Origin: an uncultured Planctomycetales bacterium
Lineage (GTDB): Bacteria > Omnitrophota > Gorgyraeia > Zapsychrales > JANLHA01
DNA: 64,000 bases
Assembly: GCA_964374105.1 (NCBI GenBank)
Contig: CAYJXI010000001.1
Location: 135,743-199,742 of the forward strand
Direction: 5' to 3'
The notes beneath the pieces were generated by a model. The model did no database searches. It was given only the letters and a program-made list of their open reading frames with translations, and had not been told where the DNA came from. Of this stretch, positions 1-64,000 are shown piece after piece. Numbering within the stretch: position 1 is the stretch's first letter; each line of letters starts with the position of its first letter. The translations under genes were made by a program, and so were the position numbers.

Positions 1-2
1 GA

Positions 3-3000
3 GTGGCTAGGGAGCTAAGGACCCGTACTCGTGCCGAGATAGTGGAAAGCCTGCGGCAGAGAAAGATAGAAATTGGGAAACACGATGACTCGCTTAATAC
101 GCTCGAGTTATATTTCAAGGTCGGTTCAATGAGTAGTAAACCGAAAGGTTCATATCATATTCTCACTATCCGATATCCTTTGGAAGATAACGTTATCGAG
201 AAGGTGGAACTTCGATATGCCTATGCGAACGACGATTCGTCAGATGCATTCATCGCAACAAGTGTCTGGACCCTCAGCTCTATTCGGGACGTAGCTATTG
301 TTGAGGGGAATGATAGACACCAAGTGCGGGTCGTGATGATACTCAAGGCAGGTGCTACCGAAGGCTTGAATTTAATCGGGCATCCTATTTCTGAGGACAT
401 CGTGAATCCGGATGGTTCTCATTTTAAGCGGACCTTTGAAGTCATGAGGGAAGAGGATATTGTTAAAGATGAAGGCCTGATCCGTCAGGCTGGTTTAAGC
501 GTCTGGAAGAGGATGACTCAATCACTTAACCGTATTGAATGGTTGGGCAGCCTGCCGCATACAGCTCAGGTCAATGCGCTTGCTTTCTCTTATGACGGAC
601 TTTATCTGGCGGCAGGCACACAGAACGGCGAGGCGCCGGTCTGGAGCGTAGATGTCGGTATGAAACGCCACACTAACAAGAATCCCGATGGCAAGCCCAT
701 TCATGATGTCCTTATTACCGGTACAGGAGAAGAGGCCCTGACCACCGGTGAGAGCCAGTCCGTCCAACAAGGGGAAGGGCAGGAAGAACACAACGATGAC
801 GATGATGACTTTGATGATGAAGATGATGATGTTTCTGATCGCAACGCGGATAAATATCCGGCCACGATGCCAACAACCAATGAACTCGACCGCGCACCGA
901 TAAAAGAAAAACTAGAGACAATTAGAACAGCCTTGGGTGGTAGAAAGGCCTTGGTTGAGAACGGCATCAACCTTAGTGGAATTAATGTGGTAATGAGCCC
1001 AACGCTCGCTGCGCCAGCCGAGGTAAGGGGTGGGATCCTGTATATTAACCCGATTACATTGCGTGCACCCCAAGAGCAGTTAATGGTCATATTCGAAGGT
1101 CATGAACTGTATCACCTTTTGGGTCGCAATGAAGAAGAGACCCGCCATCTCACCCTGCAGTATCTCATTGAACACAATCTCTTATTAAGACACATCGCCT
1201 TCCTTGAAAATAATGATCTCGGTTTAACTGCTCATCAGGGATGGTTAAAGCAACTCCAAAGGACTTTACAACAACTCGCAAATGAGAGTTTACTGAATGA
1301 AGAAAGAGAAGGGGTCTTTTTACTTAAGAAACTCAAAGGGCTTATGGTGGCTGTGTCCCTCATGGATATTGGGGCGGAAGTTAGTTCAGAGGGCCGTATT
1401 GATTATCGAGAAAGTCTTAACAAGACTAGAGAACTTCTAGCCATTTTAGCCGAGCAGGGTGTAAGTAGTATTTACCTTTACGGCGGGTTATATGCAATTG
1501 GCGGAATATCTATACAGCTTCACCAAGTGCCCAATCCAGGCCTCCATATATTAACAAATAGGCAAGCAATGATTGGCATTGAAAATTACCAAACCAAGAG
1601 CCAGACCTTGGAAGGCAAGATCAATGTTGAACTGAAAGATTATTTTGGTAATCCGTTCTCCATTTACAGTATGCAAGTTTTGAATCCTAAATTATCGAAT
1701 GGGAATGTTGAGGAAAACTTAACAGCATTAATCCAGACGGCACAACGTTTTGGATTAGACGTGACAGTTGATTTTATCCCATGGTTGGCGCCGGATGCGA
1801 TTAACGAAGGGAATTATCGCTGGACGATTTATCGAGAGATGAATGATTATGAACAACGCCATCCAGAAAATGTCTTGGGTGAATATTTTGCAGTTAAGAT
1901 TAATGAAGATGGTAAACAACGCTATGTGGCTGTTCGACATTTGCTGGGCTTCGGTACGCCTAATGTGGATGAGACCATCCTCAATGCATTTGATCCGCAA
2001 ACACAGAAATATTATATCGATTCCTTAAAATCATTGATGGATAGAGGAATATACAGTGTACGGGTGGATTTGGCGCACAACCTCCTTATGAATCATTTGA
2101 TTCATTATTTTCCAGAAGGCCGACAATTGGAACTAGAGGGTGAACCTGAACCATGGTCGATTATCTTTAAGGCCGTCAAAGAGTATGCCGATAAAAAGGG
2201 GAGAAGATTTAAATTTATTATGGAAACATATGATCAAGCCGATCGGGATAATCTGCGTTCGTTAGGAAAATATGCAGATGTTGATGTGCAGGTTTATTAT
2301 AAAAATGTTTATGATGATTTTAATAAACCTTCCACTGATGACTTATCCTGGTCGGTTAATTATGCGATAACTGTAAGTCCGCAGACAATCGTATTTCCGT
2401 CCAATTTTGATGAACCGTCCTTAAAATTGCTAAATGGATCTCGATATGGATTTATGCGATTGTTACTGGTGATGGCTTATTTGGGAGTGCCGGTGATGGT
2501 AGATTTAAGAGAATGGGTGGATCATACTGGTCAAATTAACACGATAGTGGGAGGAAGAGATCCGAGTGGATATATCCGGCATCCGTTTGTGACAGCCGAT
2601 GAATTATTAAGAAGAAGAGATTGGAATGGTCTAAAAACAGCAGTTTTGAGATCTCCCTGGACAAATTTTGTCAGAGAATTACAGGAGACATCTTTAGAAT
2701 CTCAGCCGGATTCGATTATTGAGGAACATCGGGTTTCAGCTTGGTATTTATTTAATTACGCAGATATACAATATCAGGGACGATTTATCAGTCTCGGTTG
2801 GTTATTAGCAGATCGGCTGAACATCTTTATCTATAATGCCCGACCAAAGGAAATTGAACAAACAATTACCGTGAAGTTGCCTTTTGACTTATTGGATGTT
2901 TTAAAGGACGTTGGTCAAGAGACATTGGGAGTATCCTTTGCCTCCGGTGAGGAAAGCCGCTTGATTTCTATTTCGTTAATAGGACTTAAAAAGAAGAGAT

Positions 3001-6000
3001 CTTCTTATGAAATTGCACTGAGTATGATTCAACATGATTCCTTCACCTGGGCCAATGAATTTTATCAATATTACTTAAGGTATGATAGCGAAAAATTATC
3101 TGACTTTAAGAATGAATATGAGGACGCATTAAGAAAATTATTGTTCTATTACGATCAAGATTATGCTAAAGCCAAAAATATTGTCAAAGGGGTTGCTTGG
3201 ATTTTAGCCAAACCTGAATTTTTAGGTCCAGTCAATCATGAGGCTTTGAAGGACTGGGGAGAAGATTTAAGAACAGTCTTTAACATTCTTGATACTTTTG
3301 AAGGAAACACAGAAGGAATCGTTGAGATTCTCATTAACTATCTCAAAGCTAAGGATAACAGTCGTTGGGTCATTTATCAAATTTATAGAGCTTTGGATAT
3401 TTACTTAATGAGTGGCAAAGATAAGAAAGAAGAGCATCTGTTTAAGCGAAGCGTTGCTATTTTAAGATCTGACGAGGTTAAACACGTAGCCCAAGAAACA
3501 TTGATAGAAGAAGCTGAAAGAACAAAGAGATTGGCAGAAATAGCCAGGAGTCTTGAGCAACTATTCTTCCCGTCAGAGCCAGAAAATGACGAAAAGGAAA
3601 AGCCAACCCAAGGTTTCAATGGAGCATACCAAGGGACAAGAGAAGAATTGGTAAAGGCCATTTTAAAGAGTCAGAGGATCGATGTGTCTCCCAAGTTAGC
3701 TTCGATGATCGGTCGCCAGTTTAATAAAGGAAGTCCGGTTTATGAGGCAATCGCCAAATCTCACGGATTAAGGGCGCCACCTAGAAGGATTGACAGAATT
3801 GATGTTGTTGATTTAGGCATCGATTATCGATCCGTCCTTGTTGCTCTCGGATTTTATGAACCTCAAATTACATTTGTCTTAACTCCATCCTATTATCGTC
3901 GTTTAAGAATTTTATCTCTCCTACAATTTATTTTTGGTGTAAAGCACATTTTTGATTCTCATTTGAAGATTGTATTGCGGCATGAAGTCATTGAATTCCT
4001 TGTAAGGGATCATCTGAAGGCTAAACAGATTGAGGAGGGCTATCAGTTAGCAATAAAGTCTTCAAAACTTATTGATTTTGTAAAAGGGCCGCAGCGAACG
4101 ATGCTCATTCACTTCCCGTGGCAGGTGATGAGCAAACTGAGTCGTACGTTCACTGCGGCCTTAAATTTAATGAAAGGGCTGTTACAAAAACTGCTCAATA
4201 CCATTCCGTGGCTGGTGAGGGGCAGGCTATCAGCTGTTAGTTATCAGCTGTTAGCTAAATTTGTAACAGCCCTTAGATTTGCTAAGTTCCCATTGCTTTT
4301 GTTTATTTTCATTAGTCTTTCCTTTCCAACGAAATTATTGGCCCAAGGTGTTTTTGAAGAATTTGCATCCACTCAAAGTTCAATGCCATTAGTCTTTAAG
4401 CTAATTTTGGTCGGGGTGGCATTAGGTTTGATAGGTATCGGATTAATGGTTTATCTGGCTTCAAATGATGCAAAAGGATATCTCAAACAAATAGATCACT
4501 CTCAGATCAAAGAGGGTAAACCCAGAATCCTAAGGATCATTCATTCTCTTAGAATAGGTGGGATGGAAAATAAGTTATTAGAACTGGCTAAGCATATTGA
4601 TACAAATGAATTCAACCTCATTATCTTGACGCACGAGAGTCAGGAGCAATATTCGGAGGATATTGAAAGGGCCCGGAGCCGAGGCATCCAATTTATTTTC
4701 AAACGTCCACAAGTTAATATTAGAGGGTATTCAGGGAAGGTGAAGATCATGAGGTTATTCCTACGATTGATTCCTTACCTTAAATCTACCCTAGTTGAGT
4801 TGATGTTGTATAGGGCCCTTAAGGCCGAGGTGATCCACTTTAGCGGTCCCGGCGGGTTAAGTTACCTGATTAAGAAAATATTGGCGAGATTCTTGGCCCG
4901 TATCCCGATTCTTTTAACAACCTATCATGGATTCCCGGTCATTAAGAGAGAAGGTTATCTTGAGCGATTTGGTAAGACGATAGTCCTGCTTTATACGATT
5001 TTGACTGTCTTTGGCATGCGTTATTTGGATCATGCCTTGATTGCCTTAACGGAAAAAGAAAGGAAAGCCCACATCGAAACAGGTGTCCCTCCCCAAAAGA
5101 TCTACGTGATCCCCAATGGGATTGATTTAAGAAACTTTGAGAATATTGCAATGCCAACGGGAATCTCTTCGTTAGATTCGCGGCTGATCGAAATCCTTGC
5201 AAACGAGAACAACTTGATTATAGGAACTGTGGGAAGGCTCCATTTTGTTAAAGGCCATGAATATCTGATCACGGCAGCTAAGCAGATTTTGGCAGAGATT
5301 CCGAATGCCTATTTCTTTATCTTCGGAGAAGGAGAGATAAGAGGGAAACTTGAAAGCCAAATCAAAACTTTAGGTTTAGCGGATCGATTCTTTATCCCAG
5401 GGAATATTTCCCATGATGATGTGCCCAAAGTCCTTTCTTTAATAAATATCTTTGTTCTTCCCTCTTTGAGTGAAGGGATGCCGACCGTCGCTATGGAAGC
5501 CATGGCTGCGGGACTTCCCATTGTTGCCAGTCGTGTTGATGGGATTCCGGATACAGTTGGACAAGAGGCAGGAATCTTAGTTTCCCCCAAAGATTCATTG
5601 GCTTTGGCGAAAACGATCATTCATCTTGCAAAGAATAAAGAAGAAAGAGAAAGAAGAGGTGTACTGTTAAAACAACGAGCCTTGGAATTATTCAGTATAG
5701 AAAGGATGACACGACAATATGAGGAGCTGTATAAAAGATTATTAAGGATTCAATATTTAAAGAGTCAGGAAGGGTGGATCAACCGTTGGTTTGGCCGAGG
5801 AGTGGCTGGTTTGATGTTAATCCTTGCCTTGCCAGTGATGGGCTTGATTGCCTTAGCTATCAAACTGGATAAGCGACATTCTGGAACGGTTATCTTTAGA
5901 CAAAATAGAATCGTTGGATACTACACCGATGGAAAGCCGATCACCCAAGAAATCATCAAATTCCGTACTTTGACAGTGAGTCCCACCGAAGGATTGGGTG

Positions 6001-9000
6001 CTATTCAAGGAATCGAAAATCGCATTACACCTTTAGGTCGTTTCCTGCGTTATCTGCATTTAGATGAATTGCCGCAGTTATGGCAGGTTGTGAAAGGGGA
6101 TTTAAGGTTAACCGGCTTCCGGCCACGGGCCTTGGCCGTAGAAAAAGAAACCGGTACAAATATTTTCCAGGAATGGCGTGAACTGTTGATTCAAAATAAT
6201 CTGTGGGCCGGGGTGATTCCCCCTGGCATGCTTCGAAAATACAGGTTGCTAAAGAGAAGTCAAAGGAGAGAAGATCCGCATCTACACAAGGTAGAGATCG
6301 AGGCGATCACGCATTCGGCCTTTTTGAATCATTTATTCATCTTGGGAGAACTTGGGATTTATATCATCTTAAAGGTCTTTAATGGCTTGATTGCAAGTAG
6401 GGCAAGTGATGTAGGGGTGCTTCGGTTAGAGGAGAGGGAATTTGCAACAGCTTTGGCGGATCGTCGTAAGTCAGGGGTAACTGAAGAAAGTATCATACAA
6501 GCGCAAATGAAGTTGAAAGAGTACGGGATCGTTTCTACCCCAACTCCACTTAATGGAATCGTAGGATTAAATGATTTTGTCAATCAAGTCCTCGGCCGCA
6601 ACAAGGAAAACGACGTGAAGGTCTACCTCAAAGACGAAACCGTTAATCCAACCGGTTCTTTCAAGGACCGTGCCCCCATTCAAGTATATCTTGACGTTGA
6701 ACTGGTGCTTAACGGTGAGATCAAGAAAATGTTTGTCCTGTCTGTCTCTACTGGCAACCACGGCCTGGCCGTTGCCCATGCGGTGAAGACTGTTATTGAA
6801 CATTTCAAGAAAGAATATCCAGACATCAAGGACCGGGTTGAGGCCCGGGTTTATATGTCCCAGGGTACGTTGGTTCATAAACGCGAGAATATCCGCAAAG
6901 AGGACGGAATCGTAGTGACCGAAATTAACGGCCAGAAGATCAGAAGTTATGAGGACGGAGAAACTGAGGTCTTCCGCCTCGTGAAGGAAAACGGCAAGGG
7001 TTATATCCAAATCCGTCATGCCGACAAGTACGTGGTTTCCGGCTATGCCACCATTGCGGTTGAAATCTTGAAACAACTCGAAGATCGCGGTATCAAGCTG
7101 GCACAAATCCAAAATGGCGAGGTTGTCGTGATTTCACCGATGGGATCAGGGGGACTTCTGGCTGGTCTTCTTCAGATGACAGCCCGTTATCCGGCGGTTC
7201 ATGGGTATGGCATCACCGCCAAGCCAGCGGACATGACCTTTCGCTCGCTATTAATCGGGGAGGCGATCCGCGAGGTGGTGGAGTTGGATTACGAGGTTGT
7301 GGTTGACGGCAATATGGCCACAACGGAAGAATTTGCTTTGAAACTGATTCAAGGTTTGGGTAAAGGAGCGTTTCTGGTCAGCGAACAGGATGCCCTCATG
7401 GCCACCGCCTTGTTGAGGCACTTTGGGATTGTGGTTGAACCCACCTCGGGATTACCTTTGGCCGGGCTTTTAATATTCGCCGATCAAAAAGAACAATTGT
7501 TAACCGAAGCTCGTCATCTTATCATGCCGCTCACCAGTAAGAATTTAAGTGAAGAAATGAATGAAAAAATTAAAGGCCTCTCTAAAGATTTAGGAAAGAT
7601 TTATGAATATTTCCTTGAGCGCAGGAAACAGGTAAAGGACGAAAGCAGGGACAGCCCCTACTTTTCAGCTGGAAAAGTAGGAACAGCCCCTACTTTCCAC
7701 AAATATTCAACATTATACTCTATGGATGCTTTTGTATTGCTGGCTGTTGCAAGCATAATGGCGCTGGTTGGTCTGGGACTTTTTGCAAAATGGATTTTAA
7801 CAAAGAGAATCAAAAATCTTATTGGGAAAGATAATGCCCTCTTAAAACGACTCAATCAATTAATGACTTTGAAAGACAAGATTGTCTTTGTTCCCTTCCG
7901 GCGAAAATTACAAGAGCTTTATACGCAAGGTAAAATTACATTCTCCAAAGGTTTAGGACAGTATTCGCAATTTATCTTAAACCGCATGGCCTTTGAGTTA
8001 GTGATGATTTATCCCAAACCGCCTTTGCAGGAGATGAGGGTTAACTGGACTTCTAGAGAAGCATCTGGATTTTCCGGACAGTTTGACCGATTGGGTCGGT
8101 TCCATTATCAGGTGACCATTGCTCAAAAAAGAATTCCCCAATCAGGTGTTTATGACAAAAAGTTTGATTACACCGTTGGTGCTGCCGAGTCTGGCCATTT
8201 GGCGCAAGCGTATTTGCAGGATGTTTTGAATTATCCCGAAACATATCAAGGTCCCGGGGCGGTTTATATGACGGGATTGTCTGAGGCAATTGAACATTTA
8301 TCCATCAGATTGTACAAATCCCTTAATTTCAAAGTCGAAGACTTCTTTAAAGATGACACTGAGTTTGATCCACATCTCTTCCTGGCCCTAAGACAGATTA
8401 ACGAAGGGTCTCTGCTTGATCCAACGTTGGTGGGTGTTGGAGCCCATGCCTATGGGATTATTATCGCCAATAAGATCAGCGAGAAACTTAATATATGGAA
8501 GCAACCTCATCAATATCGTTATAGAAAACTGACAAGATATCTGAGAGCTTATATGCAGCTTTTAATCACGGTGGATTCTTCGGTTTTAGTGAAACCCGCG
8601 GATGCGGAGTTGCAATTATTAGTTGGATTTCTGTCAGCTGTTCAAAAGGCTATCGAGAGGATTTTTGAAGGGCAAGTTGCCAAGATACAAATTTTGAAGT
8701 TAATCAAGAAACTTGACAGAGTGAATTTTGAAAAGTTGTTTGAAAAACCGCAAGTTCAAAGACTCTTTGAGCGAGGGATTAAAGAATCGGAATTGACAGA
8801 ACTTAAGACCCTGTATCAAGAGCTGAAAGAGATTGATTGGGAGGCTTCCGAAGCCAAAATACAAGCGATACTGGAATTACAAAACATTAAGAGAGTAATG
8901 GAAGAGATTCACCAAAGGGTGATTGCCCCATTCCAACAAAAAGCGAGAGATTTTGTGGAGGATGAAGTCAACAAAATCCTTGCCATCGATTCACCTAAGG

Positions 9001-12000
9001 TGTTGTTGACAAGGGCAAAGAAGGTTCTTCAAGAAAAATCCGCATCCCATGACAAGGATGAACCGAAGGCTAGAGAGGCGGCGGAGGTATCAGGCAACCT
9101 TGACGACCAAAAGGTACATTTGGGCGCCTGGTCAGGTGAACCGCTCTTTAAGGATCTCGAAGCTGAGGGTTATGTTAAGGCCAAGGTTAAGGTCGGACCG
9201 TTTGAGTATCCTGTTTATCAAAAGGGTGAACAAAGGCTTATCGTCAAGACAAGATCACACATGTGGTTTGAGGCGTTTATTGAACGCATTGCCTTTGAGG
9301 TGGCGCAGCGCGTTCGTATCGAGACAGCCGGTATTTGGTTTGTGAAAGATAAAGAAGAACGTATCTTACGTGCCCGAGAATACTGGCCAAACAGCGAGGT
9401 CCTTTCCCATCGAGACCCGATATCTGAGGAGATTATTCATGAAAGCGAATTAGCGAAAATACAGCCGGAACTTAAAATGGTGTTCCCATCACAGGTCAAT
9501 TATCCGGCCTGGCTGCCGCATTTGGCCCGGCCAGAACAATTTATTGGTTCTGATATTTTAAGACAATTTATGCAGGTTGGGGATTCCTGGGATCCGAAAC
9601 AAGTACTCATAAAACCAGTGAGTCGATCTGCCGAAGGCAAGCAATTTTATGAAGCCAGGTTTATCGATTTTGAACATGGGATGGTCATGATTATTCTGGG
9701 TCCGGAGACATTGGTCGCTTTCTTACAGGAGAATAGTTTATTATTGAAACACCACACCCGGCCTGTCTTAGAAAGGTTAGCCAATATTACGGATGAGGAA
9801 ATTGACCGTTTGATCTCTTCGGTTTTCCCTGATGAATTAGCCTCGGTAGCACAGGGTGAAGACATGAGATCATACGCGGATGTTAAGTCAACAGTAGCCA
9901 GCGGCTTAAAGACCAGCCGCGATATTGTGCGTAAATATCTGCCACAGATTAAATCGGTACCGGACATAATCGTTGATGGGACACAAAGGCCGCAAGATGC
10001 CAAGGGCTCGATCGCAGAAGGCTTAAGAACATTCCTAAAAGAGTTTAAAGATCGCTCAGTCACTTTACAAGAGTTCCGTTATAAACGTTTAACCCCTCAA
10101 GGCAGTCCGTACAGTGACACCACCATTCGTATGGAATTGAAGATGCTTGAGTTGTTGGGATTGATCTTTGTTGATCGATCGCTAAGATCTTATCGCTACC
10201 AATTGATTGAGGAGGTGCGCAATCTCTCACCGCCAGATTTGGAAGAAATACTGCAGGCCCAATGGTTGCAAAAATACAAGCTTTCTAGTCTTGGTTTGGT
10301 GGCCGCAAGACGCGATGTTCATAAAATCCTTAACCGTAATCGTCCTGCCGATTGGATTCCTGTCTGGCCAAGACAAATCCCTCGTAAGACCAAAATCGAT
10401 CGAGAAGAATTAGAGCAAATCACCTCTAAATTAAAGATGCATATTGAAAATTTGGTTAAGAATCATGATAGCCAAATGAAATTCAGCCACGATGAGACTA
10501 TTGAGATTCTTGTCTCTGCTGCTGATATTGGTTTCCATTTTGGTTTAACCGCGCCAGAGATGAAAGAACTGTTAGAAATGGCAGAATTTTTTGTAGATGC
10601 TACCGAGAAACCAAAGGGAGAATGGATCCCGCTTGACTTTATCAGTCTGATACGAATGACCCTCATCATCCTTAATCAAGTGAGGCTTGTTTACTTGGGC
10701 TGGATTATTGATTTACATCCTAAGGAAGGAGGAATACAAATTCATGAAGTCATGTCTTTTGATTTGATTTATTCTGAAAATCTCCCGCTTATTTTGGCTA
10801 CGATAAAAGATTATAGACCGGAACATCACCTTGCTGCATTCGAGTCTCCCCTTTATATCTTTTTGGATCAAGATGTCTTTGTTCATGGAAAACTTATCAA
10901 AGAAGAAAAAGAAAAATTAGAGAATCTCCCGAATTACATAAGGATGGAATATCCTCAATTGTCTCAATTCGTCGATTGGGTGAAAAATTTTAGTAAGGAA
11001 GAATTTATGGCCTTGGAAAGAAAACGGGTTTTATTTGAAGAATGGACGCATTATTTACAGTATCTAAGGATTAAAGATAAGCAGGATTACTATTTAAAGA
11101 ATCAACTGACAAGGGAGGAGCGAGGCGAACTTATCGAGAGAATCTTTAGTCTTGAGCAAAAAATAAAATTAGTCCGTTCGGTTAAAGAGGAACTTTTGGA
11201 AACAGTTGAGAATCTTTCTTTAACTGGTCAAGAACTCTTCAGTCTCATAGACGAAACCCATTTGGCCCTTGTTCGGATCTTATATGCTCAGTCGATAAAT
11301 GATTTCTATCTTACTTTATTAGAATTTATTATCAAGAGTCGAATTTATGAGGGGATTCAGTACCGGACAGATGAGAATTATATTACCGCTGCCCAGATTG
11401 TCTTAAAGAACCTGGTTCTTCACCTTTTTAGGAAAGAGTCTTACCATCGACCGATGATCGAACTGGTTAATGAGATGATCTCTATACCTTTGGAACAATT
11501 ATGGAAGAGAGTGAGAAGACTTACTAAACTGAGTCACAAGTCATCCCTCGCTAGCGCTCCCCGGCCCGCCAGTCACGAAAGCCGGGGCGGGCGGGACAGG
11601 CAAGTCAGACCCGCCCGCCGGACGGGCAGGAGTCAGAAGATCACAGGTCACCTGCCTCGCCGGCAGGCAGGCGAGCCACGGGTCACGGGACATGGAAGTG
11701 ATCCTGCTAAACCCAGAAATGGTTATCGGCCCAGCCAGGTTATAAGAGAATTTAGCAGGTTTAAGAGAAATCATTTTAAAGGCTTTAAACCAAATTATAA
11801 GTTTGATGATAAACAAATAGAGACTTGGATTAACACCAATATTGAACTGGCGGCGGTCTATTTCCGCAGTAAAGAGAATTATGCCACAGTGGAAAGACTC
11901 CTAAAGGCGGTCTTTGAGGAAAGGCTGCTTTGGGGTGAAAATCATATCTTCTATGGCGCTAATAATTACAACGGTCGCAACGAGGATGGGGCGATTTATT

Positions 12001-15000
12001 TGGTTGCGATCAATGACAATCCTTATTTAGCCGAAACCCTAGTGCATGAATTTTCTGGTGGTCGCCACAAGCAAAATCGGAAAGCCGAAGAAGATTTTCG
12101 TGATTGGTATCGCAGACAATCGCAGAAAGAACGCCCGCAATTTATCGAAATCAAAGGCGGCGATTACGATCCCGAGGCTTGGGCCAATCAACCTTTAACT
12201 TTGGCGGTTGTGGCTTGGTCTCATTACCAGGAGTCTAAAGAAATATTATCCTTCAAGCCAGGCGAGGGTATTAAGAAGCCTAGGCCGTCTCAACAATCGG
12301 AACTTTTGATCAGTAAGAAGGCTTTAACTTCAATTCGAGAGCAAATTGATCAAAAGCTACAAAGTGCTCAAAATAGCATAACCCTTGCGGTTGCCGATGG
12401 ACGAGAAATTGAATTTACAATACACGAAATTGCTGGACAAAAGTTTCTCATTCAAAAAGATTGGGGTGCGCAGGTAGGCCTCTCTGTGGAGATGTTGGTT
12501 TTGGCGATTCAAGATATTGCTTCAAGCAATCGGTATTGGAAAAAGGTAAGAAATCATCAACCCTTTGTCATTATGCCTCTTAATCATATCTATATCTTTG
12601 ACCATCAAACGGGAAATCTGCGTGAGGCCTTGGCGGCCAGCATTACCAGTCACAAGGTCATTGTATTACACGAAAAATTGCCCGAGATATTGGTTGAAAT
12701 TCAGAATAACTCTGCCGCCAAGAAGGTGCTGGGGACATTGGTGTGGCATTTATTGCGTTATGAATTTGTGGAAGAAATTATGAAAGCGGAAACTGATTTT
12801 ATGCTCGCTCAGGAGGACTTTAAATATTTAATGGGAAGGAGTCCAAGATCATCCCAACTTTCCGGTGCGCGAACAATCAGATCTCTCAATAAATTAGGTG
12901 TATTGAATCTCACTTATGTCCCCGTAGATATTCTGGGAGACATTTTGGGATTTAGCTCTGCCTACAATAAACGGATTGTGACAGTTCTCAAACAACACGG
13001 CATGCGCACCATCCGTCAGGTTCTCGAAAGACCCTTAAAAGATTTAACGGAAATCCGGTTTGGCGGTAACAGCCAGGAGGCGGTTATGGCCATCATCCAG
13101 GCCTTAAGATTCTATGGCTGGGTCTTGCCCAGTGATTTAGGCCAATGGTGGGAGGTGATTGAAAAATTAGCGAGAAAAGAAGGCCGCCAGCGGATCCCAT
13201 CCTATCAATATGCAATCGTCCGTTTAGCCGAGATCGCTCCCGCATCCGTAGCCGTCCTGCGTGTCCTCAAAGAACACAAAGAGTATAATGTCTCAACTCG
13301 TTTGAGGGTTATTCACCGTTTAGGACGAATTGATCAAAAAAGCCTTGATGCATCACAAATCAAGATCATTGTTTATGTCTTGGGGCAGGCGCTTTATCAA
13401 GAAGAAAGAGATGATCTGAGACTGGAATTGGTAAGAAGCCTGGTTAATTACGGCAAGGATGCCTTAGAGATTTTAAAGACAATCCTTCGCACATCGGATA
13501 TGTTTTCAAGGGAGTTTATCATTCGGGCTTTATCAAGAAGCAAAGAGACGATTGATTTACAATCATTGCTAGGTGATAAGGAGGAAGATGAACCGCATGC
13601 CATTACCTCACAGTCGCAATTCCATGAAGTAATGAAAGCTATCCGAAAAGGAAATCTCAGACTCGCCAGATGGTTTGGCGTTTTGGGATATGCCTTGAAG
13701 ATTCTCGAGGAATGGATAGCCAAATCCGGACTCATGACTGGCCCGCCGGAATTCGGGAATTCAGTTGCCTATCGTACTTACGATGGGAAGATTATCAGAA
13801 GACTTTCCCACCAGCAGGTTCAAGAAATTCTTAAAACCCACCAGTTTGATGATGAATTAATCCGTATCATTCAAGAACAGATTGATCTGCACGAAGCACA
13901 ACCCACCGAACGCAAGGCTATTTTAGCCCAAAGAAGGACCTTACGAAGACTGATCAAAGAAAGGCGAGTAGAAGCAGTTTCAAAACCCCTTGATTCCCTC
14001 CCCCTTGTGGGGAGGGCTAGGGAGGGGGAGAATTTACAGGATTCACCCTCCCCTAACCCCTCCCATCAAGGGAGGGGAAATAAAAAGGAAGCACTTGATT
14101 TCGAGGTTATGAAACCAGTTCTAGTCACAAATTACCCTGGCCTGGCTGCCAGGACAGGCGGGTCATCCCTCGGCTTCGCTCGGGATAGGCAAGTCACAGC
14201 TCGGGGCTTCTTCGCTCAGAAACGTTTGAACGCCAAACTGCCCGTTCATCTCTGGGAGATTCCATTAGGAATAACACAAGAAGATAAGGTCGCTATTGAA
14301 TCTATCATTTCTAACAATGAGTTTGATGCGGTGACACTCACTGAGCGTCCGGTGAGTGATGCCTTTGCCTCGGTCCGGCGAGTTATTTGGCAGATGAGAG
14401 AGCACATGATTCAGGGACGCTGGGTTCAATTCAAGGAATTCTTATCCGCATTGAAGGAATCTTTGGTTAAAGTATTTAGTGAAAAGGCACGCCGCGACAG
14501 TCTCAATACATTAGTTGATCTCCCGCTAAACGTGGAGGCGGTGTTGCACCTCGGCGCCCAGATGCATGGACGCCAGTTCCTAAAGAAAAGAATCCTCAAG
14601 GCGCAAATATTGGGTGCGAAGGCTTTGCTGGTATTTTCTGGCGGTGGGTTCTTCCAGCGATATATCGTTAAGACTCCTATGGGTCGGTTACTTAAAGCCT
14701 CGGGGATTTATGATCTCTTCCAGCGCATGGATGCGGTAAGAATCATAAGACTTTTAGGTGAGATGCAATCACGAGGCGAGATCACAAACGATCTACCGAT
14801 TTGGATTGTGGTTAATCCCAACGAAAAAGACCAACAGCGGGAATTGGCAGCCCTTCAGGAGAAATTAGATGAATTAAAGAAATTCCGATTCCAAAATGGT
14901 CAGCTTGTTAATGTCGCCATATTAACCCAGCCCTCATTGTTTGCCTTAAATTGGAATACGGATCGAGGTCACTGGCAGCCGACATCTCAAGAGCAAGACG

Positions 15001-18000
15001 AATTTAAAAACTTCTTCTTAAAGGCTGAAGAGCGAGGATTGCTTAACAGCATTCCGGTGATCTTCGGCATGCCGAACTTTTTGTCCCTTTATAATGTCGA
15101 TTTCTGGATTTATCTGGTGGGAAGAAAGGTCAGCAAGGATCGTGCGGCTAAACAATTGTACGAGGTCTTTAAGGAGGCAGACTTAAAAGATGAGAGATTA
15201 GCACAATCAACAAGCCAGCCCAATGTTCATTACGAATTTATCCATCGCCGAAACCTCTGGGCACAGGCGGCCATTAACTACGCACAGGATTTGGCCAAAG
15301 AGCTAAGTTCCACTACCAGCGGCTTTATCTTCCAGCCGGCCACCCGCAAGGCCAATATCCCATCTGTTCAAAATCAAATGAGAGAAACCCAATTAACCGC
15401 GGTTGAGCGCGCCTATCCGGATTTGATGAGACTCACTTCTCTCTTAAAGGAGAAAGGAATTGAATTAAATCTCAATTTGGCTCATCTCGACACTAAGCGA
15501 TTAAGGACACTACGCAATTTGTTGATTGAACTTAATAACGAAAAGCCGAGATTCTTTGAGTTGAGCTTAAACGATAAGGCGGTCTTAAACATCTTACAGG
15601 CGAATCCGGTTTTGGTGGATGCGATCAGTGAAGCGATCAGTCATTTAGGCGTAAGGGTTGAATTTACCCCGCATCTTAAGGAATCAAAATATACAAAGAT
15701 CCTTTACGAGGCGCTTTATGTAGTCTGGCGGGCGCTGTATTTCTTAGAGGCTCAATACCGTCCAACGCGCATTCGTGTTGGGGTCATGACACATCCCCGG
15801 CAGACCTTCCAAATCAATGTGGCGGCCCGGCGGTTTATGGTCAGAAACGAAAAGGGTCAATTGAAAGATACCGGGCGCTGGGAATTGCCGATTAATCTTG
15901 AACCGTTTATTATCCATTTGAATGAAGAGGTCATGCTTAATAGTACAGTCTTCGGTGAGGAAATTGACAAGATTTTACAGCGCATTGTCAAGAATGAACC
16001 GATGAGTAAGGGTGGAACTTTTATCGGGAGCGGTCAACCCACGCGCCTCAAAGACAGTGTGATTTGGAAGATCGGCCAGTATTTCTGGGAACTGCACGAT
16101 GAATTCGTGAAGGTCACCAGCGGCAGGGAAGATTACCGCAGCCGTATCGGCGGCACACCGGATAGTGTTGAGGAATTTGTCCATTATCAGGTTGATGCGA
16201 TTTTTTCCGAGATGGTATTGCCGGCCTTAAGAAATAATCGGCAGGTATTTTTGCGCAGCATTGGTCCTGGCGTTCCAGACTTTGATCGCAAGGCCTTGGA
16301 TCGAATCGCGGCACTGGCTCAGAAAGAAGGAATAAGTCTTAAGAAGTTTGAATATGTCTTTGAAGATAAATCGGCAAAGGTCATCGAGAATATCAAGGCT
16401 GTTATCGGCTTAGAAAAAGATAAAAAGACCGGTATTCGTGTCAAGTATGTGACAAGGGACATCAAGGAAACATCTTCGGATATTATCGATCAAGAATCGG
16501 TCAGTGTGGTGCGTATGGCTAATGTCTTGGGTGTACTCGAAACCGACCGCATGGCCATTATTGACGGCAAGATGTATCAGCATGAGGTCATAACGCATCT
16601 GCCGCCAGGTTTTGACGAGGAGTTAGCCGCGGCTTATAGTTTAGACAAAGAAAAATTGATTCGTGACCTTAGAAAGCTAAACGATGAAGAAAGTGTTAAA
16701 TCATTCTTTACCGAGTATCGAGGTTTGATTGGCGATCATCACCGATTCTACCAGTTCTGGCAGGCGTTCTGGGGCCATGAGGATAAGCCGCATACCGGTA
16801 TCAAGAATGAAGAAATCTTGGTGGAGATCCCGCAAGAGAAACTCAAGGACTACGCTTTCCTCAACGATGAGGTGCTTAAAGATTCCGGTGAGATCTTGGT
16901 CGAACTCTTACAAGAGGTTCCCGAAGGGATTTCTGATATTCGGTTCTTGACTTCTAACGGGGCTATTGAGGCCCTGCTGAGACAATTAAATGTCGCAAAG
17001 TCGGTCAGGGAAACCAATGTCATCGTAACCGATCAGCGGTCGTTCTACAATGTCCGCCGCATAACGGTTCTGCATAAATATGATGCCTCGATGGCGGGAT
17101 GGATTAACGGTGTTACCTTGATTAAGGCTATTGAGCGTAAGTTTCAGAATAACGTCCTCATTAATATTCAGTCAGTGGCTAAGCTGATACCCGGCATGGA
17201 TTCCTTTAAACGCTGGTTGCATATACAAGTAACAAAAGATCCGCTTAATGTCAGCGAATGGTTGACAAGCTTTAACTTACCGGGCGGCCTGCGGGAGTGG
17301 ATCTTTGAAACAGGGACGGGATTTAATAGTCTTCGCACTTGGTGGAATGATAAGAAGCGTCGTTATCCGCATCAAGGGGTGGATTTGGCTAAGTATTTTG
17401 ATGGGGAAGGAAATATCCGGGCAGTTGTGCCTGGGACAGAGATCCCATTGATTGCGGATGGCGAGGTTGTCCGAATCATTGAAAATGGCAAGACGGAAGA
17501 ATTCGACTACATTGGTCAGACCGTGATTGTTCGCCATAATATTATGAATTATCACGGTGAGTTTTTACATTCGAGTTTCGGTCATATGAATCCAGTGGCT
17601 GGCTTGAGGTTAGGTCAGTCCTTAAAGCGGGGCGACACAATCGGCAACGTTGCCGATAGCAGAACCCGTGGCCTGCGTGTCGCCTCGCACCTGGATTTCA
17701 CTTTATTCTGGGCGAAGGCGGATGTGGATTATACAAGGATCAATTGGAAGGTGATTAATCAACGAGAACCAATCCTAGGGCTGGTGAATCCGCTGCCTCC
17801 AGATTCAAGCAACAAACCAATAGATCCTGCCAAGCCGCGTGAGGGAAGAACTGAGGCAGAGGTTGTAGCTAGGTTCAATGAATTAAAGAAAAGGAATTTC
17901 AAAGGATTCCCTGCGATTTATCCGCATAATATCCCGGATTGGGTCTTAATGGTTTTGGGTTATTACAACTATTCGGGTGATCTTGTTCGCTATGGAAAGT

Positions 18001-21000
18001 TAATTGAGCTCATCAAGTCAGGGAAACTGCGTGCTGGACCGGATAAAAAGGAAATATTCTATGGTGCCAATGACACTGAGACATATCTGATTGCCGCCAA
18101 TGATAATCCTTTCAAGGCTGAAACACTCATTCATGAGCTGCATGGCGGCACGCATGAAGAGAACGAAGAAGCGGAAAGAAAATATGAGAAATTCTTTATT
18201 GGAGTGGTTCATCCTTATCAAATGGCGATTGATGAATCTATCAATATTATTATTGAAAAGCTCATTGGGGAATTGGACAGTAAGACAGGCAGAGGGGACA
18301 GTCCCCCTGCGGGGACCACCGCTATCGCGGGGCAGGCAGTCCCCTCTGCCTCAGCCATCGAGGAATTTGACGCAACGAGAACCTCGCAAGAACCTTATCT
18401 CATCTGGCAGATCAACTATCCTTCCGAGAATGCCATTCTACTGAAGACTCGTCTGCGATCTGGGTTGAAGCTGACCATCCTACCGAGGGTTTCTGATGCG
18501 AATGATCTTTCTTCCCTTGGGGAAGGCGAAGCCGATATCTTAGCGATTCAGATCAAAGGTAAGGCAACGCTTGCACCTCATGAAATCATTCATTCCCTTT
18601 TTACAAAGATTCAAGAAGGCGGTTTTATTTTGATCCACAATGATCAAGTGATTTTGACATTGGAGAAGGTCAAAGGTGGACTTGAAGTTAGGGGCTTGTT
18701 TATTAAGATGAGCGTCGAACAGCAAAGAAGCTCCCAGTGGAATATTGATCGACCGACCATTTATCTTCACCGTCAGTCAGCTGGTTTACTGAAATCTCTT
18801 GGGCCTAAATTCTTCCTTAATCCTAAGCGGTTGAGCGATTATTTGATGCTTCATCATTCATTTGCTAAATATTATTTCATCATAAAGAAAATAGAGGCCA
18901 TCTTCAAAACTGCCTTTGCAAAGACCATGGATTGGCTCGAAGATCAGGATGAAGAATTGTTGAAGGCAAGGAGAGAAATCGATGAAGTGTATAGGGAAGA
19001 GAAATTCAAAGCCATGTTTAGGTATAAACGAGCGATTAAGGTGCACCTGTCTTTCAACACGGATCTTATTATAGCGAAACGCATGGTTTCGACTTTCAAG
19101 AGGTTAGGTTACGAATCAAAAATTGAGGGGCCGGTTGTTACCTTAACCCGATGGGGCAAGAAGGCCATTCATTATTATGTTTATATCGCCTTGCCGGCTT
19201 TCAGCATCTTAAAAGATCATCTTGTTATCAAAGAGATTTCATCGCCAGGATCTAACCCTGAACCCAAAGAAAAGGAGGTTTTGGAAGAGATTGAGAAAGA
19301 ACCTGCTAAGGAGGATCTTCGCTTGGCTGAGGCCAAGGCCGCCCATGAAAGAGTTAAGAGTCTTCTGGTTGTTGTCCAAGAAGAGCTCCTGAAGGAAGCC
19401 GATCAACTTATAAATAATCCTGATCCCTTCTGGCAAGTTAACGTTAGCATTATGCGAGGCTGGTTTGAGAACCTTGCAAAAGAGAATATCCAATTTAATC
19501 AGGCTATCATGCTAGAAAAACTGCGCTTTGATCGAAATTACTGGAAGTATGATTTGGTCAAGATCCCATTTTTTATTAAGCTCCTTCTTTCCCCACAAGA
19601 GGAAGAGGTGTACGAGGCCTTATTAGCCAATTTGATGTTTATTTGGTATCACCTTGAACCTAAGAAAGAGGAAAGAGAAACAAAAGAAAAGTCTGATTCG
19701 CTTCAAAGAAAGATTAAGGCCTTTGAATATTTACATAAATTGATTACCAAGATGATGATTGTTGTGAATATTCAGGAGATCATAAAGCAGACAGATAAAA
19801 AGGTGCGACAAAATTATTATGAAAAAGGGGACAGTCCCCCAAAGGGGACAGTCCCCAATGACAAAACTTATGAATTTTACAGCGGCGGTGAATTAAAGAA
19901 ATTGGTTGAGTTCTTTAAGGAAAGTTCAACCACTTATCAACTGGTTGAAGCCACAATGGGTTTGATTAAAGATTACAACGATGTTGAGGTTGTCTTCAAA
20001 GAAGACAAGCCAGATTCTGGTAACCTAAATCTTTCAAAAGGACTCGGAATATTATTGACTCTTGGTCTTATCCACAAGATTCTACAAGTCTTTACCAAAC
20101 AGCCTAAGGAGGAGGCAGTCAGAGTCGCTCAAGTTTTTGATTTTCCGTTGTTTGACTCTACGTTTTGGTTGACGGTTCTTGTTATTGGTGTCGCCTTTAT
20201 TGGAATTATAACCATAAAGAGCATGATAAAGAAGCAATGGATTCGTTCTTTGATGAAAACATTTAAAGATCAGAATCGAGATCTTAAAATCCGAGCCAAG
20301 GCTTTACGGAGATTATCCTTTTTATTCAGTGGAAGGAAAGAGGAAGTGATTTTAAAGACTTTCGTTAAAGCCCTCGAAGAGAAAAATCTTGAGATTCAAA
20401 TTGAAGCCGTCCGAGGTCTTGGGCTCATTGGAAGTGAACCAGACTATCTGCCTTATGTTTTAGATATCCTCACGGAGTTAATAGTGCGCAATGAAAGAAT
20501 CGTCAAAAGGGTAATGCCTGTTAGGGAATTGAGGCAATTCGTACCATATAAGCTTCTACAGGAAGTGGCGGTGAATATAGGTGAGATAGGGAAGCCCGCT
20601 TTATCCGAACTGGAAAGATATATGGGATTGTCGCTTGATACCTCTCGGACAATCATTGCCTGGGCGTTAGCACTCATCGGAAAACCGGCTTTAGCGATTC
20701 TCACCAAGGCCTTAAGCGAAAATGACCTCGCTAAGAGAGCCACTGCGGCCGAGGCCGTGTCTTACTTAAAACCACGAATAATTAAGAAGTCTATTCATGC
20801 TCTTCAATCTTCTCTCATCGACCAATATGATGATTATCATTACATGAGTTTAATTCATGTTTATGCTTCGCAGGCGTTGGTAAAGGTGGGAGATCGTGGG
20901 GTACAATTCTTAATTGATTTAGCCAGATTCCATCCCAAGATGATGACAAGATTCAGGGCCAGAGATGCCATTGAGGGGATTACAACACCCAAAGTTCTCG

Positions 21001-24000
21001 TACAAACCATTCAGGTATTGCTTGAGACATTGGCAAAGATAGATTCCCATCGAAAAGAAGTAGAGGCCTTCCCTATTGTTGCCTTTAAAGATTATCTTGT
21101 CCGATCGCTTGAAAATACTCCCCAAAAATTAAAGAGGGAGTTTAGAGCCTTATTAGATCAAAAGAAGGCAACAAAATATGTCAAAGAAGGATTAGCGCTT
21201 TTGATTAAGGCTTGGGCGAGTGGTGAAAAATATATAAAGGATCTTGCCGATGAGCTTTTATCGGAGGTTGAAGAAAAAGGGGACAGTCCCCAAAAGGGGA
21301 CAGTCCCCAATGATATGTTTGATGCTTTAATCTTTTTATCCCATCAAGAAAATTACAAAGAGTTTGTTAAAGATTTACACAGAATTGTCTGGGAGACCGA
21401 ACAGATCCGAAGCCTCAAAGAAAAGACTCGTGCCTTGAGATTCCTTTCCATTGCTCCAGGAGAAACAACACCGGAGGCCTTAAAGACATTATTACTTCAC
21501 GAAGATAAGGAAGAAATAAGAATAGAAATCTTAAAGACTTTAAAGCAAATCGAGGCTCGACAATTCAAGCGGCGGGATTTCTTTAAGGCCTCTTTGTTTG
21601 CTGTGGGTGCATTGGTTGGACTTTCCTTAAGAAAAGGTCAAGGTCAAGCCATTAATCCAGAAGAACCCTTAGATTCTAAGAAAGGCATTGGTTTCCATTA
21701 TGCAAAGAGAATTGAGTTCAAACCATTTGATGAAACCCAATTCGCAAAAGACACACTTGCCTTGGAGGTCTTTGTGGTTATGGGTGAGTTTATACTTGAA
21801 TATGCCTCCCTTTTAAAACAGAAGAATCCCAGTGATCTTGACCAAGCAGATCTCAATCAGTTTAGACAGCTTAAGGCAAGAACAGTCGATCGACTTTTGA
21901 ATATTGATTTACGAATCAGTCGAGAATTTGCGGGCTTTTTAGATCAACCGAGTTTAAGTCAGGAAGAAGAGACTCGCTTTAATCAGGTTGTCTACCATAT
22001 TTTGCCGCGTTACTTTGCCAAACGCGGAATTTATTTCTACACCGAATGGGAATTGGTCCGGCACAATCAAGGGTGGCTCGTTTTGGATCAATTTGGTCTT
22101 TATCGAGTTGATCAAGTCGAAGAATACAAGCAAACCCTTTGGGAAGGCCAAGAGGTTGTTTCATCAGAAATCCATATCTCGGAAACCATGCAACTCAAAG
22201 GTGTCCCAGTTGAGAGCAAAGCCAATATTTTGACTCCTCATGAGAAATATCTCAATGTCTTTATTCCCAGAGAATCGGTTTCTTCTGGGGTCATGAACAT
22301 ACAGACACTCCTTGACGTAACGCTTAAGCGATTCAAAGATGATCCAACGATAGGACCATATCTCACTAAGGATTGGGAGGTGATCTCAAAACAATGGAAG
22401 AAAGATCCTCTGCATTTTGCAATCTTAAAACTCCTTTTGGAGTATGAAAATATTCTTACAAACAAAAAGCTGGGAGAGCTTTTTGTCGAAACAAACAGGA
22501 TCCACGAGTCGTATCACATCTTAGAAATTCTTTTAGGCCGAAGACCCTTAAAGTCGGCCATCTCTGCCGATCAAGAACAAATGCGACGATACTTTGATCA
22601 AAGGATTGTGACCAGTGAAATGGGTGCTATGATCACTCAATTGCGATTTGCCTCGGCGGAACATTGGCGATGGGGATTCAATCGATTCCTGGATACATTT
22701 TATGAAGAAGAAGACTTCAACTGGCGGGTTCGGGTCTACAAACCTAAGTTTGCCATTATTGATTTTGTAATCAGTGCCATTGAGGATAACCTTCAAAGTT
22801 TCTCCAATATTGTTGTGGAGGATCCCTCGCCATGGACAAAACGAGCCCAGATTGCTGCCCAGCTCTACAAATTGGATTATGCTCAGTTTATCAAGCTGAT
22901 CAATGCCGCCCACCAGTGGCATGAAAGAAATTATAATAATCCGATTATCCCGGATGGTCTTCTTAGAAACGATCTTTATTCAAAACGGTTAATACAACAG
23001 AAAATCTATTTCCCCACTTGGTTTGAACAATGGGGGAAAATAGTATTAGGGGTTTCCGCTGCCATGGTTAGCCTCATTATTGGCGGATTAACAGTTTGGT
23101 ATTCCAGAATAAAACATAAGGCCAAGAAAGAAAAAGGGGACAGTCCCCAAATGGGGACTGTCCCCAAGGAAGGGGACGGTCATGATCCCACCCGAAGCAG
23201 CCGGCCGCTCAGTAAGGTAGAGAGAAAACGCCTCTCCCGCATCCTTGATCGATCTGCCGAAGAGATTCGCTCAAGCCAGCCCGCCTATGAAGACCAGAAA
23301 CAAAAGTTGGCATCACTGATCCCAGCCGAATTCAACCATGAATTGGAGATCCTCAAGTGGTCGAGGGTGATCAATGCACCGCCAGCATTGGTTGAGGCGG
23401 TCCTTACCCTTCAGTCAGAAAGTCCTGATAAGTTAGAGATCCAGGCCTTAAATACTCGCTTGGATGATCAAGATTACATCATCCTCCTGCCAATCAATCA
23501 AAACAACGAAGAGCAAGTCCTTCGCTCTATCCTTCATGAAGTTCGGGCGATCAGTCTGCGAGGCAAGGCTTCCACCGAGGAGATTCATCGCCAGGCGGAA
23601 GCCTTTGAGCAATGGGTCCAGACTTCATCTCTAAAGCAGGTGAGCGATGAATCCCAAAGACAAGATCAGACAGCGGAGGTATCGGATGAGAACAAGACCG
23701 ATCCGCATCAATGGAAAAATGCCGGAGATATCCGTTGGGCATTTGGTCTTACCAAGGGAGTTGCCGATCAGCTTTGGGAACTCTGGCAGCACATGCAAGG
23801 AAGGCATGGCGAGTATGCTGTTAAGGAATTAGACCGCGGCCTCAGCAAAGAGAATATTAAAGTCAGGGGACTTCCGGCAGAAAAATGGATTAGGGAGATA
23901 CGACCACAATTGAAAGGTTTGAGCATCGGTCGAGTTGTCCATTTTGCCTTTTTTCATATCTTAGCGAAGGACTTAACCCGCCACCTCCCTGTTCTTGAAC

Positions 24001-27000
24001 AATTGCGTCAGGAAGCTGAGGCGCATCATCAGGACTTTATCCTTTTCCTTGAAGATACAGGACCGAATATTCCTGAAGTCGAAGGCTATGAGAATTATGA
24101 TGATGACGAGCTTATTGAGGAGGCGCAAAAAGATAAAGAGTTAATGGCGCTATTGCTTGATTTCTTTATCAAGATGAAAAAAGTCAATCGGGGGTATGCC
24201 AGGAATCTCGAGAAAGGTATTGTTCCCAATGAATGGAAGAATCTTGTTGATGAGCGGATTCCTTTGGAAAAATTGCAGTCTTATGGTCAGGCGGTCAATG
24301 CCTATAGGGCACGGAATCGGATCAAAACAGAAGAAGAGGACATTTCCCCTGAAGACTGGCTGGAGAATGAATGGCAGACGGAAAAGGTTAAGAAATCCTA
24401 CGATCTTTATTTTGATGGTGATCTGAAAGAAAAAGAGGATCGTCAGCAGTTTGTTGAAGCACGGGTAACCCTTGAGCCACGTATTATGAAATTAATGAGA
24501 AGCCGAAACAGCCAGATAATCTCAAAAATTCTTTATCAAGTCTCGCTCGGCCGTGTGGTGGCTTCACTCATCGGAGCTTCGCACGATGGAATCGTGGAAG
24601 CCCTTCAAGCCCAAGGGGTGCATGTCGAGCGCTCTCCCACGGGTCAGGATCAATCCCGGATCTTAGAGCATATAGGCGGAGGCAGTATCGGAGGGATTTT
24701 AGCTGCAGGTAGATCTATCGATTTAGAGACAAGAGCCTTTTATTATCTGCGCATTCCGGTTATCGATTTATTGATGGGAATAGCCTACAAAAATGAATAT
24801 AAAGATACGCTGGCCAATTACAAGGTTATTGGACCGATGACTCACCGCTGGACGATCGAACACATGGCAGGTCTAGTTCAGGCCACCTATGAGAGTAAAC
24901 ATGAAGAGTATATTCAAGAATGGTTGCGTCAACATGCTTCCGAGGAAGAACGCATTATATTTACAACCCAAGGGCAAGCTCAAGGGGACAGTCCCCATTC
25001 GGGGACAGTCCCCTTGAGCAACGGTGGGGAACAAGCACTACACGAGAAAGGTGGCCAGGCTTACAAGCCGCAGGATCACGATGAGCCAACACCATCAGAG
25101 ATTCCGGAGGAATTCAAATCAGCAATCCAGCAAATCATCGGGAATCAGGTTGTGGATATGAAACCCGCACCGTGGCAAGCCTTATGGCTTCTGGTTTCTC
25201 AACAGACACCTGTTAAGGCAGTGGATGTAAAGAAGAAGATCAGCCGCGTTAAGGTTGGCAAAAAATCAGCGAATCTAGCGGAAACGCAGATTAATCAATT
25301 GGCGAAACTCATCAATGATGTTCGACAAAAGCAGGAATCTCAAAAAAGAAAAGAAGAAGGCTTCCTTGTTCTTAAAGAGGATCATCCTGGGTTGAAGTGG
25401 ATGATCAGGCAAATGCAAAACTATCAATTACTTGAAATCATGCAACTGGCTTTAGCCATTGTGCATCGTTATGATACGCAGACACCGTTTGTGGATGAAA
25501 AACAGCTTATGGCGACTTTCAAACGTTTCTATGAACTGGCCAGACGCGATGCCCTCCTCAACGCATACATCCATAGCCATTCTAGAATGGATATAAAAAT
25601 GGGATTGACACGTCTGGGTAAAGTTCTGATAGAGGAAAGGAAGCCCCTCGAAGCGCATGATCAAAGGAATATGGCTATTATAGCTCGAGTTGTGTTAAGT
25701 GTTCATAGTGAGATTGAGCTCGATCAGATTTTGCCAAGGGAACCCAGCAGGATGGAATTGCATATGTACAGTAACCGCCGGGCTAAAGCAGAACTTAAGA
25801 AAACAGAATTCAGCGATGAACAACAGAAATTGCTTTTGGCTGTCTATGTGGTCCTTGGCCTGGTGGCATTTGATGCGGCGACCAAGGAACCGTTGATCAG
25901 CGAGGCGGGGATGAAAGAGATGATAGATCAATTGGAAAAAGAGCAAGTATTAGAAAAAAGTCTTTTGGAGCTTTTCGCCGATTATATTAAGCAAGATAGA
26001 GCCAAAGCGCCGCAAGACAGACAAAGTCCAACATTACCGCAGCCTGAGCTGCGCAGGATCCTGCAGCAAGTTTCTTCCCGTTTAGCGTTAAAAGATCCAG
26101 AAGCCGTTGTTTGGTATTTAACACGTTTACTCTATCGCATTAATCGCGAAATCATGACAAGGTATGAAGTCTACCGCAAGAAGTGGCTCTTAGAATTGCT
26201 TAAAGTCTATCCTGGCGGCATGCATTTGGTGAGCGGTGGACCTTTCAGCCGGGAAGTCATGCGGCATAACCTCATGGCCGGGCAATTTGTGGCCGCCCTC
26301 GCTAAGATTCATGACTGGTTTATTTCCCAAAAGATACGGACAGACCGTGTCCTTTATGAATTCGGTGGAAGCGATATCACAACCGTGCTTTTCTTAACGG
26401 ACGCTCAGGTGATTGAAATCCGCGATGCCCTGCCTTTTGATTTAACGGCTCAACCGGAAGATCATGAAGAATTAAGAATGCTTTATTGGTTCGAGAAGGC
26501 GTTATGGAGTTATACCTCTTCGGAAGATTTATGGATGATTGGTAATGCTAGGGTGCCGCTCTTGTGGGAGATTGAAAGTTTAGGTGTGGAAAGAAAGGAT
26601 ATTACGATTGAAAAGGATGCCGGGCAGGAGAATACCTACATCATCCGTTTCCCTTGGGCTTATGACGGCCGCAGGGAGAATGAAGTACCACGGACCATCA
26701 TCTATCGGGAAATGGAAATTAAGGAACCGAAAGGCATCGTTGCAGCCACCCAACCAATAACGTCCGAAGAGGCATTTGATCTATACTTGCGCAAGGCCGA
26801 TGCCAATAATCCCAATCAGATCCCTCGATTACCGGTGATTATCAAGTTTGGCACTATTCCCGGAGGACTTTCCGGATACCATCGTATTCCCGTAATAGAC
26901 ATCCCCGAATTCCCCAGGGAAATGGTATTAACGGTCATGAAAGACGAAAGGGAATACGCGAATATCAAGCATGGGGAGATCTATATTAGAGAAGAAAGCT

Positions 27001-30000
27001 GGAAGGGGGCAAGGGGGGCAAGGGGGGCAAGGGGGGACAGTTCCCAAATGGGGACTGTCCCCAATGACAATGAACCCAATGAAGGGGGCGGCCATGACCC
27101 CACCCGCTCCAGCCGGCCGCTCCAGGATAGAGAAATTGAAAAAATTGAGGAAATCTTGGCTAAATATCAGGCCTTGATTAAGGGTGCTTCGTCTCTCTAC
27201 GAAAGGTTCAAACAAGCTGTCATTGACGTGTTAAGCAATAATCCTGGATACCGACAAGAAGTGGATATCCTTAAAGGCGCTAAGCTAATTAACGCCCCAC
27301 CTCAGATGTTGCCCGAAATTTATGCTCTTCAAGCAGAAAGCCAAGACCTGACCATTTATGCGTTGAATACAACTGTTGATGGTAAAAATGCTATTCTCCT
27401 TCTGCCTGCCACCCGCACAGATGAAACCCAGATCTTCCGTTCAATCCTCCACGAAATCAAGGCTATTCAATTATGGGGAACCGCAACCCTAGAACTCATC
27501 CACTCTCAGGCGCAAGCATTTGAAGAATTAGTAGAAAGAATTCCATGGCCATCCGTTCAGACTGTTATCCACGAATTCAACGGCGGTACCCACGAAGAAA
27601 ACGAAACAGTCAAAGCGGAATCTAAAGATTATCGACAGGCGGAAGCAGAAAGTTCGATCCCAGAGCCATCGGCTGCTCCTCACGGACAAACGAAGGGATC
27701 TAAGAAGAATAGGCAGCACGCCAGCATTCCCGAATTATTATCTGACTTATCGGATCCGGATGAATTTATACGTTCTGAGGCCGAGATTGAACTCAGCCTC
27801 AAGGATAGACTGCCATGGGATATGCTTTTGGGATATATCAAGAATCCTCCCATTCCTGTCAGGGATGATGAACGCTATTCAGCCGGCCAAGAATATAATC
27901 CGGAAGCCATTCGCAGAGATATTCGGATTTCAATCCTGAAAGTCCTGGGGGATAGCTTGAGCGATGAGGAAATAAGCGGCCTTAAGGGGAAAGCATCAAA
28001 ACGGGACAAGGTCAATAAAATCCTTCAGGGCATGGCTCAACAATGGAAACAACAGGACGACCTTTTACTCACCCAGTTGATCACGAAGAATCCTAATAAT
28101 CCTCTTGGCACAGAAGAATCGCTGAATTTATTGCAGGTGATGGCGCTTTTGATTCATTGGTATATCAAGTTAATGAATAAAGACAAAATTAGGTGGCATT
28201 ATGATTCCCCAGAGGAGATTCTCGATTATACCTTAGTTATTTACAGCAGAAATAATTGGTTTAGCCTGTACTATTTAGGTTATGTTTATGAATCTATCCG
28301 CAAGATTTATCCGGAAATTCAAGATGCCGTTGGTGAGATCCTATATGGTCTTGTCTTCAAGCAAATCAAAGGTTCACGGAAGGCCAAAGAGAAAGAAGAT
28401 CAGACTATTCAATTGAAGAGAAAATCTCCGAGACCTTCCGCAAAGGGCCGCAGAGGATCTAAGAAGGCTGACGAAGAGAATCTTCCGCCAGCCATGCAGC
28501 CAAAGTTCAAGGAGCAATTTGCGGAGGCGTTCGAGCACTCAGAAGAGAGGTTATTGGTTGAAGCGATTGTTCCGCGATTAGAAGAGCAAAAACGCGGTTT
28601 CTGGTGGCGGACTCCTCCCGAAAAATTCGTTGAGGATCACGAAGAGGTTTTTAATACCAAATTAGGAAAATGGCAACCACCTACTAAAAAGGAAAGAGAA
28701 ATCCTCCTTGAGCTTGCTAAAAAAACTGATCGCGCTTTCCACCGTGCCCGGCGGTTTGCGGTTTATCGAATAAAGAAAGAGATCGCCCAAAATGGAAGTT
28801 TATCGTTAATTATGCGATTGATTAATTCTATAAGATTGACTGTTTTATTGAGAATGGCCATTGCCTCTCGTGAATTTGGTCTTAAGGCCGCCATCCGCGT
28901 GCATCAAAGATTTAACCGCAAGCCCAAGTTTGGTTTCTATGCCATGGCTTCTGTTCCCAGTGATCAGAAAGATCATTCCTCCTTAACCTTTGAGGACATT
29001 TTAAGTGGCGAAAGGTTGCTGGACCATCCGGTGGTTCGGGAGCAATGGGAAAGGATTCTCCTTGATCAAAAGATCATTCATCATGTGACCAGTCGTTTAG
29101 CCAAGCTGTTGAAGAGATATAAGAGTTATTTTCGAATTCCGTTGTCTGAACGAACGGAGATTGAATCGCTGATCCCATTTGAGCAAAATCAAGAATATCT
29201 CCGGTATTTCTTAAGTTGGGCCTTTTTAAGATTCGAGGCAAAAGGCTTGGTGAGACTCCTGTCGGCTGGTTTTGATGATGCAGTCGACAAACAAGCCCGA
29301 CGTTTTGCCGCCACTCTTATCCTCGTCTTGGCAATCAAGAAGGCCGAACTTAGTGCACAACTTTTGGCAAGGAACAAAGCGACCCTTAAGATCATTGAAC
29401 AAACCCTCTCTTCGCCAGAGGTGTCTCTCCTTGTGATGCAGGAAGAAAAATCCCTCACAGCATTTAAGGAATATATCTCAGCCCAATGGGCCAAGATCCC
29501 TCATCTATCAGCCTCCTTGAAAGAACGACTGCTGAAACACGTGTTTGAGCTTTGGGAAGAAATTATTTTGAAACCGGCAAGGTTTACACCCTTAGCAGAA
29601 GAATATCAAAATAAGTTCTTTATCCGTAAGGATATTCAAGCTGCCTTACCAAAAGAATTTAAACAGAATCCTTTGGAATTCTTAACAAAGATTCAAAGAG
29701 TCACCCGGGATTCCCGATCTCCGGGGTTGGGGGATATTTCGATCTATAAATTCCCTCATGTTTACAGCCTGTTGTCGATTAAAAAGGATGTCTTGGAATA
29801 TCCTGATTATCGTTCAGACAAGGTTATGCGTTTTGAATTAAAGGATGATCGTACGCTCTTTTTGAAGCGGGTTGATTTTTTAAGAGTACTCCAACCGGAT
29901 GAGGAGATTCATGAGGCTCGTCGGTTCAATCTGGTTTTACGCGCCGCGGGTAATGAACGCTTTGCGGTCGAGGAATTTGTTGGGATTGTCATGATCGGCG

Positions 30001-33000
30001 GCTTGTTCTACACCCTGGCGGTTGGCGAGCTTAAGGGTTCCAATATGGAAGATTTTGATAAGAAGATCCTGCGCCGGATGGTTAATAAGGCCACCTGGGA
30101 TGAGGACGAAAACATGTACGACGCCTCAGTTTTAGGTAAGATCATTGAGGTGAATATTCCCGACTACAGTGATCGCTTCCGTATGATGAGGCGGAAATTC
30201 AATTCAGAAAATCAACTCTTTGATCCGAATACCTTTGCCATGCTGGCTGAGCCCTTCTTGACGGCCCTTTACGTCGCGGTCAAACGCGGCTATCGTGAAT
30301 TGCTTTCTATCGTGAATCCTCACGGCATTGAATTCGCACCTAGAGACATTATCTGGACCTTAGGTCCGCGTTATGAATTCCGGTTTATCCTCCTGGATTT
30401 CGAGACGTACTATAAACCGGATTTGACTTTAGAGACAGAGGATATTGAGAAATATCATTACTGGAGGCAGCGGTTGTCTTTATCTAAGGGAGAGGAGGGA
30501 CATCATCCTCAAGACCGCCACCCACCTGCCATGCAGCCGAAGTGGGAAGAGCGTTTTGAACGTGTGCAGACCGATAAACAAGGGGTGTACGATTATAAAA
30601 AACATAGGACGATGAGCCAAGAAGAGTGGTTCGTCACGGAGGTTGTCTCTCAACACGAAGAACGCGCCCGCGGATTCTGGTGGCGCGCCTCACCGGAAAA
30701 ATTCGTTCAAGATCACCCAAAAGTATTTTATCGCGCCCGCAACCGATGGGATACACCTACCCAAAAAGAACGTGCCATTCTTTTAGCCCTAGCTCAGAAA
30801 TCTGATCGTTTCTTCCATCGCGCCCGTAAGTTCGCGGTTTATAAAATGAAGCAAAATTTCTTCCATAAGCCGTTGATGCGAAGGTTGGTGCCGTTATTTT
30901 TGATCGGTCGAATGATTGATTTTGTGGTCAGTTTTGGAATTGCGTTTGATTCCCGCCAGTTCGCTTTAAGGGCGGCCGTTAATGTCCATAAGCGTTTTAA
31001 CCACCGGGTTTTCCAAAAGGGTGGTTTCTACGCAATGGCAGCCAAAAATGTGAAATATTCAATCTGGTCTAAACCCGTTAAAGAATTGTTCAATACCCAA
31101 TCTGGTATCGGTGACTCAGAAGCAAAAGGTAACAGTCACATTTTAGGAAGACAGACACTTGCCATGCAGCCGAAGTGGCGAGAGGCTTTTAAACAAATCA
31201 AGACGAAGGACCAAGCGGAAGAATTCTTATGGCAAACTGCTATTCAGGAAGAGACTGAACGTACTTTGGGTTTGAAACGTCTAGCATGGCAAGAATTTGT
31301 AGACAAACACACAGAGGTCTATGACGTGAAAACGGGTCACTGGCGTGAACCAACAAAACATGATCTCAGGGCGCTAGGCCGCCTAGCCCGTAAGATCAAT
31401 AAGATTTTTTATGAAGTCTTAAGCGATGCTCTTGTTTCCTTGTACGAAAATGTCCGAATAGATTATGAGGTCAACTATCCGCATATTGACAACGAAGAGC
31501 GTAAACGGCTTGTTGAGACTGAAGTCAAAGAAAAAGCACTCAAGGCTGCCCTGTATACCGCCATTGAGGAACATTACTTCTATAATCTCAATGTAATGCA
31601 AGCCGGCCAAGGCATCCTGGCGATGGTCAGTAGAGAAGGAGATAAGAATCGGAAAGATAAGAAAAAGATTCATAAAAAGGAAAAGAAAACTGAAAAGTTA
31701 ACGGCCAAAAAGGTACATGATCGCGCTTATGAAGCATTCGCTCAGTCTTTAGGCGAAGAAAGGTTTACTGAGCATAGCACGATCAGTGTTTTTAGTGAAA
31801 AAGGATGGATGGCAATATCCTTGAGCCTGGATGAATTAATTGATTGGTCCATCGCGACAACAGACGTTTTTTCCTCTGCCTTGGAAATCCTTGAGCCAAT
31901 CCTCGCTGAGGTTGGGAGCAAAAAGTCAGCCGAGGAGATTGTGGATTATTTTGTCGGATATTATGGAGAATATATAGCGAAGAAGGATGAACTCGATACG
32001 AAGGACGATTCCGCCTTGGAGCACGGGTTTAAAGATACCCTCCAGAAGAGACTTGGGCAGCCAGAAGAAGAAACTACGGAAGAAGTTGATGAATTAGATG
32101 ACATTGAAGACGATGATGATACTTATCCTTTCGCCATGCAGCCAAAGTGGCAACAAGCATTGAGCGAGGCCTTAAAAGCCGGGGATACCGAGCTGCTGGA
32201 ATTTCTAAGAGTGACCGCCCACCAAGAAGAAACATCCAGACACCGCGATACCCAGCCGGTCTCTGCCGAAGAATTTGCTAGATGGCATACCGAAGTCTTT
32301 GATGCTAATCTCATGGACTGGCGGCCGGCTCAGGAGGCGGATTACACGATCCTACTTGAACTCGGGTGGCAGACCGATACTATCTATTATCACACCTTCC
32401 AAGTAATTTATCGTTTCACCAGCGACATTGAGCGGGCGCATCATGTGGCCCTTAAGGTGGCCGCGGAAATTCATCTTCAACATAACCTGCATCAGTTTGA
32501 GGCAAGAGTTAACCCGAAAGAGCGGCCGCGCATTCTAGCTATTTCCGCAAGGGGTGTTGCCCATCAGTTTGTGGAGATTCCTCATCAGGTTTATGTGATT
32601 TCGGGTAACGCCTTGGTCGAGCAGAAAGGCCTTATCGATTTTGGAGTTGCCGAGGTTAGCCGTTATCCGAATGCGGTCGTAAAGAATGTTGCTGTTGAAA
32701 CAACCGGCGCTTTAATTCATGGCGGTACGATTTGGTGGGGTGTGAGGCCAGAGTTGAAAGATCGCCGCGATATCACCCTCGAATACCGCAAAGGCCAACC
32801 TTACCACGCTTGGGCCGGGGATCGGTATCCCACCAACTTCTTGCATCAGCCGGATAAGAATGTTCAAGAAATCACCGTTGAACCGGAACTGAGCAAGAAA
32901 GAAATTCTTTTGTGGGATAAAGGTGAATTGGTCTTGGCCTCCGGCCGCATGCGGCAGCAGCTTATATATTTCTCTATTTCTTATGGCGAAGAGCGGGCCT

Positions 33001-36000
33001 CCTTAGTTATTAGGCTTAAAGAGGAAGGTAGGGAATCTTTTAAGGTCAAGGCCTTTGTCATTCCCCAGGAATCTATCCCAGTTATCCGCCAGAAAGGGAT
33101 TCAGAGTTTAATCATGGCGACGTTTGCGGATGTCAATCACGGCCTGCTTTTAGGTTTATTTATTCCTGAGGAATACGTTAAATGGCTTCGTGGTGAAACG
33201 CCAGCTGTTCCGTTAGTCGTTTATGCCTATTCCAAGAAGCATAACTCCTCGCGGATCGCTGAACCGTTTATCTTGGATCTGCAGAAGATGATAAAGGGAG
33301 AGACGATTGAGCTAAGGCCTCAGGGAAGTCCTTGGTGGTACGGAAAGACAATTATGAATGTCTATCCTGATTCCCATAATCAGGCCATATTGCGCGGTCA
33401 TTTGAAATTTAGACTAGACGCCTTTGATCTTTTAGTCAATATGTCTGTCAAATTAGACCAGGAGTTTATTAAGAAATACGGCAGGGCCGACAAGTTTGAG
33501 GTCTACGCCGTTATCCAAAGGGATCCCAATCATGGTTTTGTGGTTACGGTTTATCACAAAGATGATTTTAATCCTGACAATCTTGAAAGTTCAAGGGATC
33601 CGTTGATGACCTATGCTTTGTTGGGAAGCAAATGGCGGCCGGTGGATTTGGCGGTGTTGGATATTATTGCCTTTAGTGAGGGGAGAAAAGACCTGGCGGC
33701 GACCGGCCGGAAAGTAAGGAGGAAAGCCTTTATCCTGAAAAATACTAAGTCAAGATTTTTAGGGAAAGGGATCGTGACGGTCAAGGCCGTTACGGATCAA
33801 AGATCCTTGGCCAAGACGGTGACCTTTGGTTTTACACCTGAGGAAGTCAGGCGCCATGATCTTGAGAATAATCCATTGATCTTTGAGTTAAAGGTTGATT
33901 CCGACTTTGGTTCCTACCTGAATATTTCTGTTGAAAGAAACGGTCAAGAAGAGTGGATGGCGACTTATTACTGGATCGCTGAGGCTAAACAGCAGCACCG
34001 GATGCGTGTTGATTTTAACCGGCTGGCCTTGATTGACCATGTTTCGGGGAAGCCCAATATTCACGGGCAGCCGGTTAAGCCGAGAGTCTACAGCCATGAC
34101 CTGCCTGTTCCTAACGGCGGATGGATTGTGCTGGGCGTCGGCCCCGAACGGCGGCTGAACGTTTATGGATTAGAACTGCTTAAAGGCAAGGTTCCGATAT
34201 TTATTCCTGAACCTCATGCGGAATACGGCTGGGTGTTCAACGTGCATGATGTTGAGGCCTACCTTAAGGATCGAAATCGCAAACCTGATGTTGTCTTGAT
34301 TAAGGACCGTAAGCGCCGGGACCCGAATGGATATGCCTTGGTTTTGAGGGAAGGATCCGGTATTGACTTGATTGACCCTCAGCGGGAGATTCCGATTACC
34401 AAGCGGGGATTAATAAAGCATTTTCATGATAAAGATGTTCGTGATCATTTCTTTGCCTTTAAAGAAATGATTGAGCAAAAGGCCGAGGGCAAAGATCTGG
34501 TTGTGATTGAAGGGATTCAGTTCTTGCAAAAACAGTATGTGGCAAGGGGGGCAAGGTATACGCAGTGGGTCTTTGCCCGAGGGGATATTGAGGCGGTGGC
34601 GCGGTTGACGGGCTGGCGGCTGAAGAGACAATCCGGCGGCAAAATCAAGGAGGACGAACAGGCGGAAGGCATGGCAAAAACTATCGGGCAGGCGAGTGTT
34701 GTGTACCAGATTTCCGGCAACCAACTCATCAAGGTGGGGGAGATGAACGCAGGGTTTGGGCCGGAAGAGGCAGCGAGTTATTCCGATGTTATTGTGAAGA
34801 ATGTCCGAACGGAGGTAACCGGTGCTCTTATCCACGGCGGCGTGATTTGGTGGGGGGCGATTGCAGATTTAAAAGACCGGCGTGATTTAACGGTTGAGTA
34901 CCGTGGCGGTCAACCCTTTCGCGCTTGGGCTGGCGATCGCTATCCCACCAACCGCCTGGATCAGCCGGATGAGGACATTGCCGCCATCATCATCCTTCCC
35001 GAATTGACACAGAGAGAGGTCATTTTATGGGATAGAAATCAATTACCCTTGGGATCCGGGCGCATGACGGAACGCGTGATTAAGTTTGAAGAAAGCCGCG
35101 GGGTCGAGCAGATCAATGTCAGATTCCACGATCGCGAAGTAGGGGTTAAGGTTCTGGTGATCCCTTATGAGTATGCGGTAAGAATTCGTGCACAGCGTAT
35201 CGAAAAGGCCGTTGTGGCTACCTTTGTTGATGAGTATTTAGGATTCTTTGTAGGAGTTTTTGTCCCCAATGATTATGAGAAATGGCTGAAAGGGGACGGC
35301 ACAGCCGCGCCTTTAAGTGTCTATGCGGTTGCGGGAAGACATCAGAGAGCAAGGATAGCTGATCCTTTTGTCATGGATATCCATAGACTGAGTACCGGTC
35401 GAGTGATTAAGGTGAGGCCTTCCGGCAGTCCTTGGCGGTACGGAAGATTTGCCTTGCGGCTGCAAAAAGATCATTCCGGAAAGAGCCAGTTATTTCTAGG
35501 ATCTATAAGACTTAGGTCATTGGCCTTTGATATTAATGTACGGATGTCATTTTCCATTAGCCCCGAAGAGGCCAAGAGACTTGGCATCAAAAATAAGGAT
35601 CAACTGTATGCGGTTATACAGGAGGACCCGAATCATGGTCCTATCGCCCAGATATATCGTTTAGAAGATTTTAATCCGAGCCAGCCGGAGAGTTCCCAAA
35701 ATCCGTTAAAAACGTATACCTTCTTTGGGGACAAGTGGATGGCCGTGGATTTAGCTGTGCTTGATATCCTGGCTTACGGCGAGGGAAGAAAGGACCTGAA
35801 AGCTTTAGGCCGGCAGGCCAGAAGAAATGTTGTCATCAAAAAGTCCGGGGATGAACGGACCGGTAGAGGGATAACGACCGTAGGGTTCTTCTTTTCAAAG
35901 CGAAAAGGTCAGAATGATGTTTTAGGTAATCGTGTGACCTTCGTATTCTCTCCGGCGGAGGTGAAACGGTTTAATTTAGAGAATAACCCGGTGATTTTAG

Positions 36001-39000
36001 AAGTGAAGGTCGATGATGATTTTGGCCCCTTTGTCGAGATCTCTGTGGAGAAGGATGGCAAGAGAAAAGTCATAGGAACGAATTATTGGATTGCCGAGGC
36101 CGTCAGGCAGCATAACATGCGTGTAAACTTAAACCGTTTGGCTTTAATTGATTTTGTTTTAGGCCGGACCAATATTCAGGGGTTGCCTATTAAACCTAGG
36201 CCGTATAGGCATTTTCGGCCTGTCATAGATGTTGGCCAGATTCAATTAAGGGCAGGGCCGAATCGTGCCATTTATATTTATGGGTTAAGAACATTACGCG
36301 GAAAGAAGCTGATATTTATTCCGAAGACAAGCCAGAAAATTCCCGGAAGGTTTTTTGCGGTCCATGATATCGAAGAATATAAAAAGAACAGGAAGCGTGA
36401 CCCTGACGTGATTCTGGTGAGGGATGCCTTGGCCAAGGCCCTGGTTCTGTTAGAGAGAAGAGAGGTGCAGTTTATTGATCCGCGCGAAGAGGTCATTGTG
36501 TCGAAACGGGGATTGGAGCCTTATTTTAATGCGAAGGCCGTCAAGGAAAGCGAGGTCTTATTAAGAAAGATTATTGCACAGGCGAAGGGAGAGGGTGAGG
36601 TTGTTATCGAAGGCATTCATTTTTATCAGAAAAGGAGACAACACCGCAGCAAGAAGGCGGTTATGGTCAAGTGGGTGTTCAAAAGGGCTGATATTCTCCG
36701 GGTGGCGGACATGATGGGCTGGGAGGTTAAGGGCAAGGTTATCGGCGCCTTCACACAGGAATTGAATGTTGATCGAAATATCGTGTATATCATTTTTGAA
36801 AATCAATTAATCAAACAAGAAGGTTCGTTTGCAGAGTTTGGTGCCCAGGAACTCCAAGGATATCCGAATGCGGTGGTGAAGAGCGTCTATACCGACACCC
36901 GCGGTGTGCTCATCCATGGGGGTGTTGTCTGGTGGGGCGCGAGACCAGATTTAAAGAACCGCCGCCATATTACCCTAGAATACCGGGAAGGGAAGCCGTA
37001 TCGGGCGTGGAACGGCGACCGTTATCCTACGGACCGGCTGGATCAGCCGGATGATCGTATTAAGTCGATTATCATCGAGCCCGAATTGACACCCCAGGAA
37101 ATTATCCTGTGGGATCAGGGGAAGATTGATTTGACGCCGGGCCGGATGATGGAGAAGGAGATTTCCTGGGTCAAATTTAAAGGAGAGGAAAAGGTCCAGC
37201 TGAGACTCCATGGCGGCAGCCTCGGAGAAAGGAATTTGATTGTTCCCGATGAACATCTGGCGAGGATGAGGCACGAGAAGATTGAGAGGATAGTTATCGC
37301 CACTTTTGCCGATGAGAATCTGGGATTGCTTTTAGGTCTTTTTGCTCCGGAAGATTATCGTCAATGGCTTAAAGGGGATCTGACGGTTGTGCCGCTCAGT
37401 GTCTATGCGTATTCTCAAAAGCGCAAATCTGCCCGGCTGGCTGAACCGTTTATTATGGATCTTTATCAGTTAAGTCAAGGGAAGCCCATTAAGGTTCGGC
37501 CGGACGGTAGTCCTTGGAAATATCGGAAGACCAAGGTCCATATTGTTATAAGCGATAGCCCCAAGAATCCCATGACTGTTTACTTAGATATGACGTTACG
37601 GAATTTTGATATCAAATCCATACGTTTGAGTATACCTCCCGAGAATATAAAGAAATTGAATGTTCATCGGGGAGACGAACTTATCGTGGCCATCATTGAG
37701 GACTTAAACCACGGTCCAGTGGCTTTAATTTACCGCGGCCAGGATTTTGATCCCGAGCATCCCGCATCATCAGCCAATCTGCTGTCGACTTATACCTTTG
37801 TTTATGGTAAATGGCGGACGGTTGATTTAGCGGTTCTGGATATTGTCGCCTTTACCGAAGGTCGGAAGGATCTTGTGGCTGCCGACCGACGGTTAATCAA
37901 AAAGGTTTTTATTTTTAAGGAAGGCAAAGGGGCTGTCCAGATCTATCTTTATGACAATAACAAGCGGATAAAAGATATCGTCTTTTCGTTTACGGCAGAA
38001 GATGTAAATCAATTTAATTTGAGGAACCAACCGGGTATTACTGAATTAAAGATAGATACGGATTACGGGCCTTACATTGAATTTTCTGTTGAGGAGGATG
38101 GGAAAACCATTGTGATTGGCACCAACATCTTCTTTGAAGAAGGCGAGAGGAGAATCGTCCGCATGGATTTAGACAAGCTGCGATTCATTGATTATATTTT
38201 AGGAAAAACAAATATTCATGGGCTTCCCATAAATCCGACGCTTTATCGTCATCCTTATGTTGTGCCTAAGGCAGGCGCAGTGAGTTTGCGCGAACGGGAG
38301 CAGACGGTCGTCATCCGCGACTTAAATTCGCTTATCGGCCGTCAAGTTATCTTTATCCCCGAGGTCCATCCTAAATACGGCTGGGTATTTAAGGTTCATG
38401 ACAGCCAGCAATACATCAAGAACCGTCTGCGTCACCCAGAGGCCATTTTAGTAAAAGCCCTTGAAGGAAATGCCTTGATCTCTCTTCAGAAACTGGAGGC
38501 TGATATCATCCATCCGGAAAGGGATGTGATAATCTCGCAGAAAGGATTGTCGGCTTATTACAGTAAAGCCGATACAGAAAATTTTGCAGCTCTCATCAAG
38601 AAGATCGAAGAAGCGGCGCAAGGAAAGACAGAAGTCACCCTAGAGGGTATCCCCTTTGTCAAGAAGCGATATGAGCATTATAAAGGACAAGGGTGGACTT
38701 TTGGCAAAGACGATATCTTCAATGTCGCTAAACTAATGGGCTGGAAGGTCAAGAAAGATATTATCCAAAAATCTTTAGAGGAAGAACTGCATAAGCTCTT
38801 TGAGGAGCAGGACCTTCTATTTTTGGCCAGTCGGTATTCCTTGGATATCAAGGACATCCTCTGGAAGCTGATCGGTTATCAGCTTAAGGGCCAATATGAT
38901 GAAAAGCAGATAGAATCTATTCTCAATCAGACGATTATTTCTATTATTAACCGTTATATCGAAACCAACGGCATTGATGAGGCCCTTAAGCACGCCCGGG

Positions 39001-42000
39001 AGCCGGAAGGAGAGATCGCCGCACCGCGGTTTTTAGAGGATGTTGATTTGTCGCAGGAAGATATTTCCAATATCGCCCGGCGCATGGATTACCGAATCAA
39101 ACGCCGGATTATTAATGAGGGTCTCAAAGGTATGGCGCGAAGCCAAGCGGTGGCGTTTATTAATAAGCTCGAGGAAAGGCATTTCTACAAGAATCATTTC
39201 AGTCCCCAGCCGGACCGCTTTACCTTGGAGAATGCCCGGCAGGCGGTTGAGGATACCCTGGCCCAAGAACAGGAGAGTATCGCCAAAGAAGCGCTGGCCC
39301 GGTTGCTGGAAGATGTCAAGGAGGCCTTGAGTCTGCAGTCCCAACTGCATGAAAAGGGCTTAAGCCGCAAAACCCATCTTAATCTTTATCAGCTGATGGC
39401 GGTCATGCGCATTGTTGAGAGAAGAAAGATTCTCTTATCCGATGAGATGGGCCTGGGCAAAACCTTGGAAACGATTGCCTCGTTTATCATATCCGATACT
39501 AAAGAGATGCTGGTTGTGGCGCCCAAGGCAGCTTTAAACCGTTGGATGGATGATCTGGCCAAACACACGGATATGGATATTGAACTGGTGAATCTGACCT
39601 ATGAACCGTTAGCGTTATCATTACAAGATAATGCCAGGATTAAAGTTGTGGAGATAGCGAAGGCTCGTAGCCGGTACAAATATCTTATGTCTCCACGTGC
39701 CCCACCCAAGAAAGGAAGAAGAGTTATCCTGATTAATTATCAAACCCTGCCGCGCCTGCAGAAGTTCAAGGAAAAAATAGGCCGCCACCAACCCATCACG
39801 ACAGAATTTGTTGCCCTGGATGAAGCCCACCTCATCAAACGCGCCAGCACCCGTACCGCCAAGGCTATTTTCGGTATCACGCAGATTCAGCAAGCCTTAC
39901 AGGCGGGCTATAAGGTCATGTTGACCGGGACTCCTCTTGAGAATGAACCTAAAGATTTATTTGTTTATTTGCGCTATCTGTCCCTCGGCGGCGATTCCCA
40001 TGCCGAGAAATTGTTCCAAAGCATATCGCAGAAGGAATTCGGCTTGATATTTAAGAAAACCGATATCGGCCGGCTGTCGATGCTTTCGGGATACTTGGCC
40101 GAGATGATGATACGACGCCTTAAAGATGATGTGGTTAAGGGCCTGCCGGAAAAACAATTCGTAAGGGTTAAGATTGAACCGTTGGCTAAGACGATGAATG
40201 TGGGGGGGCTCTTCAGCGTTGCCTTAGGCGGCGATTACCAAAAACAGATGGAACTCTATAACCTCGCCATGGACCGGCCGGATATCTTTGAGCATTATGT
40301 TGAGGAAGGGATATTCCAGAGGGAAGAGGAATTAAACGAGAATATGTTTGATGGTGATACCTCTGGTTTGTCTAAGGCCAGGACATCGCAGCTTTTGCGC
40401 CTGGAACAGACCGCGACTGATCCTTCGGTGTTTATCGAGAACGGGGTTATTGGAATCAAATTCGTTGCCGCGGCGCACCTGATTCAAGAACGGCTTAAAC
40501 AAGGAAGATTTATTCTAGTATTCACCGATTACAGAACAATTGCCGGGCATTTCCGTGACTATCTTCTTCGCCAGTTAGAGAAAGACACGAAATTCAGCCG
40601 CAATGACGTCGTTTATATCGATGGGACCATTACTGGACAGGCCCGTACACAACTCATGGCACGGTATCAGAAGGCTCAAGCCCATGTCATGATTGCCACC
40701 ACGGGCACCATGGGGGTCGCCAATGAACTGACCCAGACCGAAACAATTATCTTTTTGAACAATCCGTGGAAACCATCGAGTTTAGATCAGGCGATTGACC
40801 GGGCCCACCGTCTGGATCCCTTACGGAATTATCCTGGCAAGGTGTTAGAGATTATCCTTCTTGAATTAGATGTCGCGGTGTCGATAGATCATCTTAAAGG
40901 CATTGTCTTAAGAAGAAAGAGAATTTTATCCCGGATGATTGTTGACGGTGATCTTTCACCGGAGATCCTTAAGGCGTTTAAGGAAACAGATATCCGAAAG
41001 AGCATCATCCGCGAGATTGAAAAAGGTGACGTGGTTTCTCTCGATGAGCATGAGATGACGCTCTTACAGCAGTTCCGATTGCTTCTCTCGCAGGTTCTCC
41101 AAACCAAGGATCAGGCCGAAATGCGTGAGCTTTGGGATCAGGCCGCCCATATGTATCTTGAACTCTTGGAGCATAAAGGCTCCTTCTTTGCCAACATGGC
41201 TAACTTGGAGTATTTAAGTGATCCCAAGCACGGCGAATTAGAAAGACTCTTCCCGCAGGCCAAACAGCGGCCGCTGGTTGTGGTCGATTTAGGTTCAGGG
41301 CCTTCGACATTACAGCGGGCGTATGAACGCCTGAGCCAGCGCGAGAGCTTTAGGCAAAGAAGATTTACCCTGCGTATCAAGGATTACGATATCAGCCCCC
41401 GGATGCTGTCTTTGGGTATCCACCGTAAAGACGAGCAGATTGTCGGGACATTTGAAGATTTGGATAAGGCCTTTAAAGAGGAAAGCGTTGATATGGTCAA
41501 TATCTCTTTTGCCTATCGCTACATGTCTAATCCGGCTAAGGTCCTTAGGGCGGTACATAAGATTCTCATCGATAGTGGGATTTTAACTTTGATTTTGCCT
41601 AAGAGCAACAAGATTACAGAAGAATTTATCCAAGCCTTAGTTCAGCTTGGTTTTGTTATCAAGGTCGGCAAAGGCGCGAAACTACAGTCGCAGTTAGATC
41701 AGGAGACTTACAATAAACTCCGTCACGAGTTCGGCCAGGAATTTGCCAATGATCTGGCGGATGAGGTCAAGGGCGAGTTTACTTATCTGGTGGCCGGCAA
41801 GCAAGGGGTTCCTGCGCCAAATCTGTCCGTTGAAGAGTTGAATAAACAATTGGTATTGACCCGAAGAAAGCCGGTCGCGGTAAACAAAGAAAAGGTTAAG
41901 AAATTCATTTTTGATAAGGCCAAGACCATGATCCTGCCACCAGAAGGGGCTGTTGAAGGCAAAGTCGTTTATTACCAGGATTTGGTTAAGACAGAAATGA

Positions 42001-45000
42001 ATCAAGATATAGAGACGCAAGCAGGACAATCGGTGCCAGCCACCACCAATCATCTTTATCAAAAACTGGTTACGGCTATTAGCCGGATCTCGAAACTGGC
42101 CCATCGTTATCAGACATTAAATGCTATTGAACCGAGGTCCCTGCGAAAGAAAGAGGTTATCAATCAGAAGATTGAAAAGAAATTCGGTTTATTAAGACAG
42201 CAGATTTTAGAAGGGCTAAATATTCTGAAAGATGATGAAAGAAGGGATTTGTTAATTCGATTGGCTGCCTTAAAAGAACGCGACAGGGTTAGACAATGGT
42301 TTGAGGATTATCAGCCGCTTGTCGACTTGATGGATGTTGTTTCAGCCAGTACGACAGAGGAAAACGGTAAGGCATTGAGTGAGACAGAAGACGATAATAC
42401 CCGACCGGACGCTGATCCCAGCCCCTTCACTGGCATCCAGACACCTGGTCTTTTAGTGCGCTGGAAGGCTGAGTTTAAAGATATTCTTAAAAAGGGCGAT
42501 GAGAAGATTATCGAATATTTAAAAGAGCGCTCCTATGACGAGGAAGTCATGCGGCGTGTTTCGAGGCAGCCTGTGACACCGACCGAATTTGTGAAATGGC
42601 ACGCCCGTGTTTATGATGTCGCCAAAGGGAAATGGCGAAGACCGACTGTGGGGGATTTGTCTTATCTTTTCAGTCTGGCTAAGGAAACAGATCAGGCTTA
42701 TGAACATGGTAGGAACGAATTTTTTGAAACATATCTTTTTTCACCGATTATCGACATTGATCGAGAAAAGGTGTTGATGCAAGCCAACGAGGCCGGAATC
42801 CGGGCTGCTGCCCAAGTGCACTTTGATTACAACCAGCGTATCTTTAAATCCGGCCAAGGTATCCTGGCCATGAACCAAGATGGTTCATGGCTGGCGATGG
42901 CGGGGAAGAAAAAAGATAAAAAATATCGTAAGCAAAGACAACAAGATTTTCCTCACACATCTTCTTCAAAGGACCAATCCTTAGCTAATATTCAAAGCCA
43001 GTCACAGTCTCAACAATTTTCCACTTATCGACTGAGTGGAGGAGCAATCCTTTTAACCCGACTACTTCCAGAACAAATTCAAACTTTGGATAAGTATCCA
43101 GCCGTTGTCTATGAGGATAAGACAGGTCGTTTAAGAGTGAGACAACCCGTAAGAAGATACTTCATAGATGGAACTCCTTTAAGCAAGATTAATGAAATAC
43201 TAAGCACGCGTCTTGTAGAAACAATTACGGCCCTTGCTCAAAGATTCTCAAAACGAGTGGTTGTGGTTCTTGATTGGGGTGTGGGCAATGGAGTCGCATT
43301 ATCTCAGATAGCTGAGCAGCTTTTTCAGAATCTGACTAACGTACGATTAATAGGATATGCAAATCAGTATCTACCGGAGTGGCAATCTTATGATGAGCGA
43401 GTCACATTCGTTTTAGATGTCCTGGAAAAATTACCGATTTATTTCAATCCGGGAGAAATTGATATTATTTACAGTTCTTTTGGATTAGAGCAATTAAGAC
43501 CAAAGGCGCTTTCTGATCACCTTGTACAGTTAGCTCCACTCTTACATCCGGAAGGTGAGATTCGGATGACTAATCCTGGTCAACGTACCAGACGATATTT
43601 GGAACAACTACAAATTTACTTTACTATCGAGGGTGGTGAAAATGATTTAAAACAGCCACGCATTTCACCACTTGCACTCGTTTGGGCCCACGCGGTTCGC
43701 TTCACACTTAAGCAAAAACAACAAGAAGGTGACGGGCACTTGAAAGAGGGACAGGAAATGCAAGATAATACTCCGCCTGCCATGCAACCAAAGTGGCTCA
43801 TTAGGTTTAAATTTAACCGTGCCTTAAAACGCGCCGAGATTTCTCGGTTCCTTCAAGAAGCCGCATACAAAGAAGAAGCCAAGCGGACGGTCGGTTTTGA
43901 ACGTGCTCCACCGGAGAAATTCGTCAAAGCCCACAAACATGTCTACGATGTAAGAACAAGCAAATGGCGCAAACCCACCCAAGATGAAAAAGCACAACTT
44001 CTTGAACTGGCCCATCAAACAGACCAAACCTATCGAGAGGCCTTTGAAAAGGTTCTTCATGAAGCAAAACAAATGATCTTAACCGCGAGCACATTTAACC
44101 TTGGTTTCGAGATGTTCGCTAAGACCAGAGAAGTTGCGCGTGAAATCGGCATCGCCGCGGCGGCGAAGGTCCACTTTGACTACAACAACACTGTATTTAT
44201 GGCCCAGGAAGGCATCCTGGCCATGAACCAAGATGGTTCATGGCTGGCGATGGCGGAAGACCAACCTAAATACATAGAAGGTCAATTTTCTTTAGATCAA
44301 TGGAGTAGAGTGATGATTAACGGCAAAGAAAAAGACAGAGCGAGGGGATTGCGAAAGATGCGTTTGATTAATCTCCAAGATATAAGTCAGGAGGACTTCC
44401 TTTCCATTATCGCGGGATTAGTATCAACTATCACATCAAGGGCTGGCAAATCGAGAAACCGTATTGTTGCCGTTCGGTGGCTGAATAAGGTAATGGATAA
44501 TCTCGATTTCGCAAAATTTTCCTCTGAATTGAGAAAAAACATTGAAGGCTGGATCAATCTTTTGGGGGATGAACTGGAGCGTTATGGGCCGGTATCTTAT
44601 TATGTCCGAGGCGAGCTTGTTATTATTTTTGAGAAATACGGCACGATTTTAAGTGAAGAGTCTCAAGCGGTTTTATTCCACGTCATTTATCAGGCGATGT
44701 TAAAAGAACCACATCACCGAATACAGGAAAGAGAACTTTCAACGTTAATAACCTTGGTCCGCGGAACACCAAGGATTGGATTTCGATTTATGAACTCGGA
44801 TTTTGAGATATGGGTAGAAATGACAAGATCCGAGCTAATCGCGATATTATTCGGTCTAAATATTTTAGGCGAGGATAATCATTTCAGGCTTTTTGCGGCC
44901 TGGCTTTTGAGTTTTAGACAGGGCGATGATATTGCTCAAAAAGTAGCACTGTCAACTTTACCGTTGGCAAAAGAGGCTTTAAGTGACACAGATGAAAGAG

Positions 45001-48000
45001 GTCGATGGATAGCAAAAGAATTATTAAAAACTTATGAGGAGATGAAAGACATAGATTCGATTTCCCATATTCCACCCGCCCTGCAGCCGCACTGGCGGCA
45101 GGAATTCGATAAGCATCTAAAAATCGGGAATATTTTACAAATAATTGACTTGGCGGCTAATGTAGAAGAATGGAATCGCTCGCAGAATTTAACCCGCGGC
45201 CCGCCAAAAGAGTTTGTCCGGCCGCATGAGATGGTTTATTACGCAGACCGTGGCGTCTGGAACAAACTGACCTTCGGCGCCATCAGAGCGCTATTTAGAT
45301 TAGCCTATCAAACCGACAAAGCCTATTGGCAAGCCCGCAACGAATTCCTCAGTTACGCTAAAATTATTCTGAATCGTTCTACCGAAGATAAATTCGATCA
45401 AGAATCTGACCACCTCATTCTCGAAATCGCACATCGTCTCGGCGTTGAGGCCGCGATCGTTGTTCATCGGAATTATAATTTAGAGGTTCTGATAAAAAGT
45501 CAAGGCATCCTGGCCACCACGGCTTCGGAAGACGAAGCCAAGCGCGGTGGCTCCGGCAGCTCTGGTTCACATCGTGAACCAGCGGGAGCGATGGCGCAGA
45601 AGGATAAGAAGCGAACTCGGGATAAACGCTTTTCAGATGATACGCGAATCATCCAGTGGCGTCAGCGTCTAACTGAATCTGAAATTCTTGCTGTTAGTCA
45701 TCGATACAGTTCCTTTGAAAATAAAGGTAAAGGAGATGGACTCACGCCTGAGGGTGTTAACTATGTTAAGTTAGATCCAGAAGGAAGCTCCTTATTTCAT
45801 CTTGACTATTACTTGGAACGCATCAAAGCTAGATTTGGTGAAAAACTTGCTGCCAACAGAGAATCCTCGCTGGAAGTCTTGATGCTGGGGCCTGGGTATT
45901 TCTGGCAGGCAATTGTGGCGATGATCAAGGTGTTCCCACAAATTAGAGTTATCCATTTAGTGGAGCGTGATGCCAAAGCGCTAGAAGCTCTTGATCGCAA
46001 ATTGTCTGAGTATTCGGCTGTTGAAACCATGCCGGATCTTTTAGCTTATCAGATCAATCTGCTTGAATTGCCAGCGAAACTTACCAACCGTATCCATTTG
46101 GTGTTTGATGCAGAGCTTTTTGATCCAAATCATTTTTCACCAGGACATATCTTGCAGGCGCAAAAAGAATTAGTGAGGGTGCTAAAGCCAGGAGGGCTTC
46201 AGATCAGCTGGGACGTGCAACGCATGCCCGCTTATCATGACACGTTGCCTGTCGAATCAATGTTTGATTTGATGGCCAACCTTCATTTACGGCAACCAGA
46301 AATGGAAAAAGGTGACAGTCATCTTGGGGATGAGGATAAAAGAGACCATCCCCCCGCCATGCAGCCGCGCTGGGCGACGGAATTTGATACGACACTGAAA
46401 GAAGGCCGAGGATTAGCATTCGTTGAGGAAGTGGCTTACCGTGAAGAGATGGAAAGAACGACCCAGTGGATACGCGCCCCACCGAAAGATTTTATAAATA
46501 ACCACAAGGTCAAAGGTGTAGTGAGAGTCTACGATACCGCCCTTCACTATTGGCGAGGTGCCACCCGCTGGGACATTGGCCAGCTTCATATGTTGGCCTA
46601 TCTGACCGATGCCGAATATTATCTGGCCTTTTTGGAGGCGTTAAAGTCTAGAGAGAATGTTGAGTCCGCCCGCCGGGCCGGGATCAAGGTGGCCGCAGAA
46701 AGACATGCGCAATTCAATAGGGATGCCTTCTTAGCCAAGAAAGGCATCTTGGCGATGGCCGATTCATTTAAGCGAAGCTCGCTTAAGAGGCGCAAGGCGA
46801 TGGCCAATAACGGGCGCTTATCCAAAACTCATCAACTTCAGATTGATAGTGCAAAGTATCGAGATGATCTGGATTCCCTGCAAGCGAAGGTTGACTTATC
46901 TCTATCTCAAGGTCAAGAGGTTATGCTAAAAGTGGGCACGAAACGTTACCTTCTCCTTAAGTCTATAGGAAAGGCAATCTACACTGTGCAAAGAAGGAAT
47001 CCCAATGGGACCTTGGAGCGAAAATCGGTGCTGAGGCTTATCACTTCTTATCACGATGGCTTTGATATGGATCATCTGACTTATTATTATCAACGGATAC
47101 AGCCTAAAATCAAAAAAGATCCTCATCTTATCAATCCGTTTGTGGAAATCCTGTATCTCAATAAGAGATTGAAGATTTATGAGATGGAATGGGTGGAAGG
47201 GCAGCCGGCTTCTTTCCTTGATGACAGGATTCAACAATTGAATATTATCCTTCGATTGATGAAAACATTGGCTTACATTCATAAGCAGTATAAGGTCTTT
47301 ATGGGTGATGTGAATATGGCGGGGAATGTCTTTGTGACACCTTCAGGAACCATTAAACTGATCGATTTTGGAGAAATGCGTTTGTATCTTGGACGAAAGC
47401 AGAACATAGAAAGAATACATACCGCTAAGAAATTTTATGAGATTTTAAGCATCGCTGAAGATATTTATAAATTAATTTTTGGAAGATCTCCGAGAATTGA
47501 TCAGCATTTGATAACAGTGCTGTTTAACGAAGGCGAGATAGAGCCACGTCATTACCTATATCTTAGTTATGATGAGATCGAAAAAAAGACATTGAGCAAA
47601 GGAGAAAAACTGATCTTGAATGCTCTTCGTAAGGCGATCTTTGCCCAAGGGACATATTATAAATCCATGGAGGCATTTTATGATGATCTGGTTAATACCT
47701 TGGGTAACAGGGATCAAGAAAAATATGGGAGTCACGATCGGCAACACCCTCCTGCCATGCAATCCTTATGGCGTAAGGGATTTGAAGAGGCGGTGAAATA
47801 TCAAGAGGTGCAGGAATTCTTAGAAGAGGTGGCTTATCATGAGAAAGCCAATCGATCTGAAACCTTTGAACGGGCACCCCCCAGAGAATTTGTCGCTGGT
47901 CATCTTAAGGAAGTTTATGATGTGGCTTTACGCATTTGGCGCAAACCTACCCTTTCCGAATTGAAGACTCTTTATCGGCTGGCGAGGGAAACCGATAAAG

Positions 48001-51000
48001 CCTATGAAAGAACCTATCAAAGACATTACAATGAATTCCTTTCTTTAGTGCATTTCTTTAGGCCGTTGCTTAATGTGTTAGGGGTTGAAAAACGTACTCG
48101 TGAGCAAGCGATGAACATAGCCCGAGCCTTTGGTATCAGGGCGGCAACCAAGGTGCATGCGGCTTACAACGCCAAAGTCTTCGCAGCCAAGCAAGGCTTT
48201 TTGGCGATGGCTTACCAGAATGAAGAAGACAAAGTAATAAGGTTCACAAATATCTCAGAGGAGAATCTCACCCAAGGAAACGAAAATTCAAAAGCGACCT
48301 ACGCTGTCACCCTCAAGCAGATTGATGCTCACACCTGGATCGCCCAAAGCAGAAAAGGAATTTATCGATATCAACTAACGCCAATGTCATTGTCCGATTT
48401 AATACGATTGAAAAAACAAATCATCGAGTCTGCGAAGAATGGTGAAAGCATATCAGATCTCGCCAGCTATATCGATTCGCTCATAAACTTCAATTGGAAA
48501 AAGACCAGTGTGATTGTAGGGTTGTTCCTCAATGATCGGATCGTTGGTTTCTATGAATTTGATAAAGCCACCAATTACCTAGGCTTTATTATTGTTCATC
48601 ATCGATTTAGAGGGACAGGCGCTGTGGATATCCTTCTTGAAGACTTGGAAAGGAGAATATTTAACGGAGATAAAAAAGTAAAGTTGAATGCCTCCATTAT
48701 TCGTTTCTCTTTAAGAGCCGATGAGACCTTCGAAAGCGGCACGATCATGGAATTTAAGAAAGCGTTAGGGGTCTTGAGTGAGGTCACCCTATCCGTAAAA
48801 GATGAAAGTCAGCTTCCAGTGGGACAGCCGACAGCGATGTTACCTCGCTTCCGGAAACGATTAAAGCAAGCGATTGAAGGAGGGACACTCAAGGAATTCT
48901 TAAAAGAGGTGGCTTATTGGGAAGAGTCCAAGCGGAGAAATTATCCGGCCTCAGTGAGTCCGATTGAGTTTGTGCGCTGGCATAAACGAATTTTTGATGT
49001 TTCCACTGGCAAATGGCGAAAGCCAGATGAAAGCGACAAATTCCATCTTTTGAAATTAGCGCTTCAGGCGGATAGAGCCTATGAAAGGGCCATGATCAAG
49101 TTCTATGAAAAATACAAGGGGAATATCGACAAATCTCTTTGGGAAAGACCACTGTGGAGAATTTCTGCAGAGAAGATGAAGACCACTTTATTGATCTTGG
49201 CCGGAATGGCCCATGAGGAAGGACTTAAAGCCGCCAGTAGAGTCCATACTCAATATAATCTTCGTATTATGAAATCAAGAATAGGCATCCTGGCGATGGC
49301 GAATGGAGAGGATAAGAAGAAAAACTCTAAACCTTCGTTTGGCTTTTCTTATCCTGTGACATTGATCCAGATGGATTCTGTCACTTGGATGGTGGAAAGT
49401 AAAAAAGGTCGATATCTATTGAAGGTCTTAGGTTCAATTCATGATGGTATAGTTACCGTCCGTTTGATTTACAAAGGCGAATATGTCGGTTACTACGAAA
49501 TTAATTCTCACGATTTTTTTATAAAACATGTTCGTGTTGATGAACAATTCCAAGGGACAGGAGCATTTGATGTTCTTCTGGAGGATATGTTGATCAGAGT
49601 CTTACACGATGATCCCATAAGAGAGGTCCAAGCGATTATCATGCGGGACTCAGAAAGAACGGACCGGACCTTTAGGCGGGGAACATTGGCCGAATTTAAA
49701 CGAGCTTTAGGGGTTCTCAGTAAAGTCAAGGTTAAAAGGAAAGGTGACAACCACCTTAAAATGATGATGAAGAAATATAGGCTCAAATTGAAGACATCCG
49801 TTGCTCAAGAACATAAAGTGAATGATCCCGAACTTCCTGGCCTGCTTCCTATCTGGAAAGGGGAATTTGAACAACACAAAAAACAAGGACGAATTTTGGA
49901 ATTCTTGGCGATGGCGGTCTATTATGAAGAAAGCAAACGATCGATCAATCAAACCCGGGCGCCGTCCAAAGAGTTTGTGAAGGCGCATCGGCGTGTTTAT
50001 GATGTCACAAAAGGCAAATGGCGGAGGCCAAACTTCAGTGACAAAAAATCCCTCTTTAAACTCGCTAAATTAACCGACCAAGCTTATTGGCTAGCCTATG
50101 ATCAATTTTTAAAACGTGCTAAGACTTTTATTGATATTGCCAGTGATTTTGGAAATATTGCAGAAGTTGAAAAAGAAGCCAAAAATTTTGCCCATCGGCA
50201 AGGGGTTGAGGCGGCAACAAAGGTGCATCTTGAATACAATCTTAATATTTTAACATCGGGTGTAGGAATCTTTGCTCTGGAAGACGAACAACATTTGATT
50301 CATGGTTCCCAATGGGATGGATTCAAAGGAGTCATTTTTGATCTCGATGGTGTCATTGTTGACACAGGACATCTTCACAGACGTGCCTGGGAATTAACTT
50401 TGGATAGGCCCGTGGATGAGGTGATGGCCAAACGATATTTCCGCGGCAAGAGTGCTTTGGAGGCGGTAAGGGCCCTGATTGAGGCAGACCTGTTAACCGG
50501 GCTCGATGAATCTTCCATCCGGTATCTCAGCCATAAAAAAGTATCGATCTTTAATGATCTTTTCAGGACAGAAGGTGTTCAACCCTATGCGGGTAGCGTG
50601 AAATTCATTAATGAATTAAGACATGAGAATATTGTTCTGGGGGTTGGTTCTTCCAGTCCTATTGCCGAGGAAATCTTAAAGAGCATTGGATTAAGAGATT
50701 ATTTTAAGGCGGTTGTGGGAGGACGCGGCATCACCCAAGGCAAACCCCATCCGATGATCTTTCATCTGACAGCGGAAAAGATGGGATTGAATCCCGAAGA
50801 TATCGTGGTCGTGGGGGACTCTGTCCCGGATGTGCAGGCCGCGGTTCAAGGAGGATTTGGATTTACCATTGGGATCATTCGCGATGGGGAAGACAATAAT
50901 TATCAAGCGCTCCTTGAGGCCGGGAGTGATTTGGTTGTCAATGACTTAAAAGATATCAGTGTTGATCAAGTCAACAGACTCTTTATTGATAAGAGAAAGA

Positions 51001-54000
51001 GGATTGACATTATTAAAAATCAGAAAGAAGAAGATGACAGCCGTCTTGAAGTCTCAACGATAACTCTATTATTCAGGGATGTTGAGCAAATATTGAATTC
51101 GGGTCTGGATTACGAAGCCAGATTGCAGACCTTACGGCAGTACCATGACCGGCTTTTGGCTCAATCCATCCTGGATGTAAAGCAAAATCTGGATGCGCCG
51201 GTCGAAAAATTTGAGCATGAGATCCTGATGGCCGTTATCCGGCTGGCAGAAGAAAAAATCGGAAGATTCCCTGGCCGTTACGCCGTAACGATTGTGGGCA
51301 CCAAGACCACCCCATTTGCTGATTTAGATGTTTTGATTTTTGCCAACAGAAACAGACCCAAATATTTTAAGAAATTCATAGCGGAGATCCGAGCATCCGC
51401 AGAAAAGGTGGGATTGGTTATTGACCCTGTTCCGTTTAGGGTCATTCCAATAAGAAGGTTGAAGAAATATTACCAATACTTTGATGAGCGGGCTTTGTTT
51501 GTCGATATGGTTATCCGCTGGAATGTGGATTTTGTGGCACTCACACATCTTATGTCCATGCAGTTTATCGGTGGAGCAGAAAAATTCTACCAACGGGTTC
51601 AAAGAAAGGTGAGATCAAAGATTTACCGGTTAAGGCCTAAGAAAATCCATTTGATTGCCGAAGAGCATCTTACCCCGATATTCGGATACGAGGATAACAA
51701 GCGTTTCCACATCAAAGATGCCATGCACAATATCCACGACATTATCTTTTTCTATCGCCTGGTTTATGGCCATCGTGAACACAGGCTTAGGGAAGCCCAT
51801 AATGGCATGGACACACTAGAAGTGCTTAAAGACTTAAGTTTGATCTTGTTGGAGGAATACCAAATCCTGAAAGAGTTTTATGCATTGTTGATCCATCTGT
51901 TTAGGATTATTCAATTGAAGCACCAAAAAATTGTCGATGTCCTTGAGCCAACGGATTTTGCTCTGGTTGCGGCAGGTCTGGGATTAAGCGAATCTCAATT
52001 GAAGGATCAATTGGTTTTTTATAGTCTGGCCTTGGAGAAGAGCCGTAAATTCATTCAAGAAAATGTTTCCTTCTTGATTTCTGGTGAGCAAAGCAAAAAA
52101 GGTGGCAGTCACATTGACAAAGAACATAAGGAAGATGAAAAGAAACAAGGTTACTTTGGTAATCTTACCTTAAAGGATATTGATGCAATCGAAAAGGCTG
52201 TTGAATACCGTTTGTTTAAGATCATTCCACAATTCTTAGGGAAGCCGAAGTCCCAGGACACAAAGTTCTATGTTTTCGAGATCCCCGCTCAATATTTTTT
52301 AGAAAATTATCCCAAAAAACTCTTTATCTGGGCCCGCCTGCCAATGAGAGCAAAGGGCGGGCAGGCCAGGAGAAATCAAAGGGATGAGTTAGAGATCTTC
52401 TTCTCCTGCTCTCAATTCCTAAAACAGTTTGAAGAGAAGGTGGCCGGTCAATTAGCATTAGCCCTTGAGGCTGTTGCCTTGCATGAAACTTTAGAGCTCA
52501 GTTACCGAGAATTCTATCAATGGGATGATGCGCATCGAATGGCAGTTGGGTTTATGAAACAACAAAGTAGATTTGTGAAGATGATGGGACTCTTAGAAGA
52601 ATTATTTGCCGAGGTCACCGAACCCAAAGAATCTTTAGCCATGGGAACACATGAGGCTCAGGAATCCCGCGATCTAAGCCAACTCACCCTTAAACAACAA
52701 AGAGGTAGAAAATCAAAGATTGAAATAAGATTAGAAGACAAGGAAATGCTTGAGAAGATCAAGGGTAAAAATATGACCGAGGCCGCTTGGATCTTGGATG
52801 TCTCAGTGGCGGGCTTAAGGCTCTATTTAAAGAGAAATCCAGGGAAAGAGCAGGAACTAGGACTCCATAAGCAACGCGGAAAGAAGCCCAGACACCAGCC
52901 AGCCCCCATCGTTATTCAGAAAAAAGAATTGAGGGTAGAAGAATTATATCCTCTTATTTCCTCCTCACTGAAGTTCAATATTAATAAAGAAGAATATTCT
53001 AGGGCATTGAGATTGGTTGAGGAAATTCTTCTTCTGCCGGTTGAGAAGATTATGGTGGTTGAAGACGGACTCGAGTATCTAGCGGTCATGTTGACCTTAC
53101 TGGGCAAAGACGTTACCTATGTAGCCGAAACAAAGGTGGAAGCAGAGAATATGGTGATGTATATGCAGATCTTCCAAGACCGGGCGTTAGAAAAGGGATG
53201 GGATTTAAGTCTTAAATTTACGGCGATTGGGGGTGTCCAGCAAACCCCGTATGGTTTGGATATGTCTCCCGATGTCAATGATCTGGACATCGAAGCGGAA
53301 TTGGAGAGCTTCTTAGATATTAAGAGAACTCTGACCTTAGATTTACAGAAAGTCAATTTAGGCCTGGGGACGTTTGATTTTATCACCTTTGTAGATTTCA
53401 TGAGCCAGGGTATCCGACGTCCTTACAAGACTTGGCTTAAAGGTGCTAAGAGACATTTAAAAGAAGAGGGCTTTATCCTCATTGACGAATATAAACCCGG
53501 CCGGGATCAACAAGCCATGATTGATGATTTTAAAGTCATCTTCCCCCACCGCCAATTACTCACGAAGGAATCTTTCTTAGGGAGGGATGAGAAATCCAAA
53601 GCAAACCGATTTTACCGCATCACCCAGAATTCGCAAGGAAGATCACCGAAAGGCCAAGGTTATTTCGGCAATTTGCATAAAGACCATATCAGCGAAATCA
53701 AAGCCATCGTTAAGGCTGGAAAGAAAATCAATGTCATTCCAAAATTCAATAGACTCTTGCGCGCCATCGAAGGCGTGCCGGTTTTGTTCTTTGTCTTAAC
53801 CGAAAACATTGCCCGTGCGCCACCGGAAGGCTTTATTTGGGCACGGTATCATTTGGGTGTTATCCAAATATTTTTCTCTTTTGATTTAGTCGGACGATTC
53901 CATGATCGACTCCAAAACAATCTCAGCCAGGCTTTAGAGATTGTGGCCGTCCACGAATATCAGGAGATTATCCTCAAAAAATCCCATGAAGAGACAGACA

Positions 54001-57000
54001 GGGAAACCGTAAAGGTCTATGGTCAGCGGTTCCCGCAGATTTTAGAGACCTTGGCGGGATTATTGAATAGCGATATTGGTCATTATGTGGCTATGCAAGA
54101 ATTAGGCTCATGGATTATCCTTGAGGAAAAGACAGGGAGAATCCGCTTGCGATCTGAAAGTCCAGCCATGAAATTATCGTTTACTCTTTGGGCGGTCCGC
54201 CATGGCCAGACAAAAGGGAACATCAAAGGGATATTCCAAGGCGCGGTGGATAAAGAAGTCAATCAGCTCGATAAGACAGGACACAAGCAGGCTCAGACAG
54301 CTGCCCGGAAGTTGTTCAAAGAGCTTAAAGATGAGATTCATTCCGGCCGAGAGATTGTTGTGGTGACCAGTCAGTTTGCCCGGGCCAGAGATACCGCAGC
54401 CGCGTTTATTAATCTTGTTAAAGAAAAAGCAGGACTGATCATTCATCCCATTTTAGACAAAGGGGCCAATGAGATATCCTTTGGGATTTGGGACAACAAA
54501 ACCGAAGAGCAATTGCGCCGCGAACAAGAAAGGATATCTCGTTATCGCAAAGGACTGGATGCCGCAATCCGGCCGCAGGGCGGGGAGAGTTTTCTGGATG
54601 TTGTCAGGCGCGCACGATATTGGCTTCTTGAATTAAACAATCGTTATCGCGGCAAGACCGTTATCGTTTTTAGCCACGGAACGCTTCTAAGCGCGGTGCG
54701 GGTTTTGTTAGGCGACACGTCCCTCCATGATGAGAGCGGCCAGATTGACTGGCGTAACAAAATGATCCCGCATGCCGAACCGGTATTGCTGGCAAAACCC
54801 CGGGTGTTAACTAACACAGATATCGAATTAGGCTACTCTCATCAAGATCCTGCTAAAAGCAACCGTCCCTTAACGAATAAGGAAATTTCAAGGATCAAGG
54901 GAATTTTAGATCAACACAAAAAGATAATTCAAGAGGCCCCTATCAGCCATGATGCTGAAAAACAAAAGCTGATTCGTTTAATACGAAAGAAGTTTGAAAA
55001 AGAATCAGACATCTTAAATCGAGCTAAAGTGATCGAGGCTCCTTCAGAAGTCGCTGAGGCTATCGATGAGCTTAAGAATACAAGTCCGGATCTTACCCTC
55101 TCTGCCCTAAATACGGAATGGGAAGGTCAAGACTATATCATTCTCTTTGAAGAAACAACAAACCAGCGAGAACTTCTGTGGCGTGCAGTTCTGCATGAGG
55201 CAAAGGCTATTCAACTAAAAGGGACAGCCACCTCCAAGCAGATCCATACCCGCTCCGAGATTTTTGAAAATGATTTCTTCAATTTCCAGAGAAGAAGAAA
55301 GATGATCCTTTGGGGTATACCTACGACATTGGCCATTTTGGGCGGTGGGTTTATGTTAGGTGAGTTCTTGAAGCTTAGCCCAATGGAAGAGGATACCTTG
55401 GAAATTTTCTATGGCCGGCACAGCACTAAAGAAGATTTTGAAAAATATAAGAAATATCTTGCTCGACAAATCAAAAGAGCCAAGCTCGCAGGAAAGAAGA
55501 TGATCTTCCTTCATGAATACAATGGCCTGGAGGCGCATTTCAATCATCCGTGGGTGAGAAGAATCTACAACTTATACCTCACCAATCTTCAAGAGGCGCA
55601 GAAAGAACTGGACTCAGAAAGAGAGCAATCCGAAGCCGCGGCCAACCGGTATATCCGCGGGATATCAAAAGGATTGATGGTGGGTGGTCTCGCAGAAGGA
55701 TTTTTAAGAGACACAATTGAATTCCTCAAAGAACATCAGATTGAGATTGTCTATGAAAAGCTGAAAGTCGAAGATTGGGTTTTAAGTGTCCAAGCGAGCG
55801 TTGAATTGCAAAACGCCACCGACCATTTTCTAGCAGGAAACATCAATAGCTACTTAGAGAGTATGCGAAACAAATGGTTGTTCAATCAAAGAAGCACCGA
55901 AGGCCGAGACCAGAAATTAAGGCAGCAGATTAATGACTTTATGGCCCCCGGGAATGTTTATCTTATCAGCCATCGCGGGACATACCATGTGGGAATGGAG
56001 AAAGTCTTGACCCAAGCCAATTATAAAGTCAAAGCTCATCATGAGCCTTTAGCCGAATTGTTAACGAAACAGCATGGCTGGTCTATCATCACACTCAAAG
56101 AAAGACTCGGGGTTGTGGTTACTGAGCAAGAACGCCGTCTTAGGCTCTATCAGGAGATGGTTGGACAACTGCTGCATAATTATTTCATCAATAAGAAGAT
56201 AACTCAAGATGACCGCGAAAAAATGGTGAATGCCATTTTGAGTTCTGAGAAAGTTACCGAAGAGATGGTGATGGAGTTGTCTCAATATTTAGCTGTCTTG
56301 GGGAATCAAAGTTATTCCTTCCTTACCCAGAGGGCTTATCAATGGCTTGAAAAGGAGGGTTTGATTCCCGAATCAGTTAAAGCGAGGCTTAAAGACAACA
56401 CCAGAAGCAGCCGGCTGCTGACGGATAAAGAGAATGAATACATTCAAAAGGTAATGATGGAACACAAAGAGCAAATCGCTCTGGCGGCCCGAGAGGCTAT
56501 CGGGGATGATCCCTTTAAAGATAAGAAAGAACTTATCATTAAGATTCTTAAGGACAATCAATACCAGGATCTGGCTGAGCGTTTAAGGAATGCAGTTGTC
56601 ATCACGGCACCTCTTCATGGGATCAAAGATCACATTTTAAGAGGATTGATCCAAGATATTTCCCTCCTTGAAGGAGTAGCCAGAACAAAAGACGAACCGT
56701 TAATTGTCTATGCCCTGAATAGCCAAGTTGCCATTGAAGAAAAAGATTTTGATGTGATCATTCTTCTTTCTGTCAGCCAAATCAATGAATTGGAAATCAT
56801 CAAATCTCTTGTTCATGAAACAGTGGCTATGTCTAAGGTAGGAGAGGATTACACAAAGGTGCACGCAGCTGCATTGGAATTAGAAAATTGGATTGAAGAA
56901 CAATTAACAAATCTTTCTGCCTCTAAGTCTAAGAAAGGGAAGAAAAATCCTAAGGAAGATAAGACCAAACGAAGAAGGAAAGGAAAGAAAAGTATCAACG

Positions 57001-60000
57001 ATCTTTTCTTTGACTTAAGCGATCCCGATGAGTTTATTGCCTCTGAGGCCGCCATTGAGTTAAGTCTAAGGGACGATCTCTCCATAGAACAGTTACTCGA
57101 TTTCTTAAATGATCCTCAATTGCCCGCCAGCCATGATCCCCGTTGGGAAAGGGAAGTTTACAAAGAAGATGTTGTTTTAAGAAACCTTCGTGTGGCTGTT
57201 TTGGAAATCCTGAAAGATACCTTAAGTGATGAGGATTCATTACCTCAAGCCCATAAACATAAGCGAATATATATTGATCAAATCCTCAATCAATTGGCAG
57301 CGGAATGGACTGACAAAGATGACGATCTTCTTTCAACTATCATTAAGAAGAACCCTAAGAATCCGTTGGGGGCTAAGGAAAAATTATCGTTACTGCATGT
57401 CATGACCTTGACGATTCGTTGGTACATTGGTCTGCTTAAGAGTTTTCCCGCCCTGTGGTTTTTGGATACGCTTGAGGAGATTTTAGACTTTTCTTTAGAA
57501 TCCATGGCTCGCCGGTTATGGTTAGATCGCTACTATTTAAGTGATGCTTGTGCGGCGATTCGTATGATTCATCCTTCTATCGATACCCGGCCCGGCCAGA
57601 TCGTTTACGGTGGTATTTTATCGAAAGTGAAATCCGGCAAGCGGCATACCCCGAAAATAAAAGGCCCACAAACACCAAAAGGAAAAACTTCAAAAAGAAC
57701 CTCAAAAGAAAAATCAAAGAAGGAATCTCAGGCAGAAGATCTGGGCCCCGCAGAGGATGTGGATACATATTTAGATCCAACCAGAAGCAGCCGGCCGCTC
57801 ACTCGCAGAGAATATGATTATGTCAACAAGGTACTTAAGGACAATAAGGATTTAATTCTTAAAGAAGCCAAAGAAGCCCTTCAATATCCTCCTTACAAAG
57901 AAATAAAAGAATTCATCGCCAAAATTTTAGAGGATCAAGAGAAAGTTGATATCGCCAAACGATTACGGCATGCGATTGTCATCCATGCCCCGCCTGCGGT
58001 TGTTGAGGCCATTGTTTCTCTTCAAGAAAAATCCACCCACACCCCGCTCGTTGTGTCGGCCTTAAATACTCAAATCAAGATCAAGTACAAAGTCCATGAT
58101 GTGATTCTCCTTATGCCGGTGAGTCAAAATGACGAAATCGTGTTGGCCCGGACTTTGGTGCATGAGACGATCGCCATGAGTTTACAGGATCAAGTATCGT
58201 ATCGAGAAGCCCATTACCAAGCGATGATCGCTGAATTGATGGTCGATTTTTACATGAAACCGACCATTGCCGTTTATACGGATAACAACAGTCCTGAAGC
58301 CCAAAGAGAGATTGTGCGAGATTGGAATATTCTTAAATATCCTCAAAATTCCGTGAATGTTGTATTATTCGAAAGTTATCCGGCGGATTATGAGAATCTG
58401 ATTATTCACGACGGCCGTGTCTTTATCAAGAAAGCCTTAGTATATTCTGCTGTCTTGGATCATTTCTTTGCGTTTGAATTTAGAGAAAGACCGGTTGAAA
58501 TTCATTATCTCTATTTAAGAGTCCAGACCTTTAGTTTATCAACTAGGGAAGAACTCCAGCAAATTCAATTCCCCATGGATTCGAGCCCGCTGGTCTATTA
58601 TTTGGAAATTAATAAGAAACTCCAAGTGGATTTAGTCAAAGAACTGGGAATCCCCACCAAAGATATCAAGCTCATCTTTAAAGGGCAAGACACAGAGGAA
58701 TCCTTTGTAGTTAAGGGATTAGAGGGACTCCTTAGCCAGGGGATCCACAAGGTATTTATCCAGCCCTCCAACATGGCAAATCAGAAATTTACAAGTGTCT
58801 ATGACTTACGCGATCCAAGCCAATTTGAGCATGCCGTGACTTTGATCTTGAAGGGAGTTAAGCACCCAACCAAACCGATGATGCTGGTTGAGGATTATAT
58901 TCCTCATTTGCAGAGTTTCGGCAGAAATACAATGATCCGTTTAGTTGTGACACAAAAAGACACAGGAGAATTCATTGTGGATCCTATTGCCATATCGGTT
59001 TTCGAGGAAGTGGAAGGGACATTTGATTATGTGAAAGAAGGATTCAAGGCTTGGATTTTACTGCCCCTGGAGGGTCATAGTGTTCCTGAGGTTTATTTAA
59101 AGCCTCAGCCCACAAAGGAATTCTTAGAAACAATCGAGGATATAAGGCTTAAGGATCCCAAGGTGATCGAGGCCTTTTATAACAAGGTCGTTCATACAGT
59201 GCTTAGAATCGAAGAATACTTGACAAAGAAAGGGTTCGGGGCGCAAAGCCGAGCTTATGATTTTATTATCTCTCAAGAATGGGAACGTAATGAGACAACC
59301 GGTTTAGATTTACCAAAACTCTATTTTGCCGAGGCCTCAACCGCCTATCGCGGCTTAACCAGAATTTTCCGCAAACATCTCATAGAAACGGCGACCTCAA
59401 TGGCCATCGAGCGCTTTAAGAAAATCAATGATTTGCAAAAAACAGATGATTCTCAGGGACATCTGAAAGAGGATAGCGCCCTTTATGTTAAGTGGATTGA
59501 AAGTTTAAGAAGGAGCCTCAAGGAGCAATTGGAATTACCCACGGGTCAAATCGACAATGAGGAAATCCGAAGGCAACGCGAGGCCCTTTTCAATGGAATC
59601 AGAGGACATTTAACCAACGATGGTCAGTTGATCCTGGATGAGGCGCTTGATTACTATGGCCATTATGGAGTGAGTGAATCAAAGCCCCATGTCTTAAAGG
59701 GAAGATCCGATATTCGATCAGTCCTTTTTGCCATTGAGATCTATATCATCACGCATCAGGTGAGTTTGGAGGAAATGAAAGGCTTAGAAGAAGTTTTGGA
59801 GGTTTACAACCGACTGCGAAAGAAGCTCAATCAAGCGGATCCGCAAAATGAACACGGATATGATTCTCTCCTCCTTTCGATGATGATGGCGATAACGGCC
59901 TTCCATAATGAGAAACAAATTCCTGCATATTTGCGTTTGGTGAAACAGTTAGAGAATCTTCCCGGGGAATACAGATATTTGGCGGTGACCTTACACCTGT

Positions 60001-63000
60001 TGTTTAATGCCATGCATGCCAGAAGCGGATTCACTAGTCCCGATGAATTGGATGTGCAATCAAATATTCCTGGCCTGAAATTTATCTTGAAGGCTATCCA
60101 GCAAGGGATTGATGATCCCGCCATCGAGGAATCATTCAGGCCCAAAATCATCCTGAGCCTTAAGTTGGCCTTGGTGTATTATCTTAAGAACTATGCCTCG
60201 TGGCTCGCCCAGACATATCTTGAAATTAAGGAGTATGAGCATGGGGTGTCCTCTGAGCTTAGGATGTCAGATTCGTTAAGGGAACTAAAGGAGTGGATAT
60301 TTAAAAACAAAGAACACATCCTTGCGATTGTGAAAGAAATCAAAGAACTGGAAAAGACAATCGGCTTTTCCTTGGCCTTTGCCGGCTGGGGATGGTTCGG
60401 CTCTTATTATTTTGAGGGACTTGATAAACTCCTTATTTTTGAGGATACAGAGGGACATCCGGTTAGCTTTGCTGAGGTTCTGTTAAATCCCTATGAGAAA
60501 AGACACAGGCTTTGGCTTATTAAATTCTTCTATCCCCAAGTGCAGGGGTTGATTGAGGCATTGCAAAACAAAAAGATCAAGATTCCTGATGATTTACTGA
60601 GATTTATTTTAGCGGATGAGTGGAATCGTAATTATCTTGATGCCATTCAAAAGAAAGATCCCAAGAGATACGAGAAATACATGCAGTCCTTCCATCAAGA
60701 TGAACTGAAAGGTTTACTTCTTAAATTACACGCAAAAGATTTGGATTTAGCCGACCAAATTCCGGATCTCTATCGACTCTTCCTGATGATAGGATTTCCT
60801 TTCCGGATGTTTCTCTTACAGGATTCTCAAGAGTTTTTCGAAGTCTTGATCAAGCGCATTGAAGACATTGAGGAAATAGAATCATTGGCAGAAAAGCCAA
60901 TCTTTAAGATCAAGGACACAGAAAAAGTGCGGGTTTCCGAAGAGTTTGCTAAAGAAGTCTTAATCGCAACCGAAGTTTTGGATTATCCCCAAGCTCGAAT
61001 TTATCCTTATGCGGAGGTGATTTTCGAGGATTACAGGGATGTGAACATTATTATTTACAGTGAACCTAAGGATTATCTTCGTGTCCTTCAATTTATGAAA
61101 GAAGCCTCCACCCACAGGGGTGTTAATGTCTTGTTGATTGAGAAAGGAAGTCTTAAGGAATTCGAGCATCGCGGCAAAAAGTATTTGGCAATCAAATCCG
61201 CAGTAACCTTTAAGTATGGGATTCCCATCTTTGTCAAATTCAAATACTTTACCCAATTGCACGCCATGATTGACCTGACCGATGAATTTGCTTCGAAATT
61301 CCAAGACATAGGTATCCCCATCTTCACGGATCTTGAGACCAAAATTAAGGAGATGATCAAAAAAGCCAAAAGATATAAACATCCCAAACAGGATGAAGAG
61401 TCAGAGGAAGAAAAGAGTGACCCGGCCAGAAGCGATCGGCCGCTTAATGATGAGAAAAGAAGAGATTTAAGAGAACTCCTTAAACAACACCAGCAGGAAA
61501 TCCGTTCCTATTTTAAAAACGAGATTGCGCAAGAGGAAAAACACATCGTTGCCTCAATATTGGAAGAGAAAGGGCATCGTCATTTAGCGGATATTCTCAA
61601 AGGGGCACTTGTCATTAACGCCCCCCCCGGATTACTTAAGGATATCATGGCCTTTGAAAAGAAATATCAAATTAAGATTTATGCCTTGAATACATTCCTT
61701 GATAAACAACATATCATTATTCTTTTTGATATCAGCTTGGAAAATCAAATCGAACCTGCCAAATCCCTGACCCATGAAGCTGTTTCGATCTATTTAAGTC
61801 AGAAGAAAAATATCAAGCCGGAGGAAATTCATACAGAAGCTGAGCACATGGCTTATGAGGTATCCTTAGAGATTCGGTACGTCTTACAGGGACCTCTCTT
61901 GGATGTTGTGGCCCAGGAACTGAAGACCATTAATGAGCAATTATTGAGTCTTTCCAAGGAGGCCCCACCTGAATTGAGACTTAAAAATCCGTTGCATGTG
62001 CTTTCTCCGGGGCTTGGGTTTGGCAAGGTCTTGACGTTTGATCGAAAGACGATTCTTAGCTTCCTTAAGGATTATCTCCATAAAAAGTTTATTAGAACGG
62101 TTGCTTTTGCTAAAAAATTGAGATGGTTGGGTGGATTGATTTTGGTCAGTATTCGCCTATTGTTGATGATTCAAATACTTTTATCATCCAAGAAACGATG
62201 GGAGGTCTTTAAGAACTATGTCAATAATTCGGTGGTTGTTGCTTATGCACTCAATATTTATGAGGTCAATGCATTGATTGATTATGGGGCCAGGTCCTTT
62301 ATCACCCAGCGTGGAAATACGTTAAGCTTTTCCGCCATCTCTGCAGAACGGCGGGATATCCCTTGGGTTATCATGGAACCCGAGGATATTGATACGTTGA
62401 AGGCCGATCAAATCCTCGTGGTTGATAGTCGATTAGGAAAAGTGGTTTCTTTTGAGGAATATGATCTTGAGGCTTCCATTGTTAAACGTTTGAATGAGGC
62501 CACCTCTTTAATCAAAATGGCCGAAACTCCCGAGGAGATTGTTATTATCCGCAATTGGCTGAAATTTGAACTTGCCAAGATTAAAGATATGGCAAAGATG
62601 CGGCAGTTAATTATCCCAGAGACTACCGTTCGGTTGGGAGAAATTTATTTGCGTTCAGAAGCAAAATTAGAATTATTCCGGCGAGAGATCAGCCAACAAC
62701 TTCAGGAAATGATTGAGCGTGTCCGTCAAAGCCATGATGAATATTTGGGGGATGCCTTAAGACTCTTACGCAGAGCCCGCCGTTTGGGAATTGTCAATAG
62801 AGAATTGGAGATGGAAATCGAGAAGATTATCCGGGAAAAAGAGGAGATCCATCGTAGCCAATTTGCCAAACGATATGTTATACCTTTTGATTATAGCGTT
62901 ATGCCGGATTTAGCCAAATGGGTAGGCCAAAGGGCTATCCGTCAGGCCGAATTACAAAAGATCTCATTAAAATATGGGTTTAAGATCGCCAGTGGATTTG

Positions 63001-63998: not shown

Positions 63999-64000
63999 CT

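What the first reader, a model, noticed from the sequence alone, without database searches (positions are those of the whole stretch)
31125..52115. Module boundaries are marked by a conserved junction word AAAGGTGACAGTCAY (K-G-D/N/G-S/N-H) related to the palindrome core
Several adaptor and payload junctions carry the peptide KGDSH, KGNSH, KGDNH or KGGSH. They are encoded by AAAGGTGACAGTCAT (46308), AAAGGTAACAGTCAC (31125), AAAGGTGACAACCAC (49750), AAAGGTGGCAGTCAC (52098) and GGTGACGGGCAC (43729). The shared GACAGTC core is also the centre of GGGGACAGTCCCC, which is translated KGDSP. A common DNA word at domain boundaries is what one would expect if cassettes were shuffled by recombination at a short signal. 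Alternatively it could encode a conserved cleavage or linker peptide.
Basis: seen in the sequence. Interest (0 to 1): 0.55.

Follow-up and report, generated by a model that had tools for sequence, protein, structure and literature searches.

The report
Linker motif in a giant gene
A five-residue motif (K/E-G-D/N/G-S/G/N-H) recurs in the flexible linkers just ahead of repeated "adaptor" domains of a bacterial protein of more than 21,000 residues; it most likely travels with duplicated modules and may be a worn copy of a widespread DNA hairpin, and I found no sign that it drives cassette shuffling.

Summary
The whole 64-kb window is one open reading frame of at least 21,332 aa. It is a multi-enzyme giant protein of the kind described in Omnitrophota.

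The junction word is real. The peptide [KE]G[DNG][SGN]H occurs 7 times against 0.12 expected. All 7 lie 5-32 aa upstream of an adaptor core, a zone that makes up 3.6% of the protein. Two reported coordinates are off, by 10 nt and 1 nt. The intact GACAGTC core is present in only one word. I found two further words (23169, 27081) and two decayed ones (47721, 48798).

The word sits in a disordered lead-in and is internal to the duplicated unit (payload, lead-in, adaptor). Homology between module copies runs through it. It shares no exact core beyond AAGG, forms no hairpin, and is absent from other giant proteins that carry the same adaptor. A recombination signal is therefore not supported.

Kinship with the palindrome GGGGACAGTCCCC is suggestive but unproven. 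All Asp codons are GAC and all Ser codons are AGT. Three words match the palindrome context at 12/15.

The palindrome pair is the more striking object. It is a 30-nt, stop-free hairpin found in many phyla, in frame inside ordinary genes and also between genes.

The parts
3..63998 (+). Single open reading frame of at least 21,332 aa, cut at both window ends. A multi-enzyme giant protein with GT4/GT1, sugar transferase, PALP, HEAT, SNF2 helicase, methyltransferases, ABC1-like kinase, GNAT, HAD, His-phosphatase and PPDK domains.
23169..23183 (+). Junction word GAAGGGGACGGTCAT (EGDGH). It lies directly before the DPTRSSRPL leader of adaptor B and 7 codons after a palindrome pair.
27081..27095 (+). 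Junction word GAAGGGGGCGGCCAT (EGGGH). It is the duplicate of the 23169 junction.
31125..31139 (+). Junction word AAAGGTAACAGTCAC (KGNSH), 11 aa before the LAMQPKW anchor of an adaptor A copy. It is preceded by GGTGACTCA (GDS) 18 nt upstream.
43725..43739 (+). Junction word GAAGGTGACGGGCAC (EGDGH), 17 aa before PAMQPKW. It falls in the part of the AlphaFold model with pLDDT below 50.
46308..46322 (+). Canonical junction word AAAGGTGACAGTCAT (KGDSH), 15 aa before PAMQPRW.
47721..47738 (+). Decayed word AAATATGGGAGTCACGAT (KYGSHD), 12/18 to the canonical word, in frame and 10 aa before PAMQSLW.
48798..48815 (+). Decayed word AAAGATGAAAGTCAGCTT (KDESQL), 15/18 to the canonical word. It aligns with KGDNHL of the duplicate module.
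49740..49754 (+). Junction word AAAGGTGACAACCAC (KGDNH), 32 aa before PGLLPIW.
52098..52112 (+). Junction word AAAGGTGGCAGTCAC (KGGSH), 16 aa before the QGYFGNL start of adaptor C.
18294..18323 (+). Palindrome unit GGGGACAGTCCCC followed by a degenerate second unit (GDSPPAGTTA).
19827..19856 (+). Palindrome pair GGGGACAGTCCCC-CAAA-GGGGACAGTCCCC (GDSPPKGTVP). RNA hairpin of -25 kcal/mol.
21279..21308 (+). Palindrome pair with spacer AAAA (GDSPQKGTVP).
23136..23165 (+). Palindrome pair with spacer AAAT; the second unit has a T at its centre (GDSPQMGTVP). It lies just after a transmembrane-like helix and just before adaptor B.
24977..25020 (+). Palindrome pair with spacer ATTC and complementary flanks GCTCAAG/CTTGAGC. 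The hairpin folds at -40 kcal/mol.
27033..27062 (+). Palindrome pair with one mismatch (GDSSQMGTVP). It is the duplicate of the 23136 junction.
28392..29081 (+). Adaptor A copy 1 (lead-in KGRRGS, no His).
30435..31103 (+). Adaptor A copy 2 (lead-in KGEEGHH).
31074..31736 (+). Adaptor A copy 3 (carries KGNSH).
32040..32699 (+). Adaptor A copy 4 (no word).
42333..43001 (+). Adaptor A copy 5 (no word).
43683..44348 (+). Adaptor A copy 6 (carries EGDGH). This copy was modelled: a helical core with no PDB match.
44976..45632 (+). Adaptor A copy 7 (no word).
46260..46874 (+). Adaptor A copy 8 (carries KGDSH).
47682..48350 (+). Adaptor A copy 9 (decayed word KYGSH).
48756..49403 (+). Adaptor A copy 10 (decayed word KDESQ).
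49710..50366 (+). Adaptor A copy 11 (carries KGDNH).
23073..23744 (+). Adaptor B copy 1: leader DPTRSSRPL, and H-E...H...E residues that are invariant across the B copies.
26979..27653 (+). Adaptor B copy 2.
54777..55490 (+). Adaptor B copy 3 (lead-in GYSHQDP, with different codons from the word).
56298..57017 (+). Adaptor B copy 4 (no word).
57693..58376 (+). Adaptor B copy 5 (no word).
61350..62045 (+). Adaptor B copy 6 (no word).
52140..52547 (+). Adaptor C copy 1 (QGYFGNL...HE), preceded by KGGSH.
53649..54017 (+). Adaptor C copy 2 (no word; lead-in GRSPKG).

Best explanation
The word is a short motif in the disordered N-terminal lead-in of the repeated adaptor modules of a giant multi-enzyme protein.

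Shown:
- It lies in hydrophilic, low-confidence linker sequence 5-32 residues before the first conserved motif of three adaptor types (A, B, C).
- It is internal to the unit that was duplicated (end of payload, lead-in, adaptor core).
- Intact, half-decayed and lost versions coexist among the eleven A copies.
- It is specific to this gene.

Inferred: it recurs mainly by descent, through module duplication within the gene, and is kept under weak peptide-level constraint (invariant Gly and His). It is probably a worn-down copy of the unit of the palindromic hairpin element GGGGACAGTCCCC. That element has no stop codon in any frame. As a 30-nt pair it adds exactly ten residues. It is found in many bacterial phyla both between genes and in frame inside genes. 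In coding DNA it can survive only where ten extra residues are tolerated, which means linkers and loops.

On this reading, both the palindromes and the word mark module boundaries as a consequence of tolerance plus inheritance, and are not the cause of cassette shuffling.
For: Location:
- 7 of 7 peptide hits fall in the 40-aa zone upstream of adaptor cores, which is 3.6% of the protein.
- The linker proxy places them mostly above the 90th percentile. The in-domain control GGDSH sits at the 17th percentile.
- In the AlphaFold model of adaptor A the word lies in residues 1-27, where pLDDT is below 50.

Descent:
- BLAST blocks between copies start 15-80 aa upstream of the word, e.g. 14556~15416 and 16201~16515.
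- In the duplicate pair 16252/16570 the word KGDNHL aligns base for base with the decayed KDESQL.
- Six of the eleven A lead-ins keep an in-frame DNA match of 12-18/18.
- Word-bearing copies are scattered over all sub-clusters of the core tree, which points to an ancestral state followed by loss.

Lineage specificity:
- There are 0 hits against 0.25 expected in 47 kaa of 21 other proteins that carry adaptor A.

Kinship with the palindrome:
- All 4 Asp codons are GAC (24% gene-wide) and all 3 Ser codons are AGT (19%), the palindrome's own codons. Joint probability is 2.5e-5; third-base agreement has P about 4e-4.
- Outside the palindromes, 4 15-mers reach 12/15 or better against AAAGGGGACAGTCCC, with 0.73 expected; 3 of them are words.
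- AAA-preceded palindrome units fit the word consensus with one mismatch.
- In adaptor B the word follows the palindrome pair like a third unit and can pair with it.
- GGGACAG-like second units lie 15-21 nt downstream of several A words.

Tolerance filter:
- The same palindrome pair sits in frame in a UvrD-like helicase, a type IX secretion (T9SS) C-terminal sorting domain, a PUFA-synthase linker and another Omnitrophota giant ORF.
- It shows a presence/absence difference between two orthologues.
- It also occurs in AT-rich intergenic DNA.
Against: - There is no continuum of decay. Matches to the 13-mer are bimodal: 0-1 mismatch for the palindromes, and 3 mismatches at chance level, which includes 46311.
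- All words share CAY (His) where the palindrome has CCC (Pro), and the A and C words share GGT where it has GGG. They therefore form their own family rather than independent decays.
- The test for a downstream second unit is only marginal.
- One lead-in encodes G-D-S with TCA rather than AGT. That points to peptide-level rather than DNA-level memory.
- Codon-level conservation is not unique to the word. The B leader TRSSRPL shows 0.57-0.66 codon identity against 0.19 expected, so a general process acting on conserved leaders, such as short-tract gene conversion, could produce the codon signal without any link to the palindrome.
- No orthologue of the gene was found, so selection could not be measured.
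Confidence: 0.45

Rival explanations
1. The word is only a linker motif inherited with the adaptor modules, as in the best explanation. Its likeness to the palindrome is then a coincidence of two Gly/Asp/Ser-rich linker sequences.
For: - Matches to the 13-mer palindrome are bimodal, and the 3-mismatch class, including 46311, is at chance level.
- Once homologous copies are counted as one, the excess of 12/15 matches is modest: P about 0.04 for 3 independent hits.
- The words share derived GGT and CAY.
- Other conserved leaders also show codon conservation.
Against: - The reading frame is the same, and the unusual GAC and AGT codons are the same.
- Three palindrome sites and the 46308 word share the upstream GAAAAAGG context.
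- In adaptor B the word is adjacent to the palindrome pair and can pair with it.
Confidence: 0.25
2. The word is a functional peptide signal. It could be a processing site, or a latency or docking motif, at the N-terminus of each module. It would be cut or bound by the zincin-like adaptor B and C domains, so that the giant protein is matured into module-sized pieces.
For: - Gly and His are invariant in all 7 words, while three of the five third-codon positions vary.
- The word lies in an accessible, disordered linker.
- It sits directly before the conserved DPTRSSRPL leader. In the adaptor B model (pLDDT 81) that leader is modelled as a short strand (residues 8-10), N-terminal to a domain with invariant H-E...H...E residues.
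- The top PDB fold matches of adaptor B are zinc metalloproteases: anthrax lethal factor, ZMPSTE24 and BlaR1.
- Cleavage of such giant proteins has been proposed, with the cleavage points unknown (10.1101/2023.11.21.568195).
Against: - The motif, or a remnant, precedes only 9 of 19 adaptor lead-ins, and it has decayed to KDESQL or been lost in others.
- It is absent from other giant proteins with the same adaptors.
- The protease fold matches are not significant (E 0.3-0.8), and the canonical HExxH motif is missing.
Confidence: 0.15
3. The word is a DNA-level recombination or gene-conversion signal at which adaptor-payload cassettes are shuffled.
For: - Third-base agreement among the words is above codon-usage expectation (P about 4e-4).
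- Lead-in segments (the word, and the B leader TRSSRPL) are more conserved at the DNA level than the adaptor cores. Repeated exchange at junctions would produce that pattern.
- The palindromes separate non-homologous blocks of 480-680 aa.
Against: - Homology between copies runs through the word and does not end at it.
- The words share no exact core longer than AAGG, which is too little for a site-specific recombinase or for homologous exchange.
- The A and C words have no secondary structure.
- The word is absent from other giant genes.
- The palindrome occurs in ordinary single-function genes where nothing is shuffled.
Confidence: 0.08

Closest known systems
Omnitrophota giant multi-enzyme proteins ('Archaeovorins', West-Roberts et al. 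2023 bioRxiv 10.1101/2023.11.21.568195; 'multi-enzyme metabolic cluster' class, 2026 bioRxiv 10.64898/2026.06.07.730766)
   Same: - One ORF of tens of thousands of codons.
- The same domain repertoire: glycosyltransferase group 1, methyltransferases, GNAT, HAD, PPDK_N, HEAT.
- Internal repeats that have diverged at the nucleotide level.
- Proteolytic processing has been proposed for these proteins, with the cleavage points unknown.
   Different: - A term search of both papers found no mention of a palindrome or a linker; their 'repeat' and 'module' mentions concern protein domains and Pfam co-occurrence.
- The source organism of this window is unknown, and no relative of it was found.
Rickettsia palindromic elements (RPEs): selfish palindromic DNA inserted in frame in protein-coding genes (from my own knowledge: Ogata et al. 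2000)
   Same: The palindrome pair is a dispersed repeat with dyad symmetry. It sits in frame inside functional genes, in loops or linkers, and differs in presence between orthologues.
   Different: - It is 30 nt long, against about 100-150 nt for RPEs.
- It is built from 13-nt units in tandem arrays of about 17 nt period.
- The identical sequence occurs in many phyla rather than one genus.
- The junction word itself is not palindromic.
REP / REPIN elements (repetitive extragenic palindromes; GTAG- and CGTC-tagged families, PMC3733652)
   Same: A short GC-rich hairpin, present in many copies per genome, often as doublets, and often intergenic next to T-rich tracts.
   Different: - There is no GTAG or CGTC tag.
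- It is common inside ORFs, in all six frames.
- The same sequence occurs across phyla, whereas REPs are lineage-specific.
- Association with a RAYT transposase (the REP-associated tyrosine transposase) could not be tested.
[quoted passage not shown]
   Same: Coding repeats whose DNA has dyad symmetry. They are dispersed patchily among distant microbes and arrayed in tandem inside ORFs.
   Different: PARCEL units encode a 25-residue amphipathic domain. Here the unit is 13 nt, or 10 residues per pair, encodes a Gly/Pro-bounded linker, and also occurs outside genes.
Conserved cleavage-site motifs of polyproteins (for example viral 3C or nsP junction motifs; from my own knowledge)
   Same: A short motif with invariant small residues at junctions between functional units, located in accessible linkers.
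   Different: The motif is present at fewer than half of the recognisable junctions and decays freely. No protease is demonstrated and no cleavage evidence is available.

Membership tests
Omnitrophota-type giant multi-enzyme protein (Archaeovorin class) | Single uninterrupted ORF of tens of thousands of codons | tested here: met
   Frame 3 of the + strand is open over all 21,332 codons of the window and runs off both ends.
Omnitrophota-type giant multi-enzyme protein (Archaeovorin class) | Many different enzyme domains of the published repertoire (GT1, methyltransferase, GNAT, HAD, PPDK_N, HEAT) | tested here: met
   Pfam hits match the domain lists quoted.
Omnitrophota-type giant multi-enzyme protein (Archaeovorin class) | Encoded in an Omnitrophota genome | tested here: inconclusive
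   No locus from the genome or metagenome scans matches the window. The only indirect hint is an Omnitrophota giant ORF (L056) that carries the same palindrome.
Site-specific recombination or cassette signal (attC-like or lox-like) | An identical core of several base pairs shared by all sites | tested here: not met
   The seven words share only AAGG plus scattered single bases. The consensus is RAAGGKGRCRGYCAY.
Site-specific recombination or cassette signal (attC-like or lox-like) | Homology between cassettes begins or ends at the site | tested here: not met
   Alignments between module copies start 15-80 aa upstream of the word and continue through it.
Site-specific recombination or cassette signal (attC-like or lox-like) | Dyad symmetry or a foldable site | tested here: not met
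   Four of the five A and C words fold no better than shuffles (z +1.15 to -0.04); 49740 reaches z -2.37, a weak -9.3 kcal/mol fold that is not a dyad. Only the palindrome pairs fold strongly.
Site-specific recombination or cassette signal (attC-like or lox-like) | A cognate recombinase nearby | not testable with these tools
   The whole window is one ORF and the flanking genome is not available.
Polyprotein cleavage-site motif | The same motif at most or all junctions | tested here: not met
   7 intact and 2 decayed copies precede the 19 adaptor cores. None flanks the other Pfam domains.
Polyprotein cleavage-site motif | Located in an exposed linker | tested here: met
   pLDDT is below 50 at the word. 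The surrounding composition is hydrophilic and disorder-promoting.
Polyprotein cleavage-site motif | A protease domain within the polyprotein | tested here: inconclusive
   Adaptor B has invariant H-E...H...E residues, and zinc metalloproteases are its top fold hits, but at E 0.3-0.8. There is no Pfam or PDB sequence match.
Polyprotein cleavage-site motif | Demonstrated cleavage at the motif | not testable with these tools
   This needs proteomics or biochemistry.
In-frame palindromic insertion element (RPE-like), with the word as a decayed copy | Dyad symmetry | tested here: not met
   This is met for the palindrome pairs (-25 to -40 kcal/mol) but not for the words. The words could at most be relics.
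In-frame palindromic insertion element (RPE-like), with the word as a decayed copy | Dispersed copies that keep host ORFs open, with presence/absence between orthologues | tested here: met
   This holds for the palindrome pair: more than 120 loci, in frame in real genes, and present in L017 but absent in L052 at one site. It could not be tested for the word, which has no orthologues.
In-frame palindromic insertion element (RPE-like), with the word as a decayed copy | A graded series of decay linking intact and relic copies | tested here: inconclusive
   There are no forms with 2 mismatches. However, words are over-represented among the nearest 15-mers, and the B word behaves like a third unit.
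REP/REPIN | A GTAG or CGTC tag at one end, and an associated RAYT transposase | tested here: not met
   The flanks of 66 aligned copies show no such tag (family definition from PMC3733652). The transposase association could not be tested.

The most novel reading that the evidence does not exclude
The palindrome pairs, and their worn descendants the KGDSH words, are seams. They would be former intergenic REP-like hairpins that became linkers when neighbouring genes fused into one reading frame, which is possible because the element is stop-free in all six frames and 30 nt long as a pair. If so, giant genes of this type would grow by read-through fusion across such hairpins, and the hairpins would map the ancestral gene boundaries, and possibly present-day processing or pausing points.
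Probability: 0.1. Interest if true: 0.8.

Novelty: new variant of a known kind. Interest (0 to 1): 0.4.

Why it matters
Giant bacterial genes are a recent discovery. How they are built and whether their products are cut into pieces are open questions, and the published work states that cleavage points are unknown.

A short motif that flags the start of adaptor modules gives a concrete, testable set of candidate junctions. It also helps to cut the protein into units for structure prediction.

The link to a stop-free hairpin element found across phyla, if real, would tie the modular growth of giant genes to a class of small repeat that can live inside coding DNA. As it stands, the word is a gene-specific linker feature of modest importance. 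The palindrome element deserves its own study.

Tried and rejected
- Searches for relatives of the window, which would have allowed measuring selection on the word, all failed. The adaptor A profile and a 740-aa segment found nothing in the 5.8-billion-protein collection. A 320-aa segment found nothing in JGI metagenomes. None of 134 fetched loci matches the window.
- Rfam found no family in the window or at palindrome loci.
- A literature search for the palindrome sequence returned only unrelated eukaryotic primer hits.
- Tested, no support found: word-bearing A copies forming one clade, with the word a recent acquisition. They are scattered over the tree.
- Tested, no support found: the word as a conserved feature of the adaptor A family in general. 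It is absent in 21 homologues, with one distant GDGH.
- Tested, no support found: an RNA structure at the A and C words.
- Considered and dropped without a test: the Shine-Dalgarno-like AGGTGA inside some words as a pause signal. By my own composition estimate the hexamer is expected about 20 times in the window, and only 3 of 7 words contain it.
- Considered and dropped: phage carriage of the palindrome. There are 0 hits in 2.9 million viral contigs.

Full report
**Context.** The 64,000-nt window is a single open reading frame on the + strand (codon i = nt 3i..3i+2). It has 21,332 codons without a stop and runs off both ends; no other frame stays open for more than 188 codons. Pfam finds a string of unrelated enzymes:
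- GT4/GT1 glycosyltransferases, a sugar transferase and a PLP enzyme
- HEAT repeats
- an SNF2 helicase
- several methyltransferases
- an ABC1-like kinase, a GNAT, a HAD hydrolase and a histidine phosphatase
- PPDK domains

This repertoire is the one described for Omnitrophota giant proteins ('Archaeovorins', and the 'multi-enzyme metabolic cluster' class). For those proteins proteolytic processing has been proposed, but the cleavage points are unknown. The source organism of the window could not be identified.

**Module architecture.** Self-comparison shows three repeated domain types with no Pfam match, which I call adaptors.
- Adaptor A is about 200 aa with motifs PAMQPKW ... FV..H..VYD ... 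W(R/K).PT ... VH..YN ... GILAM. There are 11 copies between aa 9464 and 16788.
- Adaptor B has a leader DPTRSSRPL, then ...INAPP...ALNT...HE...H...E. There are 6 copies.
- Adaptor C has QGYFGNL...APP...HE. There are 2 copies.

Enzyme payloads lie between adaptors. The order runs: methyltransferase, A, unknown payload, A, unknown payload, A, kinase, A, GNAT, A, unknown payload, A, HAD..., C..., phosphatase, B.

Adaptor A gives a confident helical model (core pLDDT above 90) with no match in the PDB. It has only 21 homologues among 1.84 billion representative proteins, mostly fragments of other very long proteins.

Adaptor B gives a model with pLDDT 81 and invariant H, E, H and E residues. Its best PDB fold hits are zinc metalloproteases, but they are not significant (E 0.3-0.8).

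**Checking the observation.**
- Three of the five reported words are exactly where stated (31125, 46308, 52098). One is 10 nt off (49740, not 49750) and one is 1 nt off (43728, not 43729).
- A codon-blind peptide search for [KE]G[DNG][SGN]H finds seven hits against 0.12 expected. These are the five reported words plus EGDGH at 23169 and EGGGH at 27081.
- The only other G[DNG][SGN]H lies inside the SNF2 domain and uses different codons.
- The DNA consensus RAAGGKGRCRGYCAY, with up to one mismatch, finds 13 sites against 0.25 expected: the seven words, five palindrome units preceded by AAA, and one out-of-frame in-domain hit.
- The claimed 'shared GACAGTC core' is intact in only one word. Outside the palindromes that heptamer is not enriched.

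**Boundary test.** I defined adaptor-core starts independently of the word: 11 A anchors, 6 B leaders and 2 C starts. All seven words then fall 5-32 aa upstream of a core, in a zone covering 3.6% of the protein. P is 7e-11 if the hits are treated as independent, and 4.5e-5 if only the three adaptor types are counted as independent contexts. None of the words lies in an annotated domain.

The surrounding sequence is hydrophilic and disorder-promoting, mostly above the 90th percentile. The in-domain control GGDSH is at the 17th percentile. In the AlphaFold model the word lies in the N-terminal tail with pLDDT below 50.

So the junction location is real, but it is not general. Ten of the 19 adaptor lead-ins lack a recognisable word, and so do all the other domain boundaries.

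**Why it recurs.** The word is part of the duplicated unit.
- Local alignments between module copies start well upstream of the word and run through it. For example, 14556-14685 against 15416-15547 starts 19-20 aa before both words, and 16201-16434 against 16515-16761 starts 65 aa before.
- In that last pair, KGDNHL (AAAGGTGACAACCACCTT) aligns base for base with KDESQL (AAAGATGAAAGTCAGCTT). KDESQL is 15/18 identical to the canonical word but has lost Gly, Asp and His.
- Another copy has KYGSHD at 12/18. Two have only K-G...(H), and three have nothing.
- Word-bearing copies are spread over all sub-clusters of the A core tree. The simplest history is an ancestral lead-in motif that has since decayed in part.
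- In 21 other long proteins that carry adaptor A the word is absent: 0 hits against 0.25 expected, with one GDGH about 55 aa upstream. It is therefore specific to this gene lineage.

**Peptide level or DNA level?** Both leave traces.

Peptide level:
- Gly2 and His5 are invariant in all seven words, while three of the five third-codon positions vary (GGT/GGG; T/C/G; CAT/CAC).

DNA level:
- All four Asp codons are GAC (24% of Asp codons gene-wide), and the Asn and Gly variants at that position also end in C.
- All three Ser codons are AGT (19%).
- Third-base agreement exceeds codon-usage expectation, with P about 4e-4.

This codon memory is not unique to the word. The adaptor B leader TRSSRPL shows 0.57-0.66 codon identity against 0.19 expected, whereas the A core is close to expectation (0.43 against 0.37). 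Lead-in segments in general are therefore more conserved at the DNA level than the domain cores. I cannot explain this with the data at hand. Short-tract gene conversion, a nucleic-acid function and a younger age of the leaders are all possible.

**Relation to the palindrome.** GGGGACAGTCCCC occurs at six junctions between 18.3 and 27.1 kb, five of them as a pair with 17-nt period (13+4+13 = 30 nt). The same DNA word is read in two frames, as GDSP and GTVP, so the palindrome is a nucleic-acid feature and not a peptide feature. The pairs fold into 13-bp hairpins of -25 to -40 kcal/mol (z -4.9 and -7.3). At 24977-25020 the stem continues into the flanks.

Evidence that the words are related to the palindrome:
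- They have the same frame and the same GAC-AGT codons.
- AAA-preceded palindrome units fit the word consensus with one mismatch.
- Three palindrome sites and the 46308 word share the upstream GAAAAAGG.
- Outside the palindromes, four 15-mers reach 12/15 or better against AAAGGGGACAGTCCC, with 0.73 expected from codon shuffles; three of them are words.
- In adaptor B the word follows the pair like a third unit and can base-pair with it.
- Several A lead-ins carry GGGACAG-like sequences 15-21 nt downstream of the word.

Evidence against:
- Mismatch counts to the 13-mer are bimodal, with no intermediates.
- All words share CAY where the palindrome has CCC.
- The test for a second downstream unit is marginal.
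- One lead-in encodes G-D-S with a different Ser codon.

I put the probability of common origin at a little over one half.

**What the palindrome is elsewhere.**
- The exact 30-nt pair occurs in more than 120 loci of reference genomes. These include Omnitrophota, WOR-3, Planctomycetia, Actinomycetes, Binatia, Patescibacteria, Oxalobacteraceae (including an isolate, Pseudoduganella flava) and others. Chance expectation, by my own calculation, is about 3e-4.
- A variant pattern gave 14 further metagenome loci. There were none among 2.9 million viral contigs.
- The pair has no stop codon in any of the six frames, and it is found in long ORFs in all six.
- Clear cases of in-frame residence are a UvrD-like helicase (same site in two MAGs), the C-terminal sorting domain of a beta-propeller protein, a PUFA-synthase linker, and another Omnitrophota giant ORF.
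- One site is occupied in one helicase orthologue and not in the other.
- In AT-rich genomes the pair sits between genes, next to T-rich tracts.
- I found no Rfam family and no paper that describes it.

These cases show that the element can live in ordinary genes where no cassette shuffling occurs, and that it sits there in loops and linkers. That is enough to explain why it lies at module junctions in the giant gene.

**Verdict on mechanism.**
- The best-supported reading (0.45): the word is a weakly constrained lead-in motif inherited with duplicated modules, and probably a worn copy of the palindrome unit. Both mark boundaries because only linkers tolerate them and because modules are copied together with their lead-ins.
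- Rival (0.25): the same, but without any kinship to the palindrome.
- Rival (0.15): a functional processing or latency motif linked to the zincin-like adaptors B and C. This fits the invariant Gly and His and the proposal that these proteins are processed. It is weakened by the motif's patchy presence and free decay.
No breakpoints lie at the word, the words share no exact core, and they do not fold.

**What is shown and what is inferred.** Shown: location, enrichment, membership of the duplicated unit, decay series, lineage specificity, codon bias, and the properties and distribution of the palindrome. Inferred: descent from the palindrome, the tolerance filter, and any peptide function.

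Noticed in passing
window 18294-27062 (six sites); loci L001-L134: The 30-nt pair GGGGACAGTCCCC-N4-GGGGACAGTCCCC is a stop-free hairpin found with identical sequence in many bacterial phyla. It lies in frame inside ordinary genes (helicase, T9SS sorting domain, PUFA synthase) and also in intergenic DNA. It is absent from 2.9 million viral contigs, matches no Rfam family, and I found no paper describing it. Its origin and mode of spread are unexplained.
   Followed up: partly
window 24977-25020: At this site the hairpin extends into the flanks (GCTCAAG ... CTTGAGC). The resulting hairpin folds at -40 kcal/mol (z -7.3) inside the ORF.
   Followed up: no
window 23184-23210, 27096-27122, 56391-56420, 57774-57800: The adaptor B leader (D-P-T-R-S-S-R-P-L) is conserved at the codon level (AGA/CGA AGC AGC CGG CCG CTC) among copies whose cores share only about 30% amino-acid identity. 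Codon identity is 0.57-0.66 against 0.19 expected. Lead-ins in general are more conserved in DNA than the cores, and this is unexplained.
   Followed up: partly
window 23073-23744 and five other adaptor B copies; adaptor C at 52140-52547 and 53649-54017: Adaptor B has invariant H123, E124, H140 and E147. Its alpha/beta model (pLDDT 81) has zinc metalloproteases as best PDB fold hits, but they are not significant. Adaptor C shares the APP...HE pattern. These may be an unusual or degenerate zincin domain repeated along giant proteins.
   Followed up: partly
window 28392-50366 (11 copies): Adaptor A is a helical domain of about 200 aa with no Pfam match and no PDB fold match. It has only 21 homologues among 1.84 billion representative proteins, nearly all fragments of very long proteins.
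   Followed up: partly
window 32589-38786 (aa 10863-12928): Three tandem copies of a unit of about 700 aa, 37-60% identical to one another. No Pfam family reaches its cut-off there; the only hit is DUF6301 at E 0.0034, 17.9 bits against a 27.2 cut-off.
   Followed up: no
whole window: There are only 2 cysteines in 21,332 residues.
   Followed up: no
window 31107-31160: Three successive G-x-S/Q hexapeptides with an 18-nt period (GGTGACTCA..., GGTAACAGTCAC..., GGAAGACAGACA...; peptide GDSEAK GNSHIL GRQTLA). This looks like a worn tandem array of palindrome-like units ahead of an adaptor A core.
   Followed up: partly
window 23070-23135 (aa 7690-7711): A hydrophobic, transmembrane-like helix (AAMVSLIIGGLTVWY) and a Lys-rich stretch lie immediately before a palindrome pair.
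   Followed up: no

Follow-up and report, generated by a model that had tools for sequence, protein, structure and literature searches.

An ancient triplication of a composite module of 670-704 amino acids was identified in the 64-kb window (the whole stretch of DNA that was analyzed). The three units are arranged head-to-tail and in frame, without a spacer at the joins, and occupy codons 10863-12930 (nucleotides 32589-38792, + strand). The substitution pattern indicates that purifying selection has maintained each of the three copies. The array may serve an SNF2-family ATPase that is encoded further downstream in the same reading frame.

Organization of the Triplicated Region

The window consists of a single uninterrupted reading frame of 21,332 codons that is open at both ends (3-63998, + strand). 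Frame +3 contains no stop codon, as against 872-1693 stops in each of the other frames. The Pfam domains found along this ORF are GT4/GT1, Bac_transf, PALP, HEAT_2, SNF2 and SAM methyltransferases, together with ABC1/kinase-like, GNAT, HAD, His_Phos_1 and PPDK_N. In its domain content, the frame matches the giant multi-enzyme proteins of the phylum Omnitrophota, and it forms a segment of a gene of this type. The encoded protein as a whole is basic (pI 8.8) and contains only 2 Cys in 21,332 residues. Six strong hydrophobic segments were located by a Kyte-Doolittle scan only; a stretch of about 13,000 residues without such segments, but flanked by them, contains the triplicated units.

Copy 4 of 11 of adaptor family A (aa 10709-10838; 32127-32516, + strand), detected by an iterated profile search within the ORF with a score of 124.8 (E=1.8e-40), ends 24 aa before the first unit. 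The boundaries of the units were determined by self-BLASTP, alignment and profile search, all on the + strand. Unit 1 (aa 10863-11566; 32589-34700) has a length of 704 aa or 2112 nt and is divided into an N module (32589-32888), a core (32889-34358) and a C module (34359-34643). Unit 2 (aa 11567-12260; 34701-36782) comprises 694 aa or 2082 nt with the respective modules at 34701-35003, 35004-36458 and 36459-36743, and unit 3 (aa 12261-12930; 36783-38792) comprises 670 aa or 2010 nt with the modules at 36783-37085, 37086-38495 and 38496-38771. An earlier reading of the sequence alone had proposed an in-frame tandem triplication at 32590-38790, with units of 2115, 2082 and 2015 bp directly following adaptor copy 4, which agrees with the self-BLASTP boundaries within a few bases.

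Self-BLASTP resulted in 46.7% identity over 689 aa for units 1 and 2 (603 bits, E=0), 44.4% over 684 aa for units 2 and 3 (575 bits) and 41.7% over 681 aa for units 1 and 3 (E=1e-179), so that the measured range of 42-47% lies within the proposed range of roughly 40-55%. The offsets between these collinear full-length matches are 704, 694 and 1398 aa. When a profile of the unit was compared with the window, exactly three copies were found (aa 10863-11555, 11567-12260 and 12261-12930) and no others. In the tree, units 1 and 2 cluster together with a bootstrap value of 92%. All of the proposed sequence blocks could be recovered in the alignment of the units: GALIHGG..WWG, GDRYPT, LWD, KWRxVDLAVLDIxAFxEGRKDL, IFIPE..YGWVFxVHD and EGIxFxxK. 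The YGWVF block departs from the pattern in unit 2, where it reads PGRFFAVHD.

Age of the Triplication

The DNA identity between the copies is 53-55%, i.e., 45-47% of the nucleotides differ, and at the protein level 53-58% of the residues are different. The proportion of synonymous differences was 0.78-0.84, which corresponds to saturation, and that of non-synonymous differences was 0.35-0.38. From the saturated synonymous sites and the low DNA identity it follows that the triplication is ancient and not an assembly artifact, as had also been supposed from the sequence alone. No window of high DNA identity was found that would point to recent gene conversion among the units. Since the DNA identity is this low, the in-register matches that the DNA repeat tools detected were all short, spaced 2082 and 4152 nt apart; the TRF run reported only short repeats and was limited to periods of up to 500 nt, a range that excludes the 2.1-kb unit.

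Tandem repeats are well known to cause errors in assemblies, and three mis-assembled or very recently duplicated copies might therefore be considered. The probability of this explanation is practically nil: the frame is open throughout, the unit lengths vary through many small indels, and copies with the nucleotide and residue differences given above could be neither collapsed nor invented by an assembler. A recent tandem duplication or assembly collapse was rejected, as near-identical DNA copies are absent and the synonymous differences are saturated.

Module Architecture and Predicted Structure

The unit is not a single domain but consists of three separable modules with internal repeats, a feature that had been overlooked in the sequence-only reading. 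An N module of about 100 aa is followed by a beta-rich core of about 490 aa and a C module of about 95 aa. The core consists of an internal repeat of about 125 aa in three to four copies, for which hhalign yielded probabilities of 95% (subA and subC, E=2e-8), 96.6% (subC and subE, E=5e-10) and 82% (subB and subD, E=1e-5). The modules also occur separately: the N module was found alone in six-copy arrays in the homologs P0004 and P0009, the C module alone in four-copy arrays in P0038, P0039 and P0048, and the core without the other modules in most homolog matches. Judged by these comparisons, each unit is composite, and its N, core and C families are known to date solely from Omnitrophota-type proteins.

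For the first unit, structure prediction with AlphaFold, which had been suggested as a check, gave pLDDT values above 90 for residues ~100-590. The earlier impression that the unit has no recognizable fold was borne out, as no significant match was obtained in Pfam, NCBIfam, PADLOC or PDB sequences, nor with the AlphaFold model in Foldseek searches of PDB and BFVD. Sliding clamps (PCNA, DNA polymerase III beta) headed the Foldseek results for both libraries, below significance. This fold was rejected with E-values of at best 1.6e-3 to 1.4e-2, a probability of at most 0.16, a TM-score of about 0.1 and an rmsd of about 19 Å. Both the clamps and the core are made of repeated beta-alpha-beta elements, and on the basis of the model their likeness is best described as one of repeat texture, not of fold.

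In an alignment of 28 diverse sequences, the nearly invariant columns were only D, G, N and P, located at turns, and across the family no conserved column of His, Cys, Ser, Lys or Glu could be identified. With a pI of 8.7-9.9 and a net charge of +5 to +31, the units are basic, which is not distinctive because the whole giant protein is basic. For the C module, Pfam gave only a weak match to DUF6301. An identity with the DNA-binding domains Bro-N or KilA-N was rejected for this module, since neither was detected among 16 copies of it at E-values up to 10 or by a PDB profile search.

Each internal repeat begins with an element (strand, the residues IP, short helix, strand, turn, strand) that is similar to the AbrB motif of the SpoVT/AbrB/MazE swapped-hairpin DNA-binding domains. 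PF04014 (MazE/SpoVT-AbrB) was matched weakly by 3 of the 29 copies of one repeat element with a best E-value of 4e-5, and the whole unit reached E=0.053 with 13.9 bits, below the cut-off of 24.7. With hhalign, the comparison of the unit element with AbrB, Abh and SpoVT resulted in a probability of only 11%, although the register was as expected, and an AbrB-type match was absent from the Foldseek PDB results for the unit model. In contrast to the AbrB half-barrel of about 50 aa, the element of the unit continues with extra strands and a helix into a module of about 125 aa. A kinship of the repeat element to DNA-binding AbrB proteins is thus a weak lead.

Distribution of Homologs

Among 1.84 billion representatives, only 58 clusters related to the unit were found, and all eight named homologs belong to Candidatus Omnitrophota or Gorgyraea. 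A sigma-70-like module is present in 23 of the 58 homologs and starts some 200 aa (range about 110-290 aa) after the core. In these sigma-type homologs, Pfam identified Sigma70_r2 and r4 and NCBIfam gave RpoS/RpoD-like matches; three homologs carry the NCBI name 'sigma-70 family sigma factor'. An SNF2 ATPase occurs in 10 of the 58, and in six of these the core ends 159-207 aa before the SNF2 domain (confirmed by Pfam). Arrays of the N module (P0004, P0052) and one of the C module (P0048) were also found upstream of SNF2. The homologs P0003 and P0006 are stand-alone proteins that are adjoined by neither an SNF2 nor a sigma gene. For 28 of 54 homologs, including those of the sigma and SNF2 types, a crude hydropathy rule indicated Sec-type signal-peptide-like N-termini.

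The Downstream SNF2 ATPase and Possible Function of the Array

The third unit is followed by a linker of about 200 aa (38793-39416, + strand), in which the short motif that ends the units occurs once more (EDISNIARRMDYRIKRR, aa 13030), and by an SNF2-family ATPase (39417-40814, + strand). The ATPase consists of an SNF2-related domain (aa 13139-13390, Pfam E=1.7e-26) and Helicase_C (aa 13493-13604, E=1.5e-09). Its motifs I, II and III are intact (GLGKT, DEAH and TGTP), and its best relatives in the PDB are the Sulfolobus SNF2/Rad54 helicase, ISWI, CHD and INO80. The first class-I SAM methyltransferase domain after SNF2 is located at 41235-41642 (aa 13745-13880, + strand; Pfam Methyltransf_11, _31 and Ubie_methyltran). 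The stretch from the core of unit 3 to SNF2 is collinear with the single-core homologs P0001, P0002, P0005 and P0036, and the order of core and then SNF2 in one polypeptide, present in the window, is kept in six homologs.

We infer that the unit belongs functionally with the SNF2 ATPase, a connection that had been missed before. Since relatives of the block sit just before SNF2 or sigma-factor modules, it is a probable candidate for a targeting part. Tentatively, and with a chance of being correct that we place just short of even, the triple unit would be a non-catalytic, multivalent accessory (targeting) array of the ATPase. ATP-driven translocation on DNA, an established activity of the SNF2 family, would come from the motor, and the three basic, beta-rich units would supply a putative multivalent binding to the substrate of the motor. 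This substrate would most likely be nucleic acid or transcription machinery, because the core is also the standard N-terminal partner of sigma-70 modules in Omnitrophota. The triplication would raise avidity or reach.

Several observations run counter to a targeting array. SNF2 is present in just 10 of the 58 homologs, and P0003 and P0006 stand alone. Signal-peptide-like starts in about half of the homologs and the near absence of Cys fit an exported protein and are therefore awkward for an action on the DNA of the cell itself. The published view of giant proteins favors surface adhesion and cell-wall degradation.

The units might instead be a generic structural or protein-protein scaffold without a role on nucleic acids, i.e., spacers, oligomerization platforms or folding/pro-domain aids, with the closeness to SNF2 and sigma reflecting shared cassette ancestry and not a joint function. 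This would fit the absence of catalytic-type conserved residues and of a fold match, the existence of stand-alone homologs without SNF2 or sigma, and the 4-6-copy arrays that the unit modules form elsewhere, like typical scaffold repeats; giant Omnitrophota proteins are furthermore rich in repeat scaffolds (10.64898/2026.06.07.730766). However, the core-first order and the spacing (about 160-210 aa) are kept before two different DNA-/RNA-polymerase-associated modules in 29 of the 58 clusters, which is difficult to account for unless the modules are functionally linked, and strong purifying selection has acted on all three copies since synonymous saturation, so that a mere scaffold appears rather unlikely. 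There is hardly any chance that each unit is a divergent cryptic enzyme triplicated for dosage. Enzymes are strung together along the surrounding protein, and repeated enzyme domains are common in such proteins (10.64898/2026.06.07.730766), but only turn residues are conserved, the searches returned no enzyme family or fold, and the core itself repeats small beta-alpha elements.

Export of the units, SNF2 and the neighboring enzymes, which would then act on or in a host cell or bind its surface in adhesion or recognition, is considered unlikely. It is suggested by the signal-peptide-like N-termini, the hydrophobic segments that flank the 13,000-aa TM-free stretch holding the units, and the two Cys of the giant protein; scarce Cys is typical of proteins exported unfolded, such as RTX proteins and autotransporter passengers. 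Extracellular roles have also been proposed for giant proteins (10.1101/2023.11.21.568195; PMC10066038). On the other hand, the TM-free stretch holds SNF2, methyltransferase, kinase-like and GNAT enzymes, which depend on ATP, SAM or acetyl-CoA, cofactors that are absent outside cells. Furthermore, the signal peptides were assigned by hydropathy and not by SignalP, and the units show no likeness to known adhesin or carbohydrate-binding folds. In a further, speculative and quite improbable variant, the core would mark exported proteins that carry sigma-70 or SNF2 into a host or prey, where the units would dock on the victim's DNA or RNA polymerase and the attached motor and enzymes would reprogram or dismantle transcription. 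The signal-peptide-like N-termini, the near absence of Cys and the sigma modules are compatible with such secreted effectors. If true, a bacterial predator or parasite would be employing sigma factors and motors akin to chromatin remodellers as secreted effectors.

Comparison with Known Systems

Giant Omnitrophota proteins were described as 'Archaeovorins' (West-Roberts et al., 2023; 10.1101/2023.11.21.568195) and as 'multi-enzyme metabolic clusters' with ancient internal repeats (Nielsen and Lui, 2026; 10.64898/2026.06.07.730766). The window shares with this class the ORF of more than 21,000 codons and, judged by the Kyte-Doolittle scan, possibly the scattered hydrophobic helices, and GT1/GT4, methyltransferases, HEAT_2, PPDK_N, HAD and GNAT are common to the published domain lists (10.1101/2023.11.21.568195; 10.64898/2026.06.07.730766). 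Unlike in most full-length Archaeovorins, the divergent SecA_DEAD domain is absent within the window, in whose 21,332 aa Pfam gave no SecA match; the gene runs on beyond it. Internal repeats are the rule in the proteins of Nielsen and Lui, where a Pfam domain is repeated in 65% of the long proteins (10.64898/2026.06.07.730766), and as in these proteins the repeats found here persist at the protein level while the DNA similarity has dissolved. SNF2 or sigma modules are mentioned in neither study (10.1101/2023.11.21.568195; 10.64898/2026.06.07.730766).

The triplication by itself is ordinary for giant Omnitrophota genes. As the repeated unit is invisible to Pfam, it would go uncounted in the published repeat surveys. 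Giant Omnitrophota genes rank with the longest known, and the greater part of their sequence lacks annotation. Here, 6.2 kb of such a gene become a defined three-part module family, phylum-restricted so far, with a confidently predicted structure that has no match to solved folds in the searches run. The family is repeatedly wired to two DNA-/transcription-associated engines, SNF2 and sigma-70, and the role of one part of a giant protein thereby becomes accessible to experiment. A further question is why export-type leaders are present on the sigma-factor and SNF2 proteins of a nanobacterium that lives as a predator or parasite.

SNF2 ATPases with N-terminal accessory arrays include bacterial RapA/HepA (RNA-polymerase-binding beta-barrels), CHD (tandem chromodomains) and SMARCAL1 (tandem HARP). 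The unit has no similarity to the RapA N-terminal domain, the chromodomain or HARP in sequence (Pfam, PDB) or by Foldseek. It differs from these arrays in being far larger (3 x 700 aa) and in lying inside a giant polypeptide, not at the N-terminus of a protein. As in these systems, a repeated and probably non-catalytic module immediately precedes an intact SNF2 motor in the window, and the core of the unit is in addition joined to sigma-70, another RNA-polymerase-associated protein.

Extent and age of the triplication

Self-comparison of the translation and a profile of the unit revealed three consecutive, collinear copies in frame +3. Unit 1 covers aa 10863-11566 (nt 32589-34700; 704 aa, 2112 nt), unit 2 aa 11567-12260 (nt 34701-36782; 694 aa, 2082 nt) and unit 3 aa 12261-12930 (nt 36783-38792; 670 aa, 2010 nt). 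An in-frame tandem triplication had been proposed by the sequence-only reading, and its coordinates, unit sizes and motif blocks were all correct in the unit alignment. The pairwise protein identity was 42-47% (BLASTP of the translation; 522-612 bits, E 1e-179 to 0), which lies within the range of about 40-55% estimated there. The profile detected exactly three copies in the 21,332 aa and none further. The position directly after adaptor copy 4 was likewise found, since copy 4 of 11 of this repeat family ends 24 aa ahead of unit 1. The region of nt 34001-38000, over units 2 and 3, has the highest GC content (0.47-0.50) and GC skew (+0.20) of the window, compared to approximately 0.38-0.47 and 0.02-0.17 in the rest.

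The DNA identity between the codon-aligned copies was 53-55%. For the unit pairs, the proportion of synonymous differences was 0.78-0.84, which is saturated, and that of non-synonymous differences was 0.35-0.38. No 50-codon window of the codon-aligned copies stood out as recently converted. The low DNA identity, the saturation and the lack of a converted window exclude an assembly collapse or artefact as well as a recent expansion, so that the duplication is old, as had been claimed. The sequence comparison also shows that purifying selection has long acted on each of the three copies. DNA repeat tools reported just a few short in-register stretches; the TRF run was limited to periods of ≤500 nt and unable to detect the 2.1-kb unit.

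In a neighbour-joining tree of the core regions, unit 1 pairs with unit 2 (92% bootstrap), and the placement of unit 3 relative to the closest outside homologue, P0001, is left unsettled. This dates the first duplication to roughly the time at which distinct single-copy lineages separated. Since internal repeats are reported as the norm in long Omnitrophota proteins and have generally lost their DNA similarity (Nielsen & Lui, 10.64898/2026.06.07.730766), the triplication as a phenomenon is ordinary and typical for the giant genes of Omnitrophota.

The unit family and its three modules

No significant match to the unit was found in Pfam, NCBIfam, PADLOC or the PDB sequences. For the core, a PCNA or beta-clamp fold ranked top, but this resemblance was not significant. 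The unit is thus without recognisable fold, as first read; self-comparison, DNA divergence and fold searches together confirm the earlier observation and support its reading. When 1.84 billion representative proteins were searched exhaustively with a profile, only 58 related clusters were found (homologues, given P numbers here), and all eight clusters with a source name belong to Candidatus Omnitrophota or Ca. Gorgyraea. All counts for the 58 homologues rest on this search and not on the word-indexed one, which was empty with the unit alignment, the 28-sequence family alignment and the adaptor alignment although family members were present, which we treat as a limit of its sensitivity. Scans of viral, genome and metagenome contigs with the unit alignment found nothing. 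Homologue P0002 as query gave one spurious 32-residue match only in the genome contigs and recovered its own contig in the metagenome contigs.

Mapping of the 58 homologue matches onto the unit revealed three separable modules. The N module (unit residues 1-100) is found by itself in P0004 and P0009, in arrays of six, and the C module (residues ~590-685) by itself in P0038, P0039 and P0048, in arrays of four. Between them lies the core (residues ~100-590), whose C-terminal two thirds (~300-585) are the most widespread part.

For one unit, AlphaFold2 with the 28-sequence alignment resulted in a confident model (mean pLDDT 80; >90 over residues 100-590; 82-90 over most of the C module), with the N module outside the model due to zero alignment depth. 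This run superseded one with the three units alone as alignment (pLDDT 43, unusable). The core model consists mainly of beta strands, plus short helices. In profile-profile comparisons, core element A (residues 149-196) matched C (279-326) with 95% (E=2e-8), C matched E (407-452) with 96.6% (E=5e-10) and B (205-262) matched D (330-400) with 82% (E=1e-5), so that three to four modules of about 125 aa in tandem make up the core. The columns that hardly vary across the family contain D, G, N and P and sit at turns, and none of the conserved residues is of a catalytic type. The units are basic (pI 8.7-9.9).

In every internal repeat, the leading element weakly resembles the MazE/SpoVT-AbrB DNA-binding motif, which we treat as a lead only. 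PF04014 (MazE/SpoVT-AbrB) was matched by 3 of 29 copies of this element (best E=4e-5), and verified AbrB/Abh/SpoVT sequences reached 11% probability only against it in hhalign. The N module had no Pfam match, and its best PDB match, the SpaO SPOA domain (E=0.024), was not significant.

The C module was tested as Bro-N/KilA-N, without support, and showed a faint link to DUF6301, which arises from the stretch of the unit-ending motif. This motif, D(I/L)xxVAxxMGWx(V/L)K, closes each unit (aa 11528-11551, 12230-12253 and 12904-12927). It recurs once as EDISNIARRMDYRIKRR at aa 13020-13043, in the linker ahead of the SNF2 ATPase, and this copy is possibly the remnant of a fourth C module.

SNF2 and sigma-70 modules downstream of the core

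About 200 aa after the triple unit, an SNF2 ATPase (aa 13139-13604) was identified with intact motifs I (GLGKT), II (DEAH) and III (TGTP) and with Helicase_C. Among solved proteins, it is most closely related to the Sulfolobus SNF2/Rad54 enzyme, ISWI, CHD and INO80. An SNF2 ATPase is also present in 10 of the 58 homologues, with a gap of 159-207 aa between the end of the core and the ATPase in P0001, P0002, P0005, P0013, P0026 and P0036. Unit 3, linker and SNF2 of the window are collinear with these core-SNF2 homologues. The N-module arrays of P0004 and P0052 and the C-module array of P0048 are likewise located upstream of SNF2.

A sigma-70-like module was found in 23 of the 58 homologues, starting ~110-290 aa (typically ~200) after the core. 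Outside the window, core and sigma-70 are combined in P0007, P0008, P0012, P0014, P0015, P0017-P0019, P0021-P0025, P0027, P0028, P0031, P0034, P0037, P0043 and P0049. Pfam Sigma70_r2/r4 was confirmed in four of five sigma-type homologues tested, NCBIfam gave RpoS/RpoD-like matches, and three homologues are named sigma-70 family sigma factor at NCBI. Several sigma-type homologues contain two to four core-sigma cassettes per polypeptide. The Omnitrophota proteins with a core and an RpoD/RpoS-like sigma-70 module span 1,100-6,000 aa.

According to a crude hydropathy rule, 28 of the 54 homologues of at least 300 aa begin with a Sec-type signal-peptide-like sequence, sigma and SNF2 types included; many of the core-sigma proteins have such a start. 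Behind it there is often a conserved A|L-x-P-(I/W) motif, where x is R, S or A in core-sigma proteins. An export leader on a sigma factor is unexpected.

The P0014 gene is located after hrcA-grpE-dnaK-dnaJ and the P0003 and P0006 genes stand alone; the genomic surroundings of these three and of P0002 provided no functional clue. On metagenome contig L002 (105-16846), P0002 (stand-alone core-SNF2 protein, 2,283-aa ORF) directly follows a 2,912-aa ORF and an overlapping 492-aa ORF, all on the same strand and beside mutS and mutL. The 2,912-aa ORF equals the core-carrying homologue P0044 in length. The arrangement gives the impression of a giant gene that is either broken up or about to be formed by fusion.

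The giant reading frame hosting the array

Frame +3 is free of stops from nt 3 to 63998 (21,332 codons), with 872-1693 stops in each of the other five frames, and besides it the 64-kb window holds no ORF of more than 181 aa. This makes the window an internal segment of a single giant gene. Pfam domains along the ORF comprise GT4/GT1 glycosyltransferases, Bac_transf, a PLP enzyme (PALP), HEAT_2 repeats, the SNF2 ATPase with Helicase_C, class-I SAM methyltransferases, HAD, His_Phos_1, PPDK_N and PEP-utilizers. ABC1/kinase-like and GNAT matches were weak, either below the cut-off or with no single stretch passing alone.

Two further repeat families, designated adaptors, were found in the ORF. The 11 copies of family A (nt 28485-28946, 30522-31037, 31155-31625, 32127-32516, 42441-42872, 43773-44225, 45072-45518, 46350-46757, 47748-48209, 48828-49298 and 49833-50279) are helical repeats of ~150 aa with a PPAMQPKW start, a GILAM end and invariant F, H, W, L, A, H and N positions. 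Inserts the size of an enzyme (methyltransferase, kinase-like, GNAT) alternate with the copies. Family A had no Pfam match, and the word-indexed search, with its limited sensitivity, gave no homologue. Family B (six copies; nt 23184-23609, 27096-27524, 54846-55268, 56394-56885, 57774-58235 and 61419-61853) is a repeat of ~145 aa with a DPTRSSRPL start and a retained LHE..A motif. Both families are absent from all 58 unit homologues.

The 21,332 residues include only two cysteines, at aa 17469 and 19183 (one TGT and one TGC in frame 3). The other plus-strand frames contain 161-459 each of TGT and TGC, and the cysteine content of the homologues is 0.07-1.4%. Such extreme cysteine avoidance would fit unfolded export or an oxidising location. 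Six strong hydrophobic, TM-like segments were detected in a Kyte-Doolittle scan (aa 1458-1489, 1930-1958, 2570-2601, 6714-6745, 7677-7701 and 20705-20731). No such segment was found between aa 7701 and 20705, which would place about 13,000 aa in one compartment, among them the units and the SNF2, methyltransferase, kinase-like, GNAT, HAD and His_Phos domains.

Possible function of the array

Enzymes of the SNF2 type use ATP to translocate on double-strand DNA, and accessory domains, mostly N-terminal, give them their specificity. Established cases are the N-terminal domain of RapA on RNA polymerase, the chromodomains of CHD and the HARP repeats of SMARCAL1. The triplicated block may serve the downstream SNF2 motor as a multivalent targeting array that is non-catalytic, a reading to which we give a little under an even chance. 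It is suggested because the core is the conserved N-terminal neighbour of two DNA-/RNA-polymerase-associated modules, and because the core is basic, lacks catalytic signatures and is built of small repeated beta-alpha elements; that the units are a cryptic enzyme is unlikely. The module company (SNF2, sigma-70) is the main functional evidence. The sequence data establish the triplication, its age, the modular composition and the conserved adjacency. From these we infer binding and a benefit of three copies, and the partner would most likely be nucleic acid or the transcription machinery.

The host protein may form a membrane-tethered cytoplasmic assembly or an exported one acting on or in a host cell, and the units may also be a mere scaffold. 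The signal-like starts of homologues and the two cysteines, together with the TM-free stretch that the units share with ATP-, SAM- and acetyl-CoA-dependent enzymes, are compatible with all three options. In its full form, as a 'transcription-hijacking effector', the exported assembly is improbable. A defence system combining SNF2 and methyltransferase, as in DISARM, Zorya or Dpd, was rejected: the unit has no PADLOC match, the SNF2 matches span the generic ATPase core only, and the methyltransferases are of the small-molecule-type class I and not DNA methyltransferases.

Comparison with known giant proteins

The same domain palette has been published for the giant 'Archaeovorin'/multi-enzyme proteins of Omnitrophota (10.1101/2023.11.21.568195; 10.64898/2026.06.07.730766; PMC10066038). 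No mention of SNF2 or sigma modules was found in the published accounts of giant Omnitrophota proteins that were examined. Compared to this literature, the repeated block appears to be new as a phylum-restricted three-module family without recognisable fold, and so does the systematic position of its core upstream of SNF2 and sigma-70 modules. We read the locus as an SNF2 motor that carries a putative new accessory array, within a giant gene of a known class.

Follow-up and report, generated by a model that had tools for sequence, protein, structure and literature searches.

What does a DNA motor joined to a methyltransferase do inside a giant protein, and is DNA itself the substrate of the joined enzyme? 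The question is raised by a 64-kb stretch of DNA (called the window here), in which an earlier interpretation made from the letters alone, the sequence-only reading, had singled out a "DNA-directed block" of an SNF2 helicase, a methyltransferase and two further methyltransferase-like folds. The window is one ORF of 21,332 codons, stop-free and open at both ends; frame 3 of the + strand contains 0 stops versus 872–1693 in each of the other five frames. Its domain map comprises GT4, Bac_transf, PALP, HEAT, Peptidase_M23, SNF2, methyltransferase, ABC1-like, GNAT, HAD, His_Phos_1 and PPDK_N domains. The Peptidase_M23 match in Pfam (nt ~17420–17730) lies above its cut-off (31.7 versus 28.7 bits), and a hydrophobicity scan gives ~6 strong TM-like segments, in agreement with the earlier description of a membrane-associated megaprotein carrying a cell-wall hydrolase. 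The domain content of the predicted product (HEAT, GT, HAD_2, PPDK_N, methylases, GNAT) corresponds to the repertoire published for the giant multi-enzyme proteins of Archaeovorin type in Omnitrophota (West-Roberts et al., bioRxiv 10.1101/2023.11.21.568195). The features on which the argument turns are as follows.

3..63998, + strand: ORF for a predicted multi-enzyme giant protein of Archaeovorin type, cut by both window ends.
32589..38792, + strand: three tandem repeats of ~690 aa each, directly upstream of the SNF2–methyltransferase unit.
32589–34667 (R1), 34701–36782 (R2) and 36783–38792 (R3), + strand: the individual repeats, 40–53% identical.
~38736..42386, + strand: SNF2–methyltransferase unit of ~1,200 aa, homologous to ORFs of its relatives, some of them stand-alone genes.
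38736..39416, + strand: helical N-terminal region of the unit, ~225 aa, with RY..D...I.W and LEE motifs that are invariant in the alignment.
39417..40172, + strand: SNF2 ATPase lobe 1 (Pfam SNF2-rel_dom, E 5.2e-27, 95.1 bits, curated cut-off 24.9).
Lobe 1 motifs, + strand: I, GLGKT, 39450–39464; II, DEAH, 39819–39830; III, TGTPLEN, 39924–39944; MIRRLKDD block from 40107.
40479..40814, + strand: SNF2 ATPase lobe 2 (Pfam Helicase_C, E 4e-10, 40.4 bits, cut-off 23.5).
Lobe 2 motifs, + strand: IV from 40512; V from 40695; VI, QAIDRAHR, 40788–40811.
41262..41645, + strand: class-I methyltransferase MT1 (Methyltransf_11, 30.6 bits, cut-off 21.2; Ubie_methyltran, 22.7 bits, cut-off 20.1).
MT1 motifs, + strand: I, VVDLGSGPS, 41280–41306; acidic DYD, 41382–41390; NISFAYRY, 41499–41522.
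41646..42386, + strand: C-terminal tail, an FTYLV strand followed by a predicted coiled-coil-like helical stretch ending in VRQWF.

The unit thus consists of a family-specific N-terminal region, the Snf2 ATPase, MT1 and a helical tail. The N-terminal region has no PDB or Pfam match, and the tail has none in Pfam. Repeats R1–R3 are also without a Pfam or PDB relative; the final ~50 aa of each are found upstream of the unit in one of its relatives as well (L006, E 1.7e-6).

Sequence comparison confirms that the SNF2 ATPase is genuine and intact. Each of the motif strings quoted in the sequence-only reading is present exactly once, and both Pfam and PDB matches agree with the assignment, the best solved match of the region being the Sulfolobus Rad54-like structure 1z63 (E 2e-21). 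Degeneracy of the ATPase motifs had been named as a concern; they are conserved in all eight full-length family members compared, as are both arginines of motif VI. The order of QAIDRAHR and VVDLGSGPS is as had been described, but the gap between them measures 469 nt rather than about 400.

Searches of 5.8e9 proteins, GTDB representatives and JGI metagenomes returned eight relatives of the unit (seven full-length and one fragment, 33–44% identity over ~1,160 aa), all from Omnitrophota MAGs or metagenomes, two of the records being labelled Omnitrophica/Omnitrophota. The ORF in the window is itself assigned to Omnitrophota through these homologues. In an alignment of eight full-length sequences 158 columns are invariant, and every catalytic motif lies among them; at 33–44% identity, this indicates purifying selection. 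The shortest ORF carrying the unit has 1,167 aa and the longest at least 5,735 aa, their neighbors are unrelated, and conservation between loci is confined to the unit; at least three relatives are complete genes (1,167–1,547 aa). From the spread in size, the unrelated neighbors and the complete short genes, the unit therefore behaves as a rare two-enzyme machine, complete in itself, which on more than one occasion has become part of a larger protein by fusion.

We next consider what MT1 would methylate. The Pfam matches above curated cut-offs establish the class-I fold that had been proposed downstream of the SNF2 domain. A DNA methylase, in contrast, is not what the classification points to. 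The amino-methyltransferase and C5 motifs, (D/N/S)PP(Y/F/W), PCQ and ENV, are absent from the region and from the whole 21,332-aa ORF in a motif scan, and MT1 has no DNA-methylase match in Pfam. Its family and PDB matches, including those of a PDB profile search, are exclusively small-molecule, protein or RNA-type class-I enzymes, although the best PDB match is distant (E 5e-4) and the NCBIfam match, to MenG/UbiE, is weak. MT1 is thus a type-11/UbiE-like class-I SAM methyltransferase and, by the tests applied, not a DNA methylase. The type-11 fold does not specify the substrate, which may yet be DNA or RNA targeted in an unconventional way. Motif I is atypical in that Ser replaces the third glycine; it reads DLASGPS in most relatives and DLCSATS in one (P0003), and SAM binding could be weakened or lost in some family members.

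These properties bear directly on an alternative in which the unit is a helicase-methylase like DarB that methylates or masks DNA, serving anti-restriction or acting as a DNA-directed effector on foreign DNA, with the two downstream methyltransferases (MT2 and MT3) as part of the same block. Phage P1 DarB is an anti-restriction helicase-methylase packaged in the capsid, and Snf2 motors act on dsDNA. The analogy to the P1 Dar proteins drawn in the sequence-only reading holds for architecture: DarB is likewise a large protein in which a methyltransferase is joined to an SNF2-related/Helicase_C motor (it matches N6_Mtase, Eco57I, a partial SNF2-rel_dom and Helicase_C). It does not extend to homology, domain order or methyltransferase family. 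The DarB methyltransferase is N-terminal, of the N6_Mtase/Eco57I kind, with the motif IV sequence NVPF, whereas that of the unit is C-terminal and type-11, and alignable similarity between the two proteins does not go beyond Walker A (pairwise E 0.002). Nor did the suggested link to phages or conjugative elements find support: a search of IMG/VR gave no relative, and tblastn matches in phages and plasmids cover only the SNF2 core at ~24% identity, none reaching MT1. The lineage is predatory and has been proposed to pass molecules into its prey (PMC13153191), which would suit such an effector. Together with the makeup of the downstream region, described below, the absence of DNA-methylase motifs throughout the ORF makes this alternative improbable.

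42468..42887, + strand: spacer module A, copy 5 of 11.
42888..43805, + strand: MT2 cassette, probable class-I methyltransferase (Pfam stretch 43266–43556; motif I, VLDWGVGNG, 43266–43292).
43806..44240, + strand: spacer A, copy 6.
44241..45098, + strand: cassette without family assignment.
45099..45539, + strand: spacer A, copy 7.
45540..46376, + strand: MT3 cassette, tentatively class-I methyltransferase-like (VLMLGPG, 45876–45896; HLVERD, 45954–45971; LKPGG, 46182–46196).
46377..46778, + strand: spacer A, copy 8.
46779..47774, + strand: atypical kinase-like (ABC1/UbiB-like) cassette (LIDFGEM, 47358–47378), adjoining the interval of the sequence-only reading and outside it.

Downstream of the unit, the polypeptide is organized as beads on a string, in which MT2, MT3, the kinase-like cassette, two GNAT cassettes and one HAD cassette are separated by spacer module A, a 145-aa helical element present in 11 copies that flanks each of them. 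The spacer has no structural relative in the PDB; an AlphaFold model of copy 6, built with its family, has a pLDDT of 91.9. Of the two further methyltransferase-like folds that had been proposed, MT2 is a probable class-I enzyme with scores just below curated thresholds when scanned alone (Methyltransf_25, 24.5 bits, cut-off 27; Methyltransf_11, 21.0 bits, cut-off 21.2, E 4e-5) and an NCBIfam match to CpaM (E 4.5e-4). MT3 can be called class-I methyltransferase-like only tentatively; the order of its motifs is correct, but Methyltransf_25 gives just 15.4 bits (E 0.032), there is no PDB sequence match, and the single-sequence AlphaFold model, at a pLDDT of 37.7, is uninformative. The kinase-like cassette narrowly exceeds the Pfam ABC1 cut-off (23.7 versus 22.9 bits), with weak Pkinase and NCBIfam UbiB matches. 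No homologues were found among 5.8e9 proteins for MT2 or for the cassette at 44241–45098, which also has no Pfam or NCBIfam match. MT1, MT2 and MT3 are mutually unrelated and are not paralogues. Rather than belonging to one DNA-directed block with the unit, MT2 and MT3 are orphan cassettes in a generic, spacer-delimited enzyme array.

The orphan status and weak profile scores of MT2 and MT3, and the noncanonical motif I of MT1, degenerate in one relative, might also indicate a decayed domain relic, or an assembly or gene-calling artefact in a repetitive giant gene. This is very hard to reconcile with 64 kb free of stops and with the invariance of the ATPase motifs and other columns across divergent sequences. 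Further, the internal protein repeats are diverged (27–53% identity) rather than identical copies, and no DNA tandem repeats were found in the analysed sequence. Similarly improbable in the extreme is a component of anti-phage defence, a Snf2 protein like ZorD, DrmD or DpdE. All three PADLOC models hit the SNF2 core, with E values between 1e-29 and 1e-15, and ZorD is the top named NCBIfam match, but these scores reflect generic Snf2 similarity (ZorD scores 67.8 bits, its cut-off being 1500). The window, being one ORF, offers no partner genes; at two relatives' loci (L003 and L005), nine flanking ORFs or ORF extensions gave no hit to a defence model, and no nuclease domain was found. Membership in these families was rejected on the scores and the missing partners.

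The unit may act within its producer or in prey. The ORF encodes 2 cysteines where ~190 are expected, and six of the eight relatives of the unit are similarly depleted, with zero in most of the relatives, whereas the genes neighboring them have normal cysteine content. This near-absence hints that the polypeptide may be exported or passed to another cell. The hint is not universal, because the relatives P0003 and L005 have normal cysteine content. These two relatives are in keeping with a remodeller that serves the producer's own nucleoid or transcription apparatus in a housekeeping or regulatory role like that of RapA, tethered here to a membrane-bound megaprotein and with MT1 modifying a component associated with the nucleoid or RNA polymerase. 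The producer's cytoplasm supplies ATP and SAM, the unit is an ordinary gene in relatives, with no secretion-related Pfam domain recorded, and at one locus it adjoins the housekeeping genes ilvBNC/leuA. We nevertheless regard this alternative as unlikely. So sparse a distribution is unlike that of core housekeeping functions, RapA-specific domains and a RapA family match are lacking, zero cysteines in most members would be unusual for a cytoplasmic enzyme, and the unit recurs within very large multi-enzyme ORFs.

The best explanation, to which we give a reasonable but far from complete degree of belief, is a motor that tracks DNA, joined to a methyltransferase with a target other than DNA, within an Archaeovorin-type giant protein. 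To our knowledge, every characterised Snf2 enzyme tracks DNA or DNA–protein complexes with ATP hydrolysis. From its Snf2 family membership, the motor would use ATP hydrolysis to grip double-stranded DNA or a DNA–protein complex and move along it, and would position the covalently attached MT1 for SAM-dependent methylation of a DNA-associated target. Because MT1 is without signatures of DNA base methylases, that target would more likely be a protein, RNA or small molecule than a DNA base. The whole array, because it depends on ATP, SAM and acetyl-CoA, would work in a cytoplasm, either the producer's or that of prey; the predator V. archaeovorus has been suggested to transfer molecules into its prey (PMC13153191).

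Several known systems resemble parts of this arrangement. With Sulfolobus solfataricus SSO1653 (1z63), the motor shares motifs I–VI, the Snf2-specific TGTPLEN and MIRR blocks and the two lobes. The family SNF2 domain is, however, only ~24–27% identical to any non-family Snf2, and the unit differs in its own N-terminal region and C-terminal class-I methyltransferase and in lacking the SNF2_assoc and SWIM domains of its nearest bacterial matches (SNF2/SWIM-type helicases). With type-11/UbiE-COQ5-like methyltransferases (3bkw, 1xxl YcgJ, 4obw Coq5), MT1 has its motif order in common, and its post-β4 ISFAYR resembles ISFGLRN, the UbiE motif. It departs from them in the atypical motif I (DL[GA]SGPS) and in being joined to a DNA motor, a fusion that we do not know of in that group.

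At the scale of the whole protein, MARTX-type multi-effector toxins offer a comparison. They are very large polypeptides from cell-attacking organisms, in which unrelated cofactor-dependent enzyme cassettes are strung together. The likeness is a functional analogy only, of a cassette string and a producer that attacks other cells; RTX repeats and a cysteine-protease processing domain were not detected within the window. The closer comparison is to the Archaeovorin-type giant proteins of Omnitrophota (bioRxiv 10.1101/2023.11.21.568195) and to the "multi-enzyme metabolic cluster" class of long proteins (bioRxiv 10.64898/2026.06.07.730766). The word SNF2 appears in neither preprint, nor is cysteine mentioned, and we found in them no description of the SNF2–methyltransferase unit, its stand-alone homologues or the 145-aa spacer. 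The sole helicase that they discuss is a divergent SecA DEAD domain, and no SecA-like domain occurs within the 64-kb window. What the giant ORF shares with the Archaeovorin type is a single enormous reading frame with TM segments, HEAT repeats, glycosyltransferases, PPDK_N, HAD, GNAT and a PF08241 methyltransferase, as well as an origin of the unit's homologues in Omnitrophota MAGs.

The window encodes an intact Snf2 ATPase covalently joined to a conserved, non-DNA-type class-I methyltransferase, and the two form a portable unit (the SNF2-MT unit, about 1,200 aa, nt ~38736-42386) within an array of cofactor-dependent cassettes. Frame 3 of the + strand is stop-free from nt 3 to 63998 (21,332 codons, both ends open), versus 872-1693 stops in each of the remaining five frames; the window thus comes from the interior of a single giant gene. 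No ORF of at least 150 aa occurs in any other frame within the flagged stretch, and cumulative GC skew rises monotonically over nt 3-63998. Neither Rfam families nor DNA tandem repeats were found. Pfam places the following domains in the ORF.

Pfam domains of the giant ORF
nt 4.5-7.5 kb, + strand, GT4 glycosyltransferase, Bac_transf and PLP enzyme
within the ORF, + strand, HEAT repeats
nt 17420-17730 (~17.4 kb), + strand, M23 peptidase
39.4-43.6 kb, + strand, SNF2/Helicase_C and methyltransferases
~47.1 kb, + strand, ABC1-like kinase
in the ORF, listed after the ABC1-like kinase, + strand, GNAT, HAD, histidine phosphatase and PPDK_N

A hydrophobicity scan of the ORF found about six strong TM-like segments, including those at aa 2576, 6720, 6883, 7680, and 20709, and none between aa 7,680 and 20,709. 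When strong hydrophobic segments alone are counted, the membrane would not separate the M23 peptidase from the ATP- and SAM-dependent cassettes, an arrangement that is difficult to reconcile.

All four Snf2 motifs named in the sequence-only reading were located, starting at nt 39450 (GLGKT), 39819 (DEAH), 39924 (TGTPLEN), and 40788 (QAIDRAHR), and the Pfam scores exceed the curated cut-offs, both for SNF2-rel_dom (95.1 bits, cut-off 24.9, E 5e-27) and for Helicase_C (40.4 bits, cut-off 23.5, E 4e-10). The closest solved structure in a PDB sequence search is the Sulfolobus Rad54-like Snf2 enzyme 1z63 (E 2e-21). The possibility that the motifs are degenerate was also checked; motifs I (GxGKT), II (DExH), III (TGTPxxN), and VI (QxxxRxxR, the arginine fingers) are intact and kept in eight of eight family members, and motif V is divergent in the window (TGTMG). 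Profiles and motifs thus confirm, at the level of sequence, a real and intact domain of the Snf2 family (SF2), and likewise the identity first noted for the methyltransferase behind it.

Two narrower assignments of the motor were rejected. First, it could have been a defence Snf2 protein such as Zorya ZorD, DISARM DrmD, or Dpd DpdE, but the NCBIfam ZorD model, whose cut-off is 1500, gives just 67.8 bits. PADLOC defence models matched none of nine flanking ORFs or ORF extensions at two of the loci with relatives of the unit (L003 and L005), and the window holds no partner gene of a defence system, a single ORF filling it. Second, the RNA-polymerase-associated Snf2 protein RapA/HepA seems unlikely because its specific N- and C-terminal domains, and the family itself, are absent from the Pfam and NCBIfam matches.

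The first methyltransferase (MT1) begins its motif I, VVDLGSGPS, at nt 41280; the motif was correctly placed after SNF2, and its distance from Snf2 motif VI is 469 nt rather than the roughly 400 first claimed. MT1 exceeds the curated Pfam cut-offs for Methyltransf_11 (30.6 bits, cut-off 21.2) and Ubie_methyltran. Its Pfam families are Methyltransf_11/31/23 and UbiE/COQ5, its NCBIfam matches MenG/UbiE and BioC, and its PDB profile matches type-11 methyltransferases, Coq5, calmodulin-lysine methyltransferase, sterol methyltransferase, and cap N7 methyltransferase. Every one of these family and structure-sequence matches is a small-molecule, protein, or RNA-type class-I enzyme; not one is a DNA methylase. 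Motif I (DLGSGPS) is atypical relative to the glycine-rich (D/E)xGxGxG, with serine for the third glycine, and reads DLASGPS in most relatives and DLCSATS in one of them (P0003). The acidic DYD, where an acidic residue is expected at the end of strand 2, is invariant in the family. Past strand 4, MT1 has NISFAYRY, which resembles the ISFGLRN of UbiE-type enzymes.

The sorting into N6A, C5, or N4C proposed in the sequence-only reading was carried out, and the motifs and profiles of all these classes are absent. A DNA amino-methyltransferase (N6A/N4C) would carry the motif IV (D/N/S)PP(Y/F/W), which is missing from aa 12898-15460 and from the entire ORF, relaxed patterns included; NISFAYRY occupies that site. 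N6_Mtase, N6_N4_Mtase, MethyltransfD12, and Eco57I are likewise missing among Pfam matches at E <= 0.01 for the ORF or E <= 1 for the cassettes, and the same profiles do detect N6_Mtase and Eco57I in P1 DarB, the positive control. A cytosine-C5 enzyme is rejected on similar grounds: the motifs PC[QK] (motif IV) and ENV (motif VI) are absent from the region and PCQ and ENV from the entire ORF, there is no Pfam match to DNA_methylase, and the two cysteines of the ORF both lie outside the region.

The two further methyltransferase-like folds reported downstream, MT2 and MT3, fared unequally. MT2 has a canonical motif I (DWGVGNG, nt 43266) and, scanned alone, falls slightly below the Pfam cut-offs (Methyltransf_25 24.5 bits, cut-off 27; Methyltransf_11 21.0 bits, cut-off 21.2), so that it is probably a class-I methyltransferase. 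For MT3, whose motifs come in the correct order (VLMLGPG, HLVERD, LKPGG) at 15.4 bits in Pfam (E 0.03), the assignment is tentative, and AlphaFold from the single sequence gave an unusable model (pLDDT 37.7, pTM 0.28). PDB sequence searches returned nothing significant for MT1 alone, MT2, or MT3. By sequence comparison, the three appear to have no detectable mutual similarity: hhalign found no signal between MT2 or MT3 and the MT1 family profile (probabilities 0.2-1.9%), and a BLASTP alignment of MT2 with MT3 is limited to the start of the next spacer module. A word-indexed search of 5.8e9 proteins found no homologues of the MT2-MT3 stretch.

The unit as a whole is rare. Among 5.8 billion proteins, the SNF2-MT1 query had no more than three close relatives, with 37-45% identity at 84-96% coverage; each shares the SNF2/Helicase_C/Methyltransf_11 architecture, and the hits after them are generic Snf2 proteins (E ~1e-22). 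GTDB representative genomes added one member, from an Omnitrophota MAG, and JGI metagenomes four. Two of the homologues bear the labels Omnitrophica or Omnitrophota, from which the taxonomy of the giant gene is inferred. Homology among the loci is restricted to window nt ~38736-42386, and the ORFs that carry it vary widely in length.

ORFs carrying the unit in its relatives
1,167 aa, complete gene
1,345 aa, complete gene
1,547 aa, complete gene
2,106 aa, open frame within contig
2,448 aa, complete ORF
at least 1,549 aa, begins at contig edge
at least 5,735 aa (L008), extends past the fetched locus
at least 612 aa (L009), fragment cut by contig end

A conserved gene neighbourhood was considered and rejected, as the neighbours are mutually unrelated and the loci have the unit alone in common. 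Eight full-length members, at 33-44% identity, share 158 invariant columns. These include, in the motor, Walker A, DExH, TGTPxEN, a MIRR block, and the two arginines of motif VI, and, in the methyltransferase, the DYD and N-x-S-x-A-x-R motifs, a pattern indicating purifying selection on both halves. The N-terminal region of the unit (~225 aa) has no relatives in Pfam or the PDB. Within the giant gene, internal promoters and terminators for separate expression of the unit are not enriched over shuffled sequence, and no Shine-Dalgarno-like sequence precedes ATG 38736. At one locus (L001), the unit gene (10001-13504) starts 28 nt past the stop of a gene at 44-9973 (>3,300 aa) in which an intein splicing domain is found together with a strong type-11/25 methyltransferase; ilvBNC/leuA come after the unit gene. 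Alignment of this locus to the window starts right behind that stop, suggestive of a split or fusion in the recent past. A literature search for SNF2-methyltransferase fusions returned nothing relevant among the 12 best-ranked of 309 matches, and this Snf2/type-11 methyltransferase fusion family is previously undescribed, with Omnitrophota MAGs and metagenomes its sole sources found.

In the window, the unit is set among repeats. A 145-aa helical spacer module occurs in 11 copies, in a first group of four (28.5-32.6 kb) and a second group of seven (42.5-50.3 kb).

Repeats of the giant ORF
28512-28967, 30588-31058, 31182-31646 and 32154-32564, + strand, upstream copies of the spacer module
42468-42887, 43806-44240, 45099-45539, 46377-46778, 47775-48230, 48855-49319 and 49860-50294, + strand, downstream copies of the spacer module
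32589-34667, 34701-36782 and 36783-38792, + strand, three tandem repeats of ~690 aa, 40-53% identical, adjoining the unit upstream
~23112-23621, 27036-27614, 54837-55268, 56394-56897, 57705-58319 and 61383-61844, + strand, second spacer family of ~170 aa, at least six copies

The seven downstream modules delimit a series of cassettes that begins with MT2, continues through an unassigned one, MT3, a kinase-like one, GNAT, and its paralogue, and ends with HAD. Spacer copies have 27-42% identity to the modelled copy (43806-44240; AlphaFold pLDDT 91.9) and invariant F, H, W, L, L, A, H, N, and A residues, and Lys-rich linkers come after several of them. The module has no structural relative in the PDB. 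An exhaustive HMMER scan found it in only 19 proteins of 1.84 billion representatives, mostly of 2-6 kaa and often multicopy; the word-indexed search of 5.8e9 proteins returned nothing. The copy at 30588-31058 has a hydrophobic insertion, LVPLFLIGRMIDFVVSFGI, at 30885-30941 that is missing in other copies, and it could be a membrane-inserting variant. The ~690-aa repeats and the second spacer family emerged from self-BLAST of the ORF in overlapping chunks. The ~690-aa repeats have no Pfam or PDB relatives, and a PDB sequence search with a 2-kaa upstream stretch gave nothing significant; the terminal ~50 aa (C-terminal) of these repeats also precede the unit at another locus (L006).

Further paralogous pairs lie at 27723-28493 and 56991-57752, and at 11703-12110 and 17826-18197. 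The GNAT cassette at 48231-48854 and the one at 49320-49859 are paralogues, the latter diverged (phmmer E ~1e-17), making two consecutive GNAT-like cassettes. An ABC1/UbiB-like atypical kinase domain (46779-47774, a weak match) follows the unit at a distance of ~1,600 aa, and L008 has one ~1,550 aa downstream (~15800-16540, E 1e-20) in its long ORF; the unit-to-kinase stretches of the two are not alignable. Both families, the UbiE-like one of MT1 and that of this kinase, are linked elsewhere to quinone biosynthesis, and their co-occurrence here may be coincidence.

The ORF is also nearly devoid of cysteine, with two in 21,332 residues versus ~190 expected at 0.9% (Poisson P ~1e-79).

Cysteine in the ORF, unit relatives and comparison proteins
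nt 52407 and nt 57549, + strand, the two Cys codons of the ORF
relatives P0001 and P0002, L007 ORF, L009: 0 Cys
L008 ORF (at least 5,735 aa): 1 Cys
L006: 2 Cys
P0003, L005 ORF: 0.8-1.0% Cys (normal)
most flanking genes: 0.2-3% Cys
117 generic Snf2 hits: mean 0.94% Cys
other large module-bearing proteins (>2,000 aa; spurious P0134 left out): 0.7-1.7% Cys

Six of eight unit relatives thus have 0-2 cysteines, with normal levels in the genes beside relatives and in the other large module-bearing proteins. Proteins that act outside the cytoplasm, or cross the membrane in an unfolded state, typically avoid cysteine.

From what is known of the Snf2 family, the motor would bind and track double-stranded DNA or a nucleoprotein complex and so place the methyltransferase at a DNA-associated target. 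The cofactor needs of the cassettes would have the array active in a cytoplasm, either that of the producer or that of the prey. Predator molecules have been proposed to pass into prey (PMC13153191), and this proposed transfer, together with the cysteine depletion, is suggestive of action on the prey side. By analogy with MARTX toxins, a predatory Omnitrophota cell could thread or hand the megaprotein, as a cysteine-free effector-enzyme array, into its prey, where the unit would use prey ATP and SAM, track the nucleoid or archaeal chromatin, methylate a DNA-bound target, and help to shut the prey down; stand-alone cysteine-free copies would be the same effector delivered separately, and the 145-aa modules would be spacers or processing/docking points. 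We consider this full scenario improbable.

Giant Omnitrophota genes are already known, and the locus adds to the picture of their construction and of the roles of their parts. The occurrence of the SNF2-MT unit as an independent gene in relatives is direct evidence that giant proteins of this kind grow by fusing self-contained enzymes, and the stand-alone homologues offer a ~1,200-aa unit small enough for expression and assay. We found no characterised example of a chromatin-remodeller-type DNA motor combined with a non-DNA-type methyltransferase, and the lineage in which this combination occurs is known for killing other cells. Clear cassette boundaries (the confidently modelled 145-aa spacer) and near-zero cysteine provide handles on processing, export, or delivery.

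The sequence-only reading likened the unit to the anti-restriction helicase-methylase DarB of phage P1. We retrieved P1 darB, scanned its domains, and compared the proteins pairwise by BLASTP. DarB has N-terminal N6_Mtase and Eco57I followed by partial SNF2-rel_dom and Helicase_C matches, a methyltransferase with an SNF2-related motor, and as an analogy of general architecture the comparison is therefore fair. It does not extend to homology: the pairwise match is confined to the neighbourhood of Walker A (E 0.002), methyltransferase family and domain order both differ, and DarB has NVPF at motif IV. Nor is there a phage or plasmid link, as IMG/VR holds no relatives of the unit and tblastn matches in phages and plasmids span query residues ~150-770 (the Snf2 core, ~24% identity), none reaching MT1. 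An assignment to the DarB type thus fails, and with neither a DNA-methyltransferase motif or profile nor DarB homology past Walker A, the anti-restriction and DNA-methylase interpretation lacks support, as does a new restriction or anti-restriction system.

The closer likeness is to the Archaeovorin or "multi-enzyme cluster" giant proteins of Omnitrophota, whose domain repertoire has been described (bioRxiv 10.1101/2023.11.21.568195 and 10.64898/2026.06.07.730766). Neither preprint contains the word "SNF2", and cysteine is unmentioned in both. Pfam found no SecA domain inside the window, Archaeovorin-type proteins having a divergent SecA DEAD domain. The repertoire of the window ORF otherwise agrees with the published descriptions, as a giant single ORF with TM regions, HEAT, GT, HAD, PPDK, and methylase domains. 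What is new is the Snf2/type-11 methyltransferase fusion family, and the Archaeovorin-type giant gene that carries it here is of a kind already known.

Follow-up and report, generated by a model that had tools for sequence, protein, structure and literature searches.

The window, the whole 64,000-nt stretch of DNA analysed, contains a single stop-free frame of 21,332 codons on the forward strand (nt 3..63998), which spans it entirely, is open at both ends and belongs to the interior of a giant multi-enzyme gene. The longest open stretch in any other frame is 188 codons, and all of the Pfam domains in the window fall in this one frame. They include a histidine phosphatase (His_Phos_1), a GT4 glycosyltransferase, a HAD hydrolase and about ten further enzyme domains. 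No enzyme Pfam dominates; the content includes group 1 glycosyltransferase, methyltransferase, GNAT, HAD and peptidase domains, together with HEAT scaffolding. A Kyte–Doolittle hydropathy scan reveals about 10–15 candidate hydrophobic helices scattered along the window, the N-terminus of the gene lying outside it. No SecA-DEAD or C39 domain is present within the 64 kb, from which both ends of the gene are missing. GC3 is somewhat over-dispersed along the frame (sd 0.054 versus a binomial 0.032), and no 250-codon window is an outlier that would indicate recent acquisition by composition. Protein-pattern scans of genome contigs and metagenome contigs revealed no orthologue of the giant gene, and a word-indexed protein search returned one close relative only. 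The ORF is predicted to be translated as one polypeptide, and its description as a string of complete enzyme units is supported.

Spanning 21,332 codons or more and bearing about a dozen distinct enzyme Pfams, the gene has the size and content of the Omnitrophota giant multi-enzyme proteins (at least 10,000 codons and many enzymes), and it is an additional member of this known type. Like the class 1 'multi-enzyme metabolic cluster' proteins (Nielsen & Lui, 2026; bioRxiv 10.64898/2026.06.07.730766), it is an enzyme-diverse giant, and it is of the same kind as the glycosyltransferase/methyltransferase/peptidase-rich type (West-Roberts et al., 2023; bioRxiv 10.1101/2023.11.21.568195). Features shared with the Omnitrophota giants are an ORF well beyond 10,000 codons, many enzyme Pfams and scattered candidate hydrophobic helices; in addition, the one module that was compared, the phosphatase, has its closest relatives in Candidatus Omnitrophota proteins. 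A probable Omnitrophota origin of the window follows from the relatives of this single module and from the architecture. Fusion footprints, internal starts and His_Phos modules are not discussed in either paper.

The GT4 glycosyltransferase (nt 4518..5654, aa 1506–1884, forward strand; delimited by Pfam and profile starts) begins with KPRILRIIHSLRIGGMEN at aa 1506, 20 residues past a candidate transmembrane helix (nt 4401–4457). Directly after it lies a phosphoglycosyl transferase-like Bac_transf domain (nt 5784..6149, forward strand), recognized by Pfam and hydropathy, with its own hydrophobic helix. The HAD hydrolase is beta-phosphoglucomutase-like (Pfam; nt 50322..50954, aa 16774–16984, forward strand) and opens with FKGVIFDLDG at aa 16774, with no Met nearby. 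About 12 residues ahead of it ends one copy of a repeated helical module, module A (nt 49794..50288, aa 16598–16762, forward strand). Self-comparison and a module HMM identify 11 copies of module A in the window. It has no match in Pfam or the PDB, and in its AF2 model (pLDDT 81) the tail leading to the HAD domain is disordered. A second repeated module, module B, is present in six copies by the same two methods. One of these (nt 54843..55268, aa 18281–18422, forward strand), starting QDPAKSNRPL, directly follows the phosphatase, and the Kyte–Doolittle scan places a candidate transmembrane helix, preceded by RRRK, at nt 55302..55358 (aa 18434–18452, forward strand).

The first-pass annotation had also seen the start of an independent protein in a Tat-like motif. 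The motif is present, as KRRDFFKASLFAVGALVGLSL at aa 7189–7209, of which the RR-to-h-region part (RRDFFK and a hydrophobic stretch) occupies aa 7190–7209 (nt 21570..21629, forward strand). No other site in the window combines a basic pair with a subsequent stretch of 12 or more hydrophobic or small residues. However, the Tat signal profile PF10518 reaches 11.4 bits (E 0.33), below its cut-off of 22.7, and NCBIfam, including TIGR01409, gives no match at E<=1. Nor is the motif N-terminal, since it lies in the interior of a continuous ORF, no earlier than aa 7190.

The complete histidine-phosphatase module, comprising an N-terminal beta extension and a His_Phos_1 core, extends from nt 54078 to nt 54812 (aa 18026–18270, forward strand) by homology, profile and model. 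The extension (nt 54078..54167, aa 18026–18055, forward strand) forms three short modelled strands and carries the motif T-G-R at aa 18044–18046 (T23, G24 and R25 of the family alignment), which is invariant in that alignment. The Pfam core (nt 54186..54716, aa 18062–18238, forward strand) scores 104.6 bits against a cut-off of 21.7; the match to PF00300 (E 7e-30) covers profile positions 1–160 of 194, with position 1 at aa 18062. The catalytic residues are complete: R18066 and H18067 (in RHG, nt 54198–54206), T18070, N18073, R18127, E18157 and H18225. In an alignment of 17 family members, the G, T, N, R, E and H columns do not vary. MKLSFTLWAVRHGQTKGN begins at nt 54168, in frame with the 21,332-codon frame; nt 54168–54230 encode MKLSFTLWAVRHGQTKGNIKG, the Met of which is aa 18056. 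This ATG (nt 54168..54170, forward strand) is residue 35 of the model and lies in the loop that leads into core strand beta-1.

The AF2 model of the module has a pLDDT of 93.6 and a pTM of 0.91, and in it the extension packs against the core; model residues 11–40 are above 90 in pLDDT. Foldseek matches it to PhoE, GpgP, PspA, CobC and dPGM (E 2e-12 to 1e-9), with probability 1.00 to 6s2q, 4qih, 4ij5, 1h2e and 6nru, and among solved structures 200-aa histidine phosphatases come nearest. The module shares RHG, the two Arg, the Glu, the second His and the alpha/beta fold with the PF00300 enzymes PhoE, glucosyl-3-phosphoglycerate phosphatase Rv2419c, PspA and CobC. Unlike the solved 200-aa enzymes, it has an N-terminal extension of about 35 residues with the invariant T-G-R (TMq is only 0.53–0.60) and sits within a giant chain. 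Its scores fall short of every NCBIfam equivalog cut-off, widely so for dPGM/GpmA/GpmB (TIGR01258, 28.6 versus 81.7; PRK01295, 50 versus 316; GpmB, 34.7 versus 261). The module is thus a member of branch 1 of the histidine phosphatase superfamily only, and not a phosphoglycerate mutase proper.

An exhaustive profile search gave 66 matches at E<=1e-30, rising to 265 at E<=1e-10. Most of them are internal domains in proteins of 1,200–6,200 aa, and the matches begin 17–37 positions ahead of the column that holds the Met. By sequence, the subfamily is characterized by the T-G-R extension and has so far been seen mainly in Candidatus Omnitrophota; the nearest relatives of the window module carry this annotation (MBU1006968.1 and MFH1198787.1). 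It exists in two forms, as short proteins of about 245–430 aa, some of which may be fragments from short contigs, and, more often, as internal domains of large multidomain proteins. Two short relatives look full-length, namely P0183 (305 aa, MBU1006968.1, Candidatus Omnitrophota) and P0048 (279 aa). These two carry hydrophobic leaders, and the short proteins are apparently secreted. A second word-indexed search, with the family alignment as query, found short proteins only, its candidate selection favouring short proteins.

The first-pass annotation had proposed that the giant gene is an accretion of once-separate genes. Domain accretion or shuffling is real, since short relatives exist and the same module also lies inside dozens of long proteins that are otherwise unrelated to the window and have nothing but this module in common with it. 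The proposal is therefore partly supported, through the promiscuity of the module rather than through the Met that had been offered as its footprint. A phylogenetic comparison with standalone homologues had been suggested as a check on independent origin. The window phosphatase is 49.8 % identical to the standalone P0001 and 47.1 % to the 279-aa P0048. Identities are 48.4, 47.6 and 46.6 % to leader-proximal first domains (P0038, P0041 and P0040, respectively) and 47.3 and 46.6 % to deep-internal domains (P0042 and P0043). The embedded domain is thus no closer to short, standalone-length relatives than to domains of multidomain proteins, an outcome that the first-pass annotation had itself named as counting against its reading. 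In a neighbour-joining tree without support values it clusters with internal domains, with the above classes interleaved, and identities of 44–50 % do not resolve the nearest relative.

The Met at aa 18056 had been taken as the start of a formerly free-standing protein, because a Met-Lys followed closely by RHG resembles the N-termini of the phosphoglycerate mutase family. It is correct that profiles of standalone enzymes start at or near this point: those of CobC, GpmB and PspA would begin 2–5 residues past M18056. The conserved module, however, starts at aa 18026, 30 residues upstream, where homology to the standalone P0001/P0183 also begins, and the blastx/BLASTP match to P0001 covers the whole of aa 18026–18270. 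P0001, the closest standalone relative (305 aa, Candidatus Omnitrophota), has about 70 residues ahead of its RHG and a Val (GTT) in the Met column. In 174 aligned family domains this column holds L in 48, V in 42, P in 20, I in 15, F in 9 and M in only 8. A relic start would be expected as a conserved codon at the true boundary of the unit; here the codon is rarely Met and the boundary lies elsewhere. Nor is Met unusually frequent at domain starts. It occurs no more than 10 residues ahead of the profile start in 2 of 13 window domains (2.4 expected), and near the domain start in 24 % of 58 internal relatives, against 23 % by chance. Taken with the lack of a start signal described below, these observations show that M18056 is not the relic of a start codon. 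The residue is an ordinary one, and its position within the folded module is hydrophobic and variable.

The three sequences that had been quoted as N-terminus-like (MKLSFTLWAVRHGQTKGNIKG at nt 54168, KPRILRIIHSLRIGGMEN at nt 4518 and FKGVIFDLDG at nt 50322) are all real and in frame. The profile starts also agree for the other two domains, with position 1 of TIGR02009 at aa 16774 and position 2 of TIGR03088 at aa 1507. In the His_Phos, HAD and GT-B folds the catalytic motif comes after the first beta-strand, so that any complete embedded copy looks like the start of a protein. The appearance of GT4, HAD and phosphatase as N-termini thus results from the embedding of whole enzyme folds.

Internal initiation had been left open by the first-pass annotation, with a search for ribosome-binding sites upstream of internal ATGs as the proposed check. 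At M18056 the anti-SD duplex energy is -0.4 kcal/mol, a value equalled or bettered by 76 % of in-frame ATGs; no promoter-like site was found for it, and mRNA folding there is unexceptional. SD-like sequences are not enriched at the 14 domain starts (P = 0.34). The SD test is weak in this lineage, as real gene starts on two related contigs span -9.3 to +2.2 kcal/mol; within that low power, internal initiation at M18056, and with it the suggested sub-products, finds no support. Three other candidates for internal starts were rejected. GGGAG followed after 7 nt by TTG at aa 18049 (-8.2 kcal/mol) coincides with the codons of the invariant Gly-Arg (GGG AGA) and is missing from the DNA of P0001, and about 0.7 such matches are expected amongst the 14 sites tested. 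'A-M' at module ends (GILAM, PPAMQ and VAMQ) might conceal a ribosome-binding site and ATG, but SD energies are at background, the Gly codons are GGC/GGT, and AMQ at a module edge is within chance. Peptides of the form DxAM at the seams of relatives have an SD energy of -2.02, versus -2.14 for other Mets.

Bacterial in-frame internal starts that yield shorter isoforms are known from infB (the IF2 forms), clpB and cheA (the short form), and combine a conserved start codon with a ribosome-binding sequence. As in these cases, an in-frame ATG in the window lies close to where a functional domain begins. It differs in that the M18056 codon is unconserved, an SD-like sequence is absent and the ATG lies inside the conserved fold.

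The explanation that we consider highly probable is that M18056 is an ordinary residue in a complete embedded module of an Omnitrophota-type giant, made within the giant polypeptide. Nucleotides 54168–54230 encode a loop, the first core beta-strand and the catalytic R-H-G of a complete branch 1 module. The phosphatase domain would most likely be produced within the giant polypeptide and would be predicted to act there as a tethered phosphomonoesterase, via a phospho-histidine intermediate on H18067.

A different fate for the giant chain, post-translational cleavage at module boundaries, would release enzymes such as the phosphatase, with sub-products arising by proteolysis. Cleavage of giant proteins by C39/S8 peptidase domains has been raised as a possibility (West-Roberts et al., 2023; 10.1101/2023.11.21.568195). 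Homology between the module and the standalone 305-aa protein sets in just past the hydrophobic leader of the latter, so that the module equals its mature form. In relatives, protein-specific peptides recur at the seams far more often than by chance, such as RSELR, present 20 times versus 0.7 expected, and also GARL[AS], [AS]SLG and DxAM; they bracket the module at the points corresponding to aa 18026 and aa 18270. These peptides are encoded by differing synonymous codons, an indication that the peptide itself is under selection. In the window, the phosphatase module is flanked by N-S-D-I at its upstream edge (nt 54066..54077, aa 18022–18025, forward strand) and N-T-D-I at its downstream edge (nt 54813..54824, aa 18271–18274, forward strand), the only two N[ST]DI peptides in 21,332 aa (0.2 expected). 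The pair was, however, noticed post hoc and is just four residues long. Its codons differ at synonymous sites, and a target-site duplication was rejected on this ground as a recent DNA event. Moreover, the window has no seam peptide of a density comparable to that in relatives (the commonest 4-mer occurs 8 times in 21 kaa), no protease is linked to the seams, and seams are equally compatible with structural linkers. It is therefore unlikely that the giant chain is processed in this way; that the ORF might encode a bacterial polyprotein, its modules being cassettes released or at least recognised at seam peptides, is equally doubtful.

Simple operon read-through, in which neighbouring genes are fused by loss of stop codons with their order kept, also appears improbable. 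A GT4-then-Bac_transf order is common in polysaccharide gene clusters, and in the window GT4 is followed directly by a Bac_transf that retains its own hydrophobic helix. The best database matches to the GT4 region, none of them above 41 % identity, are simple GT4 or double-GT proteins and lack Bac_transf, which makes this comparison uninformative. Against read-through, PEP-utilizers lies ahead of PPDK_N, the reverse of the usual order. At aa 14,134–16,762 enzyme domains sit between copies of the orphan helical module A, and the phosphatase is followed by the second repeated module. Enzymes placed between repeated modules amount to a scaffold-with-cargo layout and not a chain of former genes, and what the relatives have in common with the window is the phosphatase module alone.

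Less credible still is a start codon kept from a once free-standing phosphatase fused in frame, perhaps still initiating a product of about 215 aa: the proximity of M18056 to CobC-, GpmB- and PspA-type starts, the existence of at least two apparently full-length short relatives, and a patchy SD use on related contigs that makes a missing SD indecisive are set against conserved sequence, T-G-R and folded structure reaching 30 residues upstream, the Val in the closest standalone protein, a column of mainly L, V, I, P and F, chance-level Met and the absence of start signals.

AROM, FAS and PKS/NRPS are fusion ('Rosetta stone') multi-enzyme proteins and megasynthases. The giant resembles them in carrying several complete enzymes per chain, with domains that are separate proteins elsewhere. 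In contrast to them, the window has no carrier domains or evident assembly-line order, its enzymes are interleaved with repeated orphan modules, and its scale is 10–50 times larger.

A real fusion scar or internal start, if true, would have made giant genes readable as frozen operons yielding sub-products, and their annotation would change. The evidence is against such a scar, and so a Met or N-terminus-like sequence at an embedded domain should not serve as evidence of fusion or initiation in these giant genes. What is gained is that one mobile enzyme module is now precisely defined: a histidine phosphatase, marked by its T-G-R beta extension, that moves between short leader-bearing proteins and giant multi-enzyme proteins. 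The recurrent seam peptides at module edges in its relatives provide a testable handle on the assembly or processing of the giants.

A single stop-free reading frame fills the 64-kb window (nt 3..63998, + strand, 21,332 codons, both ends open), and open stretches in the remaining frames do not exceed 188 codons. Pfam analysis of 1000-aa tiles of the translation places every domain in this one frame. These comprise GT4 (aa 1518–1884), Bac_transf (aa 1928–2049), PALP (aa 2200–2491), peptidase M23 (aa 5807–5909), HEAT repeats, SNF2 with Helicase_C (aa 13139–13604), two methyltransferases (aa 13787–13861 and 14422–14518), a weak match to ABC1, GNAT (aa 16166–16231), HAD (aa 16775–16951), His_Phos_1 (aa 18062–18238; E 7e-30) and, at aa 20742–21264 (nt 62226–63794), PPDK_N preceded by a weakly matching PEP-utilizers mobile domain, all on the + strand. 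The order of the last two is the opposite of that usual in PEP synthase or PPDK-type enzymes. The layout corresponds to the 'multi-enzyme' giant-protein architecture known for Omnitrophota (West-Roberts et al., 2023, 10.1101/2023.11.21.568195; Nielsen & Lui, 2026, 10.64898/2026.06.07.730766). The sequence itself was absent from the databases searched. Only two of the 21,332 residues are cysteine (aa 17469 and 19183). Cysteine is also scarce in long relatives with the phosphatase module (median 0.135%), several having none in 2,000–5,700 aa; the word 'cysteine' is absent from both papers. Just one of the ORFs listed is complete and reaches 150 aa; it is antisense, 181 aa long with a TTG start, lies inside the PALP region (nt 6567–7112, − strand) and is probably spurious.

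The sequences quoted in the first-pass annotation are present. Nucleotides 54168–54230 encode MKLSFTLWAVRHGQTKGNIKG in the giant frame, with the Met as residue 18056, and the strings KPRILRIIHSLRIGGMEN, FKGVIFDLDG and KRRDFFKASLFAVGALVGLSL lie at aa 1506, aa 16774 and aa 7189–7209, respectively. The reading of nt 54168–54230 as the footprint of a gene fusion is not supported, in that the conserved, folded unit extends about 30 residues further upstream and the Met column is variable and hydrophobic. P0001, the sole close relative that the first database search returned, is encoded on a 4.2-kb contig among ordinary genes; its alignment to the window begins at aa 18026, 30 residues before M18056, which pairs with Val (codon GTT). 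In its full 305-aa form, P0183 (MBU1006968.1; 'histidine phosphatase family protein [Candidatus Omnitrophota bacterium]'), homology to the window sets in right after an N-terminal leader, hydrophobic as judged by eye. When 1.84 billion representatives were searched exhaustively with a profile, 3,959 relatives emerged, including 66 with E<=1e-30. The best matches are mostly internal domains of 1,200–6,200-aa proteins, and set in 17–37 profile positions upstream of the Met column, which holds L48, V42, P20, I15, F9 and M8 among 174 aligned family domains. In a 17-member alignment, T-G-R at aa 18044–18046, upstream of M18056, is invariant, and the catalytic residues R18066, H18067, T18070, N18073, R18127, E18157 and H18225 are conserved. 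The AlphaFold2 model of aa 18022–18272 is confident (pLDDT 93.6, pTM 0.91). It forms the 30 upstream residues into three short strands (pLDDT >90) and places M18056, model residue 35, in the loop preceding core strand beta-1. The closest solved structures are 200-aa histidine phosphatases (6s2q, Rv2419c, PspA, PhoE and CobC); no NCBIfam equivalog cut-off is reached by the module.

The proposal that the giant gene is an accretion of once-separate genes survives in part: the phosphatase behaves as a mobile cassette, and the layout argues against plain read-through of an operon. By the criterion that the first-pass annotation set for its own refutation, the embedded phosphatase resembles domains of multidomain proteins no less than it does free-standing enzymes, identities to the window's module falling in one narrow band: 49.8% for the standalone P0001; 47.1% for the 279-aa P0048; 48.4%, 47.6% and 46.6% for P0038, P0041 and P0040, proteins of 671–1879 aa whose first domain, behind a leader, is the module; and 47.3% and 46.6% for P0042 and P0043, where it lies deep in the chain. 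A neighbour-joining tree (without support values) places the window with internal domains and mixes the different context classes. Relatives have essentially nothing in common with the window beyond the module. The module is thus a promiscuous cassette that has changed many times between short proteins and multidomain ones. The repertoire of one long relative, P0084 (5975 aa; encoded on L002), overlaps that of the window (Methyltransf_25, Bac_transf, PPDK_N, His_Phos_1 and PTS-HPr); beyond the phosphatase, similarity is limited to a single segment of about 180 aa (window aa 9213–9395 and 18997–19141).

The enzymes do not just follow one another. From aa 14,134 to 16,762, their domains alternate with copies of module A, an orphan helical unit of about 165 aa present in 11 copies (nt 28440–32513 and 42402–50288, + strand; e.g. 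aa 14134–14294, 14578–14744 and 16598–16762). About 12 residues separate the HAD domain from the end of one copy, which is predicted to be a disordered linker. Module A has no Pfam, PDB-sequence or PDB-fold match; its AF2 model is helical (pLDDT 81). Its partners in the alternation are methyltransferase, kinase-like, GNAT and HAD domains, and the copies, 18–39% identical, start with PPAMQPKW and end with GILAM. Directly after the phosphatase is one of six copies of module B, of about 143 aa (aa 7727–7869, 9031–9174, 18281–18422, 18797–18961, 19257–19411 and 20472–20617); these open with the conserved peptide D-P-T-R-S-S-R-P-L and tend to adjoin candidate transmembrane helices. This scaffold-with-cargo layout argues against the plain read-through fusion of an operon. 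Elsewhere in the window there are three tandem units of about 700 aa, 42–48% mutually identical and lacking Pfam annotation (nt 32589–38786, + strand; aa 10863–12928), and the peptide (E)KGDSPx(K/M/S)GTVP(ND) occurs 5–6 times within aa 6,000–9,100 (aa 6098, 6609, 7093, 7712, 8328 and 9012).

Many long relatives contain their own short recurrent peptide (RSELR, GARL[AS], [AS]SLG, DxAM or ASSP) at 10–30 times chance frequency; RSELR, for example, occurs 20 times in P0084 against 0.7 expected. Such seams are found in the DNA of L002 (3001–20928; GCA_964387845.1, CAYLXA010000001.1) and L003 (2001–11045; ENA ERZ26696514) and in P0076, P0130, P0054, P0050, P0053, P0056, P0057 and P0042. Their codons differ synonymously, indicating that the peptide itself is what is kept, and no SD signal accompanies the Met-containing DxAM seams. 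Mean spacing in the 16 seam-bearing relatives is 210–716 residues. Ten of the 16 have a seam no more than 14 residues from the site that aligns with window aa 18026, which independently places the N-terminal edge of the module about 30 residues upstream of M18056; for aa 18270 the count is 12. No seam peptide at the relatives' density is found in the window. N[ST]DI, noticed post hoc, occurs only twice there (0.2 expected) and flanks the module exactly, as NSDIG upstream (nt 54066–54077, + strand) and NTDIE downstream (nt 54813–54824, + strand), with DNA differing at synonymous sites. Seams may be sites of cleavage, linkers or traces of recombination. West-Roberts et al. (2023) mention C39/S8 peptidase domains as possible agents of cleavage. 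The terms 'polyprotein', 'cleav' and 'proteol' are absent from the Nielsen & Lui (2026) preprint, 'fusion' is absent from both papers, and a literature search found no paper mentioning Omnitrophota together with polyprotein.

The resemblance of the embedded enzymes to N-termini of independent proteins is real, in that standalone-family profiles set in at or beside the strings quoted: aa 16774 is position 1 of TIGR02009 (HAD), aa 1507 is position 2 of TIGR03088 (GT4), and the CobC, GpmB and PspA profiles start 2–5 residues after M18056. It is explained by the embedding of whole folds. It is well established structurally that the first strand of the His_Phos, HAD and GT-B folds leads into the catalytic or glycine-rich motif, so any complete copy looks like a protein start. 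The matches show that the giant chain contains whole enzyme folds, and the N-terminus-like look carries no information on how an embedded copy arrived. Met is not found near domain starts more than by chance. It makes up 1.9% of window residues (402 in total). Of 13 domains, 2 have one in the 10 residues that precede the start inferred from the profile, against 2.4 expected. For 58 domains of this phosphatase family buried in other long proteins, the 12-residue stretch leading up to RHG contains a Met in 24%, against 23% predicted from Met content.

Internal initiation at M18056 is not supported, there being no SD or promoter-like signal and a Val in P0001. Upstream of ATG 54168 the anti-SD duplex has an energy of −0.4 kcal/mol, which 76% of in-frame ATGs equal or better; the test is weak in this lineage, true gene starts on two related contigs spanning −9.3 to +2.2 kcal/mol, and the case against an internal start therefore leans mainly on comparative and structural evidence. 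In-frame ATGs as a class show no SD-like enrichment over codons in general, and the best SD-like starts near 14 domain starts are no stronger than those at random positions (mean −3.82 versus −3.52; P = 0.34). No promoter-like site was found on the + strand of nt 52000–56000, and mRNA folding around M18056 is not exceptional. An in-frame TTG at aa 18049 has a GGGAG 7 nt ahead of it (nt 54135–54149, + strand; −8.2 kcal/mol as an SD); here GGG AGA are codons of the module's invariant Gly-Arg, and the site is not present in the DNA of the closest homologue. The Tat-like motif, taken earlier as another independent N-terminus, is the window's only basic pair followed by at least 12 consecutive hydrophobic or small residues, but it is internal, scores 11.4 bits against a Pfam threshold of 22.7 and has no NCBIfam match. 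Its best reading is a positively flanked membrane helix. M18056 is thus not supported as a fusion footprint or an internal start, and aa 18026–18270 form an intact domain with nothing unusual about it, within a giant multi-enzyme gene of a type that has been described before.
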